Shown: positions 1 to 64,000 of the stretch, in pieces
How positions within the stretch are numbered: the first letter of the stretch is position 1
How the letters are laid out: each line of letters opens with the position of its first letter
Assembly: GCA_963666485.2 (NCBI GenBank)
Contig: CAXXUO010000006.1
Coordinates: forward strand, 32,001-96,000
Direction of reading: 5' to 3'
DNA length: 64,000 nt
From: Syntrophorhabdaceae bacterium
GTDB taxonomy: Bacteria > Desulfobacterota > Syntrophorhabdia > Syntrophorhabdales > Syntrophorhabdaceae
Notes under the pieces: model-generated
Told to the model about the DNA's origin: nothing
Database searches by the model: none
Seen by the model: the letters and a program-made list of their open reading frames with translations, nothing else
Made by a program: the position numbers and the translations under genes

Positions 1-197
1 CCGCATCGTCGACGGTCAAGGGCACTGAAGGGGAGGGCACATGAGCGTCCCGGCGCCTTCAGGGTGATGATCCCGCCGGCGAAGTATCCGGAGGCGCTGA
101 AACGGCTAATCACAGGACAGGCAAGGATTGCGGGGAACCATAAAACATTGTATAAAGAAAACGTATGAGACTAAAAGGCACGAATGGAGAGACAACT

Positions 198-1487
198 ATG
201 AAGAGATCGGTTTTTCGAATGGTCATTTCTACGCTGGTCTGCACAGCCCTTCTCGTTCTGAGCTTCGGGGGATGTGGGGAGAAGAAGGCGGAAACACCCC
301 CGCCCGTTGAAGTAGTGGCAGTAATCCAACAGGATGTACCGATCTTCGCGGAGTGGGTCGCCACCCTTGACGGTATGGTGAACGCTACCATCCGGGCCCA
401 GGTCCAGGGATACCTTATCAAGCAGAGTTATAAGGAAGGAGACGTGGTCAAGAAGGGCCAGGTCCTCTTCCAGATCGACCCGAGGACCTTCCAGGCGACC
501 CAGGAGCAGGCGAAAGGCGAACTCGGACGGGCGGAGGCCCGCCTGACGCAGACCAAAGCCAATCTGACGCGGATACGGCCGCTCGCGGCCCAAAGGGCCG
601 TCAGCCAGAAGGACCTTGACGATGCAATAGCCGCCGAACAGTCCGCCCAGGCAGCGGTCATGTCGGCGAAGGCGGTGTACGACAAGGCGTCCCTCGACCT
701 CGGCTTCACGCGCATCACATCTCCCATCGACGGTATAGCCGGGATCGCCAAGGCCCAGATAGGAAACCTCGTCGGGCCGGGATCTATCGAGGAACTGACC
801 ACGGTCTCCACCGTGAACCCCATTAAGGCGTATGCCGGTTTGAGCGAACAGGAATATCTGAAGGCACAGGAATCGAGGCAGCAGACGGGAAAGGTCCCCC
901 TGCAGCTCATCCTCGCAGACGGGAGCGTTTTCCCCCACAAGGGGGAGTTTGCCTTCGCAGACAGGCAGGTGGACGTGCGGACCGGGACCATCAGGATTGC
1001 CGCGCTTTTCCCCAACCCGAACAATCTGCTTCGTCCCGGACAGTTCGCCCGCATCAAGGCGCAGATGGGTTTGAAGAAGAACGCCCTCCTCGTGCCTCAG
1101 AGGGCCGTTACCGAGGTCCAGGGGAAATTTCTGGTAGCGGTTGTCGGCACCGATAATAAAGTAGCGATAAAACAGGTCAAGGCTGCAGAGAGGTACGGAT
1201 CGTTATGGGTCATCGATGAAGGCCTGAAAGCCGGCGACAAGGTAGTGGCTGAGGGTGTTCAGAAGATCCGGGACGGTATGATCGTGAGCCCCAAACCCTA
1301 CCAGCCTGAAGCTGAAAAGAAACCCGGGAAGCCGGAGGAAGCGGCGGCAAAAACGGAACCTGCCGTAAAAAGCCCTCCTGTGGAAAAGGCACCGGCAAAG
1401 GCTGAAGGGGAGAAGGCCCCGGGAAAACCGGAGACCGCTCCGAAAAAAGCGGAACCGGCCGGTCAGCCCAAACCTGAAAAGAGGTAG
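198..1487 (+). CDS. RND efflux periplasmic adaptor (membrane fusion protein), lipoprotein with a Pro/Glu/Lys-rich C-terminal tail
   Basis: Lipobox-like LSFGGC; IRAQVQGYL..EGDVVKKGQVLFQID and TRITSPIDG motifs; LRPGQFARI. Start moved to ATG 198 (GGAGA upstream). Confidence 0.93.
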   Translation: MKRSVFRMVISTLVCTALLVLSFGGCGEKKAETPPPVEVVAVIQQDVPIFAEWVATLDGMVNATIRAQVQGYLIKQSYKEGDVVKKGQVLFQIDPRTFQATQEQAKGELGRAEARLTQTKANLTRIRPLAAQRAVSQKDLDDAIAAEQSAQAAVMSAKAVYDKASLDLGFTRITSPIDGIAGIAKAQIGNLVGPGSIEELTTVSTVNPIKAYAGLSEQEYLKAQESRQQTGKVPLQLILADGSVFPHKGEFAFADRQVDVRTGTIRIAALFPNPNNLLRPGQFARIKAQMGLKKNALLVPQRAVTEVQGKFLVAVVGTDNKVAIKQVKAAERYGSLWVIDEGLKAGDKVVAEGVQKIRDGMIVSPKPYQPEAEKKPGKPEEAAAKTEPAVKSPPVEKAPAKAEGEKAPGKPETAPKKAEPAGQPKPEKR

Positions 1488-1493
1488 GGCGCC

Positions 1494-4400
1494 ATGGCTA
1501 AATTCTTCATTAACAGACCAATCGTTGCTATCGTTCTCGCCATCGTCATGGTCATCGTCGGTGTCGTTGCCATGCTTGGCCTCCCCATAGCGCAATACCC
1601 GAACATCGTTCCCCCCGAGATATTCATAAATACATTCTACACGGGCGCCGATGCGCAGACGGTTGAGCAGTCCGTGGCGACGCCGATCGAACAGGAGATG
1701 AGCGGCGTCGACAACATGAACTACATGTACTCGCTCAACGCGAACAACGGCGAATTGAGGATGTACGTCAATTTCGACGTGAAGACGGACCCCAATATAG
1801 ACCAGGTGCTCTCGCAGATGCGCCAGAGCCAGGCGGCTTCGAAGCTCCCCAAAGAGGTGACCAACTACGGGGTCACCGTGAAAAAATCCACCGCCGCCCC
1901 TCTCATGCTGGTCTCCCTGTACTCGCCGAAAGGCACCTACGACGCCATTTTTCTGGCAAACTATGCCTACATCAACCTCAACGACCAGCTCACCCGTGTG
2001 GCCGGCATCGCGAGCGTCACGGTTTTCGGGGCGGGACAATACGCCATGCGCATCTGGGTCAAACCGGACCAGCTTGCGAAGATGAACATCACCGTGTCGG
2101 AGATCGTGAACGCGGTCCAGGACCAGAATACGGTGAACCCGGCGGGTCAGGTCGGTGCGGAGCCGGCGCCGGCGGGCCAGGAATACACGTATGCCATCAA
2201 GGCCCAGGGCCGGCTCGAGACACCGGAGCAATTCGGGCAGATCGTGGTGCGCGCAAATCCCGACGGTTCAATGGTGCGGCTCAAGGACGTAGGAAGGGTA
2301 GAACTCGGAGCGCAGAACTACTCGATGCTGGGAAGGCTCAACGGTAAGCCGTCAGCAGTTCTGGCACTCTACCAGTTGCCGGGAAGCAACGCGATCCAGT
2401 CAGCCGACGGCATCACCAAACTGATGGAGCAGGCGAAGAAATCTTTTCCTCCCGATCTCGACTATAAAATATCCCTCGATACGACCCTCTCGGTTCGCGA
2501 AGGTATTAAGGAGATCCTGAAAACACTCTACGAGGCCATGATCCTCGTCATTATCGTTGTTTTCATTTTCCTCCAGGGCTGGCGGGCAACCCTCATACCG
2601 GCGCTTGCAGTGCCGGTCTCCCTCATCGCCACCTTCGCCATGTTTCCCTTGCTCGGATTCAGCATCAACACTATCGCACTTATGGGAATGGTCCTTGCCA
2701 TCGGCCTCGTTGTCGATGATGCCATCGTCGTCGTCGAAGCGGTGGAACACCACATAGGACAGGGTCTGTCTCCCAAGGAGGCGACCAAGAAGGCCATGGA
2801 AGAGGTTTCCGGTCCCGTCGTCGCGATTGCCTGCGTCCTGTCGGCCGTCTTTCTGCCCACCATCTTCATCCCCGGCATTACGGGCCGTCTTTACCAGCAG
2901 TTTGCGGTCACCATCGCCATATCTGTCCTCATCTCCGCCTTCAATGCGCTGACACTGAGCCCGGCGCTCGCCAGTCTGCTCCTGAAACCGAAGAAAGAGA
3001 CACGGGGGATCCTGGGCAAATTCTACAAATGGTTCAACAGGATTTTTGGAAGGGCCACCGACGGCTATGTCAAGTGGAGCCGTCATTTCATCCGCAAGAT
3101 GGTCATGAGCCTCCTTTTTCTCGTTATAATTACAGCTGCCACGGGCTTTCTCGGCACGCGCCTGCCCGGAGGCTTCCTGCCTGAAGAGGACCAGGGCTAC
3201 ATTTACGCCGGCCTTCAGCTTCCCAATGCGGCATCCCTCCAGAGGACCGATGCCGCGACCAAAGAGGCCGAGAAAATAATCATGAACACGCCCGGCGTGC
3301 AATACTGCACGGCCATCGCCGGCTACAACATGTTAAGCGGCGTCACGAACACGTACAGCAGTTTCTTCTTTATCACCCTCAAGCCGTGGCACGAGCGCAA
3401 GAAGTCGGAGGAGAAGTACGCCGCCATAATGGCCAACCTCAACCGGGAGCTTTCGAAACTGCCCCAGGCGGTCGCGTTTGCATTTTCTCCCCCCGCGATC
3501 CAGGGCATCGGCACCTCGGGCGGTGTCACGATGCTCATCGAGGACCGGGCGGGAAAAGACATCGCTTTTCTCTGGGAGAACACACAGAAATTTATGGCCG
3601 AGGCAAAGAAGCGCCCCGAGCTTGCGCGCGTGACAACGACCTTCCTTCCGACCGTCCCCCAGATGTTCGTCGACGTCGACCGGGACAAGGTCTTGACGCA
3701 AGGGGTCGACCTCAGGGATGTCTATCAGTGCCTCCAGACGTTTATGGGGGGGTACTTTATCAATTACTTCAACCGTTTCGGCCGTCAATGGCAGGTCTAT
3801 CTCCAGGCCGAAGGCGACTACCGCACCGAGGCACAGCAGCTCGGCCAGTTCTACGTGCGCAACACGAAGGGCCAGAGCGTGCCTCTCGCGTCCGTGACGA
3901 AATTTGAGAACCGCGCCGGGCCGGACTTTACCATGCGTTACAACCTTTACAGGTCTGCGCAGGTCAACGTTACCCCGGCCCCGGGGGTCAGCTCCCAGCA
4001 GGCCATGAAGGCCCTCGAGGACATATTCAAAAAAACCATGCCGAGTGAAATGGGATATGACTATATGGGCATGAGCTTCCAGGAGAAGAAGGCCCAGGAA
4101 GGCGTGCCGATATCCGTCATTTTCGGCCTCTCACTCCTTTTCGTTTTCCTGATCCTCGCAGCACAGTACGAAAGCTGGTCGCTTCCCTTCGGCGTGCTTC
4201 TCGGGACGCCGATTGCCGTGTTCGGTGCCTTCGCGGCCATCCTGATCGGGAGGCTGGAATTCAACATCTATGCCCAGATCGGGCTCATCATGCTTATCGG
4301 GCTATCGGCAAAGAACGCGATCCTTATCGTCGAGTTCGCCAAGGTGGAGCATGAGAAGGGCAGGGACCTTATCGATGCGGCCCTTGAAGGTGCGCGCCTG

Positions 4401-4661
4401 CGCTTAAGGCCCATTCTCATGACCTCTTTTGCCTTCATCCTCGGATGTGTTCCCCTGGCGAAGGCCACGGGGTCGGGATCCATAGCGAGGCAGGTCATGG
4501 GCTTTGCCGTCATCGGCGGCATGCTCACGGCGACCTGTATCGCCATATTCATCATTCCCGTTACCTACTACTTCGTGGAAAAGCTGTTCCTGAAAAAAGG
4601 GCCAGCCGCCACCGCGCCGCCACCCGCAGGGCCTGAAGACGCAACGGGAGGTGCCTCATGA
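1494..4661 (+). CDS. HAE1-family RND efflux permease (AcrB/MexB-like)
   Basis: MAKFFINRPI start, LAIGLVVDDAIVVVE, GLSAKNAILIVEFA, RLRPILMTS; 1055 aa. Confidence 0.97.
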   Translation: MAKFFINRPIVAIVLAIVMVIVGVVAMLGLPIAQYPNIVPPEIFINTFYTGADAQTVEQSVATPIEQEMSGVDNMNYMYSLNANNGELRMYVNFDVKTDPNIDQVLSQMRQSQAASKLPKEVTNYGVTVKKSTAAPLMLVSLYSPKGTYDAIFLANYAYINLNDQLTRVAGIASVTVFGAGQYAMRIWVKPDQLAKMNITVSEIVNAVQDQNTVNPAGQVGAEPAPAGQEYTYAIKAQGRLETPEQFGQIVVRANPDGSMVRLKDVGRVELGAQNYSMLGRLNGKPSAVLALYQLPGSNAIQSADGITKLMEQAKKSFPPDLDYKISLDTTLSVREGIKEILKTLYEAMILVIIVVFIFLQGWRATLIPALAVPVSLIATFAMFPLLGFSINTIALMGMVLAIGLVVDDAIVVVEAVEHHIGQGLSPKEATKKAMEEVSGPVVAIACVLSAVFLPTIFIPGITGRLYQQFAVTIAISVLISAFNALTLSPALASLLLKPKKETRGILGKFYKWFNRIFGRATDGYVKWSRHFIRKMVMSLLFLVIITAATGFLGTRLPGGFLPEEDQGYIYAGLQLPNAASLQRTDAATKEAEKIIMNTPGVQYCTAIAGYNMLSGVTNTYSSFFFITLKPWHERKKSEEKYAAIMANLNRELSKLPQAVAFAFSPPAIQGIGTSGGVTMLIEDRAGKDIAFLWENTQKFMAEAKKRPELARVTTTFLPTVPQMFVDVDRDKVLTQGVDLRDVYQCLQTFMGGYFINYFNRFGRQWQVYLQAEGDYRTEAQQLGQFYVRNTKGQSVPLASVTKFENRAGPDFTMRYNLYRSAQVNVTPAPGVSSQQAMKALEDIFKKTMPSEMGYDYMGMSFQEKKAQEGVPISVIFGLSLLFVFLILAAQYESWSLPFGVLLGTPIAVFGAFAAILIGRLEFNIYAQIGLIMLIGLSAKNAILIVEFAKVEHEKGRDLIDAALEGARLRLRPILMTSFAFILGCVPLAKATGSGSIARQVMGFAVIGGMLTATCIAIFIIPVTYYFVEKLFLKKGPAATAPPPAGPEDATGGAS

Positions 4662-6097
4662 GACCCCTGGTCATAGCGATCATATTCCTGTCGCTTCTTT
4701 CCTGTGCCATGGGGCCGGATTACAAGCGGCCGGCCATTGACACCCCCCAGGCGTGGCGTATAGAGGAAAAGGACGCCGCCGCCCTTGCGGACACGAAATG
4801 GTGGACGCAGTTCCGCGATCCCGTTCTCGAAGATCTCATCGAAACAGCCTTGAGAGCGAACTACGATCTCAGGATTGCCGCGGCCAGAATAGAAGAATAT
4901 GTCGGGTACTACTGGGTGGGCCGTTCCACCCTGTTCCCGCAGATATACGGATCCGGCAGCGGCGCCAGGCAGCGTGTGAGCGAACGGGGAGCAACAGTCC
5001 TGCCGGATACGACAAAGAACCCCTCGGACTTTTATCAGGCGGGCCTCAGCGGTTCCTGGGAACTTGATATCTGGGGCCGTCTGCGCCGCCTTACCGAAGC
5101 GGCCAGGGCGGACCTTATAAGCACGGAAGAGGGCAGGAGGTCGATAATCCTGACGCTCGTCACCTCCGTAGCAAACTCTTACGTAAACCTTCGCGACCTC
5201 GACAAACAGCTGGAGGTGACGGAACGCACTACCAGGAGCCGTGCAGAATCATACAGGCTTTTCCAGCTGCGTTTGGAGGGGGGAATAATCTCGGAGCTCG
5301 AACTCTCACAGGTCAAATCGGAGTATGAGCTTGCCCTGTCGCAGATCCCCCTCACCCAGAAGCAGATCACCTTTCAGGAGAATGCCCTGAGCATCCTCCT
5401 CGGAAAGAACCCCGGACCCATCGCCCGCGGCAAGACGATAGACGAACTCACCCTCCCGGCCGTTCCCGCCGGTCTGCCCTCGGACCTTCTCGAACGCCGT
5501 CCCGACATCCGCAAGGCCGAACAGGACCTCATTGCCGCCAATGCGCGCCTTGGTGCGGCAAAGGCGCTCTTTTTCCCCACCATTTCCCTCACCGGGCTTT
5601 TCGGGTGGTCGAGCACGGAACTGTCGTCCCTCTTCTCCGGGCCCTCCCAGATGTGGAGCTACGCGGGGAATTTCATCGGTCCGGTTTTTACGGGTGGTGC
5701 CATCACCGGCAATTACATGGCAGCGGAAGCACGGCAGCAGCAGGCCCTTATCCGGTATCAACAGGTCGTCCAGAACGCTTTCAGGGAAGTGGATGACGCA
5801 CTGGCCGACCAGAAGCGCACCCGGGAGCAGCTGGCCGCACAGAAGCAGCAGGTGGAGACTCTCAAGGACTATGCCCGTATCGCACGGCTGCGTTACGAGG
5901 AAGGGTACACGAGCTACATCGAGGTCCTTGATGCAGAGCGAAGCCTTTTTAACGCCGAGCTCAATTACGCCGCGACACAGGGGGTGCTCTTCCAGGCGCT
6001 GGTCAATCTCTATAAGTCAATGGGGGGAGGATGGGTTGCAGAAGCTGACAGGATGACCATCCCGGCGACAGGGGGTAAACCCGCCGAGAAGGATTGA
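4658..6097 (+). CDS. Outer-membrane efflux lipoprotein (NodT/OprM family)
   Basis: Lipobox LLSC-AMGPDYKRP; SWELDIWGR, PSDLLERRPDI, LYKSMGGGW; ATGA overlap with the permease. Confidence 0.95.
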   Translation: MRPLVIAIIFLSLLSCAMGPDYKRPAIDTPQAWRIEEKDAAALADTKWWTQFRDPVLEDLIETALRANYDLRIAAARIEEYVGYYWVGRSTLFPQIYGSGSGARQRVSERGATVLPDTTKNPSDFYQAGLSGSWELDIWGRLRRLTEAARADLISTEEGRRSIILTLVTSVANSYVNLRDLDKQLEVTERTTRSRAESYRLFQLRLEGGIISELELSQVKSEYELALSQIPLTQKQITFQENALSILLGKNPGPIARGKTIDELTLPAVPAGLPSDLLERRPDIRKAEQDLIAANARLGAAKALFFPTISLTGLFGWSSTELSSLFSGPSQMWSYAGNFIGPVFTGGAITGNYMAAEARQQQALIRYQQVVQNAFREVDDALADQKRTREQLAAQKQQVETLKDYARIARLRYEEGYTSYIEVLDAERSLFNAELNYAATQGVLFQALVNLYKSMGGGWVAEADRMTIPATGGKPAEKD

Positions 6098-6183
6098 CCG
6101 GAAAGTGCTGTGAGAGAATCGAGCTTTAAGGGATCAATATAACCGGGATTCAAAAATAGCAGTGGGACAATGAGGGAAGGCTT

Positions 6184-7263
6184 ATGAAAATAACGCTGAA
6201 GAAGGCTTCTATTTTGTTGATAGCCATGGCGATGCTGATGACAGGGTGTGCCGGGGTCGGGCCGGTCATCATAGGGCGTGACCGGTTGAATTACACGGCA
6301 GCGCTTTCTGAGTCCTGGAAAAGCGAGATGCTTCTCAATATGGTGAAGCTGCGATATGGCGATACTCCCGTCTTTCTCGATGTCGTGTCGGTCATTAATT
6401 CCTACGAGGTTTCCGGGGCCGCCAGCCTGGGAGGGACGTGGAAATTCAACCCCTCTTACGAGTCGGGGGCGAGTGCGGGAACATCCGGGTTCTACGCCGA
6501 CCGCCCGACCATCACGTATGCACCGCTCAGAGGCGAAAGGTTCTCGAGAAGCATGCTGACCCCGATCCCTCCCTCGTCGATCTTCTATTTCATTCAGTCC
6601 GGGTATAACGCCGCGGCGGTCTTCCGGGTCCTCGTCCAATCCATCAATGGCATTCGAAACAACCGTTCCCAGATAACCAGGAGTCTCCCGGCAGACCCGG
6701 ACTTTTACCGTCTCACCGAGAGGCTGGTGAGGGTCCAGGCCTCGGGGGCATATGAGATCCGTATCCGCAAGAATAGCGGCCAGGAGGCCCTCGCCGCGGT
6801 TTTCAGCCAGAAGGTCGACGAAAAGACCCAAAAAGATATCAGGGAGATTCGGGATATGCTGGGCCTCGACCATTCGGCTACTGAGTTCAAAGTGGTGTAC
6901 GGGGCGTTCGCCTCAGGAAACACGGAGATCGCTATCCTCAGCCGTTCGGTCCTGCAGGTGATCATCGGTCTGGCCTCTTACATTGAAGTCCCGGAAGCGC
7001 ACATTGCGGAAAAGCGCGCCTTGCCAGGCCCCGTTGCGGAAGAGGTGGACGGGACCCGGGTGCCCCCTCTCATCCGTATCAGGAGTTCCTCCGTTAGACC
7101 GGTTGATGCATTTGTCGCGATCCCCTATCGTGACCACTGGTTCTGGATCGACGACAAGGATGTGCAATCGAAGGGACTCTTCTCGTTCCTGGAATTCGTG
7201 CTGAACCTCGTCGACACGGGCATAAAAGAAGGGATGCCCGTTGTAACGATTCCCACGCGATAA
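6184..7263 (+). CDS. Hypothetical lipoprotein
   Basis: Signal peptide with lipobox LMTGC, RBS GGAAGG, 359 aa ORF in the operon direction. Confidence 0.8.
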   Translation: MKITLKKASILLIAMAMLMTGCAGVGPVIIGRDRLNYTAALSESWKSEMLLNMVKLRYGDTPVFLDVVSVINSYEVSGAASLGGTWKFNPSYESGASAGTSGFYADRPTITYAPLRGERFSRSMLTPIPPSSIFYFIQSGYNAAAVFRVLVQSINGIRNNRSQITRSLPADPDFYRLTERLVRVQASGAYEIRIRKNSGQEALAAVFSQKVDEKTQKDIREIRDMLGLDHSATEFKVVYGAFASGNTEIAILSRSVLQVIIGLASYIEVPEAHIAEKRALPGPVAEEVDGTRVPPLIRIRSSSVRPVDAFVAIPYRDHWFWIDDKDVQSKGLFSFLEFVLNLVDTGIKEGMPVVTIPTR

Positions 7264-7368
7264 ATGAAGGAGGCCATTCAGCAAGGTTTTGCGGCAAAGG
7301 AACCCTGCAGGGAACGAAAAATGTCTTACATTAGACCAGGGAGAGTTTCGAGAAAGGAGGAAAGGACT

Positions 7369-7752
7369 ATGAAGTACGTACTCATCTGTGTGTTATTGGC
7401 GGCGATGTTCGCCACGCCGGGCCTGGCCCGGGCGGTCACAGCCGAAGATTTTCAGGTAAGGACAACGAAGGACCTCATCGGCCTGTGCACGGTGTCCGCG
7501 AACGACCCCCTGGTAAAGGAATCGATCCACTTCTGCCACGGATTTCTTGTTGGAGCTTACAGCTACTACCTTGCCCAGGTTTCCGGCCCCGATGGGGACC
7601 GCCTGGTTTGTCTCCCGGACCCGTCCCCGACACGAAACGAGGCCGTTAGCATGTTTGTCGAATGGGTTAAGGCGCACCCCCAGTATTTGAATGAACGGCC
7701 GGTAGAAACTGAATTTCGCTTCCTCATGGAAAAATGGCCGTGCAAACCTTAA
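7369..7752 (+). CDS. Exported small Cys-containing protein, Rap1a/Tai immunity-like
   Basis: RBS AGGAGG; signal peptide; pattern L..LC...FCHGFLVG...VCLP...WPC resembles the Rap1a family. Confidence 0.6.
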   Translation: MKYVLICVLLAAMFATPGLARAVTAEDFQVRTTKDLIGLCTVSANDPLVKESIHFCHGFLVGAYSYYLAQVSGPDGDRLVCLPDPSPTRNEAVSMFVEWVKAHPQYLNERPVETEFRFLMEKWPCKP

Positions 7753-7778
7753 CCGACGGGAAAGACAAGGAGGACATC

Positions 7779-8051
7779 ATGGGTAAGATCGCTATAATAT
7801 CAATTTTTGTTGTCACCCTCGTTCTCGGCGGGTGCGCGGGCATGTCTGAGACCCAGCAGCGGACCGCCAGCGGAACGATCATTGGTGCTGCCGGAGGGAC
7901 GATTGTAGGGGCCATCGCGGGCAACGCCGGAATGGGAGCGGCCATTGGTGCCGCTGCAGGTGCCAGCGGGGGCTACCTCTATGGCAAACACAAGGAATCG
8001 GAAAAGGCTGCCTACGAAAAGGGGTACCAGGAAGGAAAACAGGGGAAATGA
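7779..8051 (+). CDS. Glycine-zipper lipoprotein
   Basis: RBS AGGAGG; lipobox LGGC; GAAGGTIVGAIAGNAGMGAAIGAAAGASGG. Confidence 0.85.
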   Translation: MGKIAIISIFVVTLVLGGCAGMSETQQRTASGTIIGAAGGTIVGAIAGNAGMGAAIGAAAGASGGYLYGKHKESEKAAYEKGYQEGKQGK

Positions 8052-8133
8052 CCCTTTGCCGGATGACCGATCGTAAAAGAAGCCGGTGATCGCACGGAAA
8101 GCCGGGTAAACAAGAAGAGGACAGGAGGAACTC

Positions 8134-10911
8134 ATGGCTGTTTTAAAGCAGAATCCCGAGCTGAAACGTCTTGCTGAGTGCGCGGGTGGCACTGAGGAAT
8201 GCAGTACCGGGAAGGTCCCCTGGAAAAAATGGGGTCCCTACCTCTCTGAGAGACAGTGGGGGACGGTACGCGAGGATTACAGCGAAGGGGGAGACGCCTG
8301 GAATTTCTTTACCCATGACCATGCACGTTCGCGCGCCTACCGCTGGGGCGAGGACGGCATCGCCGGCATATCTGACGACAAGCAGCACCTCTGCTTTGCC
8401 CTCGCACTCTGGAACGGGAAAGACGGCATCCTCAAGGAACGGCTCTTCGGGCTCACGAACAGCGAGGCGAACCATGGTGAGGACGTGAAGGAGTATTATT
8501 TTTACCTCGACTCGACCCCCACCCACTCCTATATGAAATATCTCTACAAATATCCCCAGGCAGCATATCCCTACGCCGATCTTGTGGAGACGAACCGGCG
8601 GCGGAGCCGGGAAGAGATGGAGTATGAACTCCTCGATACCGGCATCTTCAACGACGATCGCTACTTTGACATCTTTGTGGAGTACGCCAAGGCCGGACCC
8701 GAAGACATTCTGGTGCGCATCACGGCGGTCAACCGGGGACCTGACGCGGCCGAACTGCACCTTCTGCCGACGCTCTGGTTCCGTAATGACTGGGCGGCGT
8801 GGATTGCCGAATCCAACAGGTCCCCCGAGAAACCGGGCCTTAAGGAGGTCGAGGCGGCGCCCGGCGCGAGGGCGGTCGCGGCAACACATCCGCTGCTGGG
8901 CGAATTCACCCTTTCCTGTGAAGGTGAGGTACCTCTGCTCTTTACCGAGAATGAAACGAATAATGTCCGCCTGTTTCCGGGCTATCCGAACGAAAGCCCT
9001 TACGTGAAAGACGGCATCAACGACTATGTGGTAGAGGGCCGCGAGGGCGCGGTGAACCCGGGCAAACAGGGCACAAAGGCCGCAGCTCACTACAGGCTGA
9101 AAGTCGCACCCGGCGATTCCGCTACCGTAAGGCTGCGCCTTGCCCGTGCGGCCGCCGCCGGCGGCAGGAGGAAGGGAAAAGCTGGCCCGTCCCCTTTCGG
9201 CGGCGATTTTGACAAAACCCTGGCCACCCGGTTGACGGAGGCGGACGAGTTCTATCGCTCCGTGACCCCGCCCTCAGTTTCCCCGGACGCCGCCAGTGTC
9301 ATGCGCCAGGCCATCGCCGGCATGCTATGGAGCAAGCAGTTTTACTTCTTCGACGGTGACAACTGGCTGGACGAGCACAACTCCAACCCCCTCCATTCCG
9401 GATATCACAACGCCCGGAACTCGGATTGGTTCCACATGCTGAACGAGGACATCATCTCCATGCCCGACAAGTGGGAGTATCCCTGGTATGCAGCCTGGGA
9501 CCTGGCCTTTCACACCCTCCCGCTCTCGATCGTCGATCCCGATTTTGCCAAGGAGCAGATGAAGCTGATGCTCAAAGGGGTTTATCTGCACCCCAACGGC
9601 CAGATGCCCGCTTATGAGTGGAACTTCAGCGACGTGAACCCCCCGGTCCATGCCTTCGCGACGCTTTTCCTGCACCGTACCGAAAAGGCGGTGCGCGGTC
9701 AAACGGACCTCGATTTCCTCAGGTCGGCATTCAACAAATTGCTCCTGAACTTCACCTGGTGGGTGAACCGCAAAGACCGGTTCGGCAAGAATGTTTTCGA
9801 GGGAGGCTTTCTCGGTCTCGACAATATCGGCATTTTTGACAGAAGCGCACCACTGCCCACGGGCGGACACCTGGAACAGGCGGACGGCACGGCGTGGATG
9901 GCGCTTTTCAGTCAGAACATGCTCGAACTCGCGGTGGAAATTGCCGCTTACGATCCCGAGTACGAGGACATGGTCGTAAAGTTCGCGGAGCACATCTACT
10001 ATATCGCCCGGGGCATGAACCGGCCCGACGGCATGTGGGATGAAGAGGACGGTTTCTACTATGATCTGCTGCGGCTCCCCGACGGCAGCGCCACACGGCT
10101 CAAGGTGCGCTCCATGGTAGGGCTCCTTCCCCTGTGCGCGGCGACCGTTACCGAAGAATGGCAGCGGAAGCGCCTCCCGCGGGCGATGGTTCAAATACAG
10201 GCCCGCACGCGCCGCATACCTGAACTCCTGGAGACCATGCACCCCACAGGCCCCGGTCACTACGGTGTGTCCGGGCGGGGGATGATCGCCCTGCTCAACC
10301 CGGAGCGGCTCAGAAGGGTCCTCACGAAGATGCTCGACGAGAACGAGTTCCTGGGGCCTTATGGCATCCGCTCGCTCTCGAAGTTCCACGAGCAGCACCC
10401 GTACGTCTTCCATGCGGGCGGCGAGGAGTATCGTGTGAGCTACCTGCCGGCAGAGTCGAACACGGGCATGTTCGGCGGCAACTCCAACTGGCGGGGACCT
10501 GTATGGATGCCCGTGAACGCCATGATCATCAGGGCACTGCTTAACTACTACCTGTACTATGGTGATAATTTCACAATCGAGTGCCCGACCGGTTCAGGCA
10601 GGATGATGAACCTCTTCGAGGTGGCCAGGGAGATCTCAGACAGGCTCACCCGCATCTTCCTGCGCAACGAACAGGGCCGCCGGCCTGTTTACGGGGGTAC
10701 CGATAAGTTCCAGACCGACCCCCACTGGCGCGATCACATACTGTTCTACGAATACTTCCATGGCGACAATGGCGCGGGACTCGGCGCAAGTCATCAAACC
10801 GGCTGGACCGGCCTCGTCGCGAAGTTCATCGAGCTTTTCGGCCTGCTTGACCCCGATTCTTACCTGAAAAAAGGGAAGCGTGTCCTGGACAAGGGCAAGC
10901 AAGAAAACTAA
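8134..10911 (+). CDS. GH63-like glucosidase (mannosylglycerate hydrolase MGH1-like)
   Basis: WGPYLSERQWGTVREDYS, MPDKWEYPWYAAWDLAFH, EYFHGDNGAGLGASHQTGWT. Confidence 0.9.
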   Translation: MAVLKQNPELKRLAECAGGTEECSTGKVPWKKWGPYLSERQWGTVREDYSEGGDAWNFFTHDHARSRAYRWGEDGIAGISDDKQHLCFALALWNGKDGILKERLFGLTNSEANHGEDVKEYYFYLDSTPTHSYMKYLYKYPQAAYPYADLVETNRRRSREEMEYELLDTGIFNDDRYFDIFVEYAKAGPEDILVRITAVNRGPDAAELHLLPTLWFRNDWAAWIAESNRSPEKPGLKEVEAAPGARAVAATHPLLGEFTLSCEGEVPLLFTENETNNVRLFPGYPNESPYVKDGINDYVVEGREGAVNPGKQGTKAAAHYRLKVAPGDSATVRLRLARAAAAGGRRKGKAGPSPFGGDFDKTLATRLTEADEFYRSVTPPSVSPDAASVMRQAIAGMLWSKQFYFFDGDNWLDEHNSNPLHSGYHNARNSDWFHMLNEDIISMPDKWEYPWYAAWDLAFHTLPLSIVDPDFAKEQMKLMLKGVYLHPNGQMPAYEWNFSDVNPPVHAFATLFLHRTEKAVRGQTDLDFLRSAFNKLLLNFTWWVNRKDRFGKNVFEGGFLGLDNIGIFDRSAPLPTGGHLEQADGTAWMALFSQNMLELAVEIAAYDPEYEDMVVKFAEHIYYIARGMNRPDGMWDEEDGFYYDLLRLPDGSATRLKVRSMVGLLPLCAATVTEEWQRKRLPRAMVQIQARTRRIPELLETMHPTGPGHYGVSGRGMIALLNPERLRRVLTKMLDENEFLGPYGIRSLSKFHEQHPYVFHAGGEEYRVSYLPAESNTGMFGGNSNWRGPVWMPVNAMIIRALLNYYLYYGDNFTIECPTGSGRMMNLFEVAREISDRLTRIFLRNEQGRRPVYGGTDKFQTDPHWRDHILFYEYFHGDNGAGLGASHQTGWTGLVAKFIELFGLLDPDSYLKKGKRVLDKGKQEN

Positions 10912-10929
10912 GAACGCAGGGAGGGAACT

Positions 10930-12414
10930 ATGGGAGCATGGCCGAAGCACCCGCTTATCTATGAGATCAACGCCTGGGTCTGGCTTGACGAGCTCAGCAA
11001 GAAGGCCGGAGAGGCGCTTACCCTGGCCACGGTCCCTGACGACGAGTGGGACCGGATCGCCGCCACAGGTTTCAATGCGGTATGGCTCATGGGGGTCTGG
11101 GAGCGAAGCCCCATGGGTATTGGCATCTCGATGTCTAATGAGGGACTCCTTGCCGATTTCCGGAGGGCTTTACCCGATTTTACGCCCGCGGATAACGTAG
11201 GCTCACCCTACTGCGTCCGCAACTATGTCGTGGATGCCCATCTGGGAGGCGCCGAGGCTCTCGCCATTGTCCGGCAAAAGCTTTCCAAAAAGGGTATCCG
11301 CCTGCTTCTCGATCTTGTGCCCAATCACGTGGCACCCGATCACCCGTGGGCACTCGACCACCCTGAATACTTTATTCGCGGCAGCGAAGAGGACCTCAAC
11401 CGTGATCCGGGCTCCTTCATGAAAGTGGGCGGACAGGTCTTTGCCTGCGGCAAGGACCCTTATTTCCCTGCCTGGCCCGATGTCTTGCAGCTCAATGCCT
11501 TCGATGGGGACCTGCGGCGCGCCATGACCCGGACCGTTCAGGCTATTGCAGAACAGTGCGATGGTGTCCGCTGTGATATGGCGATGCTCCTCATAACCGG
11601 CGTTTTCGAGAGAACATGGGGAGAACGCGCAGGAGGGAGGCCGGGGACCGAATACTGGCGGGAGATCATCCCCGCCGTCAAGGAAAAATACCCGGAATTC
11701 CGTTTCATCGCCGAGGCATACTGGGACCTGGAGTGGGAACTCCAGCAGCAGGGGTTTGATTTTTGTTACGACAAACGGCTCTACGACCGGCTTGAGCACG
11801 ACCATGCAGAGACCATCCGGCTCCATTTATGTGCCGAAGATACCTTCCAGGAAAAGCTGGTCAGGTTCGTAGAGAACCACGACGAACCCCGTGCTGCCGC
11901 TGCGTTCCCGGGTCCGAAGAACCGGGCCGCGGCTCTCACGGCCCTCTCCATTCCCGGGGCGCGCCTCGTTCACGAGGGCCAGATGGAGGGCCGGCTGACC
12001 CGCCTGCCTGTCTTTCTGGGGCGCAGACCCGGGGAGGATCCCGATACGGAACTGATGTCTTTCTACGGTCAGCTGCTCAGGGAACTACAGACCGGCGATT
12101 ACTTTGACGGTACCTGGCGTCTTTGTGAAACCGGCGGTTGGCCTGACAACGCCAGTCACCTGAACCTGGTGGCCTGGTGCTGGAAGGGTCAAACCGACCG
12201 CTGCCTCATCGTGGTGAATCTCTCGGGCATGCATGTGCAAGGACTCGTGAGGGTTCCCTGGGATGATCTTAAAGGGAGGGCATGGCCGCTCAAAGATGTG
12301 TTTACCTCCGCTCTCTATGAGAGGAATGGTGATGAAATATACGGCCCGGGATTTTACATTGACCTTGCTCCCTGGGCCTTTCACTTTTTTGTGTGGGTGG
12401 AACGGCTATCTTGA
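10930..12414 (+). CDS. GH13 alpha-amylase-family glycosidase
   Basis: DLVPNH, DGVRCDMA, FIAEAYW, FVENHDE conserved regions. Confidence 0.9.
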   Translation: MGAWPKHPLIYEINAWVWLDELSKKAGEALTLATVPDDEWDRIAATGFNAVWLMGVWERSPMGIGISMSNEGLLADFRRALPDFTPADNVGSPYCVRNYVVDAHLGGAEALAIVRQKLSKKGIRLLLDLVPNHVAPDHPWALDHPEYFIRGSEEDLNRDPGSFMKVGGQVFACGKDPYFPAWPDVLQLNAFDGDLRRAMTRTVQAIAEQCDGVRCDMAMLLITGVFERTWGERAGGRPGTEYWREIIPAVKEKYPEFRFIAEAYWDLEWELQQQGFDFCYDKRLYDRLEHDHAETIRLHLCAEDTFQEKLVRFVENHDEPRAAAAFPGPKNRAAALTALSIPGARLVHEGQMEGRLTRLPVFLGRRPGEDPDTELMSFYGQLLRELQTGDYFDGTWRLCETGGWPDNASHLNLVAWCWKGQTDRCLIVVNLSGMHVQGLVRVPWDDLKGRAWPLKDVFTSALYERNGDEIYGPGFYIDLAPWAFHFFVWVERLS

Positions 12415-12449
12415 TCCGGAAGGTTGCCTGAAGGCACGGAGACAGGCTC

Positions 12450-13646
12450 TCAACCTTGCAACCCCTTAACTCCCTCTTCCCATTGTGCCATTATTCGCTC
12501 TCCGATCTCACGGAATTCCGGATGTTCCGATATGTAGCCGGGAATCGTTTCTTTTGTGCCCATGACAGCTTCGGCCGTCTTTGTAATTATATCGGACACC
12601 TTTTTCACGGGCAGAGAGAGATGGGCCACTGCGAACCGTTCGAGCACCTTTCGTGACCACCATCTTTTTGTCCCGTCAATTGTGAGAGCAGGTACGTCTT
12701 TGCGGATGTAGACAGTAGTTGTGACCACGTCATAGACGGGTGCCAGTTCCACGGTGTTCCGGGGAGCCGAATACAAAACGCCAAAGTTTTTCAGATGGGC
12801 ATCACCGTTTCGCACCATCACCGACAATACAAGTGCCGCAAAGAACTGTTCCCGCGACGGCATAAGCCGGTCGCTGGAGACAAAGTCAGTGATGCTCTTT
12901 GCGACCCTTTCATAACTGCTGGAATATTTCCTGGATGTCCCGAGGGCCTGAAGGCTGCACATGTCTTCGAAGCCGATCGGGGTGCCATCCTGAGCAATGT
13001 CAAATCGGCGCATGATGAACAGGCCGCCGTTATCGGAGAGAAAGAACTCCGGGGTTGACAGCCCGGCCCGTTTTGCAGCCGACATGCAGAAATATTCGTT
13101 CGCGGCGAGGAAGGGATAATCTGTTCCCCATGATTTGACGATGTAACCCGAGGACGTTACAGCACCGCGATCCGAGGCGTCGAGCAGGACCTTTGGCTGG
13201 ATTCCCGATACCCCTGAACGAAGGGCGTGCCGGGCAACCAGTTCGTTGAAGAGTTCCCTGGTATCGGGATAGGTAAGTAATTCCTCCAGGGATTCGGGTG
13301 TTTCCTCAATACAGGGGGATCCATCGCCCGGAAGTGAAAAGCGGTTCCTTCCCACCTGGTTGCCCCCCGTCACGCGCAGAATGGAGAGGTCATCCTCACC
13401 CACCACCTTGGCGATGGCACGTCGGATGGCCTCCAATAGCGCACCTTCCGGAAGGTTCATCTGGAATATGGGGTGGAGTTCACGGTTCACCCAGCTTGCC
13501 AGCCTCACAGGCATAGTCAGGGAAACCTGCGACTCCGGGTCCGCATCAGGGTGGTAGGCAAACACGTATTCTCCCGGTGATTCGCGGCCGAGAAGGCCCG
13601 CGCGTCTGCTTCCGGCCCACACGGCAAGGGAAGGTACGTTCGGCAT
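12450..13646 (-). CDS. hipA: HipA-family kinase toxin
   Basis: N-terminal SLTMP/FQMNLPEG domain, SGIQPK P-loop, DAHLKNF, LAPVYD. Confidence 0.92.
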   Translation of the reverse strand: MPNVPSLAVWAGSRRAGLLGRESPGEYVFAYHPDADPESQVSLTMPVRLASWVNRELHPIFQMNLPEGALLEAIRRAIAKVVGEDDLSILRVTGGNQVGRNRFSLPGDGSPCIEETPESLEELLTYPDTRELFNELVARHALRSGVSGIQPKVLLDASDRGAVTSSGYIVKSWGTDYPFLAANEYFCMSAAKRAGLSTPEFFLSDNGGLFIMRRFDIAQDGTPIGFEDMCSLQALGTSRKYSSSYERVAKSITDFVSSDRLMPSREQFFAALVLSVMVRNGDAHLKNFGVLYSAPRNTVELAPVYDVVTTTVYIRKDVPALTIDGTKRWWSRKVLERFAVAHLSLPVKKVSDIITKTAEAVMGTKETIPGYISEHPEFREIGERIMAQWEEGVKGLQG

Positions 13647-13891
13647 CAGCCACCCTCCTCTTCGCGGAGTTCTTCAAGGGTTGGAGGTGCACCCGACGGC
13701 CGGACCCGTAATTCCAGGTGCAGAAATTCCAGCAGCCGGATCAGCTTTCTCACTCCGATATCTTGAACGCTACCGTTCTCGATCTGCCCGATGGTAGTCC
13801 GGCTCATCCCTAAGGCCTTTGCCACCTGTTCCTGGGAAAGCTTGCGTCTCTTTCGCGCCTGACGAATCTCTTTACCGATGGAAAACAGCAT
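13646..13891 (-). CDS. hipB: XRE/HTH antitoxin (HipB-like)
   Basis: IRQARKRRKLSQEQVAKALGMSRTTIGQIENG; its stop codon overlaps the hipA start. Confidence 0.88.
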   Translation of the reverse strand: MLFSIGKEIRQARKRRKLSQEQVAKALGMSRTTIGQIENGSVQDIGVRKLIRLLEFLHLELRVRPSGAPPTLEELREEEGG

Positions 13892-14140
13892 ATATGAGTT
13901 ATATACGATGCATTTGTCTTAGTCAAGAATATTATGCATTATATCCAATGCTTTAATGCATGTTTTTCAGAGCATCGAATGGTGAGATTGTCTTCCGATA
14001 ACAAGAAGCATAACCCTCCGATTATGGAAATGGCAAACTCATCGCAAGATGAAGAGATTGCCCTATGATTTTCGGCGGGAAACTAAGGAGAACATGTTCC
14101 ATCAGGTATTTCCTGGGGGTATGTGCGGCGTGCAATTGGT

Positions 14141-14169
14141 TTGCTTTGAGGGTTGATGTCTTGTATAAT
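14141..14169 (+). promoter_or_regulatory. Sigma70 promoter of the SRP RNA
   Basis: TTGCTT-17 nt-TATAAT, ending about 7 nt before the RNA 5' end. Confidence 0.7.
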
Positions 14170-14176
14170 ATTTGCT

Positions 14177-14270
14177 GCCAGGCCCTGCGCAACGTGGAGG
14201 TTATGAACCCCGTCAGGTCCGGAAGGAAGCAGCGGTAATAGCTCAGCCGTGTGCCGCAGGTAGCCTGGCT
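14177..14270 (+). ncRNA. ffs: Signal recognition particle RNA (4.5S, small type)
   Basis: TCAGGTCCGGAAGGAAGCAGC domain IV motif; closing helix GCCAGG/CCTGGC followed by a T-run; located upstream of dnaX. Confidence 0.95.
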
Positions 14271-14312
14271 TTTTTGATCGAGCATTATGATCCTCCCAAG
14301 AGGCACTGCTAT

Positions 14313-15864
14313 TTGAGTTACACAGTTATCGCACGACGGTTCAGGCCGCAGAGATTCGACGATGTCGTCGGGCAGCCGCATATCATCACCACGCTGAAAA
14401 ATTCGATCAAGGCCGGCAGGATAGCCCACGCGTTCCTTTTCACGGGACCGCGGGGCGTCGGCAAGACCTCGCTTGCCCGCATCTTTGCGAAGGCGGTCAA
14501 CTGCATAAACGGGCCGACCGACGAGCCGTGCAATGTCTGCGAGAACTGTGTCGGCATAGCGGGCGGCAGCTTCGTCGATGTCATCGAGATCGATGCGGCG
14601 TCAACGCGCGGGATCGACGATATCAAGGAGCTTCGCGAGACAGTCCGTTACCTTCCCATGAAGGCGAAGTACAAGGTATATATCCTTGACGAGGCGCACA
14701 TGCTGACGGACCAGGCCCGCAACGCGTTCCTGAAGACCCTTGAGGAGCCGCCGGGGCACAACATATTCATCCTCGCCACGACGGAATCGCAAAAGATCCC
14801 CTACACGATCATGTCCCGCTGCCAGCGATTTGACTTCAGGCGCATCACCGAGCGTGAGATCGTTATGCAGCTCGAGGCCATTTGCGCAAAAGACGGTATC
14901 ACGTTCGATCCGGGAGCTTTCCACCATGTCGCTATCGAGGCTGACGGCTCCATGCGGGACGCCGAATCGGTCCTCGAGCAGATCATCGCGTACAGCGGGA
15001 AGCACATATCTGAAAGCGACGTGATAAACATCATCGGTATCGTGGAGAAGAACGTCATATCCGGCATCGTGAGGTCGATCATCGGGAAGGACCTTGCAGG
15101 AGGCCTCAACGCCATCGAATCGACGCTGAGCGAGGGATACGACGTGGGCCAGATCTACCGGGGGCTCGTCTCGTACCTCAGGAATATGATGATCGTGAAG
15201 GCCTGCGGCGGCGTACCGGATTTTATATCGATGGGTGAAGAGGAAGCGGCCGAGGTCGGCAGGCTCCTTCAGGAGGTCGAGTACTACGAGGTGCAGAACA
15301 TGCTGTATTATATGCTGCGCAGCGAAGACCTCATGCGCGGCCTGTTCCCGAGGATCGCACTGGAGACCCTCTATATCAATCTCTACAACCTGTCACAGTT
15401 AAAGGATGTTGACAGGGTCATTGCCGAACTCGACAGGGCAGTCCCCGTTCCTCAGGTGCAGCGCCCCGTCCCCGCTGCCGCGCGGGACGAAGCCGCCCCG
15501 AGACCGTCATCGGGCAAGAGGCCTGGCGATGGCACGGAGCACGCTGCAGCCCCGGGCGATGCGCCCCGGACCGGGCGCCCGGCCGAAGATGTCCATGGGT
15601 TTGTCGAGTTCCTGAAGAAGAAGAAACCATTCCTCGGAAGCATGTTCGATTCGTGCGAATGCCTGTTGGAAGGCCAGGAACTCGTCGTTCTTATCGATAA
15701 AAAGTACAGCAATTTTATAAAAAGTGAGTATGAAGAGATAAAGAACCTGGCAGGGCCAGTTTTTTGGCCGGGCCATGAATTTGGAGTTCAGAGATGCCTC
15801 GGACAAGAAGAGGAACATCCTCGAAGAATATGTGAAAGAAGCTGAATCTCTCTTCAACCTTTAA
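14313..15864 (+). CDS. dnaX: DNA polymerase III gamma/tau. The zero frame stops at 15845; the likely true C-terminus is in the +1 frame and ends at 15864
   Basis: TTG start SYTVIARRFRPQ, GPRGVGKT, zinc Cys motif, DEAHML, SRCQRF; synteny with ybaB-recR. Confidence 0.93.
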
Positions 15865-15875
15865 GAGGAGGAAGT

Positions 15876-16190
15876 ATGGCAAAAGGTTTTAACCAGATAC
15901 TGCAGCAGGCAAAGAAGATGCAGGACCGCCTTGTGAAGCTCCAGGAGGAGATGGGCGATAAAACGGTCGAGGCCCAGTCCGGCGGCGGAATGGTCACGTG
16001 CGTTGTCAACGGCAGGCAGGAACTGGTATCGCTCAAGATCTCACCCGAGGTCCTCGAAGAAAAAGACAACGAGCTTCTCGAAGACCTCATCGTAGCGGCC
16101 ATTAACGAGGGCCTCAATCGTTCCCGTGAAATGGTCCAGGAGGAAATGTCGAAGGTGACCGGCGGCATGCAGATGCCGTTTGGAATGTAG
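15876..16190 (+). CDS. ybaB: YbaB/EbfC nucleoid-associated protein
   Basis: QAKKMQ..SGGGMV..LEDLIVAAINE; lies between dnaX and recR. Confidence 0.95.
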   Translation: MAKGFNQILQQAKKMQDRLVKLQEEMGDKTVEAQSGGGMVTCVVNGRQELVSLKISPEVLEEKDNELLEDLIVAAINEGLNRSREMVQEEMSKVTGGMQMPFGM

Positions 16191-16195
16191 GTACC

Positions 16196-16792
16196 GTGTT
16201 CTACCCCGAACCGATAGAACGTCTCATCGATAACCTGACCCGGCTTCCCGGCATCGGGAGAAAGACAGCAACAAGGCTTGCCTTTTATCTTCTCAATGCA
16301 CGCGAGGGATATATAACGGACCTTTCGCGGAGCCTTATCGACATCAAGGAAAAGATACGGCTGTGCAGCGTCTGCTTCAACATAACCGATACCGACCCCT
16401 GCGTTATCTGCAGGGATGAAAGGCGCGACAAAACATCCGTGTGTGTGGTGGAAGAATCCTCCCACATGATGGTCATCGAATCGTCAAACCCCGGGCAGCT
16501 GCGCTACCACATCCTTCACGGCGTGATAAACCCCCTCGAAGGGGTCGGCCCCGACGACATAAGGATCAACGAACTTCGTGACAGGATCGTCAACGAGGGC
16601 ATCACCGAGGTTATCGTCGCGACCAACCCGAACATCGAGGGCAACACGACCGCCCATTACATCGCTGAGATCCTGAAGCCTTTCGACGTCAGGATCACCC
16701 GCATAGCCTCCGGCATCCCCGTCGGCGGCGACATCGTCTACATAGATCCGCTCACGATCAAGAGTTCGCTGGACAATAGAAAGAAACTGTAA
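16196..16792 (+). CDS. recR: Recombination mediator RecR
   Basis: LPGIGRKTATRLA, C4 zinc finger, Toprim ATNPNIEG, RIASGIPVGG. Confidence 0.96.
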   Translation: MFYPEPIERLIDNLTRLPGIGRKTATRLAFYLLNAREGYITDLSRSLIDIKEKIRLCSVCFNITDTDPCVICRDERRDKTSVCVVEESSHMMVIESSNPGQLRYHILHGVINPLEGVGPDDIRINELRDRIVNEGITEVIVATNPNIEGNTTAHYIAEILKPFDVRITRIASGIPVGGDIVYIDPLTIKSSLDNRKKL

Positions 16793-16793
16793 A

Positions 16794-16941
16794 AATAAGG
16801 CTATAGGCAATGGGCAATAGGCGATAGGGAAGGCGTCCCCCGAAATCATGGTCCCTGACCTCATCATAATCTTCTGTAAGTCCAGACAAATATCTCAGCC
16901 AATTGCCCATCGCCCATCGCCCATCGCCCCATCTTCTTATT
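16794..16941. repeat. Heptamer runs in inverted orientation (GGCAATG/GGCGATA-type ... GCCCATC x4)
   Basis: G-rich 7-mers just after the recR stop; complementary C-rich 7-mers at ~16900-16933. Confidence 0.75.
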
Positions 16942-17005
16942 GAATTCCCCCCCAAAAATGTTGTTAACTATTGCGCTGCAGATATTGACAGGAGGATCGA
17001 AGAAC

Positions 17006-18799
17006 ATGAACAGCGCGAACACACAACACACACAACTTCTCCAATGGGTCGACGAGATGGCGCGCATGTGCAAACCTGACAGCGTTTACTGGTGCGACGG
17101 TTCAAAAGAAGAGTATGACCGCCTCATGGCAGGCATGGTGGAAAGCGGTTCCGCCACGCCGCTGAAGAAGCGGCCGAACAGCTTTCTCTTCCGTTCACAG
17201 CCGTCGGACGTTGCACGCGTCGAGGACCGTACGTACATCTCCACGGACGACCGGGACGAGGCAGGCCCGACGAACAACTGGGTCGAACCGAAAGAATTGA
17301 AGACGCTTATGCGCGGCCTGTATGACGGGTGCATGACGGGGAGGACCATGTATGTCATCCCGTTCTCCATGGGGCCCATCGGGTCGCCCATCGCAAAGAT
17401 CGGCATCGAGATAACGGACAGCCCGTACGTCGTCTGCAACATGCACGTCATGACACGGGTCGGCACGAAGGTGATCGAACAGCTGGGAACGGACGGCGAA
17501 TTCATCCCGTGCCTCCATTCGCTGGGCGCGCCCTTGGCACCGGGAGAAAAGGACGTATCCTGGCCGTGCGCGCCGATGGAAAAGAAATATATCAGCCATT
17601 TTCCCGCCGAGAACCTTATCTGGTCGTACGGCTCGGGTTACGGCGGAAACGCCCTTCTCGGCAAGAAGTGCCTTGCGCTGAGGATCGCCTCCGCCATGGC
17701 GCGCCGTGAAGGCTGGATGGCGGAGCACATGCTTATCCTGCGGCTGACGAACCCTGAGGGACGGCAGTACCATATTGCCGCCGCATTCCCCTCGGCATCG
17801 GGCAAGACGAACCTCGCCATGATATACCCGACCATCCCCGGCTGGAAGGCCGAGTGTATCGGGGACGATATATCGTGGATGAAGATACGGCCGGACGGAA
17901 GGCTGCACGCGATCAACCCGGAGGCGGGCTTCTTCGGCGTGGCGCCCGGGACCTCGTATTCATCCAACCCGGCGGCCATGGATACTATCAAGGAGAACTG
18001 CATATTCACGAACTGCGGCCTCACCGACGACGGCGACATATGGTGGGAAGGCATGACAAAGGAGCCCCCGGCACATACGATCGACTGGAAGGGGCACGAC
18101 TGGACCCCGGATTCGACGGAACCGACGGCCCACGCCAACGCGCGTTTCACGGCGCCGGCAAACCAGTGCCCGATCATCAGCCCCGACTGGGAGAAACTCG
18201 AAGGAGTGCCGATAGATATTTTTATATTTGGCGGCCGCCGGGCGTCGGTGGTCCCGCTGGTCCACGAGGCGTTCGACTGGGAACACGGGGTTTTCATGGG
18301 TGCGACCGCCTCATCCGAGACGACCGCCGCGAACATCGGCGCGATCGGGAACGTCAGGCGCGACCCCTTTGCCATGAAGCCTTTCTGCGGGTATCACATG
18401 GGGGATTATTTCGCCCACTGGCTCGCGATGGGCAAACGCCTCGGCGAGAAAGCACCGCGCATTTTCTACACGAACTGGTTCCGGAAAACCGAGGACGGCA
18501 GGTGGCTCTGGCCGGGATTCGGGGAGAACAGCCGGGTCTTGAAATGGATGTGCGAGCGCGTTGACGGCAAGGCGAATGCTCAGAAAACCGCGATAGGCTA
18601 TATGCCGTCGGTCGAGGACCTCGACCTCACCGGGCTCGATGTTCCGGTGGAAGACGTAAAAGAACTGCTGCGCGTCGATGCGGCAGGGTGGAAAGAAGAA
18701 GCGAAAGACATGCAGGACCATTTCGCCCAATTTGGTGAACGGCTGCCCGAAGCCCTTGCGGCTCAGCTTCAGGGCCTCATAAAGAGACTCGAAGACTAA
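17006..18799 (+). CDS. pckG: Phosphoenolpyruvate carboxykinase (GTP)
   Basis: [61 protein letters not shown]. Confidence 0.96.
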
Positions 18800-18824
18800 G
18801 GGCCCGAAAGGATCGATATCACGC

Positions 18825-18878
18825 CCGGCAGGGGACGTACCGGTCAGCAAGGCCGGTACGTCCCTCTCGCCGGTTTTT
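18825..18878 (+). terminator. Intrinsic terminator after pckG
   Basis: GGGACGTACCGG-loop-CCGGTACGTCCC stem, extended by CCGGC/GCCGG, then TTTTT. Confidence 0.7.
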
Positions 18879-18930
18879 ATTGGCCGTGAATTACCTTGTG
18901 TTTTCGCCGTTTTTTTGGAATAGTAGAGAC

Positions 18931-19581
18931 ATGGCGCGAGATCTCAGGCTCATCTTTCCCCTCCCCCTGTTCATGATGGTTTTTTGTGCGGCATGGCCAT
19001 GCATTGCCTTTGCCAGCCCGCCAAAAGAGCCGCATACGGCAGCATCATGTGTCGAGAACGTGCGTATTGCCAGGGCAGCGAGCCCGTTCAAGGAGTGGGA
19101 TTCACGAATGGCCGGCTCGCAGGCATGGTCGGTCAGGGCCGTGGACCTGAAAGGCGGAGATTACGAGGCGGTTCCCTCACTCGCCCGGTATGCGGTATCG
19201 GGACAGATGCTTATGGGGATGGACCGGAAAACACGTGAGCCCGTCGTGTCGTCGCACTACTTTTCGACCCTTTCACGTGGCGACGCCACCCGGATTGAGC
19301 CGGGGCAGAAAAAGGAGATCGGGACATTCCTCGGCGCATCGTCGGGCAAGCCCCCGTTTCGCGATGTTGTCCTTTTCCTCCTCGAATCGCAGGTCATAAC
19401 CACGTACTGGCACGTCGAGTCGATACTCTGCCTGGTATCGGAGGATGATTCGACGGACCGTTACAAGGCACATTTCACGGGCAAACATATCTACTACACC
19501 AACCGGTACAATGAAGAAAAACTCGATTTTTTCCTGATCATCGAAAAGTCCTCCGGCCGCATGTTCCTCACAGGCGGGTAA
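18931..19581 (+). CDS. Hypothetical exported protein
   Basis: Signal-peptide-like N-terminus; the ORF fills the gap before the nitroreductase. Confidence 0.6.
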   Translation: MARDLRLIFPLPLFMMVFCAAWPCIAFASPPKEPHTAASCVENVRIARAASPFKEWDSRMAGSQAWSVRAVDLKGGDYEAVPSLARYAVSGQMLMGMDRKTREPVVSSHYFSTLSRGDATRIEPGQKKEIGTFLGASSGKPPFRDVVLFLLESQVITTYWHVESILCLVSEDDSTDRYKAHFTGKHIYYTNRYNEEKLDFFLIIEKSSGRMFLTGG

Positions 19582-19611
19582 GGCATACAGGGCGGAGGCC
19601 GAACCCGACAC

Positions 19612-20493
19612 ATGAAAAATGAACCCGTGATACAAATAGACAGTACGGCCTGCATGAAAGACGGCCTGTGTGCCCGAATATGTCCGAAGGTCTTTACGCA
19701 GGAGGGAGAGGGCGCCGTCCCGGTCGCGTCACGCCCGGAGTTCTGCAACGGATGCGGTCATTGCCTGCTTATCTGCCCGGCGGACGCCATAACCGTCGAC
19801 ACTATTCATCCGTCCCGTGTCCGACGTATGCCGAAAGACCCTGTGCCCAAGTTTTCACAGCTGGAAGCGATGTTAAAGACCCGCAGGTCGATCCGCAATT
19901 TCTCCGATCAGCCGGTTGAGAAAGAACTCATCGAAAAGGTAATTGATTGCGCACGGTTTGCACCGAGTGCAAAGAACACGCAGAGCACACACTACACCGT
20001 TGTCCGGGACCCCGATGTGTTGCAGCGGGTCGCGTCGATGACTGCCGAATGGCTCGGACGATCGGCTGCAAAGCTCAGAAACCCGATCGTACGGAAAATG
20101 TATATCCTACGCGGATTGACCACGAGCGAGGAATTTGAGCGGTGGGTGGGACAGTTCGAGTTGACGGCCCGCAATATGAAGAACGGCTTAAACACGATCC
20201 TTTACAATGCCCCCGTCCTGATCCTGTTTCATGCGGGTAAAAATGTTCGTTTCGCAGAGGCAAATGCCAATCTTGCCCAGCATAACGCCACCCTTGCCGC
20301 ATGCGGCCTCGGGCTCGGCAGTTTCTATACCGGATATGTCGTTACCGCCTGCAGGCATTCGAGGGAAATAAGCGACCTCCTTCACGTCCCGCGCGGCCAT
20401 ACCGTTTTTGCGGGGATGGCCCTCGGCCACGTCCGCATCGGTTTTTCGCGCTGGATCGAACGGGACCCTGCGCGGGTAGAATGGATAGAATAA
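19612..20493 (+). CDS. Nitroreductase with N-terminal 4Fe-4S ferredoxin domain
   Basis: CMKDGLCARICP and CNGCGHCLLICP; RRSIRNF, APSAKN. Confidence 0.9.
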   Translation: MKNEPVIQIDSTACMKDGLCARICPKVFTQEGEGAVPVASRPEFCNGCGHCLLICPADAITVDTIHPSRVRRMPKDPVPKFSQLEAMLKTRRSIRNFSDQPVEKELIEKVIDCARFAPSAKNTQSTHYTVVRDPDVLQRVASMTAEWLGRSAAKLRNPIVRKMYILRGLTTSEEFERWVGQFELTARNMKNGLNTILYNAPVLILFHAGKNVRFAEANANLAQHNATLAACGLGLGSFYTGYVVTACRHSREISDLLHVPRGHTVFAGMALGHVRIGFSRWIERDPARVEWIE

Positions 20494-20576
20494 AGAAGGT
20501 AATAGATTATAGATAATGGGTAATGGGTTAGAGGTGGTGGGTTTCGGTTTTGGCCAATTACATAAGGGAACGGGGA

Positions 20577-21269
20577 ATGAAAGAGAATAGAGATCCATTG
20601 GTAATTCTTGATGCAATCGAGAAAGGCAGTATGACGGAGCTGGCGGCGCTCATTGCTTCGGGCGCCGATGTGAACGCCGCGGACGACACCGGGTGGACAG
20701 CGCTTATGATGGCGTCCCAGGCAGGGCGTGCCGACATGGTCCGTGCCCTCATCGCCGCCGGTGCGAACGTCAACGCGGCCGACGAGCTCGGTGTAACGGT
20801 GCTGATGGCGGCAGCGTCGGGCGGATTCATGGAAATAGTGGAGGCGCTTTTAGCGGCGGGAGCTGATATTCATGCGCGGGACCACAGGGGAACGACGGCC
20901 CTGATGTGGGCATCGACAGAAGGGCACGGTGATGTCGTGCAGGCCCTCCTCGATGCCGGGGCGGATGTCAATGCGCGGGGCGAGAGCGGGTACACGGCAC
21001 TCATGGACGCGTCCGGGAAGGGCCATGCGGATGTCGTCCGCATGCTGATCGAGGCGTTCGCAGACGTGGATGCCTATGACAAGAACCATCTGACGGCCCT
21101 CATGCTTGCTGCCATGATGGGCCATGCGGATGTCGTGAGGGTCCTCGTGCTTGCCGGGGCAGATGTGAACATGAAGGGGGAGGGGGGCTATACGCCGCTT
21201 ATGGACGCCCTGGGACGGGGCCGGACCGATATAGCGGACATTCTCAGAGAGGCCGGGGCTGCGGAATAA
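20577..21269 (+). CDS. Ankyrin-repeat protein
   Basis: About 6 GxTALMxA...GADVNA repeats. Confidence 0.95.
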   Translation: MKENRDPLVILDAIEKGSMTELAALIASGADVNAADDTGWTALMMASQAGRADMVRALIAAGANVNAADELGVTVLMAAASGGFMEIVEALLAAGADIHARDHRGTTALMWASTEGHGDVVQALLDAGADVNARGESGYTALMDASGKGHADVVRMLIEAFADVDAYDKNHLTALMLAAMMGHADVVRVLVLAGADVNMKGEGGYTPLMDALGRGRTDIADILREAGAAE

Positions 21270-21279
21270 AAGAAGGTAT

Positions 21280-22656
21280 CTAACGGCCGGCTGAATGAGC
21301 GAAATATTTTTTCAGTATCTCGCGGTGCCGCGCCTTTTCGTCATACATGTCCGCATCTGCTGTTTTGAGAAGGTCCTCGATGGGACTATCCTTTGCATTT
21401 CCCAGCACATACCCGGCTGATATCATGAGGGGGATCGTGGTGTTCGGGATGAATTTGTCCCTGAGTGCTTCTTCGAGTCTTTTCCGGACATCGTACAGGA
21501 TCTGCTTTGAACAATTTGGCAAAAGGACAGCGAATTCATCGCCGCCAATGCGGGCCACGACGTCACTGCCCCGGAACTGTTCCCTGAGCAGGTGGGCCGC
21601 GGCGATGAGCTGAAAATCGCCCCGCGCATGGCCCAGCGTATCGTTGACGATCTTCAACCCGTCGAGGTCGCACATGATGATCCCGACCGGGTCGAAGCGC
21701 CCGGAACCCAACCTTCTCAATTCTTCTTCAAAGAAGAACCGGTTGTAAAGGCCGGTCAATGAGTCGTGGATGCTGAAATATTTGAGGTTCGCCTCGGCCT
21801 TCTTGCGTTCGGTCACATCGAGAAATGTTCCCATAACGGACGGCTTGCCTTTGTACATGGCACGCGAACTGTAGACCTCGATGTTCCGCACCTCGCCGGA
21901 CTTCGTGATGATGCGGAACTCAGACTGAAGCGACTCTATCTCACCGCTTATCCTGCGGCGGATATTCTCCTCCATCATCGGCAGGTCCTCGGGATGAATG
22001 ATGTCCTTTGGCCCCATGGCATCGACCATCTCGGGGATAGAGTAGCCCGTCAGCTCGGCCAGCCGTTCGTTGGCATACCGGTACGTATCGTCCTGGAGGA
22101 CGTATATGCCGACAATGGATTTTTCCGCCAGGCTCCTGAACTTGTCCTCGGATTCGATGAGGTTCTGCTCGGTCTTCCTGCGGTCTGTTATATCCTTTGC
22201 GAATATAGCTATCTTCGAGACCGAACCTGCGGTGTCAAACACGGGGTATGCGAATGATTCATAGGTGCGGCCCTCTCTTTCATCGATAAAGATCGTCTGT
22301 TTCCCCGTCCGGGCGACTTCGTCAAATTCCTTTCTCCTGAGCGCAGCAAGGGAAGGCGGCAGGAGTTCGTACAGGCAGACCCCCAGGAGCTGCTCCGCAG
22401 TTTTCTCGAACCTCTGCGCGGCACATTCGTTTGCCATGAGGATCTTTCCGGACGCATCGATGAGCATCAGAGTCTCGTCAGTGGCGTTGATCAGCGAACT
22501 AAGGGTCTCTTCGCTTAGCATCCGGGCTTGCCTGAGGCCCGCCAGTTCGTGTTCCAGCTCAACGATCCTTTCCTGCAAGGACGATATTCGTTTCTCGAGT
22601 TCCCGGTTATTGTTCTGTTTTGTTCTGGTTTTCATGTTAGCATGGCCCGGCCTCAT
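21280..22656 (-). CDS. PAS-PAS diguanylate cyclase
   Basis: Two PAS/PAC domains (DITDRR, DVTERK), HDSLTGLYNR, RIGGDEF; start may be 22635. Confidence 0.93.
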   Translation of the reverse strand: MRPGHANMKTRTKQNNNRELEKRISSLQERIVELEHELAGLRQARMLSEETLSSLINATDETLMLIDASGKILMANECAAQRFEKTAEQLLGVCLYELLPPSLAALRRKEFDEVARTGKQTIFIDEREGRTYESFAYPVFDTAGSVSKIAIFAKDITDRRKTEQNLIESEDKFRSLAEKSIVGIYVLQDDTYRYANERLAELTGYSIPEMVDAMGPKDIIHPEDLPMMEENIRRRISGEIESLQSEFRIITKSGEVRNIEVYSSRAMYKGKPSVMGTFLDVTERKKAEANLKYFSIHDSLTGLYNRFFFEEELRRLGSGRFDPVGIIMCDLDGLKIVNDTLGHARGDFQLIAAAHLLREQFRGSDVVARIGGDEFAVLLPNCSKQILYDVRKRLEEALRDKFIPNTTIPLMISAGYVLGNAKDSPIEDLLKTADADMYDEKARHREILKKYFAHSAGR

Positions 22657-22840
22657 CCCGCCGGGATGCTGCCTCGCTATTTTTATCGCGTATTCTGCCG
22701 ATAAATTTAGGTCAATCAGGCGATGTCCGGCGTATGGCTGCGGTTCGCTCTCTCTTCAAGCCCGCCAGCCATCCATGATATACTTGACAATGCGGTGCCT
22801 GATACGTATTATCCGCTTAACATCGGGAAAGGAAGGTGCT

Positions 22841-23383
22841 ATGAACAAGTCATGCCGGATGATCGTTTTGCTGGGAATTTTTCTTGTTACGGGATGTTCG
22901 ACGGTAAACTGGCCCGGGTATGAAAGCGTGTATGTTCCTCTCAATACGGGGGTCGCGGACACGTCCTTACTTTCCTCGGGCGAGTTGGAAATAGTGCATG
23001 ATATGCTGAAGGTCCGGGCGAAGTCGGGCGGCGCGGGCTTAAAGCCGCTTAAACTGTCGAAAGGCCTTTCGTTTGCAGCGAAGCAAAAGGCGGTGGAAAC
23101 CGCGGACACGGGTCGGAAAGAGAACGCGCAGGCACCGCAGCCGCTCATGGCCCGGGTACAAAAATTTGGAAAAGTTACGGGAAAGGTTGCCGAGCTCGTC
23201 AGCCACGGATATCCCCAGCGGATAGTCGTCGAGCAGCTGATGAAGCCGGGACCGGTTTCGGAGGGTCAGAAGCCGGAGATATACTTCCTCGACCCTCAAT
23301 ACACGGTTGTTGGCGTCGGGTGTACGGGAGATTTCTATCCCATCTGTGTCCTGACGTTTGCGACGGATTTTGAGGAAGGGTGA
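22841..23383 (+). CDS. Lipoprotein with a CAP/SCP-like domain
   Basis: Lipobox VTGC; PLKLSKGLSFAA...YTVVGVGC pattern; RBS GGAAGG. Confidence 0.6.
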   Translation: MNKSCRMIVLLGIFLVTGCSTVNWPGYESVYVPLNTGVADTSLLSSGELEIVHDMLKVRAKSGGAGLKPLKLSKGLSFAAKQKAVETADTGRKENAQAPQPLMARVQKFGKVTGKVAELVSHGYPQRIVVEQLMKPGPVSEGQKPEIYFLDPQYTVVGVGCTGDFYPICVLTFATDFEEG

Positions 23384-23386
23384 AAG

Positions 23387-23603
23387 AACGGCGTACGGCG
23401 TACGGCGTACGGCTGACGGCGTACGGCTAAAGGCTAAAGGCTAAAGGGGAAAGGCTAACGGCTAACGGCGTACGGCGAAAGGCTAAAGGCTAAAGGGGAA
23501 AGGCTAACGGCTAACGGCGTACGGCGTACGGCGAAAGGCGAAAGGCGAAAGGCGAAAGGCTAAAGGGGAAAGGCTAACGGCTAACGGCGTACGGCTGACG
23601 GTG
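23387..23603 (+). repeat. Tandem array of 31 degenerate heptamers (TACGGCG/AAAGGCT/AACGGCT/AAAGGGG) with higher-order structure
   Basis: Units counted directly; A at position 2 and GG at positions 4-5 are invariant. Confidence 0.95.
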
Positions 23604-23672
23604 AGGGGGCCACGGGGAAGTAGCCGATTCAATCATCTCTGAATTACTCATCTTCGTCATCTCCTCCAACCC

Positions 23673-23795
23673 CGTCATCCCGGCCGTAAGAGCCGGGACC
23701 CAAGGTTTTTCTTTTATATCCTTTTAGCAACGACCACATGAGAAAAGAATCATAAAAAACAAAACCTTGGGTCCCGGGTCAAGCCCGGGATGACG
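23673..23795. repeat. REP/MITE-like element: paired CGTCATCCCGG..CCGGGA(T/C)CC palindromes around an AT-rich core
   Basis: Terminal inverted palindromic units; same family as 25325, 37097, 53874-54236 and 63704. Confidence 0.85.
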
Positions 23796-23964
23796 GGGAG
23801 CGAAATATTCCCGAGTATATAAACGTGACGGTCCAAACGATTGGTAGGGAATTGTGAGACAGTTTCTTGACCCGGGATTCAGGGTTTGCCCTCGGGTTTT
23901 TCCTGTTGATTTGTCTGCCTGCTCATAATAATCTTGTTCTTACAGTACATGCTAAGGGGAGAAA

Positions 23965-24738
23965 ATGGAAGACCTGGTGAAACGTGTTGCGCGCATGATC
24001 GGCAAGGCTGAAAAGATCGTCGTTTTCGTGGGAGCCGGCCTGAGCACGGAGTCGGGCATACCCGATTTTCGCAGCCCCGGCGGGGTGTGGGACAAATACG
24101 ATCCGGAGGATTTCTATTTTCAGAATTTTGTCTCGAATCGCGCGAAACGGGAAAAATACTGGGAAATGGCGACCGAGATGTACGAGGCGATGAAAGAGGC
24201 GAAACCCAATGCCGGCCATAGAGCGGTGGCAGAGCTTGAGAAGCTGGGGAAACTCGACTGCCTGATCACCCAGAACATTGACGGCCTTCATTTCAAGGCC
24301 GGCAATTCGGAGACGAAGGTATTCGAGCTGCACGGGACAGCAATGCACGTCGCATGCCTCGATTGCCACAGGCGATATGAAAGGGCCCTTATCCAGGAGC
24401 GCATCGCAGCCGGCGACAAGGCGCCTGAATGTGATGCGTGCGGCGGCCTTTTGAAACCTGCCACCATATCCTTCGGACAGGCCATGCCCGAACGGGAGAC
24501 GGCGGAGGCGTTCCGCCGCAGTTCGGACTGCGATCTTTTTATCGTGATCGGGTCGTCGCTCGTTGTGTATCCCGCGGCGCAGATGCCCGTGGTCGCAAAA
24601 CAGTCGGGTGCAAAGCTCGTTATCATAAACCGCGATGAAACCGCATGCGACAGGCGGGCCGACGTGATCATAAACGGCCAGGCGGGGACGATAATGGCGG
24701 CGATACTGGAAGAAGTGAAAAGAAACCGTAAGGGGTAA
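23965..24738 (+). CDS. cobB: NAD-dependent protein deacylase (sirtuin)
   Basis: GAGLSTESGIPDFRS, TQNIDGLH, ELHG, CxxC..CxxC, GSSLVVYPAA. Confidence 0.95.
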   Translation: MEDLVKRVARMIGKAEKIVVFVGAGLSTESGIPDFRSPGGVWDKYDPEDFYFQNFVSNRAKREKYWEMATEMYEAMKEAKPNAGHRAVAELEKLGKLDCLITQNIDGLHFKAGNSETKVFELHGTAMHVACLDCHRRYERALIQERIAAGDKAPECDACGGLLKPATISFGQAMPERETAEAFRRSSDCDLFIVIGSSLVVYPAAQMPVVAKQSGAKLVIINRDETACDRRADVIINGQAGTIMAAILEEVKRNRKG

Positions 24739-24745
24739 AGAAAGG

Positions 24746-24811
24746 GGTTCAAGGTTCAAAGTTCAAGGTTCAAGGTGTTTAGGAGTAAAGAAAGAGGTTC
24801 AAGGTTCAAGG
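24746..24811 (+). repeat. GTTCAAG heptamer run
   Basis: ggttcaa ggttcaa agttcaa ggttcaa ... ggttcaa ggttcaa, immediately after the cobB stop. Confidence 0.8.
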
Positions 24812-24841
24812 CAGTGAGAATTGTGATCGAGGGTGGGGGGT

Positions 24842-25183
24842 ATGAATATACAAATTTTCGGGGTGAGCAAGTGCCAGGATACGAGGGCGGCGCAGCGTTT
24901 CTTTAAGGAACGCGGGATAAAGTTCCAGTACATTGACCTTGGCATGAAGGGATTGAGCAAGGGCGAGCTTAATAGCGTCAAGGCATCGGTCGGGCTTGAA
25001 AACCTGGTAGACACGGAAGGGAAGGAATACGCGAAACTGAATCTCAAGTACCTCACACACGATGTAGAAGAACAGCTTCTTGAGCATCCCCTTCTTTTTA
25101 AAACCCCCATCGTCCGCAACGGCGGAAGATCGACGATAGGTTTTCAGCCCGAGATTTGGAAGGAATGGATGAAGACGGGATAA
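24842..25183 (+). CDS. ArsC/Spx/MgsR-family protein
   Basis: IFGVSKCQDTRAAQRFFKERGI; PLLFKTPIV. Confidence 0.85.
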   Translation: MNIQIFGVSKCQDTRAAQRFFKERGIKFQYIDLGMKGLSKGELNSVKASVGLENLVDTEGKEYAKLNLKYLTHDVEEQLLEHPLLFKTPIVRNGGRSTIGFQPEIWKEWMKTG

Positions 25184-25324
25184 TCCGGCAAAGAGCATAA
25201 GATATCATCTATCCGTATCGGTTTTATCTTGGACCTGAGGCCATGCCGCGGTCCCCATTCAGTTTCCCAATTTTATCAATTTCTGCATGTCGTCCTGCAC
25301 TCCGGGCCGAGCCTGACAACCTGC

Positions 25325-25439
25325 CGTCACCCCGGCGAAGGCCGGGGTCCAGGTTTTTTGCTTTTTTGTCGTTACCCGATCTGAGATGTTTATGAAAGAA
25401 TGAAAAAAGATCTGGATTCCGGCCTTCGCCGGAATGACG
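25325..25439. repeat. REP/MITE-like element between convergent genes
   Basis: CGTCACCCCGGCGAAGGCCGGGGTCCAG ... CTGGATTCCGGCCTTCGCCGGAATGACG. Confidence 0.85.
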
Positions 25440-25458
25440 ATCCCTGGGGATGTTGCGG

Positions 25459-27279
25459 TTATATTTTTTGCCCGGCTATCTTCGACCGTTTCCGTTCCAG
25501 CCCGTCGAGGATGGTCTTGCGCAGCCTGATCGATTTCGGGGTTATCTCAACCAACTCATCTTCGTTAATGTAGGATATGCAATCTTCAAGGCTCATGTAC
25601 CGGGCAGGCGTGAGGATGACGGCGTCGTCGGACCCGGCGGCCCTCATGTTGGTGAGCTTTTTCCCTTTTGCGGGATTTATGACGAGGTCTATCTCACGGC
25701 TGTGTTCGCCGATGATCTGGCCTCCGTAGACCTTTTCTCCGGGTCCCAGGAAGAGTTCTCCACGGTCCTGGAGGTTGAACAGGGCATACGCTACCGTGGT
25801 ACATTCCTCCATGACAACGAGAACGCCATTGTTGCGGTTTTTCATCTCACCGGCATACCGGTCATACCCGTCAAAGATGTAGTTCATCGTACCTGTTCCT
25901 TTTGTCTCGGTCAGGAACTGTGAACGAAAACCAATGAGCCCGCGCGTCGGTATGCGGTAGCTCAGCCTCACGATACCCTTGTTCTGGTCCATGTGGACCA
26001 TCAGGCCTTTGCGTTTTCCGAGATTTTCTATGACGTTGCCGGCATACGCTTCATCGACGTCGATAGTGAGTTCTTCATATGGCTCGAGGACCCCGTCTTC
26101 GGTGTCGTGATAGATGACCTTTGGCCGGGTGACCTGAAATTCGTACCCTTCACGGCGCATCTTTTCGATGAGGATCGACAGGTGCAGTTCGCCGCGCCCC
26201 GAGACCTTATACCCGATCGAATCATTGAGCTCCTCGACGACGAGCGCGACATCCGACAGCGTCTCCCGCATGAGCCTTTCCCTGATATGCCGTGACGTCA
26301 GAAAACGTCCTTCCTTTCCGGCGAAAGGAGAATCGTTGGGAATGAAGTTCATGGATATCGTGGGCGGGTCGATATCGATGCCGGGCAGGGGGGCAGGATT
26401 TTCGGGATCGGTAAGTGTCTGGCCGATCGTGATCGACTCCATTCCGGCCACGGCTACTATTTCACCCGTTCCCGCAATTTGCGTCTCCTCCATAGAACTT
26501 CCCTTGAACCGGTAGACCTTTGTGATCCGGGCCGGGGAAGAGGGCACGCCTTCAGTCGCGACGATGACATCCTTGTTGAGGTTGAGCACACCGGATGTTA
26601 TCTTGCCGATCGCGAGCCTGCCGAGGAAAGGGGAGTACGAAAGCGAGCTTACCAGCATCTGCAGCGGGGCCTCGGGATTGCCCATAGGAGGCGGGACCGC
26701 ATCGATGATCATATCGAACAGGGGAAGCATCGAAGAATTGGGAACTTCGTGATCGAGCGTCGCATACCCTGCCTTCGCCGACGTGTAAATGATCGGGAAA
26801 TCAAGGATGTCGTCCGGCGCATCGAGCTTGACGAAGAGATCGAACACCTGGTCCACGACCCAGTCGCACCGGGCCGCCGGTTTGTCGATCTTGTTGACAA
26901 CGACAATGACCGGGAGCTTGAGGCCCAGGGCTTTTTTCAGGACGAACCGTGTCTGGGGCATCGGCCCTTCCGCGGCATCGACGAGCAGAAGCACGCCGTC
27001 CGCCATCTTGAGCACTCTTTCGACCTGCCCGCCGAAATCGGCATGACCGGGTGTATCGATAATATTGATAAAATGGTCTTTATATACGAAAGATCCATTT
27101 TTTGACGAGATCGTTATACCGCGCTCGCGTTCGAGGTCCATGGAGTCCATAAGGCGCTCTTCTACGTGCTCATTGTCGCGGAACATCCCGCTCTGCCTGA
27201 AGAATTGGTCTACAAGCGTGGTCTTCCCATGATCGACGTGGGCGATGATCGCAATATTCCTGATCTTATTCTGTTCCAT
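25459..27279 (-). CDS. typA: Translational GTPase TypA/BipA
   Basis: IAHVDHGKTTLVD, DTPGHADFGG, GRGELHL, KKLTNMRAAGSD. Confidence 0.97.
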   Translation of the reverse strand: MEQNKIRNIAIIAHVDHGKTTLVDQFFRQSGMFRDNEHVEERLMDSMDLERERGITISSKNGSFVYKDHFINIIDTPGHADFGGQVERVLKMADGVLLLVDAAEGPMPQTRFVLKKALGLKLPVIVVVNKIDKPAARCDWVVDQVFDLFVKLDAPDDILDFPIIYTSAKAGYATLDHEVPNSSMLPLFDMIIDAVPPPMGNPEAPLQMLVSSLSYSPFLGRLAIGKITSGVLNLNKDVIVATEGVPSSPARITKVYRFKGSSMEETQIAGTGEIVAVAGMESITIGQTLTDPENPAPLPGIDIDPPTISMNFIPNDSPFAGKEGRFLTSRHIRERLMRETLSDVALVVEELNDSIGYKVSGRGELHLSILIEKMRREGYEFQVTRPKVIYHDTEDGVLEPYEELTIDVDEAYAGNVIENLGKRKGLMVHMDQNKGIVRLSYRIPTRGLIGFRSQFLTETKGTGTMNYIFDGYDRYAGEMKNRNNGVLVVMEECTTVAYALFNLQDRGELFLGPGEKVYGGQIIGEHSREIDLVINPAKGKKLTNMRAAGSDDAVILTPARYMSLEDCISYINEDELVEITPKSIRLRKTILDGLERKRSKIAGQKI

Positions 27280-27338
27280 AAGGGATAAGTTAGAAGGTTG
27301 TAAGGCCCGGGGTTAACCGGGCCTTAGGTTGGTCTGTT

Positions 27339-27539
27339 TTATGCCTTTGCTACGTTCGATGCTGCAGGGCCCTTCGGGCCGCTGACGACATCAAATGTCA
27401 CTGAATCGCCCTCGGACAGGGATTTGAAGCCGCTGCCCTGGATCGCTGAATAGTGGACGAACACGTCTGTGCCGTCATCACCTGTGATAAAACCAAAACC
27501 TTTTGACTCGTTGAACCACTTCACAGTTCCTTTTGCCAT
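27339..27539 (-). CDS. cspA: Cold-shock protein
   Basis: [25 protein letters not shown]. Confidence 0.96.
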
Positions 27540-27816
27540 GCTAATGAAACCTCCTGATAGAATGTGGAAGAAGAAGGAACTGTGCTACGGACAAACGACA
27601 AAAATGTATATTCCTGCGGTATGTGACGAACAGCGTGTTCCCTTCCTTTGTTCCGAGGTCGATTATCGCATAAAAATCAGTCATGTGCAAGAAATAATTA
27701 TCGAGGGCCGTCCGGAAACGAAGGAATACCGCTATTTTCGCTTGAAACGCTGCATGAATTTTTATTAATCTTTTACTTTGCAGCGAAAAACTGCGGCTTT
27801 CGAAGGAGAAAAAAGC

Positions 27817-28611
27817 ATGGCGGATTTTGACAGGGGACTTGAATTGTATGATAGGCCGGAGATCCTGTACCGGCTTTTTTTTCCGCGGCGGGAAGTGGCC
27901 CCGGATTCGGACACAGCCAGGAACCATTACGTCGATGCCGCCCCCGGCATAGCGATCGGCTGCCGTTTCTTCACGGTCCGGAATGATGCGCCCAATCTTA
28001 TCTACTTCCATGGAAATGGTGAGATTGCCGCCGACTATGATTATGTTGCTCCTGTTTATGCACAGTACGGCCTCAACCTGTTTGTGGCCGATTACCGGGG
28101 GTACGGCGGAAGCGGCGGGACCCCGACATGCACCGCAATGATAAAGGATGCCCATCCGGTATTTCGGTATTTCGCGAACTATCTGAAGGAAACCGGGTAT
28201 ACGGGCCCCCTTTTTGCAATGGGCCGTTCCCTCGGAAGCGCTCCCGCGATAGAACTCGCCTTTCATTACGGGGACGCCCTGAAAGGCCTTATCATCGAAA
28301 GCGGGTTCGCGAGCGCGCACAATCAGATCGGCCGCCTGGGCGTCGAGTACCTTTTTGACGACGGGACTGAGCCGGTAGGGTTCGGAAACGACCTGAAGAT
28401 AGGAGATGTGAGGCTGCCCACCCTGATAATCCACGGTGAATGGGACGAAATAATTCCCGCATCGGAAGGACGGCACTTATTCGAGCTGTCCGGTGCCGCG
28501 GATAAAACATCTTTATTTATTCCCCATGCCGGTCACAACGATATTATGTATCACGGGCTGAAACAATACATGGAAGCCGTGCGCTCGTTTGTCGCAAGGT
28601 GCGGCGCGTAA
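27817..28611 (+). CDS. Alpha/beta hydrolase
   Basis: YFHGNGE, DYRGYGGS, GRSLG nucleophile, HGEWD, GHND. Confidence 0.92.
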   Translation: MADFDRGLELYDRPEILYRLFFPRREVAPDSDTARNHYVDAAPGIAIGCRFFTVRNDAPNLIYFHGNGEIAADYDYVAPVYAQYGLNLFVADYRGYGGSGGTPTCTAMIKDAHPVFRYFANYLKETGYTGPLFAMGRSLGSAPAIELAFHYGDALKGLIIESGFASAHNQIGRLGVEYLFDDGTEPVGFGNDLKIGDVRLPTLIIHGEWDEIIPASEGRHLFELSGAADKTSLFIPHAGHNDIMYHGLKQYMEAVRSFVARCGA

Positions 28612-28687
28612 CATTTCATCCCCCTTCCTTGAAATCTGACGAAGGAATCTTACATTTCCTTTATAAGAAGGTCCAAGGGAGGGGCAT

Positions 28688-29140
28688 ATGAAACCACCAC
28701 AAGCGATCCTGGTACCGACCGATTTTTCAGACTTTTCCGATGACGCTCTGGAACTCGCTTATGACATTGCAAAACAGTACAACGCGAAGATCTGCCTTCT
28801 TCACGTCATCGAGATCATCCGGCAATGTACCGTGGACTATTGCCTCGACATCCAAACGGTAGAATCGCTCGAAACACAAACGTTAACGGCCTCGGAAGAC
28901 CTCATGAAAAAGCAGATCGAGCGGGTCATCAAAACGAAAGATGTCGAGATCACGACGGACATCAGGAAAGGGACACCGTACCGGGAGATCCTGAATGAAC
29001 AGCAATCAAAGAATATTGACCTGATCGTCATCGCGTCCCACGGCAGGACCGGCCTTTTAAGCCATCTCATCGGCAGCGTAGCGGAAAAGGTCACACACGG
29101 GGCCAAATGCCCGGTCGTTCTTGTCAGGCCAAAGCACTGA
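28688..29140 (+). CDS. Universal stress protein
   Basis: ILVPTDFS; DLIVIASHGRTG..LIGSVAEKV..CPVVLV. Confidence 0.95.
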   Translation: MKPPQAILVPTDFSDFSDDALELAYDIAKQYNAKICLLHVIEIIRQCTVDYCLDIQTVESLETQTLTASEDLMKKQIERVIKTKDVEITTDIRKGTPYREILNEQQSKNIDLIVIASHGRTGLLSHLIGSVAEKVTHGAKCPVVLVRPKH

Positions 29141-29157
29141 TCGGAGGCAGGTTCTTA

Positions 29158-29193
29158 GAAAAAAAGAGCGCCGGCTTGAAACCGGCGCTCTTC
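29158..29193. terminator. Probably bidirectional terminator between usp and the MFS gene
   Basis: A-run then AAGAGCGCCGG-loop-CCGGCGCTCTT, between convergent genes. Confidence 0.75.
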
Positions 29194-29217
29194 TATTAAA
29201 CGCGAGAAGTGATCCTC

Positions 29218-30462
29218 TTACCTTTTGTATTCGGAAACATGTTTCGGCCGTGTGAATGCGAGGGCGATGATAAAGCCGACGACCAACAGGCCCGCTGCGG
29301 TATAGAGCGACTGCTGTTTGTTGAATTCGGCGAACACAAAACCGCCGACAACGCCCGCCGCGCCCCATGCCGTGAGCAAGAAACCGTAGATCCTTCCAAT
29401 ATACGTCGGTCCGAACGAGTCGGCCGAGAAGGCAGGCATGACAGCAAAGCCGCCGCCCAGGCACGCAAGGAGATAGCAGGCGATGATCGTGAATACGAGC
29501 ACACTGCTGATCTGGGGAAGGATGACATACAGGATTGCCTGCGTAATGAACATGACCATGTAGGTGCCCTTCCGGCCGATCTTATCGGAAACGGCAGCCC
29601 AGAAAAGACGTCCCAATCCGTTGAATATAGACGCCGTGGCCAGGACGCCGCCACCGAGCACTGCCAGTTTCGCCGGGTCATCGACGTTCTGGGCAACCTT
29701 GATGACTTCCTGTGCCATGGGTGAAAGTTTCGACAGAAGCCCCATGCCTGCCGTGACGTTCAAAAAGAGCATGCCCCAGAGCATGTACCACTGGCGTGTC
29801 CGTTTTGCCTCTGTCCAACTGAAGGAATCGGCCGCGCTGACCGTTGTGGCAGCCGGTGTAAAGCCCTTGGGAAGCCAGCCCGCGGGGGGGTTTTTCAGGG
29901 TCGAGGAACAGATCAGGTTGAGCACCAGGTAGACCGCGCCGAGTATGAAAAAGGAGTTGGCCACACCGACATTAACGATAAGTTTGGGAATGATCATACC
30001 AATAAAGAATGCGCCAAAACCGAACCCCATGACAGCAAGGCCGGTTATCATACCGCGCTTATCCGGGAACCACCGGATCAAGGTAGCGATTGGCACGACA
30101 TAGGCGAGACCATTTCCGATACCGGCGATGACCCCGTAGCCGATGAGCAGGAACCAGAAGCTGCCGGCCTTGAGCGCCACGCCGCCCAGGAGAACACCAA
30201 CACCGTAAAAACAGGCGCCCAGTATTGCAACGAATTTCGGCCCTTTTTTATCAACGAGCATGCCGCCGAAAGCGGCGGAACAACCGATGACGCCGATGAT
30301 CAGCATGAACACGCGCGCTACCATCTTGGCTTCCCAACCCTGGGCGGCCACGATAGGTTTCACGAAAACCGACCATGCGTAAACGGTGCCCAGAATGAGC
30401 ATGATCACGACACCGGCGATTGCAAGAAACCAGCGCTTACTCTCCAAGTTTTGTTCACTCAT
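29218..30462 (-). CDS. OFA-family MFS transporter (oxalate:formate antiporter / L-lactate transporter-like)
   Basis: LGTVYAWSVF, RWFPDKRGMITGLAVMGFG, FNGLGRLFWAAVSDKIGR. Confidence 0.9.
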   Translation of the reverse strand: MSEQNLESKRWFLAIAGVVIMLILGTVYAWSVFVKPIVAAQGWEAKMVARVFMLIIGVIGCSAAFGGMLVDKKGPKFVAILGACFYGVGVLLGGVALKAGSFWFLLIGYGVIAGIGNGLAYVVPIATLIRWFPDKRGMITGLAVMGFGFGAFFIGMIIPKLIVNVGVANSFFILGAVYLVLNLICSSTLKNPPAGWLPKGFTPAATTVSAADSFSWTEAKRTRQWYMLWGMLFLNVTAGMGLLSKLSPMAQEVIKVAQNVDDPAKLAVLGGGVLATASIFNGLGRLFWAAVSDKIGRKGTYMVMFITQAILYVILPQISSVLVFTIIACYLLACLGGGFAVMPAFSADSFGPTYIGRIYGFLLTAWGAAGVVGGFVFAEFNKQQSLYTAAGLLVVGFIIALAFTRPKHVSEYKR

Positions 30463-30566
30463 GTAACAAACCTCCCCAGTTTAATTATTATTCAATGTAC
30501 GGAACAACGCCTCGCTGCTGTGTACCAGACTCCCCTTTTTATACCGGCGTGTCCTGTGGTTTTGTA

Positions 30567-30582
30567 TGCATGCTTTTTACCA
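30567..30582 (-). promoter_or_regulatory. Possible sigma54 -24/-12 promoter for the MFS gene
   Basis: Minus strand TGGTAAAAAGCATGCA gives GG-N10-GC spacing; AT-rich region upstream; imperfect consensus. Confidence 0.3.
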
Positions 30583-30834
30583 CCTTTTTTTTGACGTAGT
30601 CAACCTTTTTTGTATCTTCATGAAATCCGCACACCTGTAATTTTCCGCGGGAAACCTGAAAAATAACCGAAAATATAATTAAAAAACCTATCACATATTT
30701 TATAAACATTATTTTTCTTGAAGCCGGCGGAAAATAGCGCATGATGTGATATCATAAGCACTCCCGACATAATGAAAACCCCGGGGTGGAAAACCCCGGG
30801 GTTTCCTGGTCCCGGATCATTATCGGTCCTTACG

Positions 30835-32091
30835 TCATTTACCGCACAGGCGCTCCTCTGCGGCTTCGAGCGTGGCCAGTTTCTTGGCGAAAGCGAAACG
30901 TACCATTTTCTTGCCCATCCCTTTTGTTCCATAGAAGCACGATCCCGGAACGACCGCCACGCCGAGGTTGGAGGGCAGCCACCGCGCAAAGGAGTAATCG
31001 TCCCCGTCGAAATCCCAGTTGCTGAAATCGGCCATCACATAGTAGGAGCCCTGCGGGGCCGAGGCTGAGAAACCGGCCTTGTCGATAATCGACATCATTT
31101 TTGCGCGCCGCGCGGTGTAATCGGCCTGAAGCTGCGTGTAGTACGTGTCGGGAAGCTGAAGGACTGCCGCACACGCCGCCTGCAGCGGGGCAGGTGCGCA
31201 TATCGTCATAAAGTCATGAACGGTCCTCAGGATCGTGCTCAAGGGGTTCATGGCGCACGCGTACCCGAGCCGCCACCCCGTCATCGCGAATGTCTTGCCG
31301 AGGCCGCTGATCGTCACAGTGCGTTCAGCCATGCCGGGTACCGACGCGAGCGGGACGTGCCTGAGCCCATCGTAGGTTATATGTTCGTAGATCTCGTCGG
31401 TTATAGCGACGACATTGAATTCCTGGCACAGCCCGGCGATGCCTTCCATTTCGTCCTGCGTGAAGACGTGTCCGGTCGGGTTGTGCGGGGTATTGACGAT
31501 AATTGCCTTCGTCCTTTCGTTGAATGCGTCACGAAGCCAGTCGAGGTTCAGGGTATAATCAGGCGCTTCAAGGGGCACAAAGCGGGCCGTGCCGCCCGAG
31601 AAGACCACGGCGGGGAGATATCCCTCATGGTACGGTTCGATAATGATGACCTCATCGCCCTTGTTGATGATCCCCATCAGTGTCGCAAGAATGGCCTCCG
31701 TGACCCCGCACGTGACCGTTACGTGTTCGTTGGGGTCGAATTTCAGGCCATACCATTTCTCCATCTTGGCCGTGATGGCCTCGCGCAGGGGAAGCGTCCC
31801 CCAGGTGATCGTGTACTGATTTCCGCCCGACTCCAGGGCCTTCTGGGCCGCCTCGATCGCTTCGCGCGGCGGATCGAAATCCGGGAACCCCTGCGACAGG
31901 TTGATCGCGTTGTGCGTAATTGCCAGCCGCGTCATTTCCCTGATGAAAGATTCCCGGATCATGTGGAGGCGCTGAGCGCCGCCTCCCTGGACAGGGTCGA
32001 ACCTCATGCCGAAAGTCGACAGCTTTTCTCCCTCGAGAACGTTGAGGGCCCTCTGGCCCTGCCGTGCCTCCATTTCTTCCCGACGATTCAT
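30835..32091 (-). CDS. PLP-dependent class I/II aminotransferase (YbdL/kynurenine/aromatic aminotransferase-like)
   Basis: AINLSQGFPDF, NTPHNPTG, DEIYEH, SGLGKTFAMTGWRLG; RBS AGGAGG. Confidence 0.93.
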   Translation of the reverse strand: MNRREEMEARQGQRALNVLEGEKLSTFGMRFDPVQGGGAQRLHMIRESFIREMTRLAITHNAINLSQGFPDFDPPREAIEAAQKALESGGNQYTITWGTLPLREAITAKMEKWYGLKFDPNEHVTVTCGVTEAILATLMGIINKGDEVIIIEPYHEGYLPAVVFSGGTARFVPLEAPDYTLNLDWLRDAFNERTKAIIVNTPHNPTGHVFTQDEMEGIAGLCQEFNVVAITDEIYEHITYDGLRHVPLASVPGMAERTVTISGLGKTFAMTGWRLGYACAMNPLSTILRTVHDFMTICAPAPLQAACAAVLQLPDTYYTQLQADYTARRAKMMSIIDKAGFSASAPQGSYYVMADFSNWDFDGDDYSFARWLPSNLGVAVVPGSCFYGTKGMGKKMVRFAFAKKLATLEAAEERLCGK

Positions 32092-32153
32092 TTGTTTCCT
32101 CCTTTATGGATTATTGAATTTTCATTCATCGTTTCCTCCAATTTTTGCCCAAT

Positions 32154-32223
32154 AAAAAAGGGCCATGGAGTTTTCCATAGCCCTAAAAAGCTTTAAGGGC
32201 CATGGGTTTAGCACCCATGGCCC
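32154..32223 (-). terminator. Attenuator: hairpin A (32197-32223) and intrinsic terminator (32154-32184)
   Basis: GGGCCAUGGGU-GCUAA-ACCCAUGGCCC, then AGGGCUAUGGA-AAAC-UCCAUGGCCCU-UUUUU; arms are mutually exclusive with an antiterminator. Confidence 0.85.
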
Positions 32224-32237
32224 CTTTCTTTACCCTG

Positions 32238-32324
32238 TCAGGAGAAAGATCGACACGAGTGCCCGGGAGAATAATAGTAGTAATAATAAGAGGTGAGCCG
32301 GATAGAGGTGTCGTTTCTCAACAT
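32238..32324 (-). CDS. Tyrosine-rich leader peptide MLRNDTSIRLTSYYYYYYSPGHSCRSFS
   Basis: ATG at 32324, six consecutive Tyr codons (32271-32288), TGA at 32238; lies between a promoter and a terminator. Confidence 0.82.
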   Translation of the reverse strand: MLRNDTSIRLTSYYYYYYSPGHSCRSFS

Positions 32325-32333
32325 GTTAGCGAA

Positions 32334-32362
32334 AGTCTAATGGAGCGGATAGGGGTTGTCAA
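32334..32362 (-). promoter_or_regulatory. Sigma70 promoter for the leader/aminotransferase transcript
   Basis: TTGACA-17 nt-TAGACT on the minus strand, 9 nt before the leader ATG. Confidence 0.8.
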
Positions 32363-32379
32363 CAAAAATATTTCGCGTC

Positions 32380-32838
32380 TTATTTCAGGGGCATGAAAAG
32401 CACGGTCTGCAGATCCTCCGGCGATGTCGTACCGGGGTCGTTCAGATAGAACTCGTAACTTTCCCCTGTCGGTTCGTGTCCGTTCTCGCTTATCCACTCA
32501 GCGAGCGCCATGTATGCGGATTCGATCTCCTCGTACGGTCCCGTGTGCACCGTGGTGGCGGCATTGGCGAGGACTATTTCCCTGCAGTCGATCTCCCCGT
32601 GGCCTGAAACCATCTTTGTGATGGGAAGGCACATCTCGACGTCGGGTTCGTCGGACAGCATGTCGTGATAGATAGCAAACGGAGGCCCCGAAATGTCTTC
32701 GCCGATCTCTTCGAGATACGCTATAAGGCGGGCGAACGATCCTTCGAATATCTCCGGAAGGTCTTCAGCTGTCGCTCGCGACCTGATCATGATCACCGGT
32801 TGCGGGTCTATACTGCTGAGCTCACAGGTGTATGGCAT
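32380..32838 (-). CDS. GyrI-like small-molecule-binding protein
   Basis: GPPFAIYH, TVHTGPYEEI..AY..L..WI, YEFYLNDP. Confidence 0.88.
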   Translation of the reverse strand: MPYTCELSSIDPQPVIMIRSRATAEDLPEIFEGSFARLIAYLEEIGEDISGPPFAIYHDMLSDEPDVEMCLPITKMVSGHGEIDCREIVLANAATTVHTGPYEEIESAYMALAEWISENGHEPTGESYEFYLNDPGTTSPEDLQTVLFMPLK

Positions 32839-32969
32839 TATGTCGCCTCCGTCAGGAATGTATTTCCTCATCAATCTACATGATACGGACGGCAAAAAGC
32901 AATTTAAAATCTTTACAATTCGGGGGGGATACGGCTAGAGTTTGGTATTCTAAAACAGGGGAGGATAGT

Positions 32970-33797
32970 ATGGTCAAAACATACGTCACGGTCTTGGGGG
33001 CAGTGCTGGCGTTGCTCGTTATGCCCGGCATGGGACTGTGCCAGGGAGATGCTTCCCGCGATTATCCGTCGGTCCTCAAGAATGTTCACGAAGAGCTCCT
33101 ACGATCGTTCGCGCAACTCGACGGGGACCTGTCGAACGCTGCCGGCCGCATCGCAAAGTCGGGTCTCACAGGAAACGATGCCCGGGCCGCGCTCAGAGGT
33201 CTCTGTGCGGATAAGGTCTACGCGATCGATTGCGCCGCCGTCAATAGTGCCGGGGTTATGGTGACGATCGAGCCGCCGGCGTTCAGGAAATTTGAAGGCG
33301 TCAGCATCAGCAAGCAGGACCAGGTGATCGCTTTGCAGAAAACAAAACAGGCGGTCCTGAGCCGTGTTTTCCGGTCGGAAGAGGGCATAGACGCGGTCGA
33401 TATGGAGCACCCGGTATTTTCCGCGGACCAGGCATTCATGGGTTCGGTCAGCATTCTTTTCAAGCCCGAGGAATTCCTGTCGTTCGTGATCGGGCCGCTC
33501 GTCCGGGGGTTTTCCTCCGCCGAGATATGGGTTGTGCAGAAAGATGGAAGGATACTCTACGATATACACAGGAATGAGATCGGCCGGATGCTTTTTTCGG
33601 ACCCTCTCTATAAGCCCTTCCCTGAGCTTATCAGGTTGGGAGAAAAAATAGTTCGACAGGCGGAAGGGCACGGTTTTTACGATTTCACAGATGCCAAAAC
33701 AAAATTGATCATACGGAAAGAAGCGTTCTGGACAACGGTGGGGATGCACGGCACCGAGTGGCGGATCGTCGCGTCCCGGCCCGTTGCCGGAAAGTAG
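32970..33797 (+). CDS. Exported Cache-domain protein
   Basis: Signal peptide; VLSRVFRSEEG..AVDMEHPV, WVVQKDGRILYD, GTEWRIV. Confidence 0.65.
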   Translation: MVKTYVTVLGAVLALLVMPGMGLCQGDASRDYPSVLKNVHEELLRSFAQLDGDLSNAAGRIAKSGLTGNDARAALRGLCADKVYAIDCAAVNSAGVMVTIEPPAFRKFEGVSISKQDQVIALQKTKQAVLSRVFRSEEGIDAVDMEHPVFSADQAFMGSVSILFKPEEFLSFVIGPLVRGFSSAEIWVVQKDGRILYDIHRNEIGRMLFSDPLYKPFPELIRLGEKIVRQAEGHGFYDFTDAKTKLIIRKEAFWTTVGMHGTEWRIVASRPVAGK

Positions 33798-33805
33798 GTG
33801 TCTCC

Positions 33806-34222
33806 ATGGCAAACATCGCCACACCTCGTGAAATAAAGGCAGTTATCAAGAATTTTCTCGCTCGCCTCGATGCAGATATCGGTGCGGTAGAGGAATTTCT
33901 CTCTCCCGATTGCAGCGCACATCTCCCGGGGCAGAACGTTCCGCTCGACAGGAACGGCTTTAAAGGTTTTGCAGGGATGCTGTATGCTGCTTTCCCTGAT
34001 CTTCACCATGAGGTCACGTTCCAGATCGCGGAAGGCGACGAGGTGGCGAGCCTCGTTGCCGTGCGGGGCACGCATAAAGGCAATTTTCAGGATATTCCGC
34101 CGACCCAAAAACAGGTAGAATTTACGGATATTATCCTGGCCCGTGTGCACAACGGGAAGATCACCGTCCTCTGGGCGCAGTTCGACGCACTCGGATTATT
34201 TAGGCAGCTCGGCATGCCGTAA
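33806..34222 (+). CDS. SnoaL-like/ester cyclase family protein
   Basis: AFPDLH..IAEGDEV..RGTHKGNF..IPPT. Confidence 0.88.
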   Translation: MANIATPREIKAVIKNFLARLDADIGAVEEFLSPDCSAHLPGQNVPLDRNGFKGFAGMLYAAFPDLHHEVTFQIAEGDEVASLVAVRGTHKGNFQDIPPTQKQVEFTDIILARVHNGKITVLWAQFDALGLFRQLGMP

Positions 34223-34232
34223 AGGCCGCCGT

Positions 34233-34673
34233 TTATTTGTTCTGCTGGATCTCCCGGAGTCTTTCCGTGAAAATATCGGGCAGGCGGCCTATCCTGTGTT
34301 GCGAGTAGTTGAATACCACGATCCCCGTTTCAGCGAGGGCGATCACCGTATTATTCCGGACGATGCGCTGAAATATCCTGAAATTACCCGCCGCCAGTTC
34401 GCCGATATGGGAGTCGATGCGTATCTCGTCGAAGACGAACCCTTCAGACTTGTAATTCACGGCCAGGTCCGACATGATCGTCCCATTCTCCCCGTCGCCG
34501 AGGTCCCCTTCACTGAACCCCATCGCATGGTACATACTGGCCCGTGCATTTCCGAAGAGCGTGACAATTGAATCGTTTCCCAGGTGTCCGCCGTAGTTGA
34601 TGTCACGGGGCATAAGGGTGGTATGGTAGGAAAATTCGTAGGTGGGTTGTTCTATGAGTTTTATTCGAGGCAT
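34233..34673 (-). CDS. Hotdog-fold thioesterase
   Basis: DINYGGHLGND, IMSDLAVNYKSEGF. Confidence 0.88.
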   Translation of the reverse strand: MPRIKLIEQPTYEFSYHTTLMPRDINYGGHLGNDSIVTLFGNARASMYHAMGFSEGDLGDGENGTIMSDLAVNYKSEGFVFDEIRIDSHIGELAAGNFRIFQRIVRNNTVIALAETGIVVFNYSQHRIGRLPDIFTERLREIQQNK

Positions 34674-34688
34674 GATAAAAACCCGGCT

Positions 34689-34788
34689 TACGGCGTACGG
34701 CATACGGCGTACGGTTAAAGGCAAAGGCAAAAAAAACAGAAGATACAGGTTTTGCCGTCAGCCGTACGCCGTCAGCCGTACGCCGTTA
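34689..34788. repeat. Inverted heptamer runs (TACGGCG-type x4 ... GCCGTCA/GCCGTAC x5)
   Basis: Same units as the 23387 array; on the minus strand the run starts at the sucD-like stop codon. Confidence 0.85.
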
Positions 34789-35658
34789 TTTTAACTTATT
34801 CTTCTTCGCCCACTTCGCAACGTCGATGGGGCTGTCGAGAACGGCGACCCCGGCGTTCTTCAGGGCCTCATGCTTGCCGGAGACGGTGCCGGTGCTTCCG
34901 CGTACGATCGCTCCTGCATGGCCCATTTTCTTGCCCTGAGGCGAGTAGCGCCCTGCTATGTAGGCGGCGACGGGTTTCGTCATCTTCCGTGAGATGAAGC
35001 CTGCCGCTTTCTCTTCCTGCTCACCGCCGACCTCTCCGACGATTATTACTGCATCGGTGTCCTTGTCATTTTCAAACAATTCGAGAATGTCGGCGAGGTT
35101 CCTGAGTACCACGGGGTCGGCGCCCATGCCGACGACCGTGCTCTGCCCGACCTTGCTCTCGGACAGGATGCCGGCAAATTCATAGGAAAGCGTTCCGCTG
35201 CGGGAAATGATGCCAACCCGGCCCGGCTGAAACAGCGATGCGGGCATGATGCCCATTTTTCCCATCCCGGGCACGAGGATACCGGGTGTTGTCGGACCGA
35301 GCGCGAAGACGCCTTTTTCGAGGGCGTAGCTGCGCATTCTCAGGACGTCCTTGACCGGGATATGCTCGGGGACTATGACGATCAGCTTTATACCGGCGTC
35401 GATTGTCTCGAGAAACGCATCGAGCACCCCGGCAGCTGGTACAAAGAATACAGACGCATTTGCCCCTGTCTCTTTGACTGCTTCGAGAACGCCGTTGAAG
35501 ACCGGGACGCCCTCGACGTTCATGCCGCCTTTCCCCGGGGTGACGCCGCCAACGACCCGCGTGCCGTACTCAAGCATCCAGTGTGTCTGGGCGCTTCCGA
35601 TCCGGCCGGTGATGCCTTGCACGATGACTCGTGTGGACTCATTCATCAATATGCTCAT
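34786..35658 (-). CDS. Succinyl-CoA synthetase alpha-like subunit (divergent ADP-forming acyl-CoA ligase)
   Basis: VIVQGITG, GGVTPGKGG, SRSGTLSYE, phospho-His KKMGHAGA; GPTTPG replaces GPNCPG. Confidence 0.88.
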   Translation of the reverse strand: MSILMNESTRVIVQGITGRIGSAQTHWMLEYGTRVVGGVTPGKGGMNVEGVPVFNGVLEAVKETGANASVFFVPAAGVLDAFLETIDAGIKLIVIVPEHIPVKDVLRMRSYALEKGVFALGPTTPGILVPGMGKMGIMPASLFQPGRVGIISRSGTLSYEFAGILSESKVGQSTVVGMGADPVVLRNLADILELFENDKDTDAVIIVGEVGGEQEEKAAGFISRKMTKPVAAYIAGRYSPQGKKMGHAGAIVRGSTGTVSGKHEALKNAGVAVLDSPIDVAKWAKKNKLK

Positions 35659-35718
35659 AGGGAAACCTCATTCATTTCAGTTATCACTTCTCCAGGGAGG
35701 GATATTCCCTCCATGGCC

Positions 35719-36891
35719 TTATTTTTTCTTCGGTTTGGCTGCAGGGCCTTTTTCGTCCGGCCCGACAAGCTTGTACAGGACGTCGACCGCCTTTTCCGTG
35801 GCCGCTTCCGTCACCACGTGGACGCCGCCTGATTTGAAAATTTCCCACGTCTCTTCCTGGCGGTTGCCGAGTGCCTTTGCCACGACGGGCAGCTTCACGT
35901 TGTGTTCCTGCATATACCGGATAACACCCTTGGCGCCCTCGTGAATGGGGTTGATCCCGCCGTACACGTTGATGAAGATACCCCGTAAGCCGGGCTTCAT
36001 CATGATGAGCTCCATGCAGCGGTAGAGCAGGTCGGCGGTGATGCCTCCCCCCGTTTCGAGGAAGTTCGCAGGCCGCATCTTCTGCCCTATGATGTCCATG
36101 GACGCCATCCCGAGCCCGGCGCCCGAGGAGATAAGCCCGATGTCGCCGTCAAGGTCGACGTAGGTGACGCCGATCTCCCTGCCGCGCCTTTCGAGAGGGT
36201 TCTCGATGCGGTCAACCCGGTCGGGAAGAGGAAATCTTATACGGGAAAGTGCCGAGTCATCGACCTCGAGCACGGCATCGACCGCCATAAGCCCGCCGTT
36301 CGCAAGGACGACGAGCGGGTTGATCTCCGCAATGAGGGCTTCATACCGGGTCGCTATGTGATAAAGCTGGCCTATTATATCGCTCCAGGCGGTGATCATC
36401 TTCTGCTCGATCCCGAGCATGCGCAAAAGACCCCGTGCCTGGTACGGGTAATATCCGAAAGAAGGTTCGATGTGTATCGCAGCGATCTTTTCCGGGGATG
36501 TCTTGGCGGTCTCCTCGATGAGTACACCGCCCTCGGTACTTGCAACGATGACCGGTTTACCGGAATAGCCGTCGATGGTCATGCCGAGGTACAGTTCCCG
36601 TGTGATATCAACCTTCTCGCACACGAGGACCTTGCGGACAGGCATGCCCTTCACCTCGCACATGAAAAGATGGTCCGCCGCTTCTTTGAGCTGGTCGGGG
36701 TTCTCCGCCACCTTGATGCCGCCCGCGAGTCCGCGCCCGCCGACGAGGACCTGCGCCTTGAGAATGACGGGATACCCTATCTCGCCCGCGACGTGCAGGG
36801 CCTCGTGCATATCGCTGACGAGCGCGCGCCGGGGAACAGGGATCCGGTTCTGTTCAAAAATGTCCAGTGCTTCGTATTCGTGAAGTCTCAT
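35719..36891 (-). CDS. Succinyl-CoA synthetase beta-like subunit (divergent)
   Basis: MRLHEYEA, KAQVLVGGRG, EINPL; SSGAGLGM / ANFLETGGG / NVYGGINP variants. Confidence 0.88.
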   Translation of the reverse strand: MRLHEYEALDIFEQNRIPVPRRALVSDMHEALHVAGEIGYPVILKAQVLVGGRGLAGGIKVAENPDQLKEAADHLFMCEVKGMPVRKVLVCEKVDITRELYLGMTIDGYSGKPVIVASTEGGVLIEETAKTSPEKIAAIHIEPSFGYYPYQARGLLRMLGIEQKMITAWSDIIGQLYHIATRYEALIAEINPLVVLANGGLMAVDAVLEVDDSALSRIRFPLPDRVDRIENPLERRGREIGVTYVDLDGDIGLISSGAGLGMASMDIIGQKMRPANFLETGGGITADLLYRCMELIMMKPGLRGIFINVYGGINPIHEGAKGVIRYMQEHNVKLPVVAKALGNRQEETWEIFKSGGVHVVTEAATEKAVDVLYKLVGPDEKGPAAKPKKK

Positions 36892-36997
36892 ACAGTTACG
36901 TCCCTTGTGGTGTTGATTTGACTCCCAGTGCACCGCGGGAAGACCGCAGCCGCAACAGGCAAGTATAAATTGTAATCGCGTTTAAAGTCAATGTAAT

Positions 36998-37403
36998 TGA
37001 TTAATAATGAAATTGAAAAGAGGTAATGGGTAATAAGCAGAAAAGCAGGCGAGGGGCAAGGGGCGAGGGGCAATAGGCGATGGGACCTTCCCCCCGCGTC
37101 ATCCCGGCGAAGGCCGGGATCCGGGGTCTTTCGTCGACGCGATATAAAGAGGCAAAACCCTGGATCCCGGTGTCAAGCACCGGGATGACGGCGGTGGCAG
37201 ATAACGTCCGTCGCCCTTCCCCCCTCCCTTCCTACCCTTACCTATCACTCATTACCGCTATTACCTTGTGATGCAGAGACGCTGGATTCCTGCTTTCGCG
37301 GGAATGACGGATGAAAAGTATCCCATCGCCTATTGCCCCTCGCCCCTCGCCTGCTTTTCTGCTTGTTACCCATTACCTATTTTTTTAATTGCATTTTTAA
37401 TCA
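36998..37403. repeat. Composite ~400 bp element: long inverted repeats (37021-37085 / 37321-37378, imperfect outward extension) enclosing REP-like units (37097-37190, 37282-37309)
   Basis: The arms match except for one substitution and one extra AAGGGGC heptamer. Confidence 0.88.
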
Positions 37404-37424
37404 CATTTGTGTAAGTTGTTGCCC

Positions 37425-38117
37425 ATGGCACAGATAAAGAAAAAATCAACCAAACAGTCAGAGGACAGCAGTCAGGTAGCGTATCAGGGTATCCGGCGCA
37501 TGATCTATGCGAAGGAACTGGTACCGGGACAGAAGATAGCCTACAGGGACCTGGCAGAGAAACTCGACTTAAGCCCGACGCCGATCATCCAGGCATTAAG
37601 GAGACTTGAGCTTCTCGGTTTCGTCAACCATGAGCCCAACAGGGGTTTCTTCATGTCGCCGTTCAGCGTGAGAGAGATCGAACAGATCTACGAGATGCGC
37701 GAACTCATCGAGCCGTCTCTCGTGGCCTCGACGGTCCAGAACATCGACAAGAAAGGGCTCGCCGATCTAAAAAGCGCCCTGGAAGCGCACCTGTCTGCCG
37801 AACGGGATTTTTACCTGAAAGAAAGGCTTTTCAAGAACAGGGAATTTCACCTGACCCTTGCGGGGCTTTCGAAAAAAGAGACACAGATACGAATCCTCCG
37901 GAATTTGTTCGACATCCTGTTTCTCAAGTACAGCGACCTGCCGCGGTCATCGCTCGTTGCAACGGACCAGGAACACCAGGAGATCTATGACGCCGTTTCG
38001 CTTAGGAGCATGGACCGTGCACAGACCATTCTCAAGAACCATGTGACCAATGTCAAGGTCCAGGTCTTAACGAGCGTCCGCAAGATGCTTGAAGAACAGG
38101 AACGCTCTGAATTCTAG
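37425..38117 (+). CDS. GntR-family (FCD) transcriptional regulator
   Basis: LVPGQKI..LAEKLDLSPTPIIQALRRLE; NREFH, EHQEI. Confidence 0.92.
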   Translation: MAQIKKKSTKQSEDSSQVAYQGIRRMIYAKELVPGQKIAYRDLAEKLDLSPTPIIQALRRLELLGFVNHEPNRGFFMSPFSVREIEQIYEMRELIEPSLVASTVQNIDKKGLADLKSALEAHLSAERDFYLKERLFKNREFHLTLAGLSKKETQIRILRNLFDILFLKYSDLPRSSLVATDQEHQEIYDAVSLRSMDRAQTILKNHVTNVKVQVLTSVRKMLEEQERSEF

Positions 38118-38159
38118 GAAAGACGTCCTGACCGATCACACGCCATAAGGAGGCAAAAT

Positions 38160-39590
38160 ATGGGTATCAAGACAAAAGACGAATATATTGAATCATTGCG
38201 CTCCCTCAACCCGGTGGCCTACATGTTTGGAGAAAGGCTCACCAATATCGTTGACAATCCGCGCCTCCGTGCAGGTATGGAAGCGACAGGCGCCACCTAT
38301 GAGATGGCCCAGCTCGACCCCGGCCTGGTCATTACGCAGAGCCCGCTGATCAACGAGCCTGTCAGCCGTTTCACGCTTCCCCCGGCGAGCGTCGAAGACC
38401 TCGTGGCGCGGGTCAAGTTGAACCGGAAGGTCGCCAACTATGTCGGTACATGCCACCAGAGGTGTACGGGCCTTGACTGCCTTTCGACTCTTGCCATCGT
38501 CACCTATGACATCGACCAGAAATACAAGACCGAGTATTACCCGAGGTTCCAGGAATTCCTGAAATTCATGCAGAAAAACGACCTGACAGGCAACGCGGGC
38601 GTGACGGACGTGAAAGGCGACAGGTCGCTCGCCCCGCACGAACAGGTTGACAAAGATATGTTCCTCCGTATCGTAGAGAAGAAAGCCGACGGTATTGTTG
38701 TCCGCGGCGCCAAGGCCCACCAGACCGGGTCGCTTTCAGCGCACCAGATCATCGTCCTGCCGACGCGCGCAATGGGGAAAGATGACAAGGACTACGCGGT
38801 TGCTTTTGCGATTCCTGCCGACACGAAGGGCCTGATCCATGTTGTGGGCCGGTCGACGCTCGATATGCGCGAGCTTGACGGTTGCGACATAGGCAACGCG
38901 TATTACTCCAAATATTGCCCGACCCTCATCTTTGACGACGTGTTCGTCCCGTGGGACAGGGTTTTCTTATGTGGTGAGACGGAATTTGCTCAGGAGATGG
39001 TCATCAAGTTCTCCTCTTTCCATCGCCAGAGCCACGGCGGCTGCAAGTCAGGCAAGATCGACTGCATGATAGGCTGCGCGCTCACAATGATGGACTACAA
39101 CGGCACCGCCAAGGTCGGCCACCTGAAAGAAAAAGTAACCGACATGATCCACAGGGCCGAGACATTGTACGGATGCTGTCTTGCGTCATCCTACGAAGGC
39201 CAGAAGCAGCCGTCCGGCGCATACTTCATCGACACGGTCCTCGCCAACGCATCCAAGATCCACGAAGGCAAGGAAATGGCCGAGGCGACGAGGATGATGA
39301 TCGATGCGTGCGGCGGTTTTGTCGCCGACATGCCATCCGACAGGGATTTCTCGAACCCGGAGATCGGCGGCCTGCTTAAGAAATACCTGAAAGGCGTCGA
39401 CAGCGTGCCCGTCGAGAACCGCATAAGAATGTACCGGCTTGCAGAAAAGCTGGCCCTTGAAAGCGCCGACACGATATCCGACATCCACGGCGGCGGCTCA
39501 CCGGCAGCCCACAGGGTTACCATTTTGAGGGAAACCGATACGGCCCAGAAGAAAAAGGCAGCCAAGAGGCTCGCAGGTATAAAAGAGTAA
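38160..39590 (+). CDS. 4-hydroxybutyryl-CoA dehydratase (AbfD)-like FAD/[4Fe-4S] enzyme
   Basis: TCHQRCTG, TDVKGDRS, RGAKAHQTG, HRQSHGGCK, HGGGSP. Confidence 0.85.
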   Translation: MGIKTKDEYIESLRSLNPVAYMFGERLTNIVDNPRLRAGMEATGATYEMAQLDPGLVITQSPLINEPVSRFTLPPASVEDLVARVKLNRKVANYVGTCHQRCTGLDCLSTLAIVTYDIDQKYKTEYYPRFQEFLKFMQKNDLTGNAGVTDVKGDRSLAPHEQVDKDMFLRIVEKKADGIVVRGAKAHQTGSLSAHQIIVLPTRAMGKDDKDYAVAFAIPADTKGLIHVVGRSTLDMRELDGCDIGNAYYSKYCPTLIFDDVFVPWDRVFLCGETEFAQEMVIKFSSFHRQSHGGCKSGKIDCMIGCALTMMDYNGTAKVGHLKEKVTDMIHRAETLYGCCLASSYEGQKQPSGAYFIDTVLANASKIHEGKEMAEATRMMIDACGGFVADMPSDRDFSNPEIGGLLKKYLKGVDSVPVENRIRMYRLAEKLALESADTISDIHGGGSPAAHRVTILRETDTAQKKKAAKRLAGIKE

Positions 39591-39617
39591 TATACCCCCC
39601 TTAGTTTCATAGATGGA

Positions 39618-39653
39618 AGGCCGGTGGTGCGACCCACCGGCCTTTAGTTTTTT
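39618..39653. terminator. Terminator between convergent genes
   Basis: AAGGCCGGTGG-loop-CCACCGGCCTT followed by a T-run. Confidence 0.75.
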
Positions 39654-40960
39654 TAATTTACGAGATTGGACAGGACAAGGACCGTCCAGTACGGGGAGAA
39701 CATAAGAAGGATGATAGAGACGATGTATGCGGGGACGTAATAGAACGAGCCTCTGAACACCGTCCCGAGAGGGATATCCTTGGCCATGCCGGCCACGACG
39801 TAACAGCATATTCCAATGGGCGGCATGATCGAACCCATTGTCGTGACGATGCATATGACCTGGCCGAACCATATCGGGTCGTAACCGAGCTGGGTGACAA
39901 GCGGGTAAAAGATCGGCAGCGACACGAGGAGAAATGCAAGGGCATCCATGACGCACCCGCCGATTATGTAGCAAAAAATAATGAGCCACAGGAGGACCCA
40001 GTTCGGCAAGGCAAGGCCGCTGATCCACCCCGCAATTTCAAAGGGAAGCCGGGTTACGGTGATAAACCGGCCGAATATGACGGCCCCGGCTACGATCATG
40101 AAAACGAGGCAGGATATCCGGAGCGTGTCGACGACCGATTTCATGAAGCCGTCCCACGAGAGCTTCCTGCGTACGAGGCATATGATGAGTGCGAGGGTGC
40201 AGCTCGCCGCGGCCGCTTCCGTGGCTGTCACGACGCCCGTGAAGAGGGCGTACATGATGATCGCGAAGAGGATCAGGATATCAATGATGTCCGGCAGTGC
40301 CCGGAAACGTTCGCGCCACGTGCTCTTTTCCGCCTTGGGCCCCCAGTCGGGATGGCGCCAGCAGATGAACCCGACGGTCGCCGCGATGGCGGCGGTGAGG
40401 ATAGCACTCGGGATAACGTTCCCGAAGAAGAGTTTCCCGATCGATTGCCCCGTATAGAGGCCGTAGACGACAAGGACGATGCTGGGAGGTATAAGGACAC
40501 CCAGCGTGGCCCCTGCGGCGACGGACCCGGCATTGAGCATGGGATGGTAGTTATACTTCTTCATCTCGGGGATCGCGACGGAGCTCATTGTCGCGGCAGT
40601 CGCCGTATTGCTCCCCGATATCGCGGAGAAGGCCGCGCATGCCATGATCGTCGTTATCGCGAGTCCGCCCTTGTAGTGCCCGAACCACTTATGCGTCGCG
40701 TTGTAGAGGCCGTTATTGTAGCCCGCATAGTGGACGAACTCCCCGACGAGGATGAACATGGGTATGACGGTCAGCCCGTAGTTCGAGAATATGCCCCACA
40801 TGTCCCCGCCGATCATCCCGAACGCGGCCTTGAAATTCGTCACGTACGCGACACCGAGGAACCCGATGATCGCCATCGTGAAACCCGCAGGTATCCGCAG
40901 GAAGAACAGGGTGGCAAACATGATGATGATACCGAATACGCCAACGATTGGTCCTTCCAT
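39653..40960 (-). CDS. dctM: TRAP transporter large permease
   Basis: IPMFILVG, FSAISGS..ATAA, LIPPSIVLVVYG, PIWFG, PPIG. Confidence 0.93.
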   Translation of the reverse strand: MEGPIVGVFGIIIMFATLFFLRIPAGFTMAIIGFLGVAYVTNFKAAFGMIGGDMWGIFSNYGLTVIPMFILVGEFVHYAGYNNGLYNATHKWFGHYKGGLAITTIMACAAFSAISGSNTATAATMSSVAIPEMKKYNYHPMLNAGSVAAGATLGVLIPPSIVLVVYGLYTGQSIGKLFFGNVIPSAILTAAIAATVGFICWRHPDWGPKAEKSTWRERFRALPDIIDILILFAIIMYALFTGVVTATEAAAASCTLALIICLVRRKLSWDGFMKSVVDTLRISCLVFMIVAGAVIFGRFITVTRLPFEIAGWISGLALPNWVLLWLIIFCYIIGGCVMDALAFLLVSLPIFYPLVTQLGYDPIWFGQVICIVTTMGSIMPPIGICCYVVAGMAKDIPLGTVFRGSFYYVPAYIVSIILLMFSPYWTVLVLSNLVN

Positions 40961-40962
40961 CC

Positions 40963-41445
40963 CTAGTCCTCCTCGTGGAACAGGTTTTTGAGAAACTGGA
41001 CGAACGTGGTAAACGCGAGCAGAATGAAGCCCGCGGCTGTCATGAAAATGTAGGGATGGAATACGACCTTCAGGGTTTCGGAGACCTCGTCCCCCTCCAT
41101 GATCTTCATTCCCCAGACGTAAAGCTGCCAGGCCACGATCCCGAAAAATATCGTCATGGCGATGGACGCCACTTTATCGATGGTCTGTTTTGCAATGTCA
41201 GGGAACCTGTCCGTAAGGATATCGACGACGATGTGGTCCCTTCGCTTCTGCGTGTATCCGAGGGCAAAGGCGATAACGACCGCCCCGAGAAAAGAGACGA
41301 TCTCGTATGTGCCCCTGAAAGGCATGTGAAAGATCCTCATGACAACATTGCCCGTGGCGAGCAGCATCAGGGCAAGAACGGCGATACCGGCCAGGAACAT
41401 CAGGATCTTGTTGAAGAAATTGTTGATCATGTCCAGGTACTTCAT
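40963..41445 (-). CDS. dctQ: TRAP transporter small permease
   Basis: Four TM segments; NVVMR..GTYEIV, HIVVDIL. Confidence 0.9.
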   Translation of the reverse strand: MKYLDMINNFFNKILMFLAGIAVLALMLLATGNVVMRIFHMPFRGTYEIVSFLGAVVIAFALGYTQKRRDHIVVDILTDRFPDIAKQTIDKVASIAMTIFFGIVAWQLYVWGMKIMEGDEVSETLKVVFHPYIFMTAAGFILLAFTTFVQFLKNLFHEED

Positions 41446-41475
41446 GAACCCTCCCAGGATCTATCCGGATGTCAC

Positions 41476-41490
41476 GTATACTGTATACAA
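41476..41490. promoter_or_regulatory. Putative GntR-type operator GTATACTGTATACAA (copy upstream of dctQ)
   Basis: Identical 15-mer at 42921-42935. Confidence 0.55.
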
Positions 41491-41548
41491 CACGTACAGG
41501 TCCGAATAAACCGGGGCCATGACGCACGGCCCCGGTCATCCTTAGACG

Positions 41549-42586
41549 TTATTTACCCTTGAACTGTTTTTCGTATTTGTCCCTCAGCATGTATGCGTCC
41601 TTGATGATCTTGTCGCCGGCAAGGCCCTTGGCGCTGACGCGTTTGATATAGTCGTCGATCATCGGTTTTGTGAGCCTCGGGATCTCTGCCATCTCGGAAG
41701 CAGGAAGCTTTATGATCTCGAGTTTGTATTTGTCCTTGGACCATTTGATGGCTTCGTTAACATGGTCATCAACGTATTTCCCGGTCCATTCCATCTGCTC
41801 ACGCCTTAAGTCATCCAGGACTTTCTTGACATCGGCCGGCAGCGCATTCCATTTTTCCTTGTTCATGACGACGGCGAATGTCACGACGAAGAGGTTCGTC
41901 TCGGTCGCATACGGTGTGTATGCGGCGAAATTGAAATCCTGGAGGATCTCCATCGACGATACGACGCCCTTCACGACGCCTTTCTGCAGGGCCTCGGGGG
42001 TGTCAGACTGCGGCATTGCGATCGGGATCGCGCCCAGTTTCTTGACCGCCTCGGCACCGGTACCGGAGACCCTCAGTTCCATACCCTTCAGGTCTTTCAG
42101 GGATTTTACAGGTTTCGTTGTCATGAAGTCGGCAGGCGGGCAGGTGAAGACGGTGAGGAGCTTTACCTTGTCGAATTCCTGGGGATATTTCTCGAGGAGG
42201 TCAAAAAGGGCCCGGCTCGCCGCCTTGGAGCTTGTGAAGCCGAGCGGCAGGTCGATCGCCTCGGATACCGGGAAACGGCCCGGCTGGTAGCTCATCGCAA
42301 AGTTACCGATATCGGCGGTGCCGGCGATGACGCCGTCAAAGATATTCTTTGCGGGCAGCAGCGTGCCGCCCGGGAATGTCTGCACTTTTACCTTGCCGTT
42401 CGTCCTCTTCTCCACCTCCTTGGCCCAGCGTTCCATCTGGACGCACGGAAAGGTCTTTGCTGGCGGGAAATTCGCGTAGGTCAGCGTTATTTTGGTCTGA
42501 CTCTGAAGATTGCCGCTGTAGATGACGAACGCCCCGAGTAACAAGACAGCTAAACCGAGAACAAACAGCGATCTTTTGCCCTTCAT
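41549..42586 (-). CDS. dctP: TRAP substrate-binding protein
   Basis: Signal peptide; WAKEVEKRTNGKVKV..FPGGTL, DLKGMELRV, ALQKGVVKG. Confidence 0.93.
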   Translation of the reverse strand: MKGKRSLFVLGLAVLLLGAFVIYSGNLQSQTKITLTYANFPPAKTFPCVQMERWAKEVEKRTNGKVKVQTFPGGTLLPAKNIFDGVIAGTADIGNFAMSYQPGRFPVSEAIDLPLGFTSSKAASRALFDLLEKYPQEFDKVKLLTVFTCPPADFMTTKPVKSLKDLKGMELRVSGTGAEAVKKLGAIPIAMPQSDTPEALQKGVVKGVVSSMEILQDFNFAAYTPYATETNLFVVTFAVVMNKEKWNALPADVKKVLDDLRREQMEWTGKYVDDHVNEAIKWSKDKYKLEIIKLPASEMAEIPRLTKPMIDDYIKRVSAKGLAGDKIIKDAYMLRDKYEKQFKGK

Positions 42587-42829
42587 AACAACCCCCTTTG
42601 GTTTTGCGGCCCCGTGTGCGGGCCGGTGTTCCTATAATGTTTCTTGCGTGATGCAAAAGTTAGAATGTGCGTATGAACGGGAGATATGAAACCAGAAGTG
42701 CAACCCTTCCCCTGACACCCTATGGCCATTTCCATGAAAAAAACCGTGTTTTTTTAAAGCTTTTCCCGAATTGTTACCAACACATGCCGGTTACATCCTA
42801 AAAGATCCCCTGAAAACTCTATCCTACTA

Positions 42830-42935
42830 TTGTATACAAAATCCCGTAAATGACAATCGAAAAAATATAAAAAATATCGCTTGACACTGATTTGTGCATC
42901 TACTATCATTGACCATATAGGTATACTGTATACAA
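42830..42935 (+). promoter_or_regulatory. Sigma70 promoter (TTGACA 42881-17 nt-TATCAT 42904) flanked by TGTATACAA operator boxes (42830-42839, 42921-42935)
   Basis: Canonical spacing; perfect palindrome TTGTATACAA at 42830. Confidence 0.7.
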
Positions 42936-43032
42936 AGCAGTATTTGTGTCAAGGAAAAAACGATCTGCATTTCATTAGCCGGCGGGAAAGATTTTCGATG
43001 CCGGCGTCAGCATACATTGAAGGAGGGTTTCG

Positions 43033-44220
43033 ATGGATGTTTTTAAAAAAATGACAATGCTGTCGTTGGAGCAGGCAACCGTACTTCCTTATCTCAGTTA
43101 TCGCCTTGCAATGGACGGAATGAACATCATCAGGCTCGAACACCCGGTCTACGGGGACCCGAACCGGATGATCGGCGAGAACCGCCTGGGCGAGGAAAAG
43201 ATGAACACCTATTTCATGGCCATCAATTCCGGCAAGAAATGCGTGACCCTCGACCTCGGGTCGCCGGAAGGCAAGGAGATCTTAAAGGACCTGATCCTCA
43301 AGCTCAATGTCGATATCTTCGCCACAAACCAGCTGCCGAGGAACTATGAAAAGCTCGGCATCGATTATGCCACGCTAAAATCGATCAAACCCGACATTAT
43401 ATGGGTGGGGCTCACCGGTTTCGGGCCGGACAGCAACGAGGCAGCGTACGACCCGATCCTCCAGGCGCGCGGCGGCCTGATGGAGTTAACGGGAGAAGCA
43501 GGCAAAGACCCCCAGGTCGTCGGCATTCCGCTTCCCGACATGGGGACGAGCGAACACGCCTACGGCCTTGTCATGAAATCCCTCGCGAAACGGGCAATGA
43601 CGGGTGAAGGCAGCCGGATCGACGTGTCGATGTTTATGTCCACGACATCCTGGCTCACGGTCCCCATCACGCTCACAAAATCATTCGGCAACAAGATCTC
43701 GCGCAGGGGCAATACGCACGAGTTTTTCGCACCTGTCTCCGTCTACGAGACGAAAGACGGCTACGTTTACATCGCCGTGGGGAACGACCGGCAGTTCCAG
43801 TCGATGACCCAACTGCCCGGCTTCGAGAAGCTTGCCAAACCCGAGTATGAAAAGAACAAGGGCCGCATTGCGGACGTAAAGAACCTCAATGATATTATCA
43901 ATGAATGCACGCGGCAGAAGACGACCGCCGAAATGATCGAGATGTGCAACAAGGCAACCATCGCAATATCCAAGGTCAACACTGTCGAAGAGGTGATCGA
44001 GGACGTGTACGTCAAGAACGCGATGCTTTCCTCGACAGACCCGAAGACGGGCACGAAGATCTGGATGGCGCCCCCGCCGTTCATGACCGAGTTCCTCAAG
44101 GAATCGAACCGCGCAATGACGTTTCCCCCGAGATTTGGGGAGAACAACGCCGAGATATACGGAAAGATCGGATATTCAGCCGAGAAACAGGCCGGCTTCA
44201 AGGAAAAGGGAGTCATATAG
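43033..44220 (+). CDS. Family III CoA-transferase (CaiB/BbsF-like)
   Basis: GDPNR, INSGKKCVTLDL, AYDPILQARGGLM, catalytic-position Asp in PLPDMG. Confidence 0.92.
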   Translation: MDVFKKMTMLSLEQATVLPYLSYRLAMDGMNIIRLEHPVYGDPNRMIGENRLGEEKMNTYFMAINSGKKCVTLDLGSPEGKEILKDLILKLNVDIFATNQLPRNYEKLGIDYATLKSIKPDIIWVGLTGFGPDSNEAAYDPILQARGGLMELTGEAGKDPQVVGIPLPDMGTSEHAYGLVMKSLAKRAMTGEGSRIDVSMFMSTTSWLTVPITLTKSFGNKISRRGNTHEFFAPVSVYETKDGYVYIAVGNDRQFQSMTQLPGFEKLAKPEYEKNKGRIADVKNLNDIINECTRQKTTAEMIEMCNKATIAISKVNTVEEVIEDVYVKNAMLSSTDPKTGTKIWMAPPPFMTEFLKESNRAMTFPPRFGENNAEIYGKIGYSAEKQAGFKEKGVI

Positions 44221-44244
44221 TCTCCACTTTTGTAAAGAGGATGC

Positions 44245-45204
44245 ATGAGCATCGTCGATGACATCCTGAGCGGTAACGAAAGAAGCGCGGCCCGGCTGAT
44301 CACCAGCATAGAGAACGGGGATGCGAGCGCGTACCGGGATCTCGCGGTCCTCTTTTCCCGTGCGGGCAATGCGCATGTCATCGGTGTGACGGGCCCGGCA
44401 GGCGCGGGCAAGAGCACGCTCGTGGGGCGCCTTGCCGTGGAGATGGCCGGGCGCGGCAGGCATGTCGGGATCATCGCTACGGACCCTTCGAGCGTGAGCG
44501 GAAAGGGCGCATTCCTCGGGGACCGGGTGCGCATGAAAGGGGCCGAGGACCGGGACATATTCATCCGTTCGATGGCCCACCGGTCGTATCCCGGAGGGGT
44601 CGCGAAGGCATCGGCGGCCGCGGCCTACGTCATGGAGGGACTCGGCAAGGACTGCATCATCATGGAGAGCATAGGGGCCGGACAGTCGGACAAAGACCTC
44701 TTTTTCCTGTGTGATACAGTGATCACGCTCTTTACCCCGGAATACGGTGACGATATACAGCTTTTCAAGGCCGGGCTCATGGAGATCGGGGACATCATCG
44801 TTGTCAATAAATCGGACAAGCCCGGCGCGGACGATGCCGTGCGCGAAATTAGCATCGCGGTTGACCGGAGTGCCAGGTCGAATGGATGGCATGTCCCGGT
44901 GCTTGCCTCGCAGGCCGTAAGCGGTACGGGGGTCGGCAACCTCGCGGATGCCGTGGAGGCGCACCGTCTTGCCGTGAAGGGGCATGATAAACTCTCCGAG
45001 AGAAAGGCCGGGCATCTCGAGGCATTCCTGACCGCACTTCTCAAGGAAGAATTGTGGCAAAGGATATCCGACAGGATAACAGGGCACGATGTGTTCAGGG
45101 AATTCTCGAACGAGGTCCTGTCCGGAAAGATGGACCCGTACAGCGCCGTGCATATCATACTTGAAAAATTGGAACGGGAATTAGTAATAGGTAATGGATA
45201 CTAG
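44245..45204 (+). CDS. meaB: MeaB/ArgK GTPase chaperone of B12 mutases
   Basis: GVTGPAGAGKSTL, DPSS, LGDRVRM, FIRSMA, KAGLMEIGDIIVVNKSD. Confidence 0.93.
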   Translation: MSIVDDILSGNERSAARLITSIENGDASAYRDLAVLFSRAGNAHVIGVTGPAGAGKSTLVGRLAVEMAGRGRHVGIIATDPSSVSGKGAFLGDRVRMKGAEDRDIFIRSMAHRSYPGGVAKASAAAAYVMEGLGKDCIIMESIGAGQSDKDLFFLCDTVITLFTPEYGDDIQLFKAGLMEIGDIIVVNKSDKPGADDAVREISIAVDRSARSNGWHVPVLASQAVSGTGVGNLADAVEAHRLAVKGHDKLSERKAGHLEAFLTALLKEELWQRISDRITGHDVFREFSNEVLSGKMDPYSAVHIILEKLERELVIGNGY

Positions 45205-45264
45205 GAAAAGGCGATAGGCTATAGGCAATTGGCGGTAGGAAAATACGCGAAAGGCTGGCGCTAA

Positions 45265-46425
45265 ATGGACTTCTCGTTGACCACGGAACAAAAATTCTTC
45301 AAGGGGCAGGTGTCACGCGCTCTCGAGCGTATTGTCGCGCCGTTCGCGGATTCCATCGACAGGACCGATGTGTTCCCCGGGGAGCTTTTCCGGGAACTCG
45401 GCGCACTCGGGTATTACGGGATACGCTATCCGTTGGATATAGGGGGGATGGGCGCCGACTGTATATCTTTCACCATACTGGCCGAAGAACTTGCACGGGC
45501 CTCGATCGGGTTTGCGGCGATCGTGACGATGCAATGCCTCATGGGAACAGACTTCATATACCGGTTCGGGAATGCTGAACAGAAGAAGAACTACCTCATC
45601 CCGGCGATCAAGGGCGAAAAGATCGGCACGATCGCGTTCACCGAGCCGGATTGCGGCTCCGACCTCGGCGGGATCAAGACGCGGGCGGTGAGGACCGACA
45701 GGGGATATGTACTGAACGGCCGCAAGCTCTGGATCACGGACGGCGACGTCGCCGATTTCGTGACCGTTGCCGCGACTACCGACCCGTCAAAACGGCTCAG
45801 CGGGATCGGCTTCTTCCTGGTCCCGAAAGGCACGCCCGGATTTACGACAGGCCAGAAGATCGAAAAAATGTCGGCCCGGGGGGCGGCGACGATGGAGCTC
45901 ATATTCGACGAGTGCCAGGTGCCCGCGGACAGCCTCATGGGAGAAGAAGGGAAGGGCGCAAAATACCTAAATGACATATTGAGCGAGATCAGGATCATGA
46001 TCGCGGGTTTAGGGCTTGGCCTTGCAAAAAGCGCTTTCGTGGCGGGCCTCAAGTATGCCCGTGAGCGCGAGGCGTTCGGCAGGCCGATCGGTAAATTCCA
46101 GCTCATCGAGGAGAAACTGGCCGAGATGGAGGTAAGGATAAAGTCCGCGGAACTTTTGACCTATCACGCGGCATGGCTCAAGGATACAGGGCACTTAACG
46201 GGCAAAGAGGCCGCCATGGCGAAATTCTATTCGACGGAAACCGCGTGCTATGTCGTCGACGAGGTATCGCGGATCCATGGCGCGTACGGGCTCGCCCAGG
46301 AATACCCGGCACAGAGGTATTTCCGGGACGGCCGGTTCCTGCTCTTCGGCGGCGGGACGTCCGAGATATTAAAATCGATCATTGCAAAAGATATAATGAA
46401 AAGATCCGATTTCGAGATCAACTGA
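45265..46425 (+). CDS. Acyl-CoA dehydrogenase family protein 1
   Basis: FTEPDCGSD, LNGRKLWIT, REAFGRPIGKFQ, HGAYG, GGGTSEI. Confidence 0.93.
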   Translation: MDFSLTTEQKFFKGQVSRALERIVAPFADSIDRTDVFPGELFRELGALGYYGIRYPLDIGGMGADCISFTILAEELARASIGFAAIVTMQCLMGTDFIYRFGNAEQKKNYLIPAIKGEKIGTIAFTEPDCGSDLGGIKTRAVRTDRGYVLNGRKLWITDGDVADFVTVAATTDPSKRLSGIGFFLVPKGTPGFTTGQKIEKMSARGAATMELIFDECQVPADSLMGEEGKGAKYLNDILSEIRIMIAGLGLGLAKSAFVAGLKYAREREAFGRPIGKFQLIEEKLAEMEVRIKSAELLTYHAAWLKDTGHLTGKEAAMAKFYSTETACYVVDEVSRIHGAYGLAQEYPAQRYFRDGRFLLFGGGTSEILKSIIAKDIMKRSDFEIN

Positions 46426-46436
46426 AGGAGGGGTGT

Positions 46437-47585
46437 ATGAATTTTGCTTTTACGGAGGAACAGGAATTCTTCAAAAAGATCGTAACGGACACGGTCGACA
46501 AGATGGTCGTGCCCAAGGCGCGCGAGATTGATGAGAAGGATGAGTTCCCCTGGGAATTGTGGAAGGATTTTACGAAGCTCGGGTATCTCGGTCTGCGTTA
46601 TCCCGAGGAGATAGGGGGCATGAATGCCGACCCCGTAACGGCGATGATCTTCTATGAGCAGATCGCGCGCGGCTCAGTCGGTTTTGCACAGAGCGTTATC
46701 ATGAATATCCTCATGGGGACGTATTTCATCTACCGTTTCGGGTCACAGGCGATCAAGGAGCGCTGCCTCTATCCGGCCATGCGGGGCGAAAAGATATCGA
46801 CGATGTGCTTCACGGAGGACCAGTCGGGTTCCGACCTCTCCGCGACACGCACCACCGCCGTGAAGGACGGTAACGAGTGGATCATAAATGGCACGAAGAT
46901 GTGGATAACGAACGGCCCCGTGGCCGATTTCGTGACCGTCCTCGCAACGACGGATTTATCCCTCGGTGCGAAAGGCCTTAACTTCTTCCTGGTAGAAAAA
47001 GGGACCCCCGGATTTTCCCCGGGCCAGGTCCTCGACAAACTGGGATGCCGCGGCACCGTGACGGGCGAACTGGTCTTTGACAACGTCAGGATACCGGAAG
47101 AGAACCTCCTTGGTGCCGAGATCAATAAAGGCATCGAGTACCTCGGGGAGATCCTCGACGAGGTGCGCGTCATGACCGGCGCGATGGCGATGGGGATAGC
47201 CCAGGCCGCCTACGACGAGGGGCTCGAGTATGCCCGCAAGAGGATAGCGTTCGGCAAGCCGATTGGCAGCTATCAGCTTATCAGAGCCAAATTCGCGGAC
47301 ATGGCAACGGAGATGGAGGCCTCACGGCTCCTCATCTATTCCGCGGCGTGGAAGATGAAGGAAAAGCTGCCGAGCCGCATCGAGGCCGCGATGGCAAAAA
47401 TGTTCGCGACGGAGACATGCTGCAGGGTCGTGGACGAGGTGACGAGGATCTGGGGGGCGAACGCGTTCGCCAATGAATACAACCCGGCGCGTCATTTCAG
47501 GGATGCGCGCTTCCTCCTGTATGGCGGCGGCACGCACGAGATACTGAAAGATTTCATGGGGCGGCTCCTTATAGGCAAGGCATGA
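46437..47585 (+). CDS. Acyl-CoA dehydrogenase family protein 2
   Basis: FTEDQSGSD, INGTKMWITNG, RIAFGKPIGSYQ, GGGTHEI; RBS GGAGG, start ATG 46437. Confidence 0.93.
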   Translation: MNFAFTEEQEFFKKIVTDTVDKMVVPKAREIDEKDEFPWELWKDFTKLGYLGLRYPEEIGGMNADPVTAMIFYEQIARGSVGFAQSVIMNILMGTYFIYRFGSQAIKERCLYPAMRGEKISTMCFTEDQSGSDLSATRTTAVKDGNEWIINGTKMWITNGPVADFVTVLATTDLSLGAKGLNFFLVEKGTPGFSPGQVLDKLGCRGTVTGELVFDNVRIPEENLLGAEINKGIEYLGEILDEVRVMTGAMAMGIAQAAYDEGLEYARKRIAFGKPIGSYQLIRAKFADMATEMEASRLLIYSAAWKMKEKLPSRIEAAMAKMFATETCCRVVDEVTRIWGANAFANEYNPARHFRDARFLLYGGGTHEILKDFMGRLLIGKA

Positions 47586-47628
47586 GCATGAGCTGTCCGC
47601 ACTTAAGCGGTGAGCGAGGTGTAGGCAT

Positions 47629-48399
47629 ATGAACATCATAGTCCTGGTAAAACAGGTCCCCGACCCGGAAGCGCTCGTGGAGATTGCCGCGAGCGGAAAA
47701 GACCTTAATATCGAGCCCAAGTTCGCAATAAACCTCTTCGACGAATTCGCACTGGAAGAAGCCCTGCGGCTCAAAGAGAAGCACGGCGGCTCTGTGAAGG
47801 CCATCTGCCTCGGCGGCCCGAAGGCGATAGAGGCCCTGCGTACCGCCGTTGCAATGGGGGTGGATGAAGCGGCACTCATAGAGGACGAGTCATTCACCGG
47901 CCGTGACGGGTACGACACAGCGCTCGTCTTGAGTCGGGCGCTCAAGAACGAGACGTACGATATCATCCTGTGCGGGCGGCAGGCCATAGACAGGGACAGG
48001 GCCGAGGTGCCGCAGATGGTGGCCCAGTTCCTCGGCATTCCCCATGTCGGCGTTATTGTAAAGCTCGACATTGCTGACGGTAAGGCGACCGCGGAATCCG
48101 CCCTCGAGGGTGTGGCCGAGGTTGTGGAAGTGGGGCTTCCCGCTATTTTTACAGCCCAGAAAGGGCTGAACGAGCCGCGGGTCCCTTCCATTGTCGGCGT
48201 CATGAAGGCCATGAAAGTCCAGATACCGAAGATCACGGTGGACAGCCTCGGCGTATCGCCGGATGCCGGGCAGAAGACATCCGTAGAGCGATACCTGCCG
48301 CCGAAGAAGCGGCCGGCCGTGCAGATCATCGAGGGAGAGCCCGCGCAGGCGGCGGCGGAGATCGTACGGATCCTCGTCGATGTCGAACGGGCCATATAG
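47629..48399 (+). CDS. etfB: Electron transfer flavoprotein beta subunit (FixA)
   Basis: VLVKQVPD, FDEFALEEALRLKE, GRQAID, NEPR. Confidence 0.95.
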   Translation: MNIIVLVKQVPDPEALVEIAASGKDLNIEPKFAINLFDEFALEEALRLKEKHGGSVKAICLGGPKAIEALRTAVAMGVDEAALIEDESFTGRDGYDTALVLSRALKNETYDIILCGRQAIDRDRAEVPQMVAQFLGIPHVGVIVKLDIADGKATAESALEGVAEVVEVGLPAIFTAQKGLNEPRVPSIVGVMKAMKVQIPKITVDSLGVSPDAGQKTSVERYLPPKKRPAVQIIEGEPAQAAAEIVRILVDVERAI

Positions 48400-48407
48400 G
48401 GGGCGCT

Positions 48408-49385
48408 ATGGACACGATCATTATATTCGTCGAAACGAAAGGTGATGAGATCAGGAAAGCCTCCATGGAGCTTCTGTGCGAAGGTGCGCGGGTCGCTGCC
48501 GGGGGAAAATTTACCGTCGAAGCCGTGTGCGTGGGAACCCTCTCGGAGGGTGTAAAGGCGAGACTCCTCACTATGGCGCCGAAGCTGATTCATCTTACCG
48601 ACGCTTCTCTGGCCGCTTACAGCCCCGAAGGCTATGCATATGCGGTTGCGGGTTATGCCAAAGAATCCGGGGCGAAGATCATCATGGCAGGGGCGACCGG
48701 CATCGGGAGGGATTTCCTTCCCCGTGTTGCCGTCATGCTCGAAGCCGGGATGATATCGGACGCCACCGTGGCAAACTGGGACAGCGACCCGATGACGTTC
48801 ATCCGGCCGCAGTTCGGCGGAAAGGTCTTCGCCGAGGTCTCTTTCCGGACCCCCGTTGTCGTCACGATACGGCCGAACAGCTTTGGCCTCGAAATGCCCG
48901 GCGCCATCGAGGGGCACTATGTCGAAAAACCGGCAGGCATACCGGAGGGAACGGTCCGGACAAAGATCGTACGGCGCGCTGAGCCGCGGGAAGGGACAGT
49001 CGACCTTACGGAAGCCGATCTCATCGTAGCCGGCGGACGCGGCCTCAAGGCTGCGGAGAACTTCAAGCTCATCGAGGACCTGGCAGGCGTTATTGGTGCG
49101 ACCGTGGGGGCGACCCGTTCGGTTGTCGACGCAAAATGGCGCGACCAAACGGACCAGATCGGCAAGAGCGGGAAGACCGTGTCGCCGAAGCTGTACATCG
49201 GTGCCGGCATATCGGGGGCGATCCACCATATCATGGGGATGGACACGTCCAAGGTCGTGGTGGCCATCAACCGTGATCCGAACGCGATCATCTTCAATTA
49301 TGCCAATTACGGTATTGTCGGTGACCTCTTCGATGTGCTCCCGGCAATGACGGAAGAGATAAGGAAACGCAAGGAAAAGGAATAA
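48408..49385 (+). CDS. etfA: Electron transfer flavoprotein alpha subunit (FixB)
   Basis: VAGGRG, QIGKSGKTVSPKLYIGAGISGAIHH. Confidence 0.95.
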   Translation: MDTIIIFVETKGDEIRKASMELLCEGARVAAGGKFTVEAVCVGTLSEGVKARLLTMAPKLIHLTDASLAAYSPEGYAYAVAGYAKESGAKIIMAGATGIGRDFLPRVAVMLEAGMISDATVANWDSDPMTFIRPQFGGKVFAEVSFRTPVVVTIRPNSFGLEMPGAIEGHYVEKPAGIPEGTVRTKIVRRAEPREGTVDLTEADLIVAGGRGLKAAENFKLIEDLAGVIGATVGATRSVVDAKWRDQTDQIGKSGKTVSPKLYIGAGISGAIHHIMGMDTSKVVVAINRDPNAIIFNYANYGIVGDLFDVLPAMTEEIRKRKEKE

Positions 49386-50674
49386 TGGAAAAGATAGATG
49401 CCATCGTGATCGGAGGCGGCCTCGCAGGCCTTTCCGCGGCGTATAAGCTGGCAGAGGCGGGAAAACAGGTCATCCTCCTCGAACGCGGCGATGCACCGGG
49501 AAGCAAGAACGTAACGGGCGGGCGGCTTTACGTCGACCCTATACGGAAATACCTGCCCGGCATTATTGACACCGCCCCGTTCGAACGTCACGTCGTGAAG
49601 GAGATGATCACCGTCCTCGACGACACGAGCGCGGCCTCATTCGAATACACGAACGCGAGATGGCGGCAGGAACCCTACATGAGCTACACGGTGCTCAGGG
49701 CGAGGTTCGACAGCTGGTTTGCCGATCAGGCTGCCGCAAAGGGCGCGTTCATCATCCCCAAAAAGAAGGTGGAAAGCCTCATCTGGGAGGATGGCAAGGT
49801 TGCGGGTATTAAGTCAGGTGCCGAAGAGATAGGCGCTCATGTGACGATCGCAGCGGACGGCGCCCTGTCCTTCATGGCGCAGCAGGCAGAAATGCGCGCA
49901 CCGCACAAGCCGGAGAACCTGGCTGTTGCCGTCAAGGAGATATACCAGCTCGACCGGAAGGTGATCGAGGACCGCTTTGGACTGAAAGACGACGAAGGCG
50001 CTGCCGGGCTTTACATGGGCTCCCTCACGCAGGGCATGTTTGGCGGCGGGTTCCTCTATACGAACCAGGATACGCTGTCGCTCGGCCTCGTGCTTGGCAT
50101 ACACCAGCTTGCGCATAACAACCTCGGCCTTGACGCGCCGTCGCTCATGGAATCTTTTACGGCACGGCCCGAGGTCGAACGGTATATCAGGGGCGCGGAA
50201 CTCAAGGAGTATTCGGCCCACATGATATCCGAAGCGGGGATCGGCACCATGCCGAAACTTGTCAGGGACGGCATGCTCGTTGCCGGCGACGCGGCGGGTT
50301 TTGCCCTGAACCTTGGACTGACGGTACGGGGCATGGAATTCGCGATCGCATCGGGCGTTATGGCCGCCGAGACGGCCATCGAGGCGCTGGACAAGAACGA
50401 CACGTCGGCCGCTGTACTTTCGGGATATGAAAAAAGGTTGCGCGAAAGCTTTGTCCTGCCCGACATGGAAACGTTCAGGAATGCCCGCGAAGTCCTCGAC
50501 AATAAGCGCCTCTTTACCGTATACCCGCGGTTTATCTGTGAAATGTTCGATGAGCTGTTCACGATAGGCGACGGGCCGAAACAGGGCCTTTATACAACGG
50601 CAAAACGTGTCGCAAAGAAATATGTCCTCACCATGGACACCTTAAAAGATTTTCTTGCCGCGAGGAAACTATGA
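49385..50674 (+). CDS. fixC: FixC-type ETF:quinone oxidoreductase flavoprotein
   Basis: GGGLAG, ERGDAPGSKNVTGG, GGGFLYTN, AGDAAG..RGMEFAIASG. Confidence 0.92.
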   Translation: MEKIDAIVIGGGLAGLSAAYKLAEAGKQVILLERGDAPGSKNVTGGRLYVDPIRKYLPGIIDTAPFERHVVKEMITVLDDTSAASFEYTNARWRQEPYMSYTVLRARFDSWFADQAAAKGAFIIPKKKVESLIWEDGKVAGIKSGAEEIGAHVTIAADGALSFMAQQAEMRAPHKPENLAVAVKEIYQLDRKVIEDRFGLKDDEGAAGLYMGSLTQGMFGGGFLYTNQDTLSLGLVLGIHQLAHNNLGLDAPSLMESFTARPEVERYIRGAELKEYSAHMISEAGIGTMPKLVRDGMLVAGDAAGFALNLGLTVRGMEFAIASGVMAAETAIEALDKNDTSAAVLSGYEKRLRESFVLPDMETFRNAREVLDNKRLFTVYPRFICEMFDELFTIGDGPKQGLYTTAKRVAKKYVLTMDTLKDFLAARKL

Positions 50675-50952
50675 CGAAAAAGGTTGAGGAAAAGATCGCC
50701 CTCAATGCGATGAAGAACGATGTGAAGAGCCATATCCTGCTCAACCAGGCGATATGCGCGAACTGCAAAGAGCGCATGTGCATCAAGGTGTGCCCGGCGC
50801 ACCTGTATTCGAAGAACGAGGAAACCGGCGAAATGGTGGTCGAATATGCCGGCTGCCTCGAATGCGGGACATGCCTTGTCGCCTGCACCTATGGCTCGAT
50901 CGTGTGGGACTACCCTTCAGGGGAATACGGGGTTCAATACAGATATGGATAA
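50671..50952 (+). CDS. fixX: FixX ferredoxin-like protein
   Basis: CIKVCPAHLY, GCLECGTC, WDYPSGEYGVQYRYG. Confidence 0.92.
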   Translation: MTKKVEEKIALNAMKNDVKSHILLNQAICANCKERMCIKVCPAHLYSKNEETGEMVVEYAGCLECGTCLVACTYGSIVWDYPSGEYGVQYRYG

Positions 50953-50968
50953 TACCGGGGACCACGGG

Positions 50969-51688
50969 ATGGAAGGTTCGAAAAAGGCGCCGCCGAAGGC
51001 CGGGGCGCTAAAAGGCATCCGGGCCCTCGGCAAACCGCGTTCAATGGGGGACATTGCGTACGATTACCTGAAGCAGGCAATCGTAAAAGGGGATATCCCT
51101 CCCGGACAGAGGCTTATCGAGAACCAGCTCTCCGCATTGATGGAGGTAAGCAGGGTACCCGTTCGCGAGGCGGTCAAGAAATTGGAACAGGAAGGCCTCG
51201 TCGAGCGCTCCGGTGTACGGGGATTCGTCGTCAAGGGCCTGAACCGCAAGGAGATAGAAGAGACCCTCGGGATAAGGGCCCTGCTCGAAAGCTATGCGGC
51301 ATACCTGGCAACGGAGCACATCGATGACGAGATCCTGAAAAAGCTGGAGGACAGCATCCGGGCGTACAGGGCGGCCCTTGAAAAGAAGGGGAGCAATACA
51401 GATAAACTGATGCAACTCAACTCCCAGTTCCATGAGATCATCTACAAAGCAGCGGGAAGCGCGAAGCTCTACACCCTTATCAACACCTTCCGGGACGCGA
51501 TACACCGCTATCGTCGGCCCCTTCTCGCATCCGAGCATTTTGCGCAGGTGTCCCTCCATGACCATGAAGACATGGTGCGGGCGATGCGCCTCAAAGACAA
51601 GAAGAAGGTCGAACAGCTGGTACGAAAACACATTCTTCGGGGAATGGACATAATCATCCAGGAAATGGATGCGGGGAAAACGGTATAA
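50969..51688 (+). CDS. GntR-family (FCD) transcriptional regulator
   Basis: PGQRLIENQLS..VSRVPVREA; NSQFHEII; start may be 50945. Confidence 0.92.
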   Translation: MEGSKKAPPKAGALKGIRALGKPRSMGDIAYDYLKQAIVKGDIPPGQRLIENQLSALMEVSRVPVREAVKKLEQEGLVERSGVRGFVVKGLNRKEIEETLGIRALLESYAAYLATEHIDDEILKKLEDSIRAYRAALEKKGSNTDKLMQLNSQFHEIIYKAAGSAKLYTLINTFRDAIHRYRRPLLASEHFAQVSLHDHEDMVRAMRLKDKKKVEQLVRKHILRGMDIIIQEMDAGKTV

Positions 51689-51726
51689 AAGCAGGGGAAC
51701 AAGAGATATTTGAGAAGGAGGCATCT

Positions 51727-52128
51727 TTGAATACGAGGCCCATTAAGATCTTAGTAGCCAAGCCGGGTTTGGACGGACATGACCGCGGGGCGAAGGTTGT
51801 CGCCCATGCATTGAAGGAAGCGGGCATGGAGGTGATCTACACCGGGCTCCACAAGACGGTCGATCAGATCATACGGATAGCGGTCCAGGAGGACGTCGAT
51901 GTGATCGGCCTGTCCATCATGAGCGGCGCGCATATCCCTATCACGGAGAAACTCGTGAAAAGAGCGAGGGAGGAAGGCATCGGCGACAAGATGGTCGTTG
52001 TCGGCGGAGTCATACCGAACCGGGACATTCCGAAACTCAAAGAGCTTGGCGCAAAGGGGGTATTCCCCGGCGGTACGCCGTTCTCCGAGATCACCAGTTT
52101 TATTAAAGAAAACGTGAAGCATTCCTGA
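51727..52128 (+). CDS. Cobalamin-binding small subunit of an acyl-CoA mutase
   Basis: KPGLDGHDRG (DxHxxG), GLSIMSGAH, VGGVIP; TTG start after AGGAGG. Confidence 0.95.
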   Translation: MNTRPIKILVAKPGLDGHDRGAKVVAHALKEAGMEVIYTGLHKTVDQIIRIAVQEDVDVIGLSIMSGAHIPITEKLVKRAREEGIGDKMVVVGGVIPNRDIPKLKELGAKGVFPGGTPFSEITSFIKENVKHS

Positions 52129-52138
52129 GGAGGCATCG

Positions 52139-53767
52139 ATGGGTGTAGCAAAATATACAAAGGACGAAAAAGATCGGATCACCGATGTTGAACTGCAGTC
52201 CGGGATACACGTCAAGGCGTGTTACGGCCCTGAAGATCTCGAGCGCGTCGGTTTTACGTACGAGAAAGACCTCGCCCCGCCGGGCGAATACCCGTTCACA
52301 CGTGGCATACACGCGGAAGGATTCCGCTCGAGGGCGTGGACAACCCGACAGTACACCGGTTTCGGGACCCCCGAGGAATCGAACGAGCGTTTCAAGCTCA
52401 TGATATCACACGGTCAGACAGGTCTTAACGTGGCCTTCGACCTGCCGACGCAGATGGGATATGACTCCGACGATCCCATGGCCGAAGGAGAGGTTGGCAG
52501 GGTCGGCATGGCGATCGATTCGCTGCGGGATTTCGAGATCGCATTCAAGGGCATCAACCTTGAAAAGATCGGGTCGGGGCTTACGATAAACGCCGTTGCT
52601 TCCATCATGCTTGCCATGTACCAGGCGGTTGCTGAAAAATACGGGTTCGACCCGAAAAGGATATCGGCAACGCCCCAGAACGATATCCTGAAGGAAATGA
52701 TCGGAAGGGGATCGTGGATCTTCCCCGTCGAGCCGGCCGTGAACCTCATCGGGGACACGATAGAATACTCGATGACGACCCTGCCGAGGACGAACCCGGT
52801 CAGCATCTGCGGGTACCACATCCGCGAGTCGGGCGCGACGCCCGCGCAGGAGATCGGCTATGCGATACTCATCGCCAACGCGTATATCGATAACGTTCTC
52901 AAGCGCGGTTACGACGTCGATGATTTCGTCGGCAGGTTCTCGTTCAACCTCAACGTCTTCGGCAATATCTGGGAACAGGTCGCTAAGTTCCGTGCGGCCC
53001 GCAAGCTCTGGGCGCGCAACCTCAAAGAGAAATACGGCGTCAAGAAGGACTCGAACATGTATCTGAGAGGTCTCTTTGGGGGCGGGGGATACGGCCTTAC
53101 CAAGGCGCAGCCCGAGAACAACATCATGCGCGGCGCATATTACGCCCTGTCCGCAGCGCTCGCCGGGGCCCAGACGATCGCCCTGTGCAGCTACGACGAG
53201 GCATACACCATACCGACGCCGCACTCTGCGGTCCTTTCTTTGCGCACCCTGCAGCTGCTCATGGACGAGATAGGCCTCCGCGACACGGTCGATCCGCTTG
53301 CAGGAAGCTACTTCATCGAGACCATAACGAAGGAGATGGAGACCAAGATCGAAGAGGAGATGGCGAAGATCGAAAAGATCGGCGGAATTACGGCGGCTGT
53401 GTCGAGCGGCTATGTCCAGCGCCTCGTCTCGCAGCAGGCGTACGAATATGAAAAGGGGCTCCAGTCCGGCGAATTGAAAAAAGTCGGCCTCAATATCTAC
53501 ACGGAAGGCGAGCCGATGGACGTCGAGCTCCACGAGTATACGGGGGAATCGGCCGAGAAACAGATCGCGGCGCTGAAGGAGCTCCGCCGGGAAAGAAGCG
53601 ACGCCGATGTGAAGCGCACGCTTAAGGAACTGGAAGCAGGGACGCGGGCCGGGAAAAACGTCATGCCGTACCTCGTCGAATGCTGCAAGGCCTACGCAAC
53701 GGTGGGAGAAATGGCGCGGGTCTTCCGGGATGTTTTCGGCGAGTTCCAGGAACCGGGGCTGTTTTAA
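52139..53767 (+). CDS. Adenosylcobalamin-dependent acyl-CoA mutase large subunit (methylmalonyl-CoA mutase family, divergent)
   Basis: PGEYPFTRG, RQYTGFG, AFDLPTQMG, QNDILKE, GYHIRE, DPLAGSY. Confidence 0.93.
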   Translation: MGVAKYTKDEKDRITDVELQSGIHVKACYGPEDLERVGFTYEKDLAPPGEYPFTRGIHAEGFRSRAWTTRQYTGFGTPEESNERFKLMISHGQTGLNVAFDLPTQMGYDSDDPMAEGEVGRVGMAIDSLRDFEIAFKGINLEKIGSGLTINAVASIMLAMYQAVAEKYGFDPKRISATPQNDILKEMIGRGSWIFPVEPAVNLIGDTIEYSMTTLPRTNPVSICGYHIRESGATPAQEIGYAILIANAYIDNVLKRGYDVDDFVGRFSFNLNVFGNIWEQVAKFRAARKLWARNLKEKYGVKKDSNMYLRGLFGGGGYGLTKAQPENNIMRGAYYALSAALAGAQTIALCSYDEAYTIPTPHSAVLSLRTLQLLMDEIGLRDTVDPLAGSYFIETITKEMETKIEEEMAKIEKIGGITAAVSSGYVQRLVSQQAYEYEKGLQSGELKKVGLNIYTEGEPMDVELHEYTGESAEKQIAALKELRRERSDADVKRTLKELEAGTRAGKNVMPYLVECCKAYATVGEMARVFRDVFGEFQEPGLF

Positions 53768-53873
53768 CAAAGATTTCAACGGGCGATGTGTCGCCGAAAT
53801 ACACGGCATGGGTCTGGTCGGTCACCGGATTCCAAACACACCCCGCAAGTAAGACGCCGGGACTCAAAAGCAC

Positions 53874-54236
53874 CGTCTCCCGGCAAAAGCCGGGATCCAG
53901 AACAAGCACCGTCATCCCGGCGAAAGCCGGGATCCAGTGTCTTTAGAATGAAAGCAAGGTTGCAGGATGGAATACAAAGAACAATGCAAAATGAATCACC
54001 GGGCACTAAACTTCGTCGTCATTCCCGCGAAAGCGGGAATCCAGTGTCTTTGTTTTTAGCGGCATAGGGTTACAAAATGAAATATATAAAGACTGAACGT
54101 CAAAGACTAAAACCTTGGGTCCCGGTGTCAAGCACTGGGATGACGAGGTGGTATGCTGGCATCCTCGTGTCAAGCACCGGGATGGCAGGTGGATGAAGCG
54201 TAAAGCTCCTGGATTCCGGCCTTCGCCGGAATGACG
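53874..54236. repeat. Cluster of at least 6 REP-like palindromes inside the catabolic gene run
   Basis: Units at 53874-53900, 53910-53937, 54017-54044, 54113-54145, 54158-54187, 54209-54236. Confidence 0.85.
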
Positions 54237-54273
54237 ACCAGGGGTTGGAGAGGTTCTAAAAAGGGGGCAGCTC

Positions 54274-56370
54274 ATGGATGAGAGGTTTTACCGTCTCGGG
54301 TGTGATATCGGCGGGACATTCACGGATTTCGTTTTGCTCAACGACCAGACAGGGGAGATCATGACCGGCAAATGCCTGACGACGCCGCGCGACCCGTCGG
54401 ACGCGGTCGAGGAGGGCATACGTGCGCTCGAACAGGTGACGCCGGACTTTGTCGGAAAGCTGGATGAGATCATCCACGGGACGACGCTTGTCATAAACTC
54501 CATCATCGAAAGAAAAGGCGCCAGGACCGGTCTTATCACGACGAAGGGTTTCCGTGACGTGCTCGAGATCGGACGGGAGATCCGGTATGCGCCATACGAT
54601 ATTTTCGCCGAATTCCCGGAACCCCTCATCCCGAGAAAATACCGTCTCGAGGTCGATGAGCGCATACGCAGCGACGGCACAGTCTTAAAGCCCCTCGACC
54701 CGGAGGATGCGCGCTCGGTTGTCAGGAAGCTTCTCGACATGGGCGTCGAGTCCATCGCCGTGTGCCTGCTCAACTCATTTGAGAACTCTGCCCACGAGCG
54801 CATGATCGAGGAATTGATCGCAAAGGAGGCGCCGGGCATCTCCACGTCGATCTCGTATCACGTGCTCCCGCAGATCAAGGAATATGAAAGGACGAGCACG
54901 ACCGTCACCAACGCGTACGTCAAGCCGCTGACGGGCCGCTACCTGTCGAAACTGTCGGGGCGCCTGAACTCGATCGGCTTTTCCGGCAAACTGTTTATCA
55001 TGCTTTCATCGGGCGGCGTCACGTCGGTCGACACGGCCGCGCAGTTCCCCGTCAGGATCATCGAATCGGGGCCGACGGCGGCCGTTATCGCCGGCCAGTA
55101 TTACGGGAAACACTTCAATATCCCGGAAATGTTCTGCTTTGACATGGGCGGGACCACGGCGAAATCCTGCCTCATCCAGAAGGGCGTCGCGGGCGTTGTG
55201 CCGACCTTCGAAGTGGGCCGTGTTCAGCGGTTCATGAAGGGAAGCGGGCTCACCATTCAGGTCCCGGTTGTCGACCTCATGGAGATCGGGGCGGGAGGAG
55301 GCTCGATAGCGAAGATAAGCAAGCTCGGTACGCTCCAGGTAGGCCCCGAGAGCTCCGGCGCTGACCCCGGGCCGATCTGCTACGGCAGGGGCGGGACGGA
55401 ACCATGCGTCACGGACGCCGATCTCCTCCTCGGCTACCTCGATGAAAATTACTTTCTCGGCGGTACTATGAAGCTCGACAAGGAAGCGGCGCGCCGCGGC
55501 GTCGAGGAGAAGATAGCGAAGCCCCTCGGTGTTTCCTTCATCCAGGCCGTCTGGGGGATCCATGACCTGATAAACGAAACAATGGCCGCCGCGGCAAAGA
55601 CGCACATCGCCGAAAAGGGCGGCAACCCGAAGATCGTCACCATAGCGGCGTTCGGGGGCGCGGGCCCTGTTCATGCCTACGGGCTTGCCACGAAGCTGGG
55701 TTCCCCGCGGATGCTGATCCCGCCCAACGCGGGCGTTGGCTCGGCGATGGGTTTCTTCACCGCGCCGCGCGCATTCGACCTTTTGCGAAGCCACAAGGTA
55801 TCGCTCGGCGATGCGAAGTTCGGCGAGATAGAGGACATCTTCCGGAAGCTCGAGGCGGACGCGGGGGCGATCCTGAAGAAAGAGGCGAGCGGGGATGTCA
55901 TCCGGTTCGAAAGAACGGTCGATATGCGTTTCGTCGGCCAGGGCTCCGAGATGAATATCGGGGTGCCCGACGGCGATTTCACGAAGATAGAAAAAAGCGC
56001 GGTCAGGCGCTATTTTGACGATGCCTACGAGAAGCTGTACGGCCGGACATACCCCGACTCGGAAGTGGAATTCATCAATTTCAAGGTACGGGCAAGCCTG
56101 CCGGAAAAACTGCTGCAGCTCCCGAAAATGGACGGGGCAGGAAGGACGCTCGACCGTGCGGTAAAGGGCGAACGCCTTGCCTATTCACCGATATCGAAGG
56201 ACTTCATCCCTTTTACGATCTACGACCGCTACAATCTCTATCCATCGGCCCGGTTCCCCGGACCTGCAATAATCGAAGAGAAGGAATCGACACTCATCGT
56301 CGGGGAGGGATCCCATGTTTCCGTGGATGATTACGGGTTCCTCTGGGTGGATATGAAGGAGGTGATCTGA
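54274..56370 (+). CDS. Hydantoinase/oxoprolinase subunit A (ATP-dependent lactam hydrolase)
   Basis: DIGGTFTD, HGTT, EYERTSTT, ESGP, DMGGTT, GAGGGS, GPESSGADPGP. Confidence 0.94.
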   Translation: MDERFYRLGCDIGGTFTDFVLLNDQTGEIMTGKCLTTPRDPSDAVEEGIRALEQVTPDFVGKLDEIIHGTTLVINSIIERKGARTGLITTKGFRDVLEIGREIRYAPYDIFAEFPEPLIPRKYRLEVDERIRSDGTVLKPLDPEDARSVVRKLLDMGVESIAVCLLNSFENSAHERMIEELIAKEAPGISTSISYHVLPQIKEYERTSTTVTNAYVKPLTGRYLSKLSGRLNSIGFSGKLFIMLSSGGVTSVDTAAQFPVRIIESGPTAAVIAGQYYGKHFNIPEMFCFDMGGTTAKSCLIQKGVAGVVPTFEVGRVQRFMKGSGLTIQVPVVDLMEIGAGGGSIAKISKLGTLQVGPESSGADPGPICYGRGGTEPCVTDADLLLGYLDENYFLGGTMKLDKEAARRGVEEKIAKPLGVSFIQAVWGIHDLINETMAAAAKTHIAEKGGNPKIVTIAAFGGAGPVHAYGLATKLGSPRMLIPPNAGVGSAMGFFTAPRAFDLLRSHKVSLGDAKFGEIEDIFRKLEADAGAILKKEASGDVIRFERTVDMRFVGQGSEMNIGVPDGDFTKIEKSAVRRYFDDAYEKLYGRTYPDSEVEFINFKVRASLPEKLLQLPKMDGAGRTLDRAVKGERLAYSPISKDFIPFTIYDRYNLYPSARFPGPAIIEEKESTLIVGEGSHVSVDDYGFLWVDMKEVI

Positions 56371-58079
56371 TGGCACGCACATTCGATCCCATCACACTCG
56401 AAATATTATGGCGGCGTCTCATATCGATCGTTGACGAAGCGGACGGCTCCGTTGCGCGGACGGCGTTTTCGAGCCTGCTGCGCGATGCCCATGACTACAC
56501 CTGCATGTTCACCGACCGGTTCGGACGCGAGTTGGCGCAGGGCAGTTTTGCTACTCCGGGACAGTCCGGTGCCATGGCACTCGGGATCAAGAACCTCGTC
56601 AATAAATTCCCCGTCGAATACTACAATGCGGGTGACGCGTTCATCACGAACGACCCGTGGGCCCTTGCCGGGCATCTCAACGATGTCTGCGTCATGAGCC
56701 CGATCTTTTACAAGGACAAACTGGTTGCCTTCACCGCCTGCGTCTTTCACCATTCCGACATCGGCGGGCGTGTGGCGTCGGACAACCATGACGTGTTTGA
56801 AGAAGGCATCTTCATACCGCTCGTCAAGCTCTACGATAAAGGTGTCTTAAATGAGTCCGTGCTCGATCTCATACGGTGGAATGTCAGGACGCCCGATGAG
56901 GTTATCGGCGACATCCGCTCGCAGATCGCGGCGAACCACGTATGCGGCGAAAAGATATGCCAGATGCTCAAGGAAAGCGGCCTGGAGAACTTAGATGACC
57001 TGGCGGACCAGATCATCGGGCTCACCGAAAAGAGCATGCGGGAAGAGATCGAAAAGATCCCGGACGGCATCTACCGTACGCGCGGCGTCATCGAGCAGAT
57101 GAAGGGGTTGAGCGACATCATCATCAATGCAAAGGTCGAGATCAAGGGAAGTGACATCCTCGTCGATCTCGACGGGTCGTCCGGCCAGGTCAACTGGGGC
57201 GGGAACGTCGTCTACAACTTCACCTTTGCGTATGTCTTCATGGCGATCAAGAGCATGTTCGCCCCCGACATCCCGAACAACGAAGGCTGTGCACGCCCCA
57301 TCGCGCTGACGGCGCCCGAGGGAACGGTCATCAACTGCAAGTTCCCTGCGGCGGTTGCCGCACGAATGGGCGTCGGCCATTTCCTCACCGAGGTCATCTA
57401 CCGGGCCCTCTCCGACGTCCTTCCGGAAAAGGTGATCGCGGCATCGGGCGGCACCCCGGCGGCAATGAACGTCTTTTACGGCAAGAGAAAAGATGCAAAG
57501 CCGTGGCACAGCGTTATCATACGGGGCGGCGGCATGGGTGCGGGTGCACGCAATGACGGCAATTACGTCTACATCTTTCCCGCCAACGGCGCGAACACCC
57601 CGGTCGAGATATTCGAGAGCGACACCCCGCTCATTGTCGAGAAACGAGAGATATTGACAGATTCAGGGGGCATTGGGAGAATGAAGGGTGGGCTCGGCAA
57701 ACGGGAGATATTCAAGGTCCCTGATGACGAGTATTCTCCGATGCCGCCTGTCAACCTTGGCATACAGGCCGGCCGGTACATCTACCCGGCGGAGGGGCTC
57801 TTTGGCGGGAAACCCGGTGCACGGGCACAGTTCCTCGTCAACGGTGAACCGGGGAACTCGTACGGGTTGACGCAGCTCAAGCCCGGCGATGTCGTGACGA
57901 TCGACGCCCCGGGCGGCGGCGGGTACGGCAATCCCGTGGAGCGCGACCCGGCGTTTGTCCTCAACGATGTCATGCAGGGCTACGTCAGCATCGACGCCGC
58001 CCGCCTGGAATACAAGGTCGATATTAACCCGGCGACCCTTGAGATCAACGAGGAGGAGACGCGAAAATTAAGGCAGTGA
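56370..58079 (+). CDS. Hydantoinase/oxoprolinase subunit B
   Basis: RTAFS, TNDPW..GHLND, HHSDIGG, NTPVEIFE, PGGGGYG. Confidence 0.94.
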   Translation: MARTFDPITLEILWRRLISIVDEADGSVARTAFSSLLRDAHDYTCMFTDRFGRELAQGSFATPGQSGAMALGIKNLVNKFPVEYYNAGDAFITNDPWALAGHLNDVCVMSPIFYKDKLVAFTACVFHHSDIGGRVASDNHDVFEEGIFIPLVKLYDKGVLNESVLDLIRWNVRTPDEVIGDIRSQIAANHVCGEKICQMLKESGLENLDDLADQIIGLTEKSMREEIEKIPDGIYRTRGVIEQMKGLSDIIINAKVEIKGSDILVDLDGSSGQVNWGGNVVYNFTFAYVFMAIKSMFAPDIPNNEGCARPIALTAPEGTVINCKFPAAVAARMGVGHFLTEVIYRALSDVLPEKVIAASGGTPAAMNVFYGKRKDAKPWHSVIIRGGGMGAGARNDGNYVYIFPANGANTPVEIFESDTPLIVEKREILTDSGGIGRMKGGLGKREIFKVPDDEYSPMPPVNLGIQAGRYIYPAEGLFGGKPGARAQFLVNGEPGNSYGLTQLKPGDVVTIDAPGGGGYGNPVERDPAFVLNDVMQGYVSIDAARLEYKVDINPATLEINEEETRKLRQ

Positions 58080-58112
58080 CAGAACATATTGCCATAACAG
58101 GAGGGAATCACC

Positions 58113-59420
58113 ATGGAACGGCCATTCGACAGTAAAGTGAAATCCGACAAGGAACTGAAGGTACTCCAGCTCAAAGGGCTTAAATGGACGGTCGAACACG
58201 CCTATAAGGGTTCCGCACATTATCGCAGAAAGCTTGACGAGGCGGGAATAACCCCGGACAAGATCAAGTCGCTCGCCGACATTCACAAGCTTCCTTTCAC
58301 GACGAGCAAGGACCTCCAGGAGGGGTATCCATTTCCCTTGAGGAGCGTTCCCTTTGAGAAGGTCGTCCGTATCCACGCATCGAGCGGGACGACCGGCAAG
58401 CGCAAGGTCCTGTGCTACACCGCCAATGATATCGAAGACTGGGCGAACATGTTCGCCCGCTGTTATGCATATGCGGATTGCACGCCCGAAGACAGGATAC
58501 AGATCGCGGTCGGGTACGGTGTCTGGACGGCCGGCTGGGGCTTCCAGAACGGCTGCGAGCGCTTTGGAGCGATGTCCATCCCGATCGGTCCCGGCAATAC
58601 GGACATGCAGTGCCAGTTCCTCGAAGACTTCGGTACGACCGTCATGACATGCACCGCGTCGATGGGGCTTCTCATGGCAGAGCTTATCGAAGAAAGGGGC
58701 CTGCGCGGGAAGATCCCCCTCAACAAAATGATCTTCGGTTCTGAGAGGGCGAGCGATGCGATGCGACAGAGGATATCGGAACTGTCCGGCGTGGCTTTTG
58801 ATCAGCTCTACGATATCCCGGGCATGACGGAGCTTTACGGGCCGGGAACGGGGCTCGACTGCCGGTACCACACCGGGATTCACTACTGGGCGGATTACTA
58901 CATCCTCGAGATCCTCGACCCGGAAACGCTTCAGCCCGTTCCGGAGGGAGAGGTCGGTGAGATGGTGGTAACGACCCTGCGCAAGGAAGGGGCCCCGCTT
59001 ATCCGGTATCGCACGAGGGACCTCACGCGGATCATGACCGATAAATGTCCCTGCGGGAGCCTCATGCCGCGTCACGACAGGATACTTGGCCGCAGCGACG
59101 ACATGTTCATCTTCCGTGCGGTCAACATCTACCCGAGCCACATCGACCAGATCCTGTCGCACATGAAGGATGTCGGGAGCGAATACCAGATACGCCTCTA
59201 CAGAAAGGACAAGGGCGGAAAGGACCACATGATCGTCAAGGTGGAGCGTGCGCAGGGTGTCAAGAAGGACCACGACAGGGACAAGCACATCCGCAAGGCC
59301 ATTGAAAAAGAGATAAAGAGGCAGGTCCTCGTGAGCTGCGACGTGGAAGTCGAGGATTACGGCTCACTCCCGCGGTCCGAGCGCAAGACGAAGCGCGTCT
59401 TCGATGAAAGAGATGCATAA
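58113..59420 (+). CDS. Phenylacetate-CoA ligase-like (PaaK family) aryl-acetate CoA ligase
   Basis: HASSGTTGK, PGMTELYGPG, PLIRYRTRD, GRSDDM, NIYPS. Confidence 0.92.
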   Translation: MERPFDSKVKSDKELKVLQLKGLKWTVEHAYKGSAHYRRKLDEAGITPDKIKSLADIHKLPFTTSKDLQEGYPFPLRSVPFEKVVRIHASSGTTGKRKVLCYTANDIEDWANMFARCYAYADCTPEDRIQIAVGYGVWTAGWGFQNGCERFGAMSIPIGPGNTDMQCQFLEDFGTTVMTCTASMGLLMAELIEERGLRGKIPLNKMIFGSERASDAMRQRISELSGVAFDQLYDIPGMTELYGPGTGLDCRYHTGIHYWADYYILEILDPETLQPVPEGEVGEMVVTTLRKEGAPLIRYRTRDLTRIMTDKCPCGSLMPRHDRILGRSDDMFIFRAVNIYPSHIDQILSHMKDVGSEYQIRLYRKDKGGKDHMIVKVERAQGVKKDHDRDKHIRKAIEKEIKRQVLVSCDVEVEDYGSLPRSERKTKRVFDERDA

Positions 59421-59459
59421 GGGTATTTATCCTTAAAAAGGATCACAATAGGAGGGTTT

Positions 59460-60437
59460 ATGGGGAGCTTTGAATATTACAGGCCCGCAAGCATCGCCGA
59501 GGCCATTGCCCTGATGGAAGGTTCGGGCGGGAAGGGTGTCTATATTGCCGGCGGAACGGATGTCATGGTCCTTATCCGGCAGAAGAAATTATCGCCCGGA
59601 TGTCTTATTTCGCTGCGCAATATCGGTGATATTACCTATCTCGACACGGCCTCCGGCCTTGCGATCGGAAGCGGGGTCACACACAACGCCATAGCGAAGA
59701 ATGATTACATCCAGAAAAAGTACACCGCGCTCACTGACGCGACAAACAGGGTCGGGTCCCTGCAGATCCGCAATGTCGCGACGATGGGCGGAAATATCTG
59801 CAATGCCGCCCCGTCCGCGGATACGGCATGCCCGCTTCTCGTTCTCGATGCGAACGTCGTCATCGCGGGAAAATCGGGCGAACGCATGGTACCGATCGAC
59901 GACTTCTTCCTCGGGCCCAACAAGGTCGCACTCGAGGCCGGAGAGATCGTAAAAGGATTCGCAATGCCAGCCTTTAACGACAAGACAGGGTCCGCGTACA
60001 TCAAGCACACGCGGCGCCAGGCAATGGACCTGCCGATGCTCGGCGTTGCGGCACGCATAACGATCAGGATCGACGGCAATGAGGTTGGCTGCAGGGATGC
60101 GCTCTGCACGACCGACAGCATCTCCAATGTCCTCAAAAGATTCGAAGATGAAAAGCTTATCTGCGAAGACGTCCGGATCGCCATGGGCGTCGTCGCCCCG
60201 CGTCCCATGCGGGCGAAGAAGGCGGAAGCCGCGCTCAAGGGCAAGGTCATTTCGGAGGCACTCTTCGCGGAGATCGGCGAGATCGCCGCGTCCGAATCCC
60301 AGCCGCGCGACAGCATACGCGGCGAGGCATGGTACCGGCGCGACATGGTCAAAGTACTGACGAAGCGCGCAATATTGAGAGCTGTCGATCGAATTATCAG
60401 GCCCGATGACACGATTTGGCCCGAAAGACTCTGGTAA
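59460..60437 (+). CDS. Xanthine dehydrogenase family FAD-binding subunit
   Basis: IAGGTD, QIRNVATMGGNICNAAPSAD, DSIRG..YRR. Confidence 0.93.
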   Translation: MGSFEYYRPASIAEAIALMEGSGGKGVYIAGGTDVMVLIRQKKLSPGCLISLRNIGDITYLDTASGLAIGSGVTHNAIAKNDYIQKKYTALTDATNRVGSLQIRNVATMGGNICNAAPSADTACPLLVLDANVVIAGKSGERMVPIDDFFLGPNKVALEAGEIVKGFAMPAFNDKTGSAYIKHTRRQAMDLPMLGVAARITIRIDGNEVGCRDALCTTDSISNVLKRFEDEKLICEDVRIAMGVVAPRPMRAKKAEAALKGKVISEALFAEIGEIAASESQPRDSIRGEAWYRRDMVKVLTKRAILRAVDRIIRPDDTIWPERLW

Positions 60438-60447
60438 GGAGGGGAAA

Positions 60448-60915
60448 ATGAAAAAAGAGATCACCTTCACTTTAAATAATGAAAAGACAACCGTGGAAGC
60501 CGATCCCAAATGGACCCTTCTTTATCTCCTGAGGGAAGTCCTCGAAATGACCGGCACCAAGGAAGGCTGCGGCTACGGCGAATGCGGTGCGTGCACGGTC
60601 ATCATCGACGGCCAGTCGGTCAATTCGTGCCTGTACCCGGTCATGGAAGCGGAAGGGAAAAATATAGTCACTATCGAAGGCCTCATGACGAAGACCGGGC
60701 AACTCGACCCCATTCAGAAGGCATTCGTGGATGAAGGAGCGGTGCAGTGCGGATTCTGTATCCCCGGCATGATCATGTCGGCGAAGGCCCTTCTCGATGC
60801 CAAGCCGAAACCCACGGAAGATGAGATCAAGGAGAGCATCGAGGGCAACCTTTGCAGGTGCACCGGCTACGTCAAGATAACCGATGCCATAAAATCCGTT
60901 GCCGGGGGGAGGTAA
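60448..60915 (+). CDS. Xanthine dehydrogenase family [2Fe-2S] subunit
   Basis: GCGYGECGACT..SC; QCGFCIPG; NLCRCTGY. Confidence 0.96.
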   Translation: MKKEITFTLNNEKTTVEADPKWTLLYLLREVLEMTGTKEGCGYGECGACTVIIDGQSVNSCLYPVMEAEGKNIVTIEGLMTKTGQLDPIQKAFVDEGAVQCGFCIPGMIMSAKALLDAKPKPTEDEIKESIEGNLCRCTGYVKITDAIKSVAGGR

Positions 60916-60917
60916 TT

Positions 60918-63203
60918 ATGGACGGGCTGAAATTCGTTGGAAAAAGGATACCCAAGAAGGACGCGCCGCTCAAGGCGACAGGCGAAGCGATCTATATCCA
61001 GGACCTGAAAGTCCCCGGTATGCTGTATGCCAAGATCCTCTACAGCAAATACCCGCATGCGAAGATCGTGAAGCTCGATACCTCGAAAGCGGCTGCCCTG
61101 CCGGGTGTGAAGGCGGTACTCACCGGCGCGGACATCCCGAACAATTTCAAGTTCGGTTTCCTGAAAGACAATCCTCCCCTGAAGTCCGGCAAGGTGCTGT
61201 CCACCCGTGATGAAATAGCGGCCGTGGCGGCGATAAGCCCCGAGATCGCCGAAGAGGCGATCGACCTGATAGAAGTTGAATACGAGGAATTGCCGGGCAT
61301 CTTCGACCCCATCGAGGCGATGAAGGAAGGTGCCGCGCTGCTCCATGAAGAAAACAAATCAAACGTCCTCAAGCTCCCCTGGAAGTTCGTCCACGGGGAT
61401 GTCGAAGCGGCGAAGGCGGAATCGGCTTTCGTTGCAGAGGACTCATTTTCGACGCAGTGGGTCACCCACTGCTGCCTCGGCACGAGCGGATGCGTCGCGT
61501 CGTTCGACGTCGGGAACAATCTGACGATGTACAGCAACACGCAGATCCCGTCGCTTGCCCAGAATGATTTCCTCGAGGCCTTGAAGGCGCTCGGGCTCAA
61601 GAATAAAAGGGTGCGGATCATCCAGACCGTCATCGGCGGGGGTTTCGGAAGCAAGCTCGATACCTATGCGTACGAGTACATTGCGATCTTTCTTGCATTC
61701 AAGACGAGAAAGCCCGTTAAGCTGGTCTTTTCGCGGGAAGAGGAGTTTCTCGCAACGTCACCGCGGCAGCCCACGATAACGAAGATATCGCAGGGGTGCG
61801 ACAAGGACGGAAAGCTCACGTTCCGCGAAATGACAATGGTCCTTGACAACGGCGCGTACACATCGTGGGGCGCAACGACGCCGTCCGTCATGATGGTGCC
61901 GATATCGTCCCTCTACAAGGTGCCGAACATCAAGTACACGGCAAAGTGCGTCTATACGAACAACACATACAGCCAGGCGTTCAGGGGATACGGGAACCCG
62001 CAGGCGACATTCGCGATCGAGTCATGTCTCGACCAGCTCGCGGAAAAGGCCGGGATCGACCCGCTGGAAATCCGGCGGATCAACGCGAACGAACCCGGTG
62101 AGGTGACCCCGCAGAACTTCCGCATCACCTCGTGCGGGATGAAAGACTGCATAGAAGAGGTGAACAAACGGCTTGACTGGAAGGGTAAGCACGGCAAGGG
62201 AGACGGAAGAGGCGTCGGGATGGCGTCCCTCATACACGTCGGCGGTGCGGCACGTGTGTACAAATCCGATGGCTGCGGGACGATCATCAAGGTCGATGAC
62301 AACGGCAAGGTCGATGTTATTACCGGGTCATCCGAGATAGGGCAGGGATCGGACACGATCATCGCCCAGATTGTCGCGGAGGTGCTCGGCATCCCTATGG
62401 ACGATATCAACGTCATCAATAACGATACAGACGTCTGTCCCTGGGATGTCGGCGTTCACGCCAGCAGGACGACGTTCGTTGCAGGCAATTCCGCGCTCGG
62501 TGCGGCGCAGAAGATAAAGGCGCAGATCATGGAGATCGCCGCGAAGAGCCTCGGCGAGGCGGCTGATGCGGTCGATATGAAAGACGGCATCATTTTCTCC
62601 AAAAATGACAAGGAGAAGAACATCCCGCTGAGCAAGGTCCTGCGCAAGGCGCATTACACCCTGGGCGGCAGGATGCTCGTGGCGGAGCATTTCTATGACC
62701 CGCCGAACGAGAATTTCGACCAGACGTTCCGGGGCAACCTGTCCGTCGCGTATGCGTACGGCGCACACGGCGTCGAGGTCGAGGTCGACAGGGAGACGGG
62801 ACAGGTAAAGATACTGAACTATATAGCAGCCCACGATGTCGGCAAGGCGATCAACCCCATGCTCCTCGAAGGCCAGATTTATGGCGGCGGCCTGCAGGGC
62901 GTCGGCTATGCCCTCGGTGAGCGGATGATCTGGGACAAGGGCGTTCTGAAAAACGGCAATTTCCTTGATTACAAGATGCCGACAGTCAAAGACGTCCCGC
63001 CCGTACAGGCAGTTATCGTCGAATCAGACGAGCAGGCGGGCCCCTTCGGGGCAAAAGGCATCGGGGAGCCGGGCCTCGTTCCCACGGCACCTGCACTTGC
63101 GAATGCCATCTATGACGCCGTCGGCGTGCGGATCAAAGACCTGCCCATCACGCCGGAAAAGGTCCTGAGGGCCCTCAAGGAGAAAGAGGGGCAGAAGGCT
63201 TAA
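60918..63203 (+). CDS. Xanthine dehydrogenase family molybdopterin-binding subunit
   Basis: GGGFGSK, AFRGYG, GQGS, ASRTT, GPFGAKGIGEPG. Confidence 0.95.
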   Translation: MDGLKFVGKRIPKKDAPLKATGEAIYIQDLKVPGMLYAKILYSKYPHAKIVKLDTSKAAALPGVKAVLTGADIPNNFKFGFLKDNPPLKSGKVLSTRDEIAAVAAISPEIAEEAIDLIEVEYEELPGIFDPIEAMKEGAALLHEENKSNVLKLPWKFVHGDVEAAKAESAFVAEDSFSTQWVTHCCLGTSGCVASFDVGNNLTMYSNTQIPSLAQNDFLEALKALGLKNKRVRIIQTVIGGGFGSKLDTYAYEYIAIFLAFKTRKPVKLVFSREEEFLATSPRQPTITKISQGCDKDGKLTFREMTMVLDNGAYTSWGATTPSVMMVPISSLYKVPNIKYTAKCVYTNNTYSQAFRGYGNPQATFAIESCLDQLAEKAGIDPLEIRRINANEPGEVTPQNFRITSCGMKDCIEEVNKRLDWKGKHGKGDGRGVGMASLIHVGGAARVYKSDGCGTIIKVDDNGKVDVITGSSEIGQGSDTIIAQIVAEVLGIPMDDINVINNDTDVCPWDVGVHASRTTFVAGNSALGAAQKIKAQIMEIAAKSLGEAADAVDMKDGIIFSKNDKEKNIPLSKVLRKAHYTLGGRMLVAEHFYDPPNENFDQTFRGNLSVAYAYGAHGVEVEVDRETGQVKILNYIAAHDVGKAINPMLLEGQIYGGGLQGVGYALGERMIWDKGVLKNGNFLDYKMPTVKDVPPVQAVIVESDEQAGPFGAKGIGEPGLVPTAPALANAIYDAVGVRIKDLPITPEKVLRALKEKEGQKA

Positions 63204-63216
63204 AAAAGGGGGGAAT

Positions 63217-63636
63217 ATGAAGATCGAAAGGATCGATCACATATGCTTTGCGGTCAGTGACCTCGAGGAGACGAAGCGCGTGTACCGTGAGGATTTCGGT
63301 CTCGTTCCTGCGTGTGAATATACCGCCGAGTCGGAGATGATAAAGGTGTCGCGCTATTACATAGGCGAGGTTGCGGTGGAGTTCATGGAATCGACCTCCC
63401 CCGATGGAGAGGTTGCCAAGTTTATTGAAAAACGCGGTGAAGGTGTTTTCCTCATTTCGTACAAGGTCGACGACCTGCCGAAGGCGATGAGGGAGCTTGA
63501 AGAAAAGAATGTTGAACTCATCGATAAGAAGCCGCGGGAACTGTTCGGGACGCGGTATGCATTCGTGCATCATCCCAACAAGCTTCATGGGGTGTTGACG
63601 GAATTGCTGGATGGGGAGTTTGACATCAATAAATAG
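63217..63636 (+). CDS. VOC-family protein, methylmalonyl-CoA epimerase-like
   Basis: IDHICFAVSDL, EFMES..FIEKRGEG, FVHHP..GVLTEL. Confidence 0.8.
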   Translation: MKIERIDHICFAVSDLEETKRVYREDFGLVPACEYTAESEMIKVSRYYIGEVAVEFMESTSPDGEVAKFIEKRGEGVFLISYKVDDLPKAMRELEEKNVELIDKKPRELFGTRYAFVHHPNKLHGVLTELLDGEFDINK

Positions 63637-63703
63637 GAGCCAATAAAAGACGTGAATGAACTACCACGTCATTAGGAGTCAATAAGACGGGAATGAACTA
63701 CCA

Positions 63704-63930
63704 CGTCATTCCGGCGAAGGCCGGAATCCAGGTTTTTGCTTTTGTTGGAGATGATCAGGACAATGTATAATGTAAGAAAAGTCTATTGTATGTTAGTAAT
63801 ATTAATAAACAAAGGCAACGACAAAGACGCTGGATCCCGGCCTTCGCCGGGATGACGGATGGTGGTGGATCTCGGCTCGGTGGCCGGGACGAGGGATTGT
63901 GGTAGGTCCCGGGTCAAGGCCGGGATGACG
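63704..63930. repeat. REP/MITE-like element (63704-63857) plus extra palindromes (about 63867-63930)
   Basis: CGTCATTCCGGCGAAGGCCGGAATCCAG ... CTGGATCCCGGCCTTCGCCGGGATGACG. Confidence 0.85.
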
Positions 63931-64000
63931 GATAGAGGTAAAGTGGTGTTTGGTAGTGATGTATTCTCAAGATCGTGAAGTTAATAGCTGTAATCACGCT

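Follow-up and report, generated by a model that had tools for sequence, protein, structure and literature searches.

We found that the window (the whole 64,000-nucleotide stretch of DNA analysed here) carries on its minus strand a leader that is very probably a leader-peptide transcription attenuator, likely sensing charged tRNA-Tyr and controlling a single aminotransferase gene. Related genomes, sister leaders, and folding all support this reading, which the original prediction had drawn from the same DNA. The elements of the leader and its target, in the direction of transcription, are as follows.

32334..32362, minus strand: promoter, TTGACA (32362-32357), 17 nt, and TAGACT (32339-32334), a 10/12 match to consensus
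32238..32324, minus strand: leader ORF of 28 codons plus stop, nearly leaderless and without a Shine-Dalgarno sequence; ATG at 32324, 9 nt past the -10 box
32308..32313, minus strand: S0, CGACAC, the 5' arm of a helix enclosing the Tyr run in the minimum-energy fold
32271..32288, minus strand: six consecutive Tyr codons, TAT TAT TAC TAC TAT TAT, codons 13-18 of the leader ORF, read from the sequence
32251..32263, minus strand: S1, GGCACUCGUGUCG; in folding, its 3' part pairs with S0 and its first 10 nt with the 5' arm and loop of hairpin A
32227..32249, minus strand: P1, a small hairpin containing the leader stop codon (folding; 80.1% of cells paired in alignment A1, which comprises 18 orthologous leaders)
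32195..32225, minus strand: hairpin A, 13 pairs with a loop of 5 (fold; 99.6% paired in the alignment)
32153..32184, minus strand: intrinsic terminator T, an 11-pair G+C-rich stem (32184-32159) with a loop of 4, followed by UUUUUU (fold; 91.4% paired)
32088..32139, minus strand: second short ORF of 13 codons (32129-32088), MNENSIIHKGGNK, with a GGAGG of its own and a TGA stop that shares ATGA with the start of the aminotransferase gene, read from the sequence
30835..32091, minus strand: aminotransferase of 418 aa, YbdL / kynurenine-aminotransferase-like (class I/II, Pfam PF00155, E 1.2e-58)
30775..30801, minus strand: terminator-like hairpin past the aminotransferase gene (sequence and fold, -27.1 kcal/mol)

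The promoter, ORF, Tyr run, hairpins, and U-tailed terminator were all found where the original prediction had placed them; the features are real, and only the limits of hairpin A required revision, as it runs two pairs further (32225-32195). The TTGACA/TAGACT pair is the best promoter-like site in 30400-33000, and its -35 hexamer is invariant in alignment A1. With 2-3 nt predicted ahead of the AUG, the mRNA is not strictly leaderless. The ORF encodes MLRNDTSIRLTSYYYYYYSPGHSCRSFS and ends at UGA (32240-32238). Searching both strands of the 3.77-Mb genome for at least five consecutive TAY codons revealed a single occurrence, the leader run itself. With six Tyr among 28 codons, the ORF has the clustered codons for the (here presumed) pathway amino acid that mark leader-peptide attenuators, and terminator T separates the leader ORF from the structural gene, as in an attenuator. 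The 243-nt leader was also more stable than 200/200 shuffled sequences (z = -4.17).

Comparison of 19 orthologous loci (the window's genome, 17 of its genus, and one of another family) revealed that the promoter, an ATG 7-9 nt past the -10 box, the stop, two hairpins, and the U tract are common to all 19 genomes. Counting every helix of the leader, four hairpins are conserved over this set. The distance from the -10 box to the ATG is 9 nt in 15 and 7 nt in 2 of the 17 loci with a script-placed promoter. Conserved Tyr runs had been named as a check on the prediction, and we observed 5-9 Tyr codons upstream of the orthologous aminotransferases, a length that varies by whole codons only; the last Tyr codon precedes the stop by 10 codons in 18/18, and the stop lies 14-16 nt ahead of the GGCC of hairpin A. 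A Tyr-frame ATG is present in 18/19 genomes, counting starts after the predicted transcription start that were placed by script (17/19) or, for G006, by alignment. These sequence comparisons indirectly support translation of the leader ORF in the Tyr frame. The second short ORF and its ATGA overlap are found in 18/19 orthologous loci, the exception being G028. A metagenome scan with the aminotransferase returned only three orthologous loci, in which S1 and hairpin A showed no further variants.

We modelled the switch by analogy with the his leader (A:B, C:D, E:F vs B:C, D:E). When Tyr is ample, the ribosome would traverse the leader and S0 (CGACAC) would pair with S1 (GUGUCG); with S0:S1 closed, hairpin A would form, T would form, and transcription would stop. 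When Tyr is scarce, the ribosome would stall in the Tyr run and, because this run occupies the loop that S0 and S1 would close, would keep the S0:S1 helix open. The free S1 (GGCACUCGUG, 32263-32254) could then pair with the emerging 5' arm and loop of hairpin A (CAUGGGUGCU, 32219-32210; 10 pairs, 3 of them G-U), with P1 stacked atop this S1:A5' helix in the read-through fold. The freed 3' arm of A (CCAUGGCCCU, 32205-32196) would in turn pair with the 5' arm of T (AGGGCUAUGG, 32184-32175; 10 pairs, 1 of them G-U), blocking T and permitting read-through into the aminotransferase gene. Hairpin A is, in this model, the anti-antiterminator of the window's leader.

Folding of the complete leader gave hairpin A plus T as the minimum-energy fold wherever the ribosome was placed, on any Tyr codon or on the stop. 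We therefore rejected a switch driven by thermodynamics alone on the full-length transcript, and since the terminator fold is always that of minimum energy, the switch must be kinetic; the alternative fold appeared only in stepwise (co-transcriptional) folding. We modelled the decision stage, at which the 5' arm of T is out and its 3' arm is not yet, at equilibrium. At this stage the full leader retained hairpin A (P at least 0.99 in 18/18); with the ribosome holding the 5' part at the second Tyr codon, the A3':T5' antiterminator was preferred in 13/18 leaders (14/19 in the wider set) and was the minimum-energy fold of the window's leader. Five of the 19 (G014, G003, G009, G006, and G015) showed no flip to the antiterminator in this equilibrium model. 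Shuffling S1 abolished the antiterminator preference (mean P 0.00-0.14); in folding, S1 acts as the breaker of hairpin A that had been proposed at the outset. The accompanying proposal, that a ribosome completing translation resets the switch by covering the breaker, probably does not hold, as a ribosome at the stop codon would cover just the 3' part of S1. The 5' helix CGACAC:GUGUCG around the Tyr run, missing from that earlier model, sequesters the breaker in the fold, and sequestration rather than ribosome cover is what probably resets the switch.

Covarying stems, also suggested as a check, were observed for the sequestering helix of the Tyr type and for the invading helix of its Trp sister, but not for the S1:A5' and A3':T5' helices of the Tyr type. 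The terminator fold kept 91.2% of cells paired, with 7 pairs changed on both sides (0/500 shuffles as high), and across 18 leaders, 4/7 pairs of the S0:S1 helix were changed on both sides. In the Tyr leaders, the S1:A5' and A3':T5' helices hardly vary and show no covariation; they contain just two one-sided changes, both compatible, and their 87.9% paired cells are no better than shuffles. The cross-pairing of A and T kept 92.2% of cells paired. In the Trp sister leaders (24 genomes, 4 families), the invading helix was 97.9% paired with 5/12 pairs changed on both sides (at most 1/500 shuffles as high), and the hairpin competing with it was 98.1% paired with 5/13 pairs changed on both sides.

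The same genome contains a Phe-run leader, MMRMFSFFFGFFFFRRLHPGLPLC, upstream of two tandem aminotransferases, and a Trp-run leader, MMNVQINNWWWWRKY, upstream of a TrpB-like gene, an aminotransferase, and indolepyruvate oxidoreductase genes; the Tyr leader shares its GGCCATGG hairpins with both. Retrieval by hairpin pattern alone yielded 80 loci, 54 of them with an aromatic-rich leader. Pure Tyr runs precede the window-type aminotransferase, Phe or Tyr/Phe runs a PRK06836-type aminotransferase, and mixed Tyr/Phe/Trp leaders, in relatives, DAHP synthase. In 54/54 leaders, the aromatic run is followed by a segment able to pair with the 5' arm of hairpin A (median -19.0 vs -12.5 kcal/mol for shuffles), and this pairing is retained while the encoded residues vary (HP, RP, CP, HS, HL); the S1 duplex score is modest in the Tyr type (z -0.8 to -2.8). 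Pattern matches in Frankia, Streptomyces, Pseudomonas, and others, a class defined as matches outside the Syntrophorhabdus group and its deltaproteobacterial relatives, had no leader ORF and were taken as chance palindromes. A first generic leader-peptide scan of the genome was too strict, missing the Phe leader, and is uninformative on other amino acids. Rfam holds leader families for Trp, His, Phe, Leu, and Thr. An Rfam cmscan of 31800-32700 (E up to 10) returned no leader family, the best matches being unrelated sRNA models at 22 bits vs gathering scores of 41-43; the Phe and Trp sister loci were likewise without a match to an Rfam leader family, and the T-box model RF00230 had no match in the leader region or the whole genome.

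The design of the switch itself admits a simpler version, in which the leader is still a Tyr attenuator and S1 competes with hairpin A only, A being the real first terminator and T a back-up copy. All four arms of A and T are versions of one palindrome, GGCCATGGCC, and the A3':T5' pairing could thus have arisen simply because a terminator was duplicated; leaders of the DAHP synthase type manage with a single hairpin and a U run, and 15/19 Tyr leaders have 5-8 T in the 9 nt after hairpin A. The window and its three closest relatives, however, have only 1-3 (3 in G000 and G011, 2 in G003, and 1 in G014), so T must terminate there. The conserved cross-pairing of A and T, together with the antiterminator being the minimum-energy fold of the stalled leader at the decision stage, also argues against the simpler arrangement, and we regard it as unlikely, though worth keeping in mind.

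The remaining alternatives dispense with Tyr sensing by a ribosome. The run could be read in another frame (Leu: CTC TTA TTA TTA CTA CTA TTA), with leucine or isoleucine/threonine being sensed. Changes between TAT and TAC are silent in the Leu frame too (TTA/CTA), and the frame argument consequently rests on start and stop codons: as the original prediction had it for this locus, a start codon is missing from the Leu frame in 18/19 orthologues (ATG, GTG, or TTG after the predicted start) and from the Ile/Thr frame in 19/19. In the exception, G002, a single inserted nucleotide puts the ATG in the Leu frame, and the aminotransferase gene is broken as well. The mixtures of Phe, Tyr, and Trp in the sister leaders are moreover sensible only in the aromatic frame, which makes sensing through another frame very improbable. 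We assign a similarly slight chance to the view that the UAY repeats and hairpins serve as a target for a protein or other factor (TRAP-like or riboswitch-like), the ORF being incidental. Hairpin sequences nearly invariant over three leader types could mark a binding site, but the start, stop, frame, and whole-codon variation of the ORF are conserved, Phe or Trp codons replace the Tyr run precisely at those loci that have a different downstream gene, and neither an Rfam family nor the T-box model matched. That the Tyr-rich peptide is a functional small protein (e.g. a modified-peptide precursor), with the hairpins serving as ordinary terminators without switching, is extremely improbable. Its C-terminal GHSCR(T/S)FS is conserved at the protein level; this conservation coincides with the RNA pairing segments, however, and in other family members the pairing persists despite different residues. 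A terminator standing immediately ahead of a gene, without a separate promoter between the two, furthermore implies regulated read-through.

We characterised the gene under the control of the putative Tyr attenuator from its family and its genome context. The nearest solved relatives of the aminotransferase are YbdL, kynurenine aminotransferases, and a Pyrococcus aromatic aminotransferase, placing it in a subfamily that uses aromatic substrates. Scores for the NCBIfam models fell below their cut-offs (methionine aminotransferase YbdL, 408.6 vs 498 bits; PRK08912, 407.3 vs 553; PRK07777, 385.9 vs 420), and the enzyme is accordingly a relative, not a member, of these three families by NCBI cut-offs. 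The terminator-like hairpin after the gene, which was not listed by the scan that gave the promoter, hairpin A, and T, indicates that the unit holds a single gene. A downstream MFS transporter was rejected as a member of the unit, being syntenic in no orthologous locus and separated by this hairpin. Searches of the genome gave no chorismate synthase, chorismate mutase (CM_2), prephenate dehydrogenase, or prephenate dehydratase. The leader had been taken to imply a tyrosine/aromatic or a prephenate aminotransferase: an arylpyruvate (aromatic) aminotransferase fits, and a prephenate aminotransferase is unlikely in this genome because the shikimate-to-prephenate enzymes were not found. We predict that the enzyme converts 4-hydroxyphenylpyruvate, a substrate inferred only from regulation and family, to tyrosine.

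On a broader and more tentative level, for which the odds lie somewhat below even, Syntrophorhabdus and its order may use one home-grown leaderless attenuator family (Tyr, Phe, Trp, and mixed) to govern the supply of all three aromatic amino acids. In organisms without the shikimate-to-prephenate route, the Tyr leader would mark a dedicated tyrosine-forming aminotransferase, whose 4-hydroxyphenylpyruvate would come from aryl acids through salvage by ferredoxin-dependent oxidoreductases. If true, this would be the first tyrosine-specific ribosomal attenuator, together with a hidden route of aromatic amino acid salvage in syntrophic aromatic degraders. The Tyr leader itself suggests a likely role (tyrosine formation) for an aminotransferase that family models leave unnamed, and points to a supply of aromatic amino acids independent of the shikimate pathway in a syntroph group rich in uncultured members. 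A pure Tyr run amid Phe, Trp, and mixed versions offers a natural system in which codon identity would set the specificity of one RNA scaffold. The Tyr leader family also lets one ask how switches work on nearly leaderless mRNAs, and how a design with one terminator gave rise to one with two.

Classical attenuators have been characterised for Trp, His, Phe, Leu, Thr, and Ile/Val. In the his leader (hisL of Escherichia coli and Salmonella; Rfam His_leader), six segments form three hairpins when terminating and two shifted hairpins in read-through. The window's leader resembles hisL in its run of identical codons within a short ORF, in its six predicted pairing segments that would form three vs two hairpins, and in the proposed breaking of the first helix by stalling. 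Unlike hisL, it would sense Tyr rather than His, it has no Shine-Dalgarno sequence and just 2-3 nt between the predicted 5' end and the AUG, its codon run is in the loop of the first helix rather than in an arm, and its target is a single aminotransferase gene; hisL has no sequence or model match to it.

The pheL-pheA and trpL-trpE attenuators of enterobacteria, as described in an excerpt of PMC11802643, sense aromatic amino acids, as the window's leader would, by ribosome stalling that decides between terminator and antiterminator. The hairpin family of this genome differs from theirs, its Tyr, Phe, and Trp leaders matching no Rfam leader family, and its targets are aminotransferases, a TrpB-like enzyme, and an indolepyruvate oxidoreductase. 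According to the same excerpt, the aroR leader before aroF in Corynebacterium glutamicum (Neshat et al. 2014; PMC11802643) contains Phe-Tyr-Phe and responds to Phe, with Tyr availability having no effect. It has Tyr among its sensing residues and an aromatic-pathway target, and thereby resembles the mixed Tyr/Phe/Trp DAHP synthase leaders of the relatives; the window's type, unlike aroR, is a pure run of 5-9 Tyr codons. Within the literature extracts on tyrosine attenuators we found two related cases, this Phe-Tyr-Phe leader and a predicted tyrS leader in Deinococcus deserti, where an extract of PMC4007540 describes a Tyr-related leader ORF of 42 nt starting at or next to the 5' end. A pure Tyr leader, called unusual in the original prediction, is indeed rare, but on the evidence of that extract it has a precedent, itself a prediction. 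Compared by the description given there, the Deinococcus leader differs from the window's in its target (tyrS, not a gene for a biosynthetic enzyme) and its phylum. In mycobacteria, according to a partial text of bioRxiv 10.1101/834739, leaderless short ORFs with poly-cysteine runs attenuate downstream genes in response to an amino acid. They share with the window's leader a single-codon run in an ORF at or near the 5' end and, compared by description, differ in using Cys, not Tyr. The window's leader, whose sequence family matches no Rfam model and whose Tyr specificity had been predicted rather than characterised before, would be a known kind of switch.

The layout described in the original prediction is confirmed in the window. 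The top promoter-like site between 30400 and 33000 is TTGACA-17-TAGACT at 32362–32334, and the leader ATG at 32324 lies nine bases past the -10 box, followed by a run of tyrosine codons and two hairpins.

Features of the leader and its gene in the window
32362–32357 and 32339–32334, minus strand: promoter, TTGACA, 17 nt, TAGACT (10 of 12 consensus positions)
32324 (ATG) to 32240–32238 (stop UGA), minus strand: leader ORF MLRNDTSIRLTSYYYYYYSPGHSCRSFS, from sequence reading
32313–32308, minus strand: segment S0, CGACAC, in the minimum-energy fold
32288–32271, minus strand: six Tyr codons, from sequence reading
32256–32251, minus strand: 3' part of segment S1, GUGUCG, pairing with S0 in the minimum-energy fold
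32249–32227, minus strand: hairpin P1, containing the leader stop codon, in the minimum-energy fold
32225–32195, minus strand: hairpin A, 13 pairs, loop of 5
32184–32159, minus strand: terminator hairpin T, 11 pairs, loop of 4, then UUUUUU
32088–32139, minus strand: second short ORF, 13 codons with its own GGAGG, between T and the aminotransferase
32091–30835, minus strand: class I/II aminotransferase gene, by family match

Both complementarities listed originally were borne out over 10 pairs each: CCAUGGCCCU (32205–32196) with AGGGCUAUGG (32184–32175), including one G-U pair, and GGCACUCGUG (32263–32254) with CAUGGGUGCU (32219–32210), including three. Folding of the 243-nt leader beat 200/200 shuffles (z = -4.17), and a run of at least five consecutive TAY codons occurs once on both strands of the 3.77-Mb genome, in this leader. 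An Rfam search of the leader matched no family, and a T-box search of the whole genome found none.

Comparative evidence lends good support to the reading as a tyrosine-sensing leader-peptide attenuator. We searched 41 genomes (that of the window and 40 relatives) for the aminotransferase at E ≤ 1e-60 and found it in 21: the window's genome, 17 of 19 same-genus genomes, a genome of another family (G028; 71% identity), and two with distant homologues (49% and 37% identity). The leader is present at 19/19 loci with at least 70% identity and absent before both distant homologues. Conserved Tyr runs, proposed as a check on the device, thus precede the orthologues at 19 loci, with 5–9 Tyr codons preceded by 8–13 codons. 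The last Tyr codon stands exactly 10 codons before the stop in 18/18 leaders, and the stop lies 14–16 nt ahead of the GGCC of hairpin A; all changes in length thus come as whole codons, placed ahead of the run or inside it, and behind the run the geometry does not vary. The ATG follows the -10 box by 9 nt in 15 and by 7 nt in 2 of the 17 loci with script-placed promoters; outside these, a contig end truncates one locus, and another (G006) was given a wrong hexamer, its promoter/ATG layout being the same as the others in the alignment of 18 orthologous Tyr leaders.

TAT/TAC exchanges are silent in the Leu frame too (TTA/CTA) and therefore give no evidence on the reading frame; start codons decide. 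Past the predicted transcription start, the Tyr frame has a start codon at 17/19 loci by script, plus G006 by alignment, the Ile/Thr frame at 0/19, and the Leu frame at 1/19. The claim that the alternative frames have no start codon holds in the window and, for Ile/Thr, at every locus; the Leu-frame exception is G002 (extracted loci L020, L024 and L059), where one extra base before the run puts the leader ATG in that frame. On the same contig the G002 aminotransferase gene is split, with two TGA and one TAA internally, which points either to decay of the locus or to indel errors in that assembly.

A hairpin-motif search of the window's genome revealed two further devices of the same build, on contigs C1 and C7.

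Sister leaders in the window's genome
C1, about 1177430–1177640 (1430–1640 of extracted locus L002; also L118), minus strand: Phe-run leader MMRMFSFFFGFFFFRRLHPGLPLC
C7, 1710–8733 of extracted locus L117, plus strand: Trp-run leader MMNVQINNWWWWRKY and its genes

The C1 leader reads TTGACA, 17 nt, TTTAAT, 6 nt and then the leaderless Phe-run ORF; its hairpin (GGCCATGGGTGC...CCCATGGCC) is the same as that of the window. Another hairpin, this one trailed by a U run, comes next, ahead of two tandem PRK06836-type aminotransferases that are mutually 54% identical. The leaderless C7 leader, with two GGCCATGG hairpins, precedes genes for a TrpB-like enzyme (PRK12391), a 367-aa aminotransferase and indolepyruvate ferredoxin oxidoreductase, and Trp leaders of this build are present in all four sampled families of the order. 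The oxidoreductase alpha subunit is represented by several ORFs. Between the oxidoreductase genes (L117, 6715–6872) lies a long near-perfect palindrome, which scored 66.9 bits on the plus and 64.2 bits on the minus strand against Rfam WsnRNA46 (gathering threshold 65.3); it probably represents a repeat element and not this sRNA.

A pattern scan for the hairpin only, with one genome per species, gave 92 places, 80 of which were fetched. An aromatic-rich leader ORF precedes the hairpin in 54 of the 80, under record titles of Syntrophorhabdus, Syntrophorhabdaceae, Syntrophorhabdales, Syntrophaceae, Syntrophobacterales, Thermodesulfobacteriota and unnamed deltaproteobacteria; no such ORF precedes the remaining 26, most of which come from other phyla. 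Pure Tyr runs precede the YbdL-like aminotransferase of the window type, Phe runs or Tyr/Phe mixtures the PRK06836-type aminotransferase, and Tyr/Phe/Trp mixtures genuine DAHP synthase. That codon content tracks the downstream gene argues more strongly than anything else for translation of the runs as aromatic codons and for sensing of the amino acids that they specify. Separately, Syntrophorhabdus aromaticivorans UI and a related MAG (L089 and L057, about 1501–1525) carry a hairpin of this sequence class (GGCCATGGGTGCTACACCCATGGCC with TTTT) and no aromatic leader ORF upstream; the hairpin could be an ordinary terminator or a relic.

We then consider the folds of the switch. In the minimum-energy fold the S0:S1 helix places the Tyr run in a loop, followed by P1, A and T. 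Applied to 18 leaders, this terminating fold paired 91.2% of cells with seven pairs changed on both sides, which 0/500 shuffles reached, and the S0:S1 helix showed both-side changes at 4/7 pairs; covarying stems, a further check named in the original prediction, are thus found in the orthologues. The proposed alternative structures emerged in stepwise folding, but the complete transcript always folded into A and T, at every ribosome placement. With the 5' part held by a ribosome halted on the Tyr codons, S1 takes the emerging 5' arm and loop of A, with P1 atop (-22.7 kcal/mol). After T's 5' arm has emerged and before its 3' arm follows, the structure of lowest energy combines this invading helix with the antiterminator, a pairing of A's 3' arm with T's 5' arm (-39.7 to -40.9 kcal/mol). 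If the 5' part is free instead, each step retains S0:S1 and hairpin A. At the decision stage, the full leader gave hairpin A a probability of at least 0.99 in 18/18 orthologues, and a leader shortened to mimic a ribosome sitting on Tyr codon 2 preferred the antiterminator in 13/18 (14/19 with G002); shuffling S1 lowered the mean antiterminator probability to 0.00–0.14. The equilibrium model gave no flip to the antiterminator in five genomes (G014, G003, G009, G006 and G015).

The read-through fold shows no covariation in the Tyr leaders (87.9% of cells paired, not above shuffles), because S1 and both arms of A and of T are nearly invariant. The nine pairs of the invading helix are intact in 18/18, the two one-sided changes (both G014) still pairing, and in the Tyr type this predicted helix rests on conservation and folding. 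A post-run segment complementary to the hairpin 5' arm is present in all 54 leaders located by the hairpin alone, with a median duplex energy of -19.0 vs -12.5 kcal/mol for shuffles and z < -2 in 28/54; its encoded residues vary (His-Pro, Arg-Pro, Cys-Pro, His-Ser, His-Leu), and G-U/A-U exchanges preserve pairing. In an alignment of Trp leaders from 24 genomes of the four families, the hairpin apex sequence differs from the Tyr type, and the helix between the stop-codon segment and the apex paired 97.9% of cells with both-side changes at 5/12 pairs, a level reached by at most 1/500 shuffles; the competing hairpin paired 98.1% with both-side changes at 5/13. Because this helix covaries, invasion of the first hairpin by the post-run segment is supported in a paralogue.

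Downstream, the regulated unit appears to be the aminotransferase alone, since a terminator-like hairpin follows the gene and an MFS transporter further downstream is syntenic in no orthologue and lies behind the aminotransferase in the window's genome only; we therefore rejected the transporter as part of the unit. The upstream GyrI-like gene is syntenic in orthologues. The transporter itself (29218–30462, minus strand) exceeds the SfMCT L-lactate transporter model cut-off (381.6 vs 320 bits). The second short ORF, whose TGA stop shares bases with the aminotransferase start (ATGA), is kept in 18/19 orthologous loci at 13–15 codons with variable sequence, which suggests translational coupling.

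The best NCBIfam matches of the aminotransferase (PRK08912, PRK07777 and methionine aminotransferase) are all below cut-offs. Among proteins of solved structure, those closest to it are Rv0858c, YbdL, kynurenine aminotransferases I and III, and a Pyrococcus aromatic aminotransferase. Prephenate dehydrogenase, prephenate dehydratase, chorismate synthase and CM_2 chorismate mutase were not found in the window's genome (99.14% complete), with searches that were positive in 13–14 of 14 control genomes. For DAHP synthase the search covered DAHP_synth_1, whose sole member in this genome is KDO8P synthase. Chorismate synthase is patchy (19/41 genomes overall, 7/19 in the genus), and the Tyr leader with its aminotransferase is found in genomes with and without it. 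Of the roles originally proposed, tyrosine/aromatic aminotransferase fits, but prephenate aminotransferase is unlikely here because the prephenate and chorismate enzymes were not found. An arylpyruvate aminotransferase making tyrosine from 4-hydroxyphenylpyruvate would fit. That these enzymes were not found hints that salvage may supply the aromatic amino acids in this genome, and the indolepyruvate oxidoreductase genes of the Trp unit may point to aryl acid salvage as the keto-acid source.

The designs vary in detail. In the DAHP synthase type, the terminator is one hairpin with a U run and the invading segment stands just ahead of the stop codon, where a stop-bound ribosome would mask it. 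The invading segment of the Tyr type lies 10–24 nt upstream of the stop, so that a terminating ribosome would cover just its 3' part, and we think that the extra S0:S1 helix exists for this reason. In the 9 nt past hairpin A, 15/19 Tyr leaders have 5–8 T, and those of the window and of the three genomes nearest to it 1–3; hairpin A may itself be a terminator in most species, and in the window it would act as anti-antiterminator with T as the terminator. Judged from sequence, the device is in kind a likely tyrosine-sensing leader-peptide attenuator; towards the six-segment mechanism in detail we lean only slightly. This six-segment logic resembles that of the his leader.

The full-text literature, which leaves subscription journals largely uncovered, yielded no characterised tyrosine-run attenuator and no Syntrophorhabdus attenuators. 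The trpL, pheL, pheST and Corynebacterium aroR (Phe-Tyr-Phe) leaders are described in a review (PMC11802643), according to which aroR responds to Phe, not Tyr. For Deinococcus deserti, a transcriptome study (PMC4007540) puts forward 14 predicted leaderless leader peptides, with a Tyr-related one predicted before tyrS, and leaderless poly-Cys attenuators are reported from mycobacteria (bioRxiv 10.1101/834739). The proposed switch is of a known kind; new are its so far uncharacterised specificity, its nearly leaderless start, and a previously undescribed aromatic attenuator family in Syntrophorhabdus and relatives.

Follow-up and report, generated by a model that had tools for sequence, protein, structure and literature searches.

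A probable strict-anaerobe form of the indoleacetate degradation operon, conserved in the order Syntrophorhabdales

The window analysed here, a stretch of 64,000 nucleotides from the genome of a Syntrophorhabdaceae bacterium of a methane community, contains an uninterrupted run of 18 ORFs between positions 43033 and 63636, all on the + strand, each with a start codon and most with purine-rich sequence upstream (Table 1). Their profile families are a family III CoA-transferase, MeaB, two ACAD dehydrogenases, EtfB and EtfA, FixC, FixX, a GntR regulator, the small and large subunits of a B12 mutase, hydantoinase A and B, a PaaK-like ligase, the FAD, FeS and Mo subunits of an XDH-family enzyme and a VOC protein; MeaB and both mutase subunits exceed the family cut-offs. 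An earlier note on this DNA had described one co-oriented run of these families, and all 18 genes are indeed intact with agreeing family calls. The run is, however, not the complete unit, which is larger and includes the TRAP transporter genes and five further co-oriented genes directly beyond the window end (G000:C6:96016-102148). The transporter, copies of which (77-87% identical) lie inside or beside related clusters, is likely to take up the substrate and to replace the binding protein IaaM.

Table 1. Features of the locus in window coordinates.
Feature	Position	Strand	Basis
TRAP transporter dctPQM	39653..42586	-	family profiles; divergent from operon
Divergent promoter region	42829..42934	both	between TRAP genes and operon
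Family III CoA-transferase, IaaL clade	43033..44220	+	36% to IaaL
MeaB GTPase	44245..45204	+	TIGR00750 over cut-off; single copy in genome
ACAD1, accessory IaaF-clade dehydrogenase	45265..46425	+	46% to IaaF; FGGG motif; tree
ACAD2, core IaaF-clade decarboxylating dehydrogenase (predicted)	46437..47585	+	42% to IaaF; YGGG motif; tree
EtfB + EtfA	47629..49385	+	family profiles; directly 3' of ACAD2
FixC + FixX	49385..50952	+	family profiles; only copy in genome
GntR (FadR-type) regulator	50969..51688	+	family profile; 28% to Aromatoleum iaa GntR
Split B12 mutase, IaaG/IaaH clade	51727..53767	+	53/56% to IaaG/H; tree
REP-like repeat array, no gene	53768..54273	.	palindromic repeats between mutase and hydantoinase A
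ATP-dependent hydantoinase/lactamase A + B	54274..58079	+	35/30% to IaaC/E; clades apart from IaaCE
PaaK-family arylacetate-CoA ligase	58113..59420	+	family profile, PDB match; not IaaB family
Three-subunit Mo hydroxylase, IaaIJK clade	59460..63203	+	46% to Aromatoleum IaaK; tree
Mo hydroxylase subunits	FAD 59460-60437; FeS 60448-60915; Mo 60918-63203	+	
VOC protein, epimerase-like	63217..63636	+	MCE model 88.6 bits vs cut-off 115 (TIGR03081)

Intergenic gaps within the operon range from -4 to 60 nt, with the sole exception of the 506-nt gap upstream of hydantoinase A. A gene inside this gap was rejected. The gap contains REP-like palindromic repeats, which recur at 63689-63939; in most relatives mutase and hydantoinase A directly adjoin. 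The promoter region contains a sigma70-like promoter at 42881-42909 (+) with 11 of 12 consensus matches, a promoter on the - strand at 42856-42829, and two TGTATACA palindromes at about 42831 and 42927, which are likely GntR operators. In 7 of 9 Rhodocyclaceae iaa loci the GntR gene is preceded by the same TGTATACA core, as are 39 of 68 related CoA-transferase genes; sites of this type number 28 across the genome.

Genome-wide, IaaC, E, F, G, H, K and L each have their best match inside the operon, where the sole mutase, family III transferase and hydantoinase of the genome are encoded (the Aromatoleum reference operon was that of A. buckelii U120, L027, not EbN1, and served as sequence reference only). 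Five components belong to Iaa clades, i.e. the mutase (56%), both ACADs (46/42%), the Mo hydroxylase (46-51%) and the CoA-transferase (36%), whereas the PaaK-type ligase and the hydantoinase pair lie outside. The iaa-like chemistry put forward in the earlier note is thus supported by the position of mutase, ACADs, Mo large subunit and CoA-transferase beside IaaH, IaaF, IaaK and IaaL and not beside generic relatives.

The split mutase is predicted to be an arylsuccinyl-CoA mutase, with MeaB as its predicted B12 chaperone. Like IaaH it has a Gly-rich pocket (IGRG.WIFP, GGGG, ALCSYDE) missing from MCM structures, and it retains MCM's carboxylate-binding Tyr and Arg. An isobutyryl- or 2-hydroxyisobutyryl-type mutase was rejected on account of these two residues, which also argue against a skatole/2-arylpropionyl-CoA route. 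A plasmid search returned generic mutases only (at most 46% identity). The CoA-transferase is the sole match of IaaL in the genome and clusters with it against five other transferases (SH 99, with a long-branch warning). The large Mo subunit is placed in the IaaK clade with support 1.0, is 49-51% identical to seven other Rhodocyclaceae copies and has motifs near-identical to the Rhodocyclaceae iaa copies (YSNTQ, GAYTSWGATT, WDVGVHASRTTF, GxGE), which agrees with its earlier reading as the IaaIJK counterpart; the small FAD and FeS subunits on their own do not discriminate for Iaa membership. A 4-hydroxybenzoyl-CoA reductase was rejected for this enzyme in view of its GAKGIGE motif and a score of 651 against 995 bits (TIGR03194). 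It also lacks the HcrB-type 4Fe-4S insert.

Both ACADs share a clade with IaaF (support 0.947), so that the paired dehydrogenases of the earlier note are confirmed as IaaF-like by tree and GGG motif alike. ACAD2, which has an unusual FAD loop (TEDQ), has matches in 71 of the 83 genomes of the order, and ACAD1 occurs there only in genomes that also carry ACAD2. An obligate heteromer of the two appears untenable, since many genomes carry ACAD2 without ACAD1. Where ACAD2 is relocated, it keeps EtfBA-FixCX beside it. Four bifurcating ETF structures aligned with the Etf proteins have a G(R/K)Q..DGDTAQV loop, which we take to be an FAD site; the window proteins have GRQAIDRDRAEV there, and EtfBA is therefore likely non-bifurcating. 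FixC and FixX are predicted to be an ETF-oxidising flavoprotein and a ferredoxin, and this chain would account for the re-oxidation of the decarboxylating step. The housekeeping ETF of A. aromaticum does not react with the IaaF of the same species. In the parts of PMC8360864 considered, IaaF is assigned no physiological electron acceptor, GGG in place of YEG is given as the motif of the IaaF subclass, with GGG-like motifs in other ACAD branches too (e.g. the pimeloyl-CoA YGG), and three IaaF paralogues are described for Desulfocarbo indianensis. The Fix/ETF module, which the earlier note regarded as an addition, is certainly present, but its ETF is not new, as a non-bifurcating ETF has already been reported from the predicted iaa operons of strict anaerobes (PMC8360864, in part); a fixed link of ETF with FixCX was not found in the considered parts of that paper.

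The earlier note had also equated the PaaK-like ligase with IaaB and hydantoinase A/B with IaaCE, and neither equation holds. IaaB is a member of the long-chain acyl-CoA ligase family and the Aromatoleum ligase is not of the PaaK family, to which the window ligase belongs; the two are not orthologous, and the matches of IaaB in this genome (28-34%) are situated outside the operon. Likewise, the hydantoinase pair is no closer to IaaC/E than to unrelated hydantoinases (35-40%), forms separate clades and possesses a complete Asp-His-Asp-His metal site where IaaE has Gln at the first His, and was rejected as an IaaCE orthologue.

Bridging Desulfobacterota operons have the same gene order and a transferase, mutase, ligase and Mo large subunit 52-75% identical to those of the window (58-66% for the ligase), with true IaaCE (C 55-60%, E 70-72%) in the lactamase slot. 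On a mutase tree of 40 rows the lactamase types alternate with 6 changes, at least 3 of them forced by well-supported branches, and monophyly of the window type is rejected (p-AU 0.0007). This alternation points to a lactamase that was swapped within one pathway. IaaH-clade mutases are present in all 24 genomes with the window-type lactamase (201 searched) and in 20 of 21 with an IaaE of at least 68% (301 searched), and the two sets of genomes do not overlap. The two types are nevertheless able to coexist, because one genome (G234) carries the window type and, at a separate locus, a 58-60% IaaCE-like pair; a third lactamase clade occupies the slot in one archaeal genome and in G093. Among the best 120 matches of either lactamase protein search, no cultured organism with the window type is named.

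Syntrophorhabdales are regarded as syntrophs of phenol and benzoate; the order is uncultured and frequent in digesters and sediments. The gene set is near-core in this order, with the lactamase in 69 of 83 genomes. Synteny is conserved: 19 of 20 mutase loci of relatives also carry CoA-transferase, hydantoinase A and ligase, and around hydantoinase B the mutase is present in 35 and the ligase in 33 of 36 metagenome loci (80 fetched, those of at least 15 kb counted). Owing to this co-occurrence, the gene grouping cannot be attributed to chance.

Our data suggest, with a probability of about 0.72, that these genes form a conserved iaa operon of a strict-anaerobe kind, that it serves to degrade indole-3-acetate, an auxin and tryptophan waste product, and that a PaaK-type ligase and an unrelated ATP-dependent lactamase take the places of IaaB and IaaCE in it. 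Every chemical step of the proposed route is drawn from homology. After TRAP uptake the ligase would form indoleacetyl-CoA, which the Mo enzyme would hydroxylate at C2 with water; the lactamase would open the oxindole to (2-aminophenyl)succinate or its CoA ester, and the CoA-transferase would place CoA onto the correct carboxyl. The B12 mutase with MeaB would then yield (2-aminobenzyl)malonyl-CoA, and oxidative decarboxylation by the GGG-type ACAD2, with ACAD1 as accessory, would produce 2-aminocinnamoyl-CoA, with electrons passing from ACAD2 via non-bifurcating EtfAB to FixCX and probably to the quinone pool. Beta-oxidation genes elsewhere in the genome would lead to 2-aminobenzoyl-CoA, from which the linked second Mo enzyme may strip the amino group before the Bam-type benzoyl-CoA reductase acts. 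Hydratase and thiolase are absent from the operon, as noted earlier, with candidates elsewhere in the genome; thiolase IaaA and binding protein IaaM have only weak matches there (28% and 26-29%), and a FadB-like fusion that adjoins the mutase in other families was not found in this genome. The genome also encodes a BamBCDE-like locus and an indolepyruvate oxidoreductase, the latter over cut-off.

Compared with the iaa operon of Aromatoleum aromaticum EbN1 and A. evansii (PMC8360864, parts considered), the window has the same IaaF-, IaaGH-, IaaL- and IaaIJK-clade genes, a ring opener of the hydantoinase family, a GntR regulator and the TGTATACA operator. It differs in the PaaK-type ligase for IaaB, the non-orthologous lactamase and the TRAP transporter for IaaM, in the addition of MeaB, a second IaaF paralogue, EtfBA-FixCX and the VOC protein, and in the linked second Mo enzyme, dehydrogenase and transaminase. 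The same paper, as far as considered, predicts operons in the strict anaerobes Desulfatiglans anilini, NaphS2, Desulfocarbo indianensis and Ferroglobus placidus; these share an IaaF orthologue with a dedicated non-bifurcating ETF and the occurrence of several IaaF paralogues in a single genome. Neither FixCX, a swapped lactamase or ligase, the second Mo enzyme nor Syntrophorhabdales are mentioned in those parts of the paper. Caprolactamase CapAB (PDB 6YRA; PMC8453981, in part) resembles the window lactamase in its two subunits and Asp-His-Asp-His site, but the latter reaches only 516 and 252 bits against cut-offs of 1000 and differs in clade and predicted substrate.

The substrate could differ from indoleacetate because ligase and lactamase, two of the three substrate-defining entry enzymes, are not Iaa orthologues. 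The same chemistry might act on another heteroaryl-acetate (a ring-substituted indoleacetate or an O or S analogue) or on a precursor with an amine group, for example tryptamine, whose processing would then fall to the linked transaminase, saccharopine-dehydrogenase-like enzyme and second Mo enzyme. The different ligase family, the separate lactamase clade with its different metal site, the two lactamase types of G234 and the co-occurring amine-handling module (present in 60 of the order's 83 genomes, with 25 of 26 close orthologues in genomes that have the mutase) are in keeping with such a substrate. However, the PaaK-type ligase and the extra module are found with true IaaCE as well, the Mo active-site motifs are identical in both lactamase types and in denitrifier iaa operons, and the two kinds of lactamase, which interleave on the mutase phylogeny, hardly ever occur together, so that we regard a different substrate as unlikely. 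Far less probable still is a chance or housekeeping set of canonical MCM and epimerase, phenylacetate-CoA ligase, 5-oxoprolinase and 4-hydroxybenzoyl-CoA reductase that forms no single pathway. The best named HMM and PDB matches are in fact PaaK, HcrA, caprolactamase and MCE, yet all are below curated cut-offs and IaaK itself scores best on HcrA; moreover, in the trees the mutase, the ACADs and the Mo subunit stand apart from generic clades, and gene order is conserved across many families. The housekeeping explanation is thereby largely refuted.

If indoleacetate is the substrate, this order would have an unrecognised role in the removal of indolic tryptophan products, and oxindole ring opening would have been recruited at least three times. 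A wider reading, in which Syntrophorhabdales are core indoleacetate scavengers with three undescribed enzymes, namely an oxindole lactamase recruited independently, EtfAB-FixCX as IaaF acceptor and the second Mo enzyme, its active site altered, as the aminoaryl-CoA reductive deaminase of strict anaerobes, is tentative and unlikely to hold in all its parts. The persistence of ACAD2-EtfBA-FixCX as one unit even when moved makes the electron acceptor of IaaF directly testable.

Beyond the window end lie the second Mo enzyme, a saccharopine-dehydrogenase-like protein and a transaminase. In split clusters the VOC gene travels with this module. Its product belongs to the VOC family, but its earlier description as an epimerase is doubtful given a score below the cut-off and the loss of one metal His (GEGVFLI against GEGVHHI in methylmalonyl-CoA epimerases); all aligned cluster copies have Phe or Ala plus Leu at these His positions. 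For the VOC protein, transaminase and saccharopine-dehydrogenase-like protein, searches of PDB and Atlas returned names at family level only, and the known indoleacetate pathway has no step for the dehydrogenase, transaminase and VOC genes. The second Mo enzyme resembles HcrCAB (PDB 1RM6) in its best match to HcrA, its GAKE motif and its HcrB-type four-Cys insert; it scores 619 bits against the 995 cut-off of 4-hydroxybenzoyl-CoA reductase and is without the Glu of KEASE and the Gln of the TTQ motif. It is a candidate aminoaryl-CoA deaminase because 48 of 49 genomes that carry it hold an Iaa-type mutase. It may be likened to the putative 4-aminobenzoyl-CoA reductase of D. anilini, and for strict anaerobes the enzyme that reductively deaminates aminobenzoyl-CoA is described as putative only (PMC7500099, parts considered), a role for which the HBCR-like protein offers a concrete candidate. 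At four fetched loci whose matches to this enzyme had reported stops, the ORFs are full-length and the stops are not internal.

The operon is real and near-core, and all 18 genes of the co-oriented run claimed in the earlier note were confirmed, each intact and in the same direction. Named homologues assign the window to Syntrophorhabdaceae. It is a variant of the known iaa pathway of anaerobic indoleacetate degradation with two non-orthologous steps, its substrate is probably indole-3-acetate (probability about 0.72), and it offers candidates by which two unsettled points of enzymology can be tested. A literature search, with most subscription journals outside its coverage, found no report of iaa genes in Syntrophorhabdales and none of an alternative lactamase; Ebenau-Jehle 2012 and Schuhle 2016 may already show variants with a PaaK ligase, FixCX or another lactamase.

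The published iaaF primer sequence, used as a query, retrieved 28 loci, among which the Aromatoleum buckelii U120 locus (L027) holds a full iaa-type operon and EbN1 does not occur; eight more Rhodocyclaceae loci, drawn from the 17 genomes that gave a match among 101 searched, were added to the comparison. The genes of L027 were labelled by order and family: B, F, G, H, L and M follow PMC8360864, CE follows PMC8453981, and A, I, J, K and R follow the general iaa nomenclature.

For IaaC, E, F, G, H, K and L the best match in the whole source genome lies in this operon (identity to the L027 proteins: IaaH 56, IaaG 53, IaaF 46 and 42, IaaK 46, IaaL 36, IaaC 35 and IaaE 30%). The iaa-like family set proposed earlier stands for the mutase, both acyl-CoA dehydrogenases (ACAD1 and ACAD2, each with the GGG motif, clustering with IaaF), the Mo large subunit (with IaaK) and the CoA-transferase (with IaaL), which join Iaa clades, and falls for the ligase and the hydantoinase pair, which do not. 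In the mutase the Tyr and Arg of methylmalonyl-CoA mutase structures are retained, but it has, in common with IaaH, Gly-rich and ALCS segments where those structures have HCQTSG and HTNS, which would be compatible with a bulky aryl-dicarboxyl-CoA substrate. In its aligned motifs the Mo large subunit is nearly identical to seven denitrifier copies. Two IaaK subtypes occur in Rhodocyclaceae iaa operons, and at L041, L043/L111, L113 and L079 swapping extends to the subunits of the Mo hydroxylase, within the genus and elsewhere (a 54% large subunit amid neighbours of about 90%). The Mo FAD subunit bears an insert of about 30 residues with Cys near the C-terminal domain, which many Syntrophorhabdales copies share and IaaI lacks.

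The operon ligase belongs to the PaaK family and IaaB does not, which rules it out as IaaB. The hydantoinase pair was likewise rejected as an IaaCE orthologue, since unrelated hydantoinases are at least as close and it forms a clade of its own; its metal tetrad is complete, and IaaE has Gln in one position.

An IaaH-clade mutase (54% or more) is present in 61 of 301 Desulfobacterota genomes, and 40 of these loci were taken for gene-order comparison. Many share the order transferase, ACAD, ETF, FixCX, mutase, hydantoinase, PaaK ligase and Mo enzyme; the hydantoinase slot is occupied by true IaaCE in some and by the window-type lactamase in others. On a 40-row mutase tree (quick LG+G4; 17 near-duplicate and untyped rows excluded) the lactamase label switches 6 times, and a single clade for the window type was rejected, in a topology test run after a FastTree had been seen and with one IaaC-type label from a partial gene. 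The mutase accompanies the window type in 24/24 genomes (201 searched) and IaaE at 68% or more in 20/21 (301 searched), no genome in those sets having both, counts that are descriptive only because kin are not independent. Genome G234 counts against simple exclusivity, as it holds a 58-60% IaaCE-like pair at another locus besides the window type. In an archaeal phylum the mutase was found in 1 of 261 genomes, adjoining an IaaF-like gene and a lactamase of a third clade; genes for ETF, a transferase and a PaaK-like ligase are close by. In the archaeal iaa-like cluster (L269-L270, genome G532) the mutase is followed by an aldehyde-ferredoxin-oxidoreductase-like gene, and the 60 kb read contain no XDH-type hydroxylase. 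The lactamase pattern is most simply read as one step being replaced repeatedly within one pathway.

Within the order, a mutase at 65% or more occurs in 55/61 genomes, hydantoinase B in 69/83, ACAD2 or ACAD1 in 71/83 and the saccharopine-dehydrogenase-like gene in 60/83; the last three are missing together from 11 genomes, 6 of them in one genus. Three modules stay whole in split clusters: transferase to Mo hydroxylase; ACAD2-EtfBA-FixCX (together in 4/4 loci examined); and second Mo enzyme-VOC-dehydrogenase-transaminase. ACAD1 is accessory. The 99%-complete genome G032 (L242, L243) retains both ACAD2-ETF-FixCX and VOC-dehydrogenase-transaminase; mutase and lactamase were not found there with the queries used.

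The second Mo enzyme, three-subunit, belongs to five extra co-oriented genes past the window end, with the saccharopine-dehydrogenase-like and class III transaminase genes. Genomes with it have an IaaH-clade mutase in 48 of 49 cases, and it occurs in 48 of the 61 genomes with that mutase, where absences may be false because scoring covered just three candidates in each genome; the nine denitrifier loci did not show it. It resembles HcrAB of 4-hydroxybenzoyl-CoA reductase (HBCR), has the four-Cys insert and is without the usual catalytic Glu. In D. anilini, aniline or 4-aminobenzoate induces HBCR-like proteins, which have been proposed as deaminating reductases. Deamination of a 2-aminoaryl-CoA is a possible function of the second Mo enzyme, though less likely than not; alternatively, the second Mo module, with its dehydrogenase and transaminase, would be an amine-to-acid funnel. 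Two further HBCR-like Mo enzymes on contig G000:C1 (L103, L104) each adjoin TRAP genes, in one case together with a divergent PaaK-like ligase, and are candidates for bringing other aromatic acids into metabolism.

The ETF, which the earlier note took as an addition to iaa, is present, but a non-bifurcating ETF beside iaaF of strict anaerobes is already described in PMC8360864, where O2 was the only acceptor used by IaaF in vitro and the physiological acceptor is unknown. At the GDT loop the window ETF is unlike the four bifurcating ETFs compared, and the FixCX that follows is the sole copy of the genome. As in Fix systems generally, electrons would pass from ETF through FixCX to quinone, and then by reverse electron transport to H2 or formate.

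The source genome also holds BamBCDE-like and Bzd-like reductase loci, a crotonase-thiolase-ETF locus and an indolepyruvate oxidoreductase (most below curated cut-offs). Six loci of one family (L083, L084, L094, L097, L100, L173) have a 673-aa hydroxyacyl-CoA dehydrogenase/hydratase fusion 3' of the mutase. This fusion, a candidate enzyme for the beta-oxidation of 2-aminocinnamoyl-CoA, has no full-length match in the source genome.

Coordinates of features in and beside the operon
Feature	Coordinates	Position
Saccharopine-dehydrogenase-like gene, class III transaminase, HBCR-like Mo enzyme	L101:4017-10149 = G000:C6:96016-102148	just past window
REP-like palindromic repeats (GTCATTCC...GGAATCCAG)	window 53768-54273	inside operon
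REP-like palindromic repeats (GTCATTCC...GGAATCCAG)	window 63689-63939	after operon
Mo FAD subunit	window 59460-60437	
Third TGTATACA site	window about 41482	between dctP and dctQ
Second GntR and HpaB/4-hydroxybutyryl-CoA-dehydratase-family gene	window 37407-39590	converging on TRAP genes
Succinyl-CoA synthetase-type subunits	window 34786-36933	6 kb upstream

REP-like repeats fill the single large intergenic gap of the operon, and a strong sigma70-like promoter with two TGTATACA palindromes lies between it and the divergent TRAP transporter. None of the related cluster loci L041-L100 showed the GntR/HpaB-family pair, which is therefore probably unrelated to the operon. The succinyl-CoA synthetase-type subunits could be the source of the transferase's CoA donor.

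Follow-up and report, generated by a model that had tools for sequence, protein, structure and literature searches.

Two old tandem paralogues in the benzylmalonyl-CoA dehydrogenase (IaaF) clade, encoded in an iaa-like gene cluster of Syntrophorhabdaceae

Benzylmalonyl-CoA dehydrogenase (IaaF) is described as a homotetramer that decarboxylates its substrate and is inactive on phenylpropionyl-CoA, and GGG takes the place of YEG in all of the IaaF orthologues covered in that account (PMC8360864). Each chain of the tetramer carries one FAD. Beyond Aromatoleum aromaticum, iaa operons have been predicted in Desulfatiglans anilini, NaphS2, Desulfocarbo indianensis (with three paralogues) and Ferroglobus placidus (PMC8360864). 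Several other enzymes of the acyl-CoA dehydrogenase (ACAD) fold also do without the standard Glu. In isovaleryl-CoA dehydrogenase (IVD) and LCAD the base is a Glu directly before the helix-G Arg, and Ch1DH uses Asp91 on helix E (base positions as named in PMC11153573 and PMC9293079; Asp91 from PMC9293079). In the alpha2beta2 ACADs ChsE1-ChsE2 and ChsE4-ChsE5, encoded by adjacent genes, one subunit carries the Glu and the flavin-ring site and the other carries the ADP-ribose site (PMC11153573).

We analysed a 64,000-nucleotide stretch of a Syntrophorhabdaceae genome (contig CAXXUO010000006.1), hereafter the window, in which two adjacent ACAD genes, A1 and A2, carry the following features (positions count from the first letter of the window):

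45265..46425, + strand: A1, IaaF-clade acyl-CoA dehydrogenase, optional paralogue; 386 aa; motifs TEPDCGSD, MQCLMGT, LSEIR and FGGGTSEI
45982..45993, + strand: A1 helix-G SEIR, residues 240-243; E241 lies one residue ahead of the IVD/LCAD base site
46348..46359, + strand: A1 GGGT instead of YEGT; GGGTSEI from residue 362
46437..47585, + strand: A2, IaaF-clade acyl-CoA dehydrogenase, widespread ETF-linked type; 382 aa; motifs TEDQSGSD, MNILMGT, LDEVR and YGGGTHEI
47157..47168, + strand: A2 helix-G DEVR, residues 241-244; E242, with V243 on the IVD/LCAD base site
47523..47534, + strand: A2 GGGT instead of YEGT; GGGTHEI from residue 363

Both open reading frames are intact and encode the full set of acyl-CoA dehydrogenase Pfam domains; A2 starts at the ATG at 46437, with an AGGAGG site upstream, and the two proteins are 49.5% identical. 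An initial annotation of the locus had claimed that GGGT(S/H)EI replaces YEGT in both enzymes, and ungapped alignment confirms this, placing the GGGT of A1 and A2 on the YEGT of the solved short-chain enzymes 5OL2, 4L1F and 1BUC; the JK-loop Glu (YEG) of MCAD/SCAD-type enzymes is absent from both. Its second claim, that the helix-G Glu stands one residue off the IVD/LCAD position, held up equally well. The L-D-E-V-R of A2 falls opposite the L-D-Y-E-R of isovaleryl-CoA dehydrogenase 4O5M, so that V243, not E242, occupies the IVD Glu position, and the aligned ranges match A2 residue 243 to IVD 254 (1IVH), LCAD 261 of the mature chain (8W0T) and Ch1DH 241 (7P98), taking chain numbering as equal to mature numbering. 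The AlphaFold model of A2 shows a single continuous helix over residues 232-268 (pLDDT 91), within a standard ACAD fold (TM 0.94 to 1IVH by Foldseek). A1 and A2 therefore resemble IVD and LCAD (1IVH, 8W0T) in fold and in lacking a JK-loop Glu but differ from them at the helix-G base site itself, which is Ile242 in A1 and Val243 in A2, so that no Glu directly precedes the helix-G Arg. They likewise share with Ch1DH an ACAD fold devoid of the standard Glu, but neither has an Asp or Glu in residues 81-95, and both score far below the NCBIfam cut-offs of the compared ACAD-fold families that lack this residue. Among the eight ACAD open reading frames found in the genome, YEG/VEG is missing from A1 and A2 alone, and no row of the subfamily sets (22 A1, 61 A2 and 130 IaaF sequences) lacks E242 or GGG; this restriction to two of eight genomic ACADs, together with the invariance in three subfamily sets, indicates that the motif pattern did not arise by chance.

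The authentic IaaF of A. aromaticum was reached from a primer sequence of PMC8360864, which matched a metagenomic iaa operon of the Aromatoleum type (L098); the ACAD of that operon led in turn to P0391 (CAI07262/WP_011236983). This protein reads LAEIR and IGGGTSEI and is 46% identical to A1 and 41% to A2; it has in common with A1 the motifs MQxLMGT, LxEIR and GGGTSEI, and with both proteins GGG, a Glu at the second position ahead of the helix-G Arg, and MxxLMGT on helix E. Among the matches listed, L[AG]EIR with GGG occurs in 120/120 relatives of IaaF and LDE[VI]R with GGG in 120/120 relatives of A2. In a tree of 51 rows, hand-picked from loci and representatives and with IaaF as the only named reference ACAD, IaaF, A1 and A2 form one clade against ordinary ACADs, comprising 37 rows including P0391, with support of 100/99; the same clade is supported at 99 in a larger quick tree. 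A phylogeny with IaaF, put forward as a check in the initial annotation, thus places both proteins inside the IaaF clade, and we conclude that A1 and A2 are members of it. Within the 51-row tree the A1 types (100/100) and the A2 types (100/100) are distinct branches, on a sub-branch sister to the Aromatoleum enzymes. A recent tandem duplication is ruled out by an AU test (p = 4e-79 for the window A1 and A2 as sisters), and since the two are not sisters the split must be old. The motifs themselves carry little surprise, because GGG is a published hallmark of IaaF and IaaF itself has the displaced Glu. Two-domain ACADs that topped a profile search proved unrelated, their halves being at most about 40% identical to A1 or A2 and carrying different motifs. 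In a phylum sample of 401 genomes around G001 all matches were weak (best E 3e-121), and the plasmids searched gave no match above 44%.

The two genes belong to a co-oriented run that leads from a CoA-transferase and MeaB through A1, A2, etfB, etfA, fixC, fixX, a GntR regulator, the small and large mutase subunits, a lactamase, a ligase and a Mo-enzyme to an epimerase. The identities below refer to the Aromatoleum-type metagenome operon L098, not to EbN1 itself:

42881..42909, + strand: sigma70-like promoter match (11/12) upstream of the first gene of the cluster, a consensus match only
43033..44220, + strand: family III (CaiB-type) CoA-transferase, IaaL-like, 36% to the Aromatoleum-type gene
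44245..45204, + strand: MeaB mutase-associated GTPase, TIGR00750 above cut-off
47629..48399, + strand: EtfB
48408..49385, + strand: EtfA
49385..50674, + strand: FixC-like FAD oxidoreductase
50671..50952, + strand: FixX-like ferredoxin
50846..51688, + strand: GntR regulator, true start probably near 50966
51727..52128, + strand: B12-binding mutase subunit, IaaG/H-like, 52% to the Aromatoleum-type gene
52139..53767, + strand: acyl-CoA mutase large subunit, IaaG/H-like, 57% to the Aromatoleum-type gene
54274..56370, + strand: hydantoinase/oxoprolinase A subunit, 35% to the Aromatoleum-type lactamase
56370..58079, + strand: hydantoinase/oxoprolinase B subunit, 31% to the Aromatoleum-type lactamase
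58113..59420, + strand: PaaK-like arylacetate-CoA ligase, below the PaaK cut-off
59460..63203, + strand: three-subunit xanthine-oxidase-family molybdoenzyme, large subunit 51% to the Aromatoleum-type gene
63217..63636, + strand: methylmalonyl-CoA epimerase-like protein

The mutase, CoA-transferase, lactamase and Mo-enzyme match the iaa route outlined in PMC8360864 and are shared with the A. aromaticum cluster. In contrast to that cluster, the one described here adds a cognate EtfAB-FixCX, MeaB and an epimerase, has a divergent lactamase and a PaaK-type ligase, yielded no IaaA-like thiolase, and encodes two deep paralogues, with only 46% and 41% identity to IaaF, where A. aromaticum has one enzyme. 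Going by their description, the predicted operons of strict anaerobes have two features in common with the cluster here: ETF genes of their own accompany the iaaF orthologue, and a genome holds more than one paralogue (PMC8360864). Upstream of the cluster lie a 4-hydroxybutyryl-CoA-dehydratase-like gene and sucCD-like genes, and just past the window there are a second Mo-enzyme, a class III aminotransferase and a saccharopine-dehydrogenase-like gene.

We propose, with good though not full confidence, that A1 and A2 are old IaaF-clade paralogues, each forming its own FAD homotetramer and oxidising a 2-substituted malonyl-CoA with loss of CO2. This reading draws on clade membership, the lack of an acid at either base site, the complete FAD residues, and the mutase, epimerase and ETF neighbours; we counted against it the modest identity to IaaF and the differing lactamase and ligase. 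The initial prediction of decarboxylating 2-carboxyacyl-CoA dehydrogenases like IaaF is likewise backed by the clade, the IaaF motifs and the presence of a B12 mutase and an epimerase close by. As in the published IaaF proposal, the mutase would convert a substituted succinyl-CoA to a substituted malonyl-CoA, of which the epimerase would set C2; the dehydrogenase would then release the C2 carboxyl as CO2 and pass the C3 hydride to FAD, yielding an enoyl-CoA. Gene order suggests that electrons from A2 would flow through EtfAB and FixCX to quinone, and A1 and A2 each probably form a separate FAD homotetramer. The upstream substrate would be an N-heteroaryl acetate, for which indoleacetate is the best single guess.

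The choice of indoleacetate is uncertain, because the window lactamase is only 35% and 31% identical to the Aromatoleum-type subunits; the lactamases of other A2 clusters reach 56-63% and 66-71%. The cluster ligase is of the PaaK type, unlike the Aromatoleum-type ligase; a search for an IaaA-like thiolase gave nothing inside the cluster, the best thiolase match of the genome (28%) lying outside it. It is possible, though on balance doubtful, that the chemistry is IaaF-like but that the substrate is an N-heterocyclic acid other than indoleacetate, or that two substrates are split between A1 and A2, a reading that agrees with our favoured mechanism. Besides the lactamase divergence, the aminotransferase, saccharopine-dehydrogenase-like gene and second Mo-enzyme after the cluster, the 4-hydroxybutyryl-CoA-dehydratase-like and sucCD-like genes before it, and differences fixed between A1 and A2 on helix E speak for this. 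Against it, four loci (L029-L032) combine A2-type enzymes, a mutase of 72% identity and a ligase of 60% identity with Aromatoleum-type lactamases, and the aminotransferase (47/69 family genomes) and second Mo-enzyme (51/69) follow the cluster generally, not A1. Neither gene, then, qualifies as specific to A1 genomes, and both were rejected as candidates for such a gene. As a tentative elaboration, the locus could be a near-core (59/69 genomes) variant mutase/decarboxylation route whose starting N-heterocyclic acid is something other than plain indoleacetate, with the IaaF family divided into two specialists, A2 wired to EtfAB-FixCX and A1 a further decarboxylating dehydrogenase for a new substrate or acceptor.

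The suggestion that the dehydrogenases are coupled to the adjacent ETF is upheld by context for A2, with an etf gene directly downstream in 60 of the 67 A2-type loci with room, but not for A1, which is directly followed by etf in 0/30 loci (a set that includes a few duplicate contigs). In other genera an orphan A2-etfBA-fixCX locus occurs behind rpoD. Across 69 genomes of the family, which as kin are not independent, a GGG enzyme and the mutase occur together in 57 and are both missing from 9, with the ACAD only in 2 and the mutase only in 1. Since A2 tracks both mutase and ETF, it is likely to be the main, ETF-coupled enzyme. Aromatoleum IaaF does not react with the ETF of its host (PMC8360864), so it is gene order that carries the case for ETF coupling of A2; PMC8360864 leaves the physiological electron acceptor of IaaF open and goes no further than speculating that anaerobes use a dedicated ETF.

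A1 is an old, optional and selected paralogue. In an ungapped codon comparison in which dS is near saturation in several pairs, dN/dS is 0.036-0.061 for A1 (8/11 pairs computable) and 0.016-0.036 for A2 (9/11); purifying selection thus acts on both genes, on A1 about half as strongly, which rules out a decaying copy. The helix-E differences noted above are A85/T88/Q90 in A1 and Q85/I88/N90 in A2, at positions that we take, from MCAD, to line the pocket; other fixed differences lie near the FAD site. A1 would then be an accessory enzyme whose most probable substrate is a related aryl- or alkyl-malonyl-CoA. We think it improbable that A1 instead acts on the same substrate as an ETF-coupled A2 while being ETF-independent, like Aromatoleum IaaF, and using another acceptor. 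The failure of IaaF to accept an ETF, the absence of etf directly after A1 and the larger number of motif states common to A1 and IaaF (TEP, MQ, SEI) would fit such a division of labour, but these states may be simply ancestral, and A1 and etfBA share one gene run wherever the cluster is of the tandem kind.

A heteromeric pair, as raised in the initial annotation, finds no support in the distribution of the two genes. A clade member is present in 59 of the 69 family genomes, with the A1 type in 32 and the A2 type without A1 in 27, of which 21 are at least 90% complete and at most 5% contaminated and possess mutase and lactamase. Among the 32 A1 genomes, 22 have A1 in tandem with A2 (one A2 being frameshifted), nine have it on a different contig, and one is unplaced; in five of the nine separated cases, those inspected more closely, A1 immediately precedes the mutase genes and no etf is present. 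Conversely, 21 of 65 A2 loci have the mutase but no A1, and in two A2-only genomes (L123, L124) MeaB runs straight into the mutase. Both sequence sets also retain T126, E127, G131, S132, W156, T158, T366 and E368, as well as R269, F272, Q280, R337 and G340, which, from ACAD structures, we take to be the two sets of residues that bind FAD. A1 and A2 thus resemble the ChsE pairs in being adjacent ACAD genes, but those pairs divide flavin-ring and ADP-ribose binding and place the Glu in one subunit, whereas here neither protein has the catalytic Glu and each keeps both FAD half-sites.

An obligate alpha2beta2 enzyme in the style of ChsE4-ChsE5, with A1 and A2 as alpha and beta subunits, is therefore very unlikely, even with the 11-nt tandem gap in 22 of the 32 A1 genomes and the nearly constant company of A2: an intact A2 accompanies A1 in 30/32 and a frameshifted one in G424, and no well-assembled genome among the 32 (G425 left out) has A1 without A2. 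Because no good assembly showed A1 without A2, mixed A1/A2 tetramers may form. Outside the family, the fragmented genome G495 has A1 and no A2 match among the six of seven candidates scored. Ten longer matches, the best at 40%, include no A1-A2 fusion, which is weak evidence against a heteromer. An apparent A1-A2 fusion in G415 (an 804-aa open frame) traces to an N gap in the assembly, and an apparent A2-ETF fusion in L035 (962 aa) is likely a frameshift error, with EtfB out of frame and three relatives unfused.

What the helix-G Glu does was approached through 123 single-domain representatives, drawn from 150 among the matches listed. A Glu at the IVD site never occurs together with a JK-loop Glu or Asp (0/21), whereas a Glu at the A2-242 site is accompanied by a JK-loop Glu in 6/12, and PDB 7SZV is a solved example having both. 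The 242 Glu does not, by this co-occurrence, behave as an alternative base, and, judged from sequence, it is probably not one; its invariance across the clade implies some role, and we infer that it is a conserved non-base residue. On another reading, to which we give hardly any weight, this Glu, 100% conserved in the clade and next to the IVD base position, would itself act as a displaced catalytic base, and A1 and A2 would be ordinary alpha,beta-dehydrogenases. Against this, the flanking Asp and Arg fix its register in an unbroken helix, half of the representatives carrying it also have the normal JK Glu, and IaaF shares the Glu without oxidising phenylpropionyl-CoA (PMC8360864).

Published work already covers the chemistry and the GGG motif, as well as the link to an ETF and the occurrence of paralogues (PMC8360864). 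In a literature search whose coverage of subscription work, including the 2012 and 2016 iaa papers, was incomplete, we found neither the cluster in Syntrophorhabdaceae nor the A1/A2 split; those papers and the supplements of PMC8360864 may already list Syntrophorhabdus clusters. A2 and its co-encoded EtfAB-FixCX make the question of the IaaF acceptor directly testable and, if A2 is truly wired to this dedicated system, would answer what serves as the anaerobic electron acceptor of IaaF. A1 and A2 also lend themselves to a paired comparison of specificity within a subfamily for which we found no close solved structure. The cluster is widespread in a family of likely methanogenic syntrophs and, if its substrate is confirmed, would point to an unrecognised carbon source for these organisms.

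The mutase and the lactamase of the iaa-like cluster are near-core genes of the family Syntrophorhabdaceae, being present in 58 and 57 of 69 genomes, respectively, and retained even by genomes of about 2 Mb; in genus g11, both are absent from six of eight genomes. Gene content at the two edges of the cluster is as follows.

Window 34786-42586: sucCD-like ligase genes, GntR, a gene whose HpaB-fold product resembles 4-hydroxybutyryl-CoA dehydratase, and a TRAP transporter; flanking the cluster.
L127:1017-7149 (host contig G000:C6), directly beyond the window: the cluster continues with a gene resembling saccharopine dehydrogenase, one for a class III aminotransferase and those for a second Mo-enzyme of three subunits.

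The flanking sucCD-like, GntR, dehydratase-like and transporter genes are kept beside the cluster by close relatives. Past the window end, the class III aminotransferase is found in 47 of the 69 family genomes and the large subunit of the second Mo-enzyme in 51. The window also carries a HipA-family toxin-antitoxin kinase gene (12450-13646, minus strand), which bears no relation to the A1/A2 acyl-CoA dehydrogenases.

The arrangement A2-etfB-etfA-fixC-fixX also occurs by itself, apart from the mutase cluster, in several genera (L052:10001-14600 and similar loci); at L052 it follows dnaG-rpoD.

A lineage sister to the IaaF clade, represented by L120:7437-8567 (genome G706) and protein P0138, has no Glu at either base site or at position 242, and an Asp precedes its helix-G Arg; no matches to iaa genes were found in the vicinity of the sister-lineage gene. 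The IaaF-like protein at L099:2768-3892 reads GGVT in place of GGGT, either a variant or a sequencing error. Two-domain acyl-CoA dehydrogenases of ~770-800 aa were frequent among the top profile matches (P0121-P0128, P0443-P0452) and were rejected as IaaF-clade members, their halves belonging outside the clade. Two ordinary acyl-CoA dehydrogenase ORFs of the host genome (C2:344711-345982 and C3:310046-311434) gave identical scores with both queries, which makes them either recently duplicated genes or a repeat in the assembly.

The window lactamase (54274-58079) shares just 35% and 31% identity with the Aromatoleum-type subunits, against 56-63% and 66-71% for the lactamases of other A2 clusters. 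These identities indicate that a single mutase-acyl-CoA dehydrogenase core is paired with two types of lactamase.
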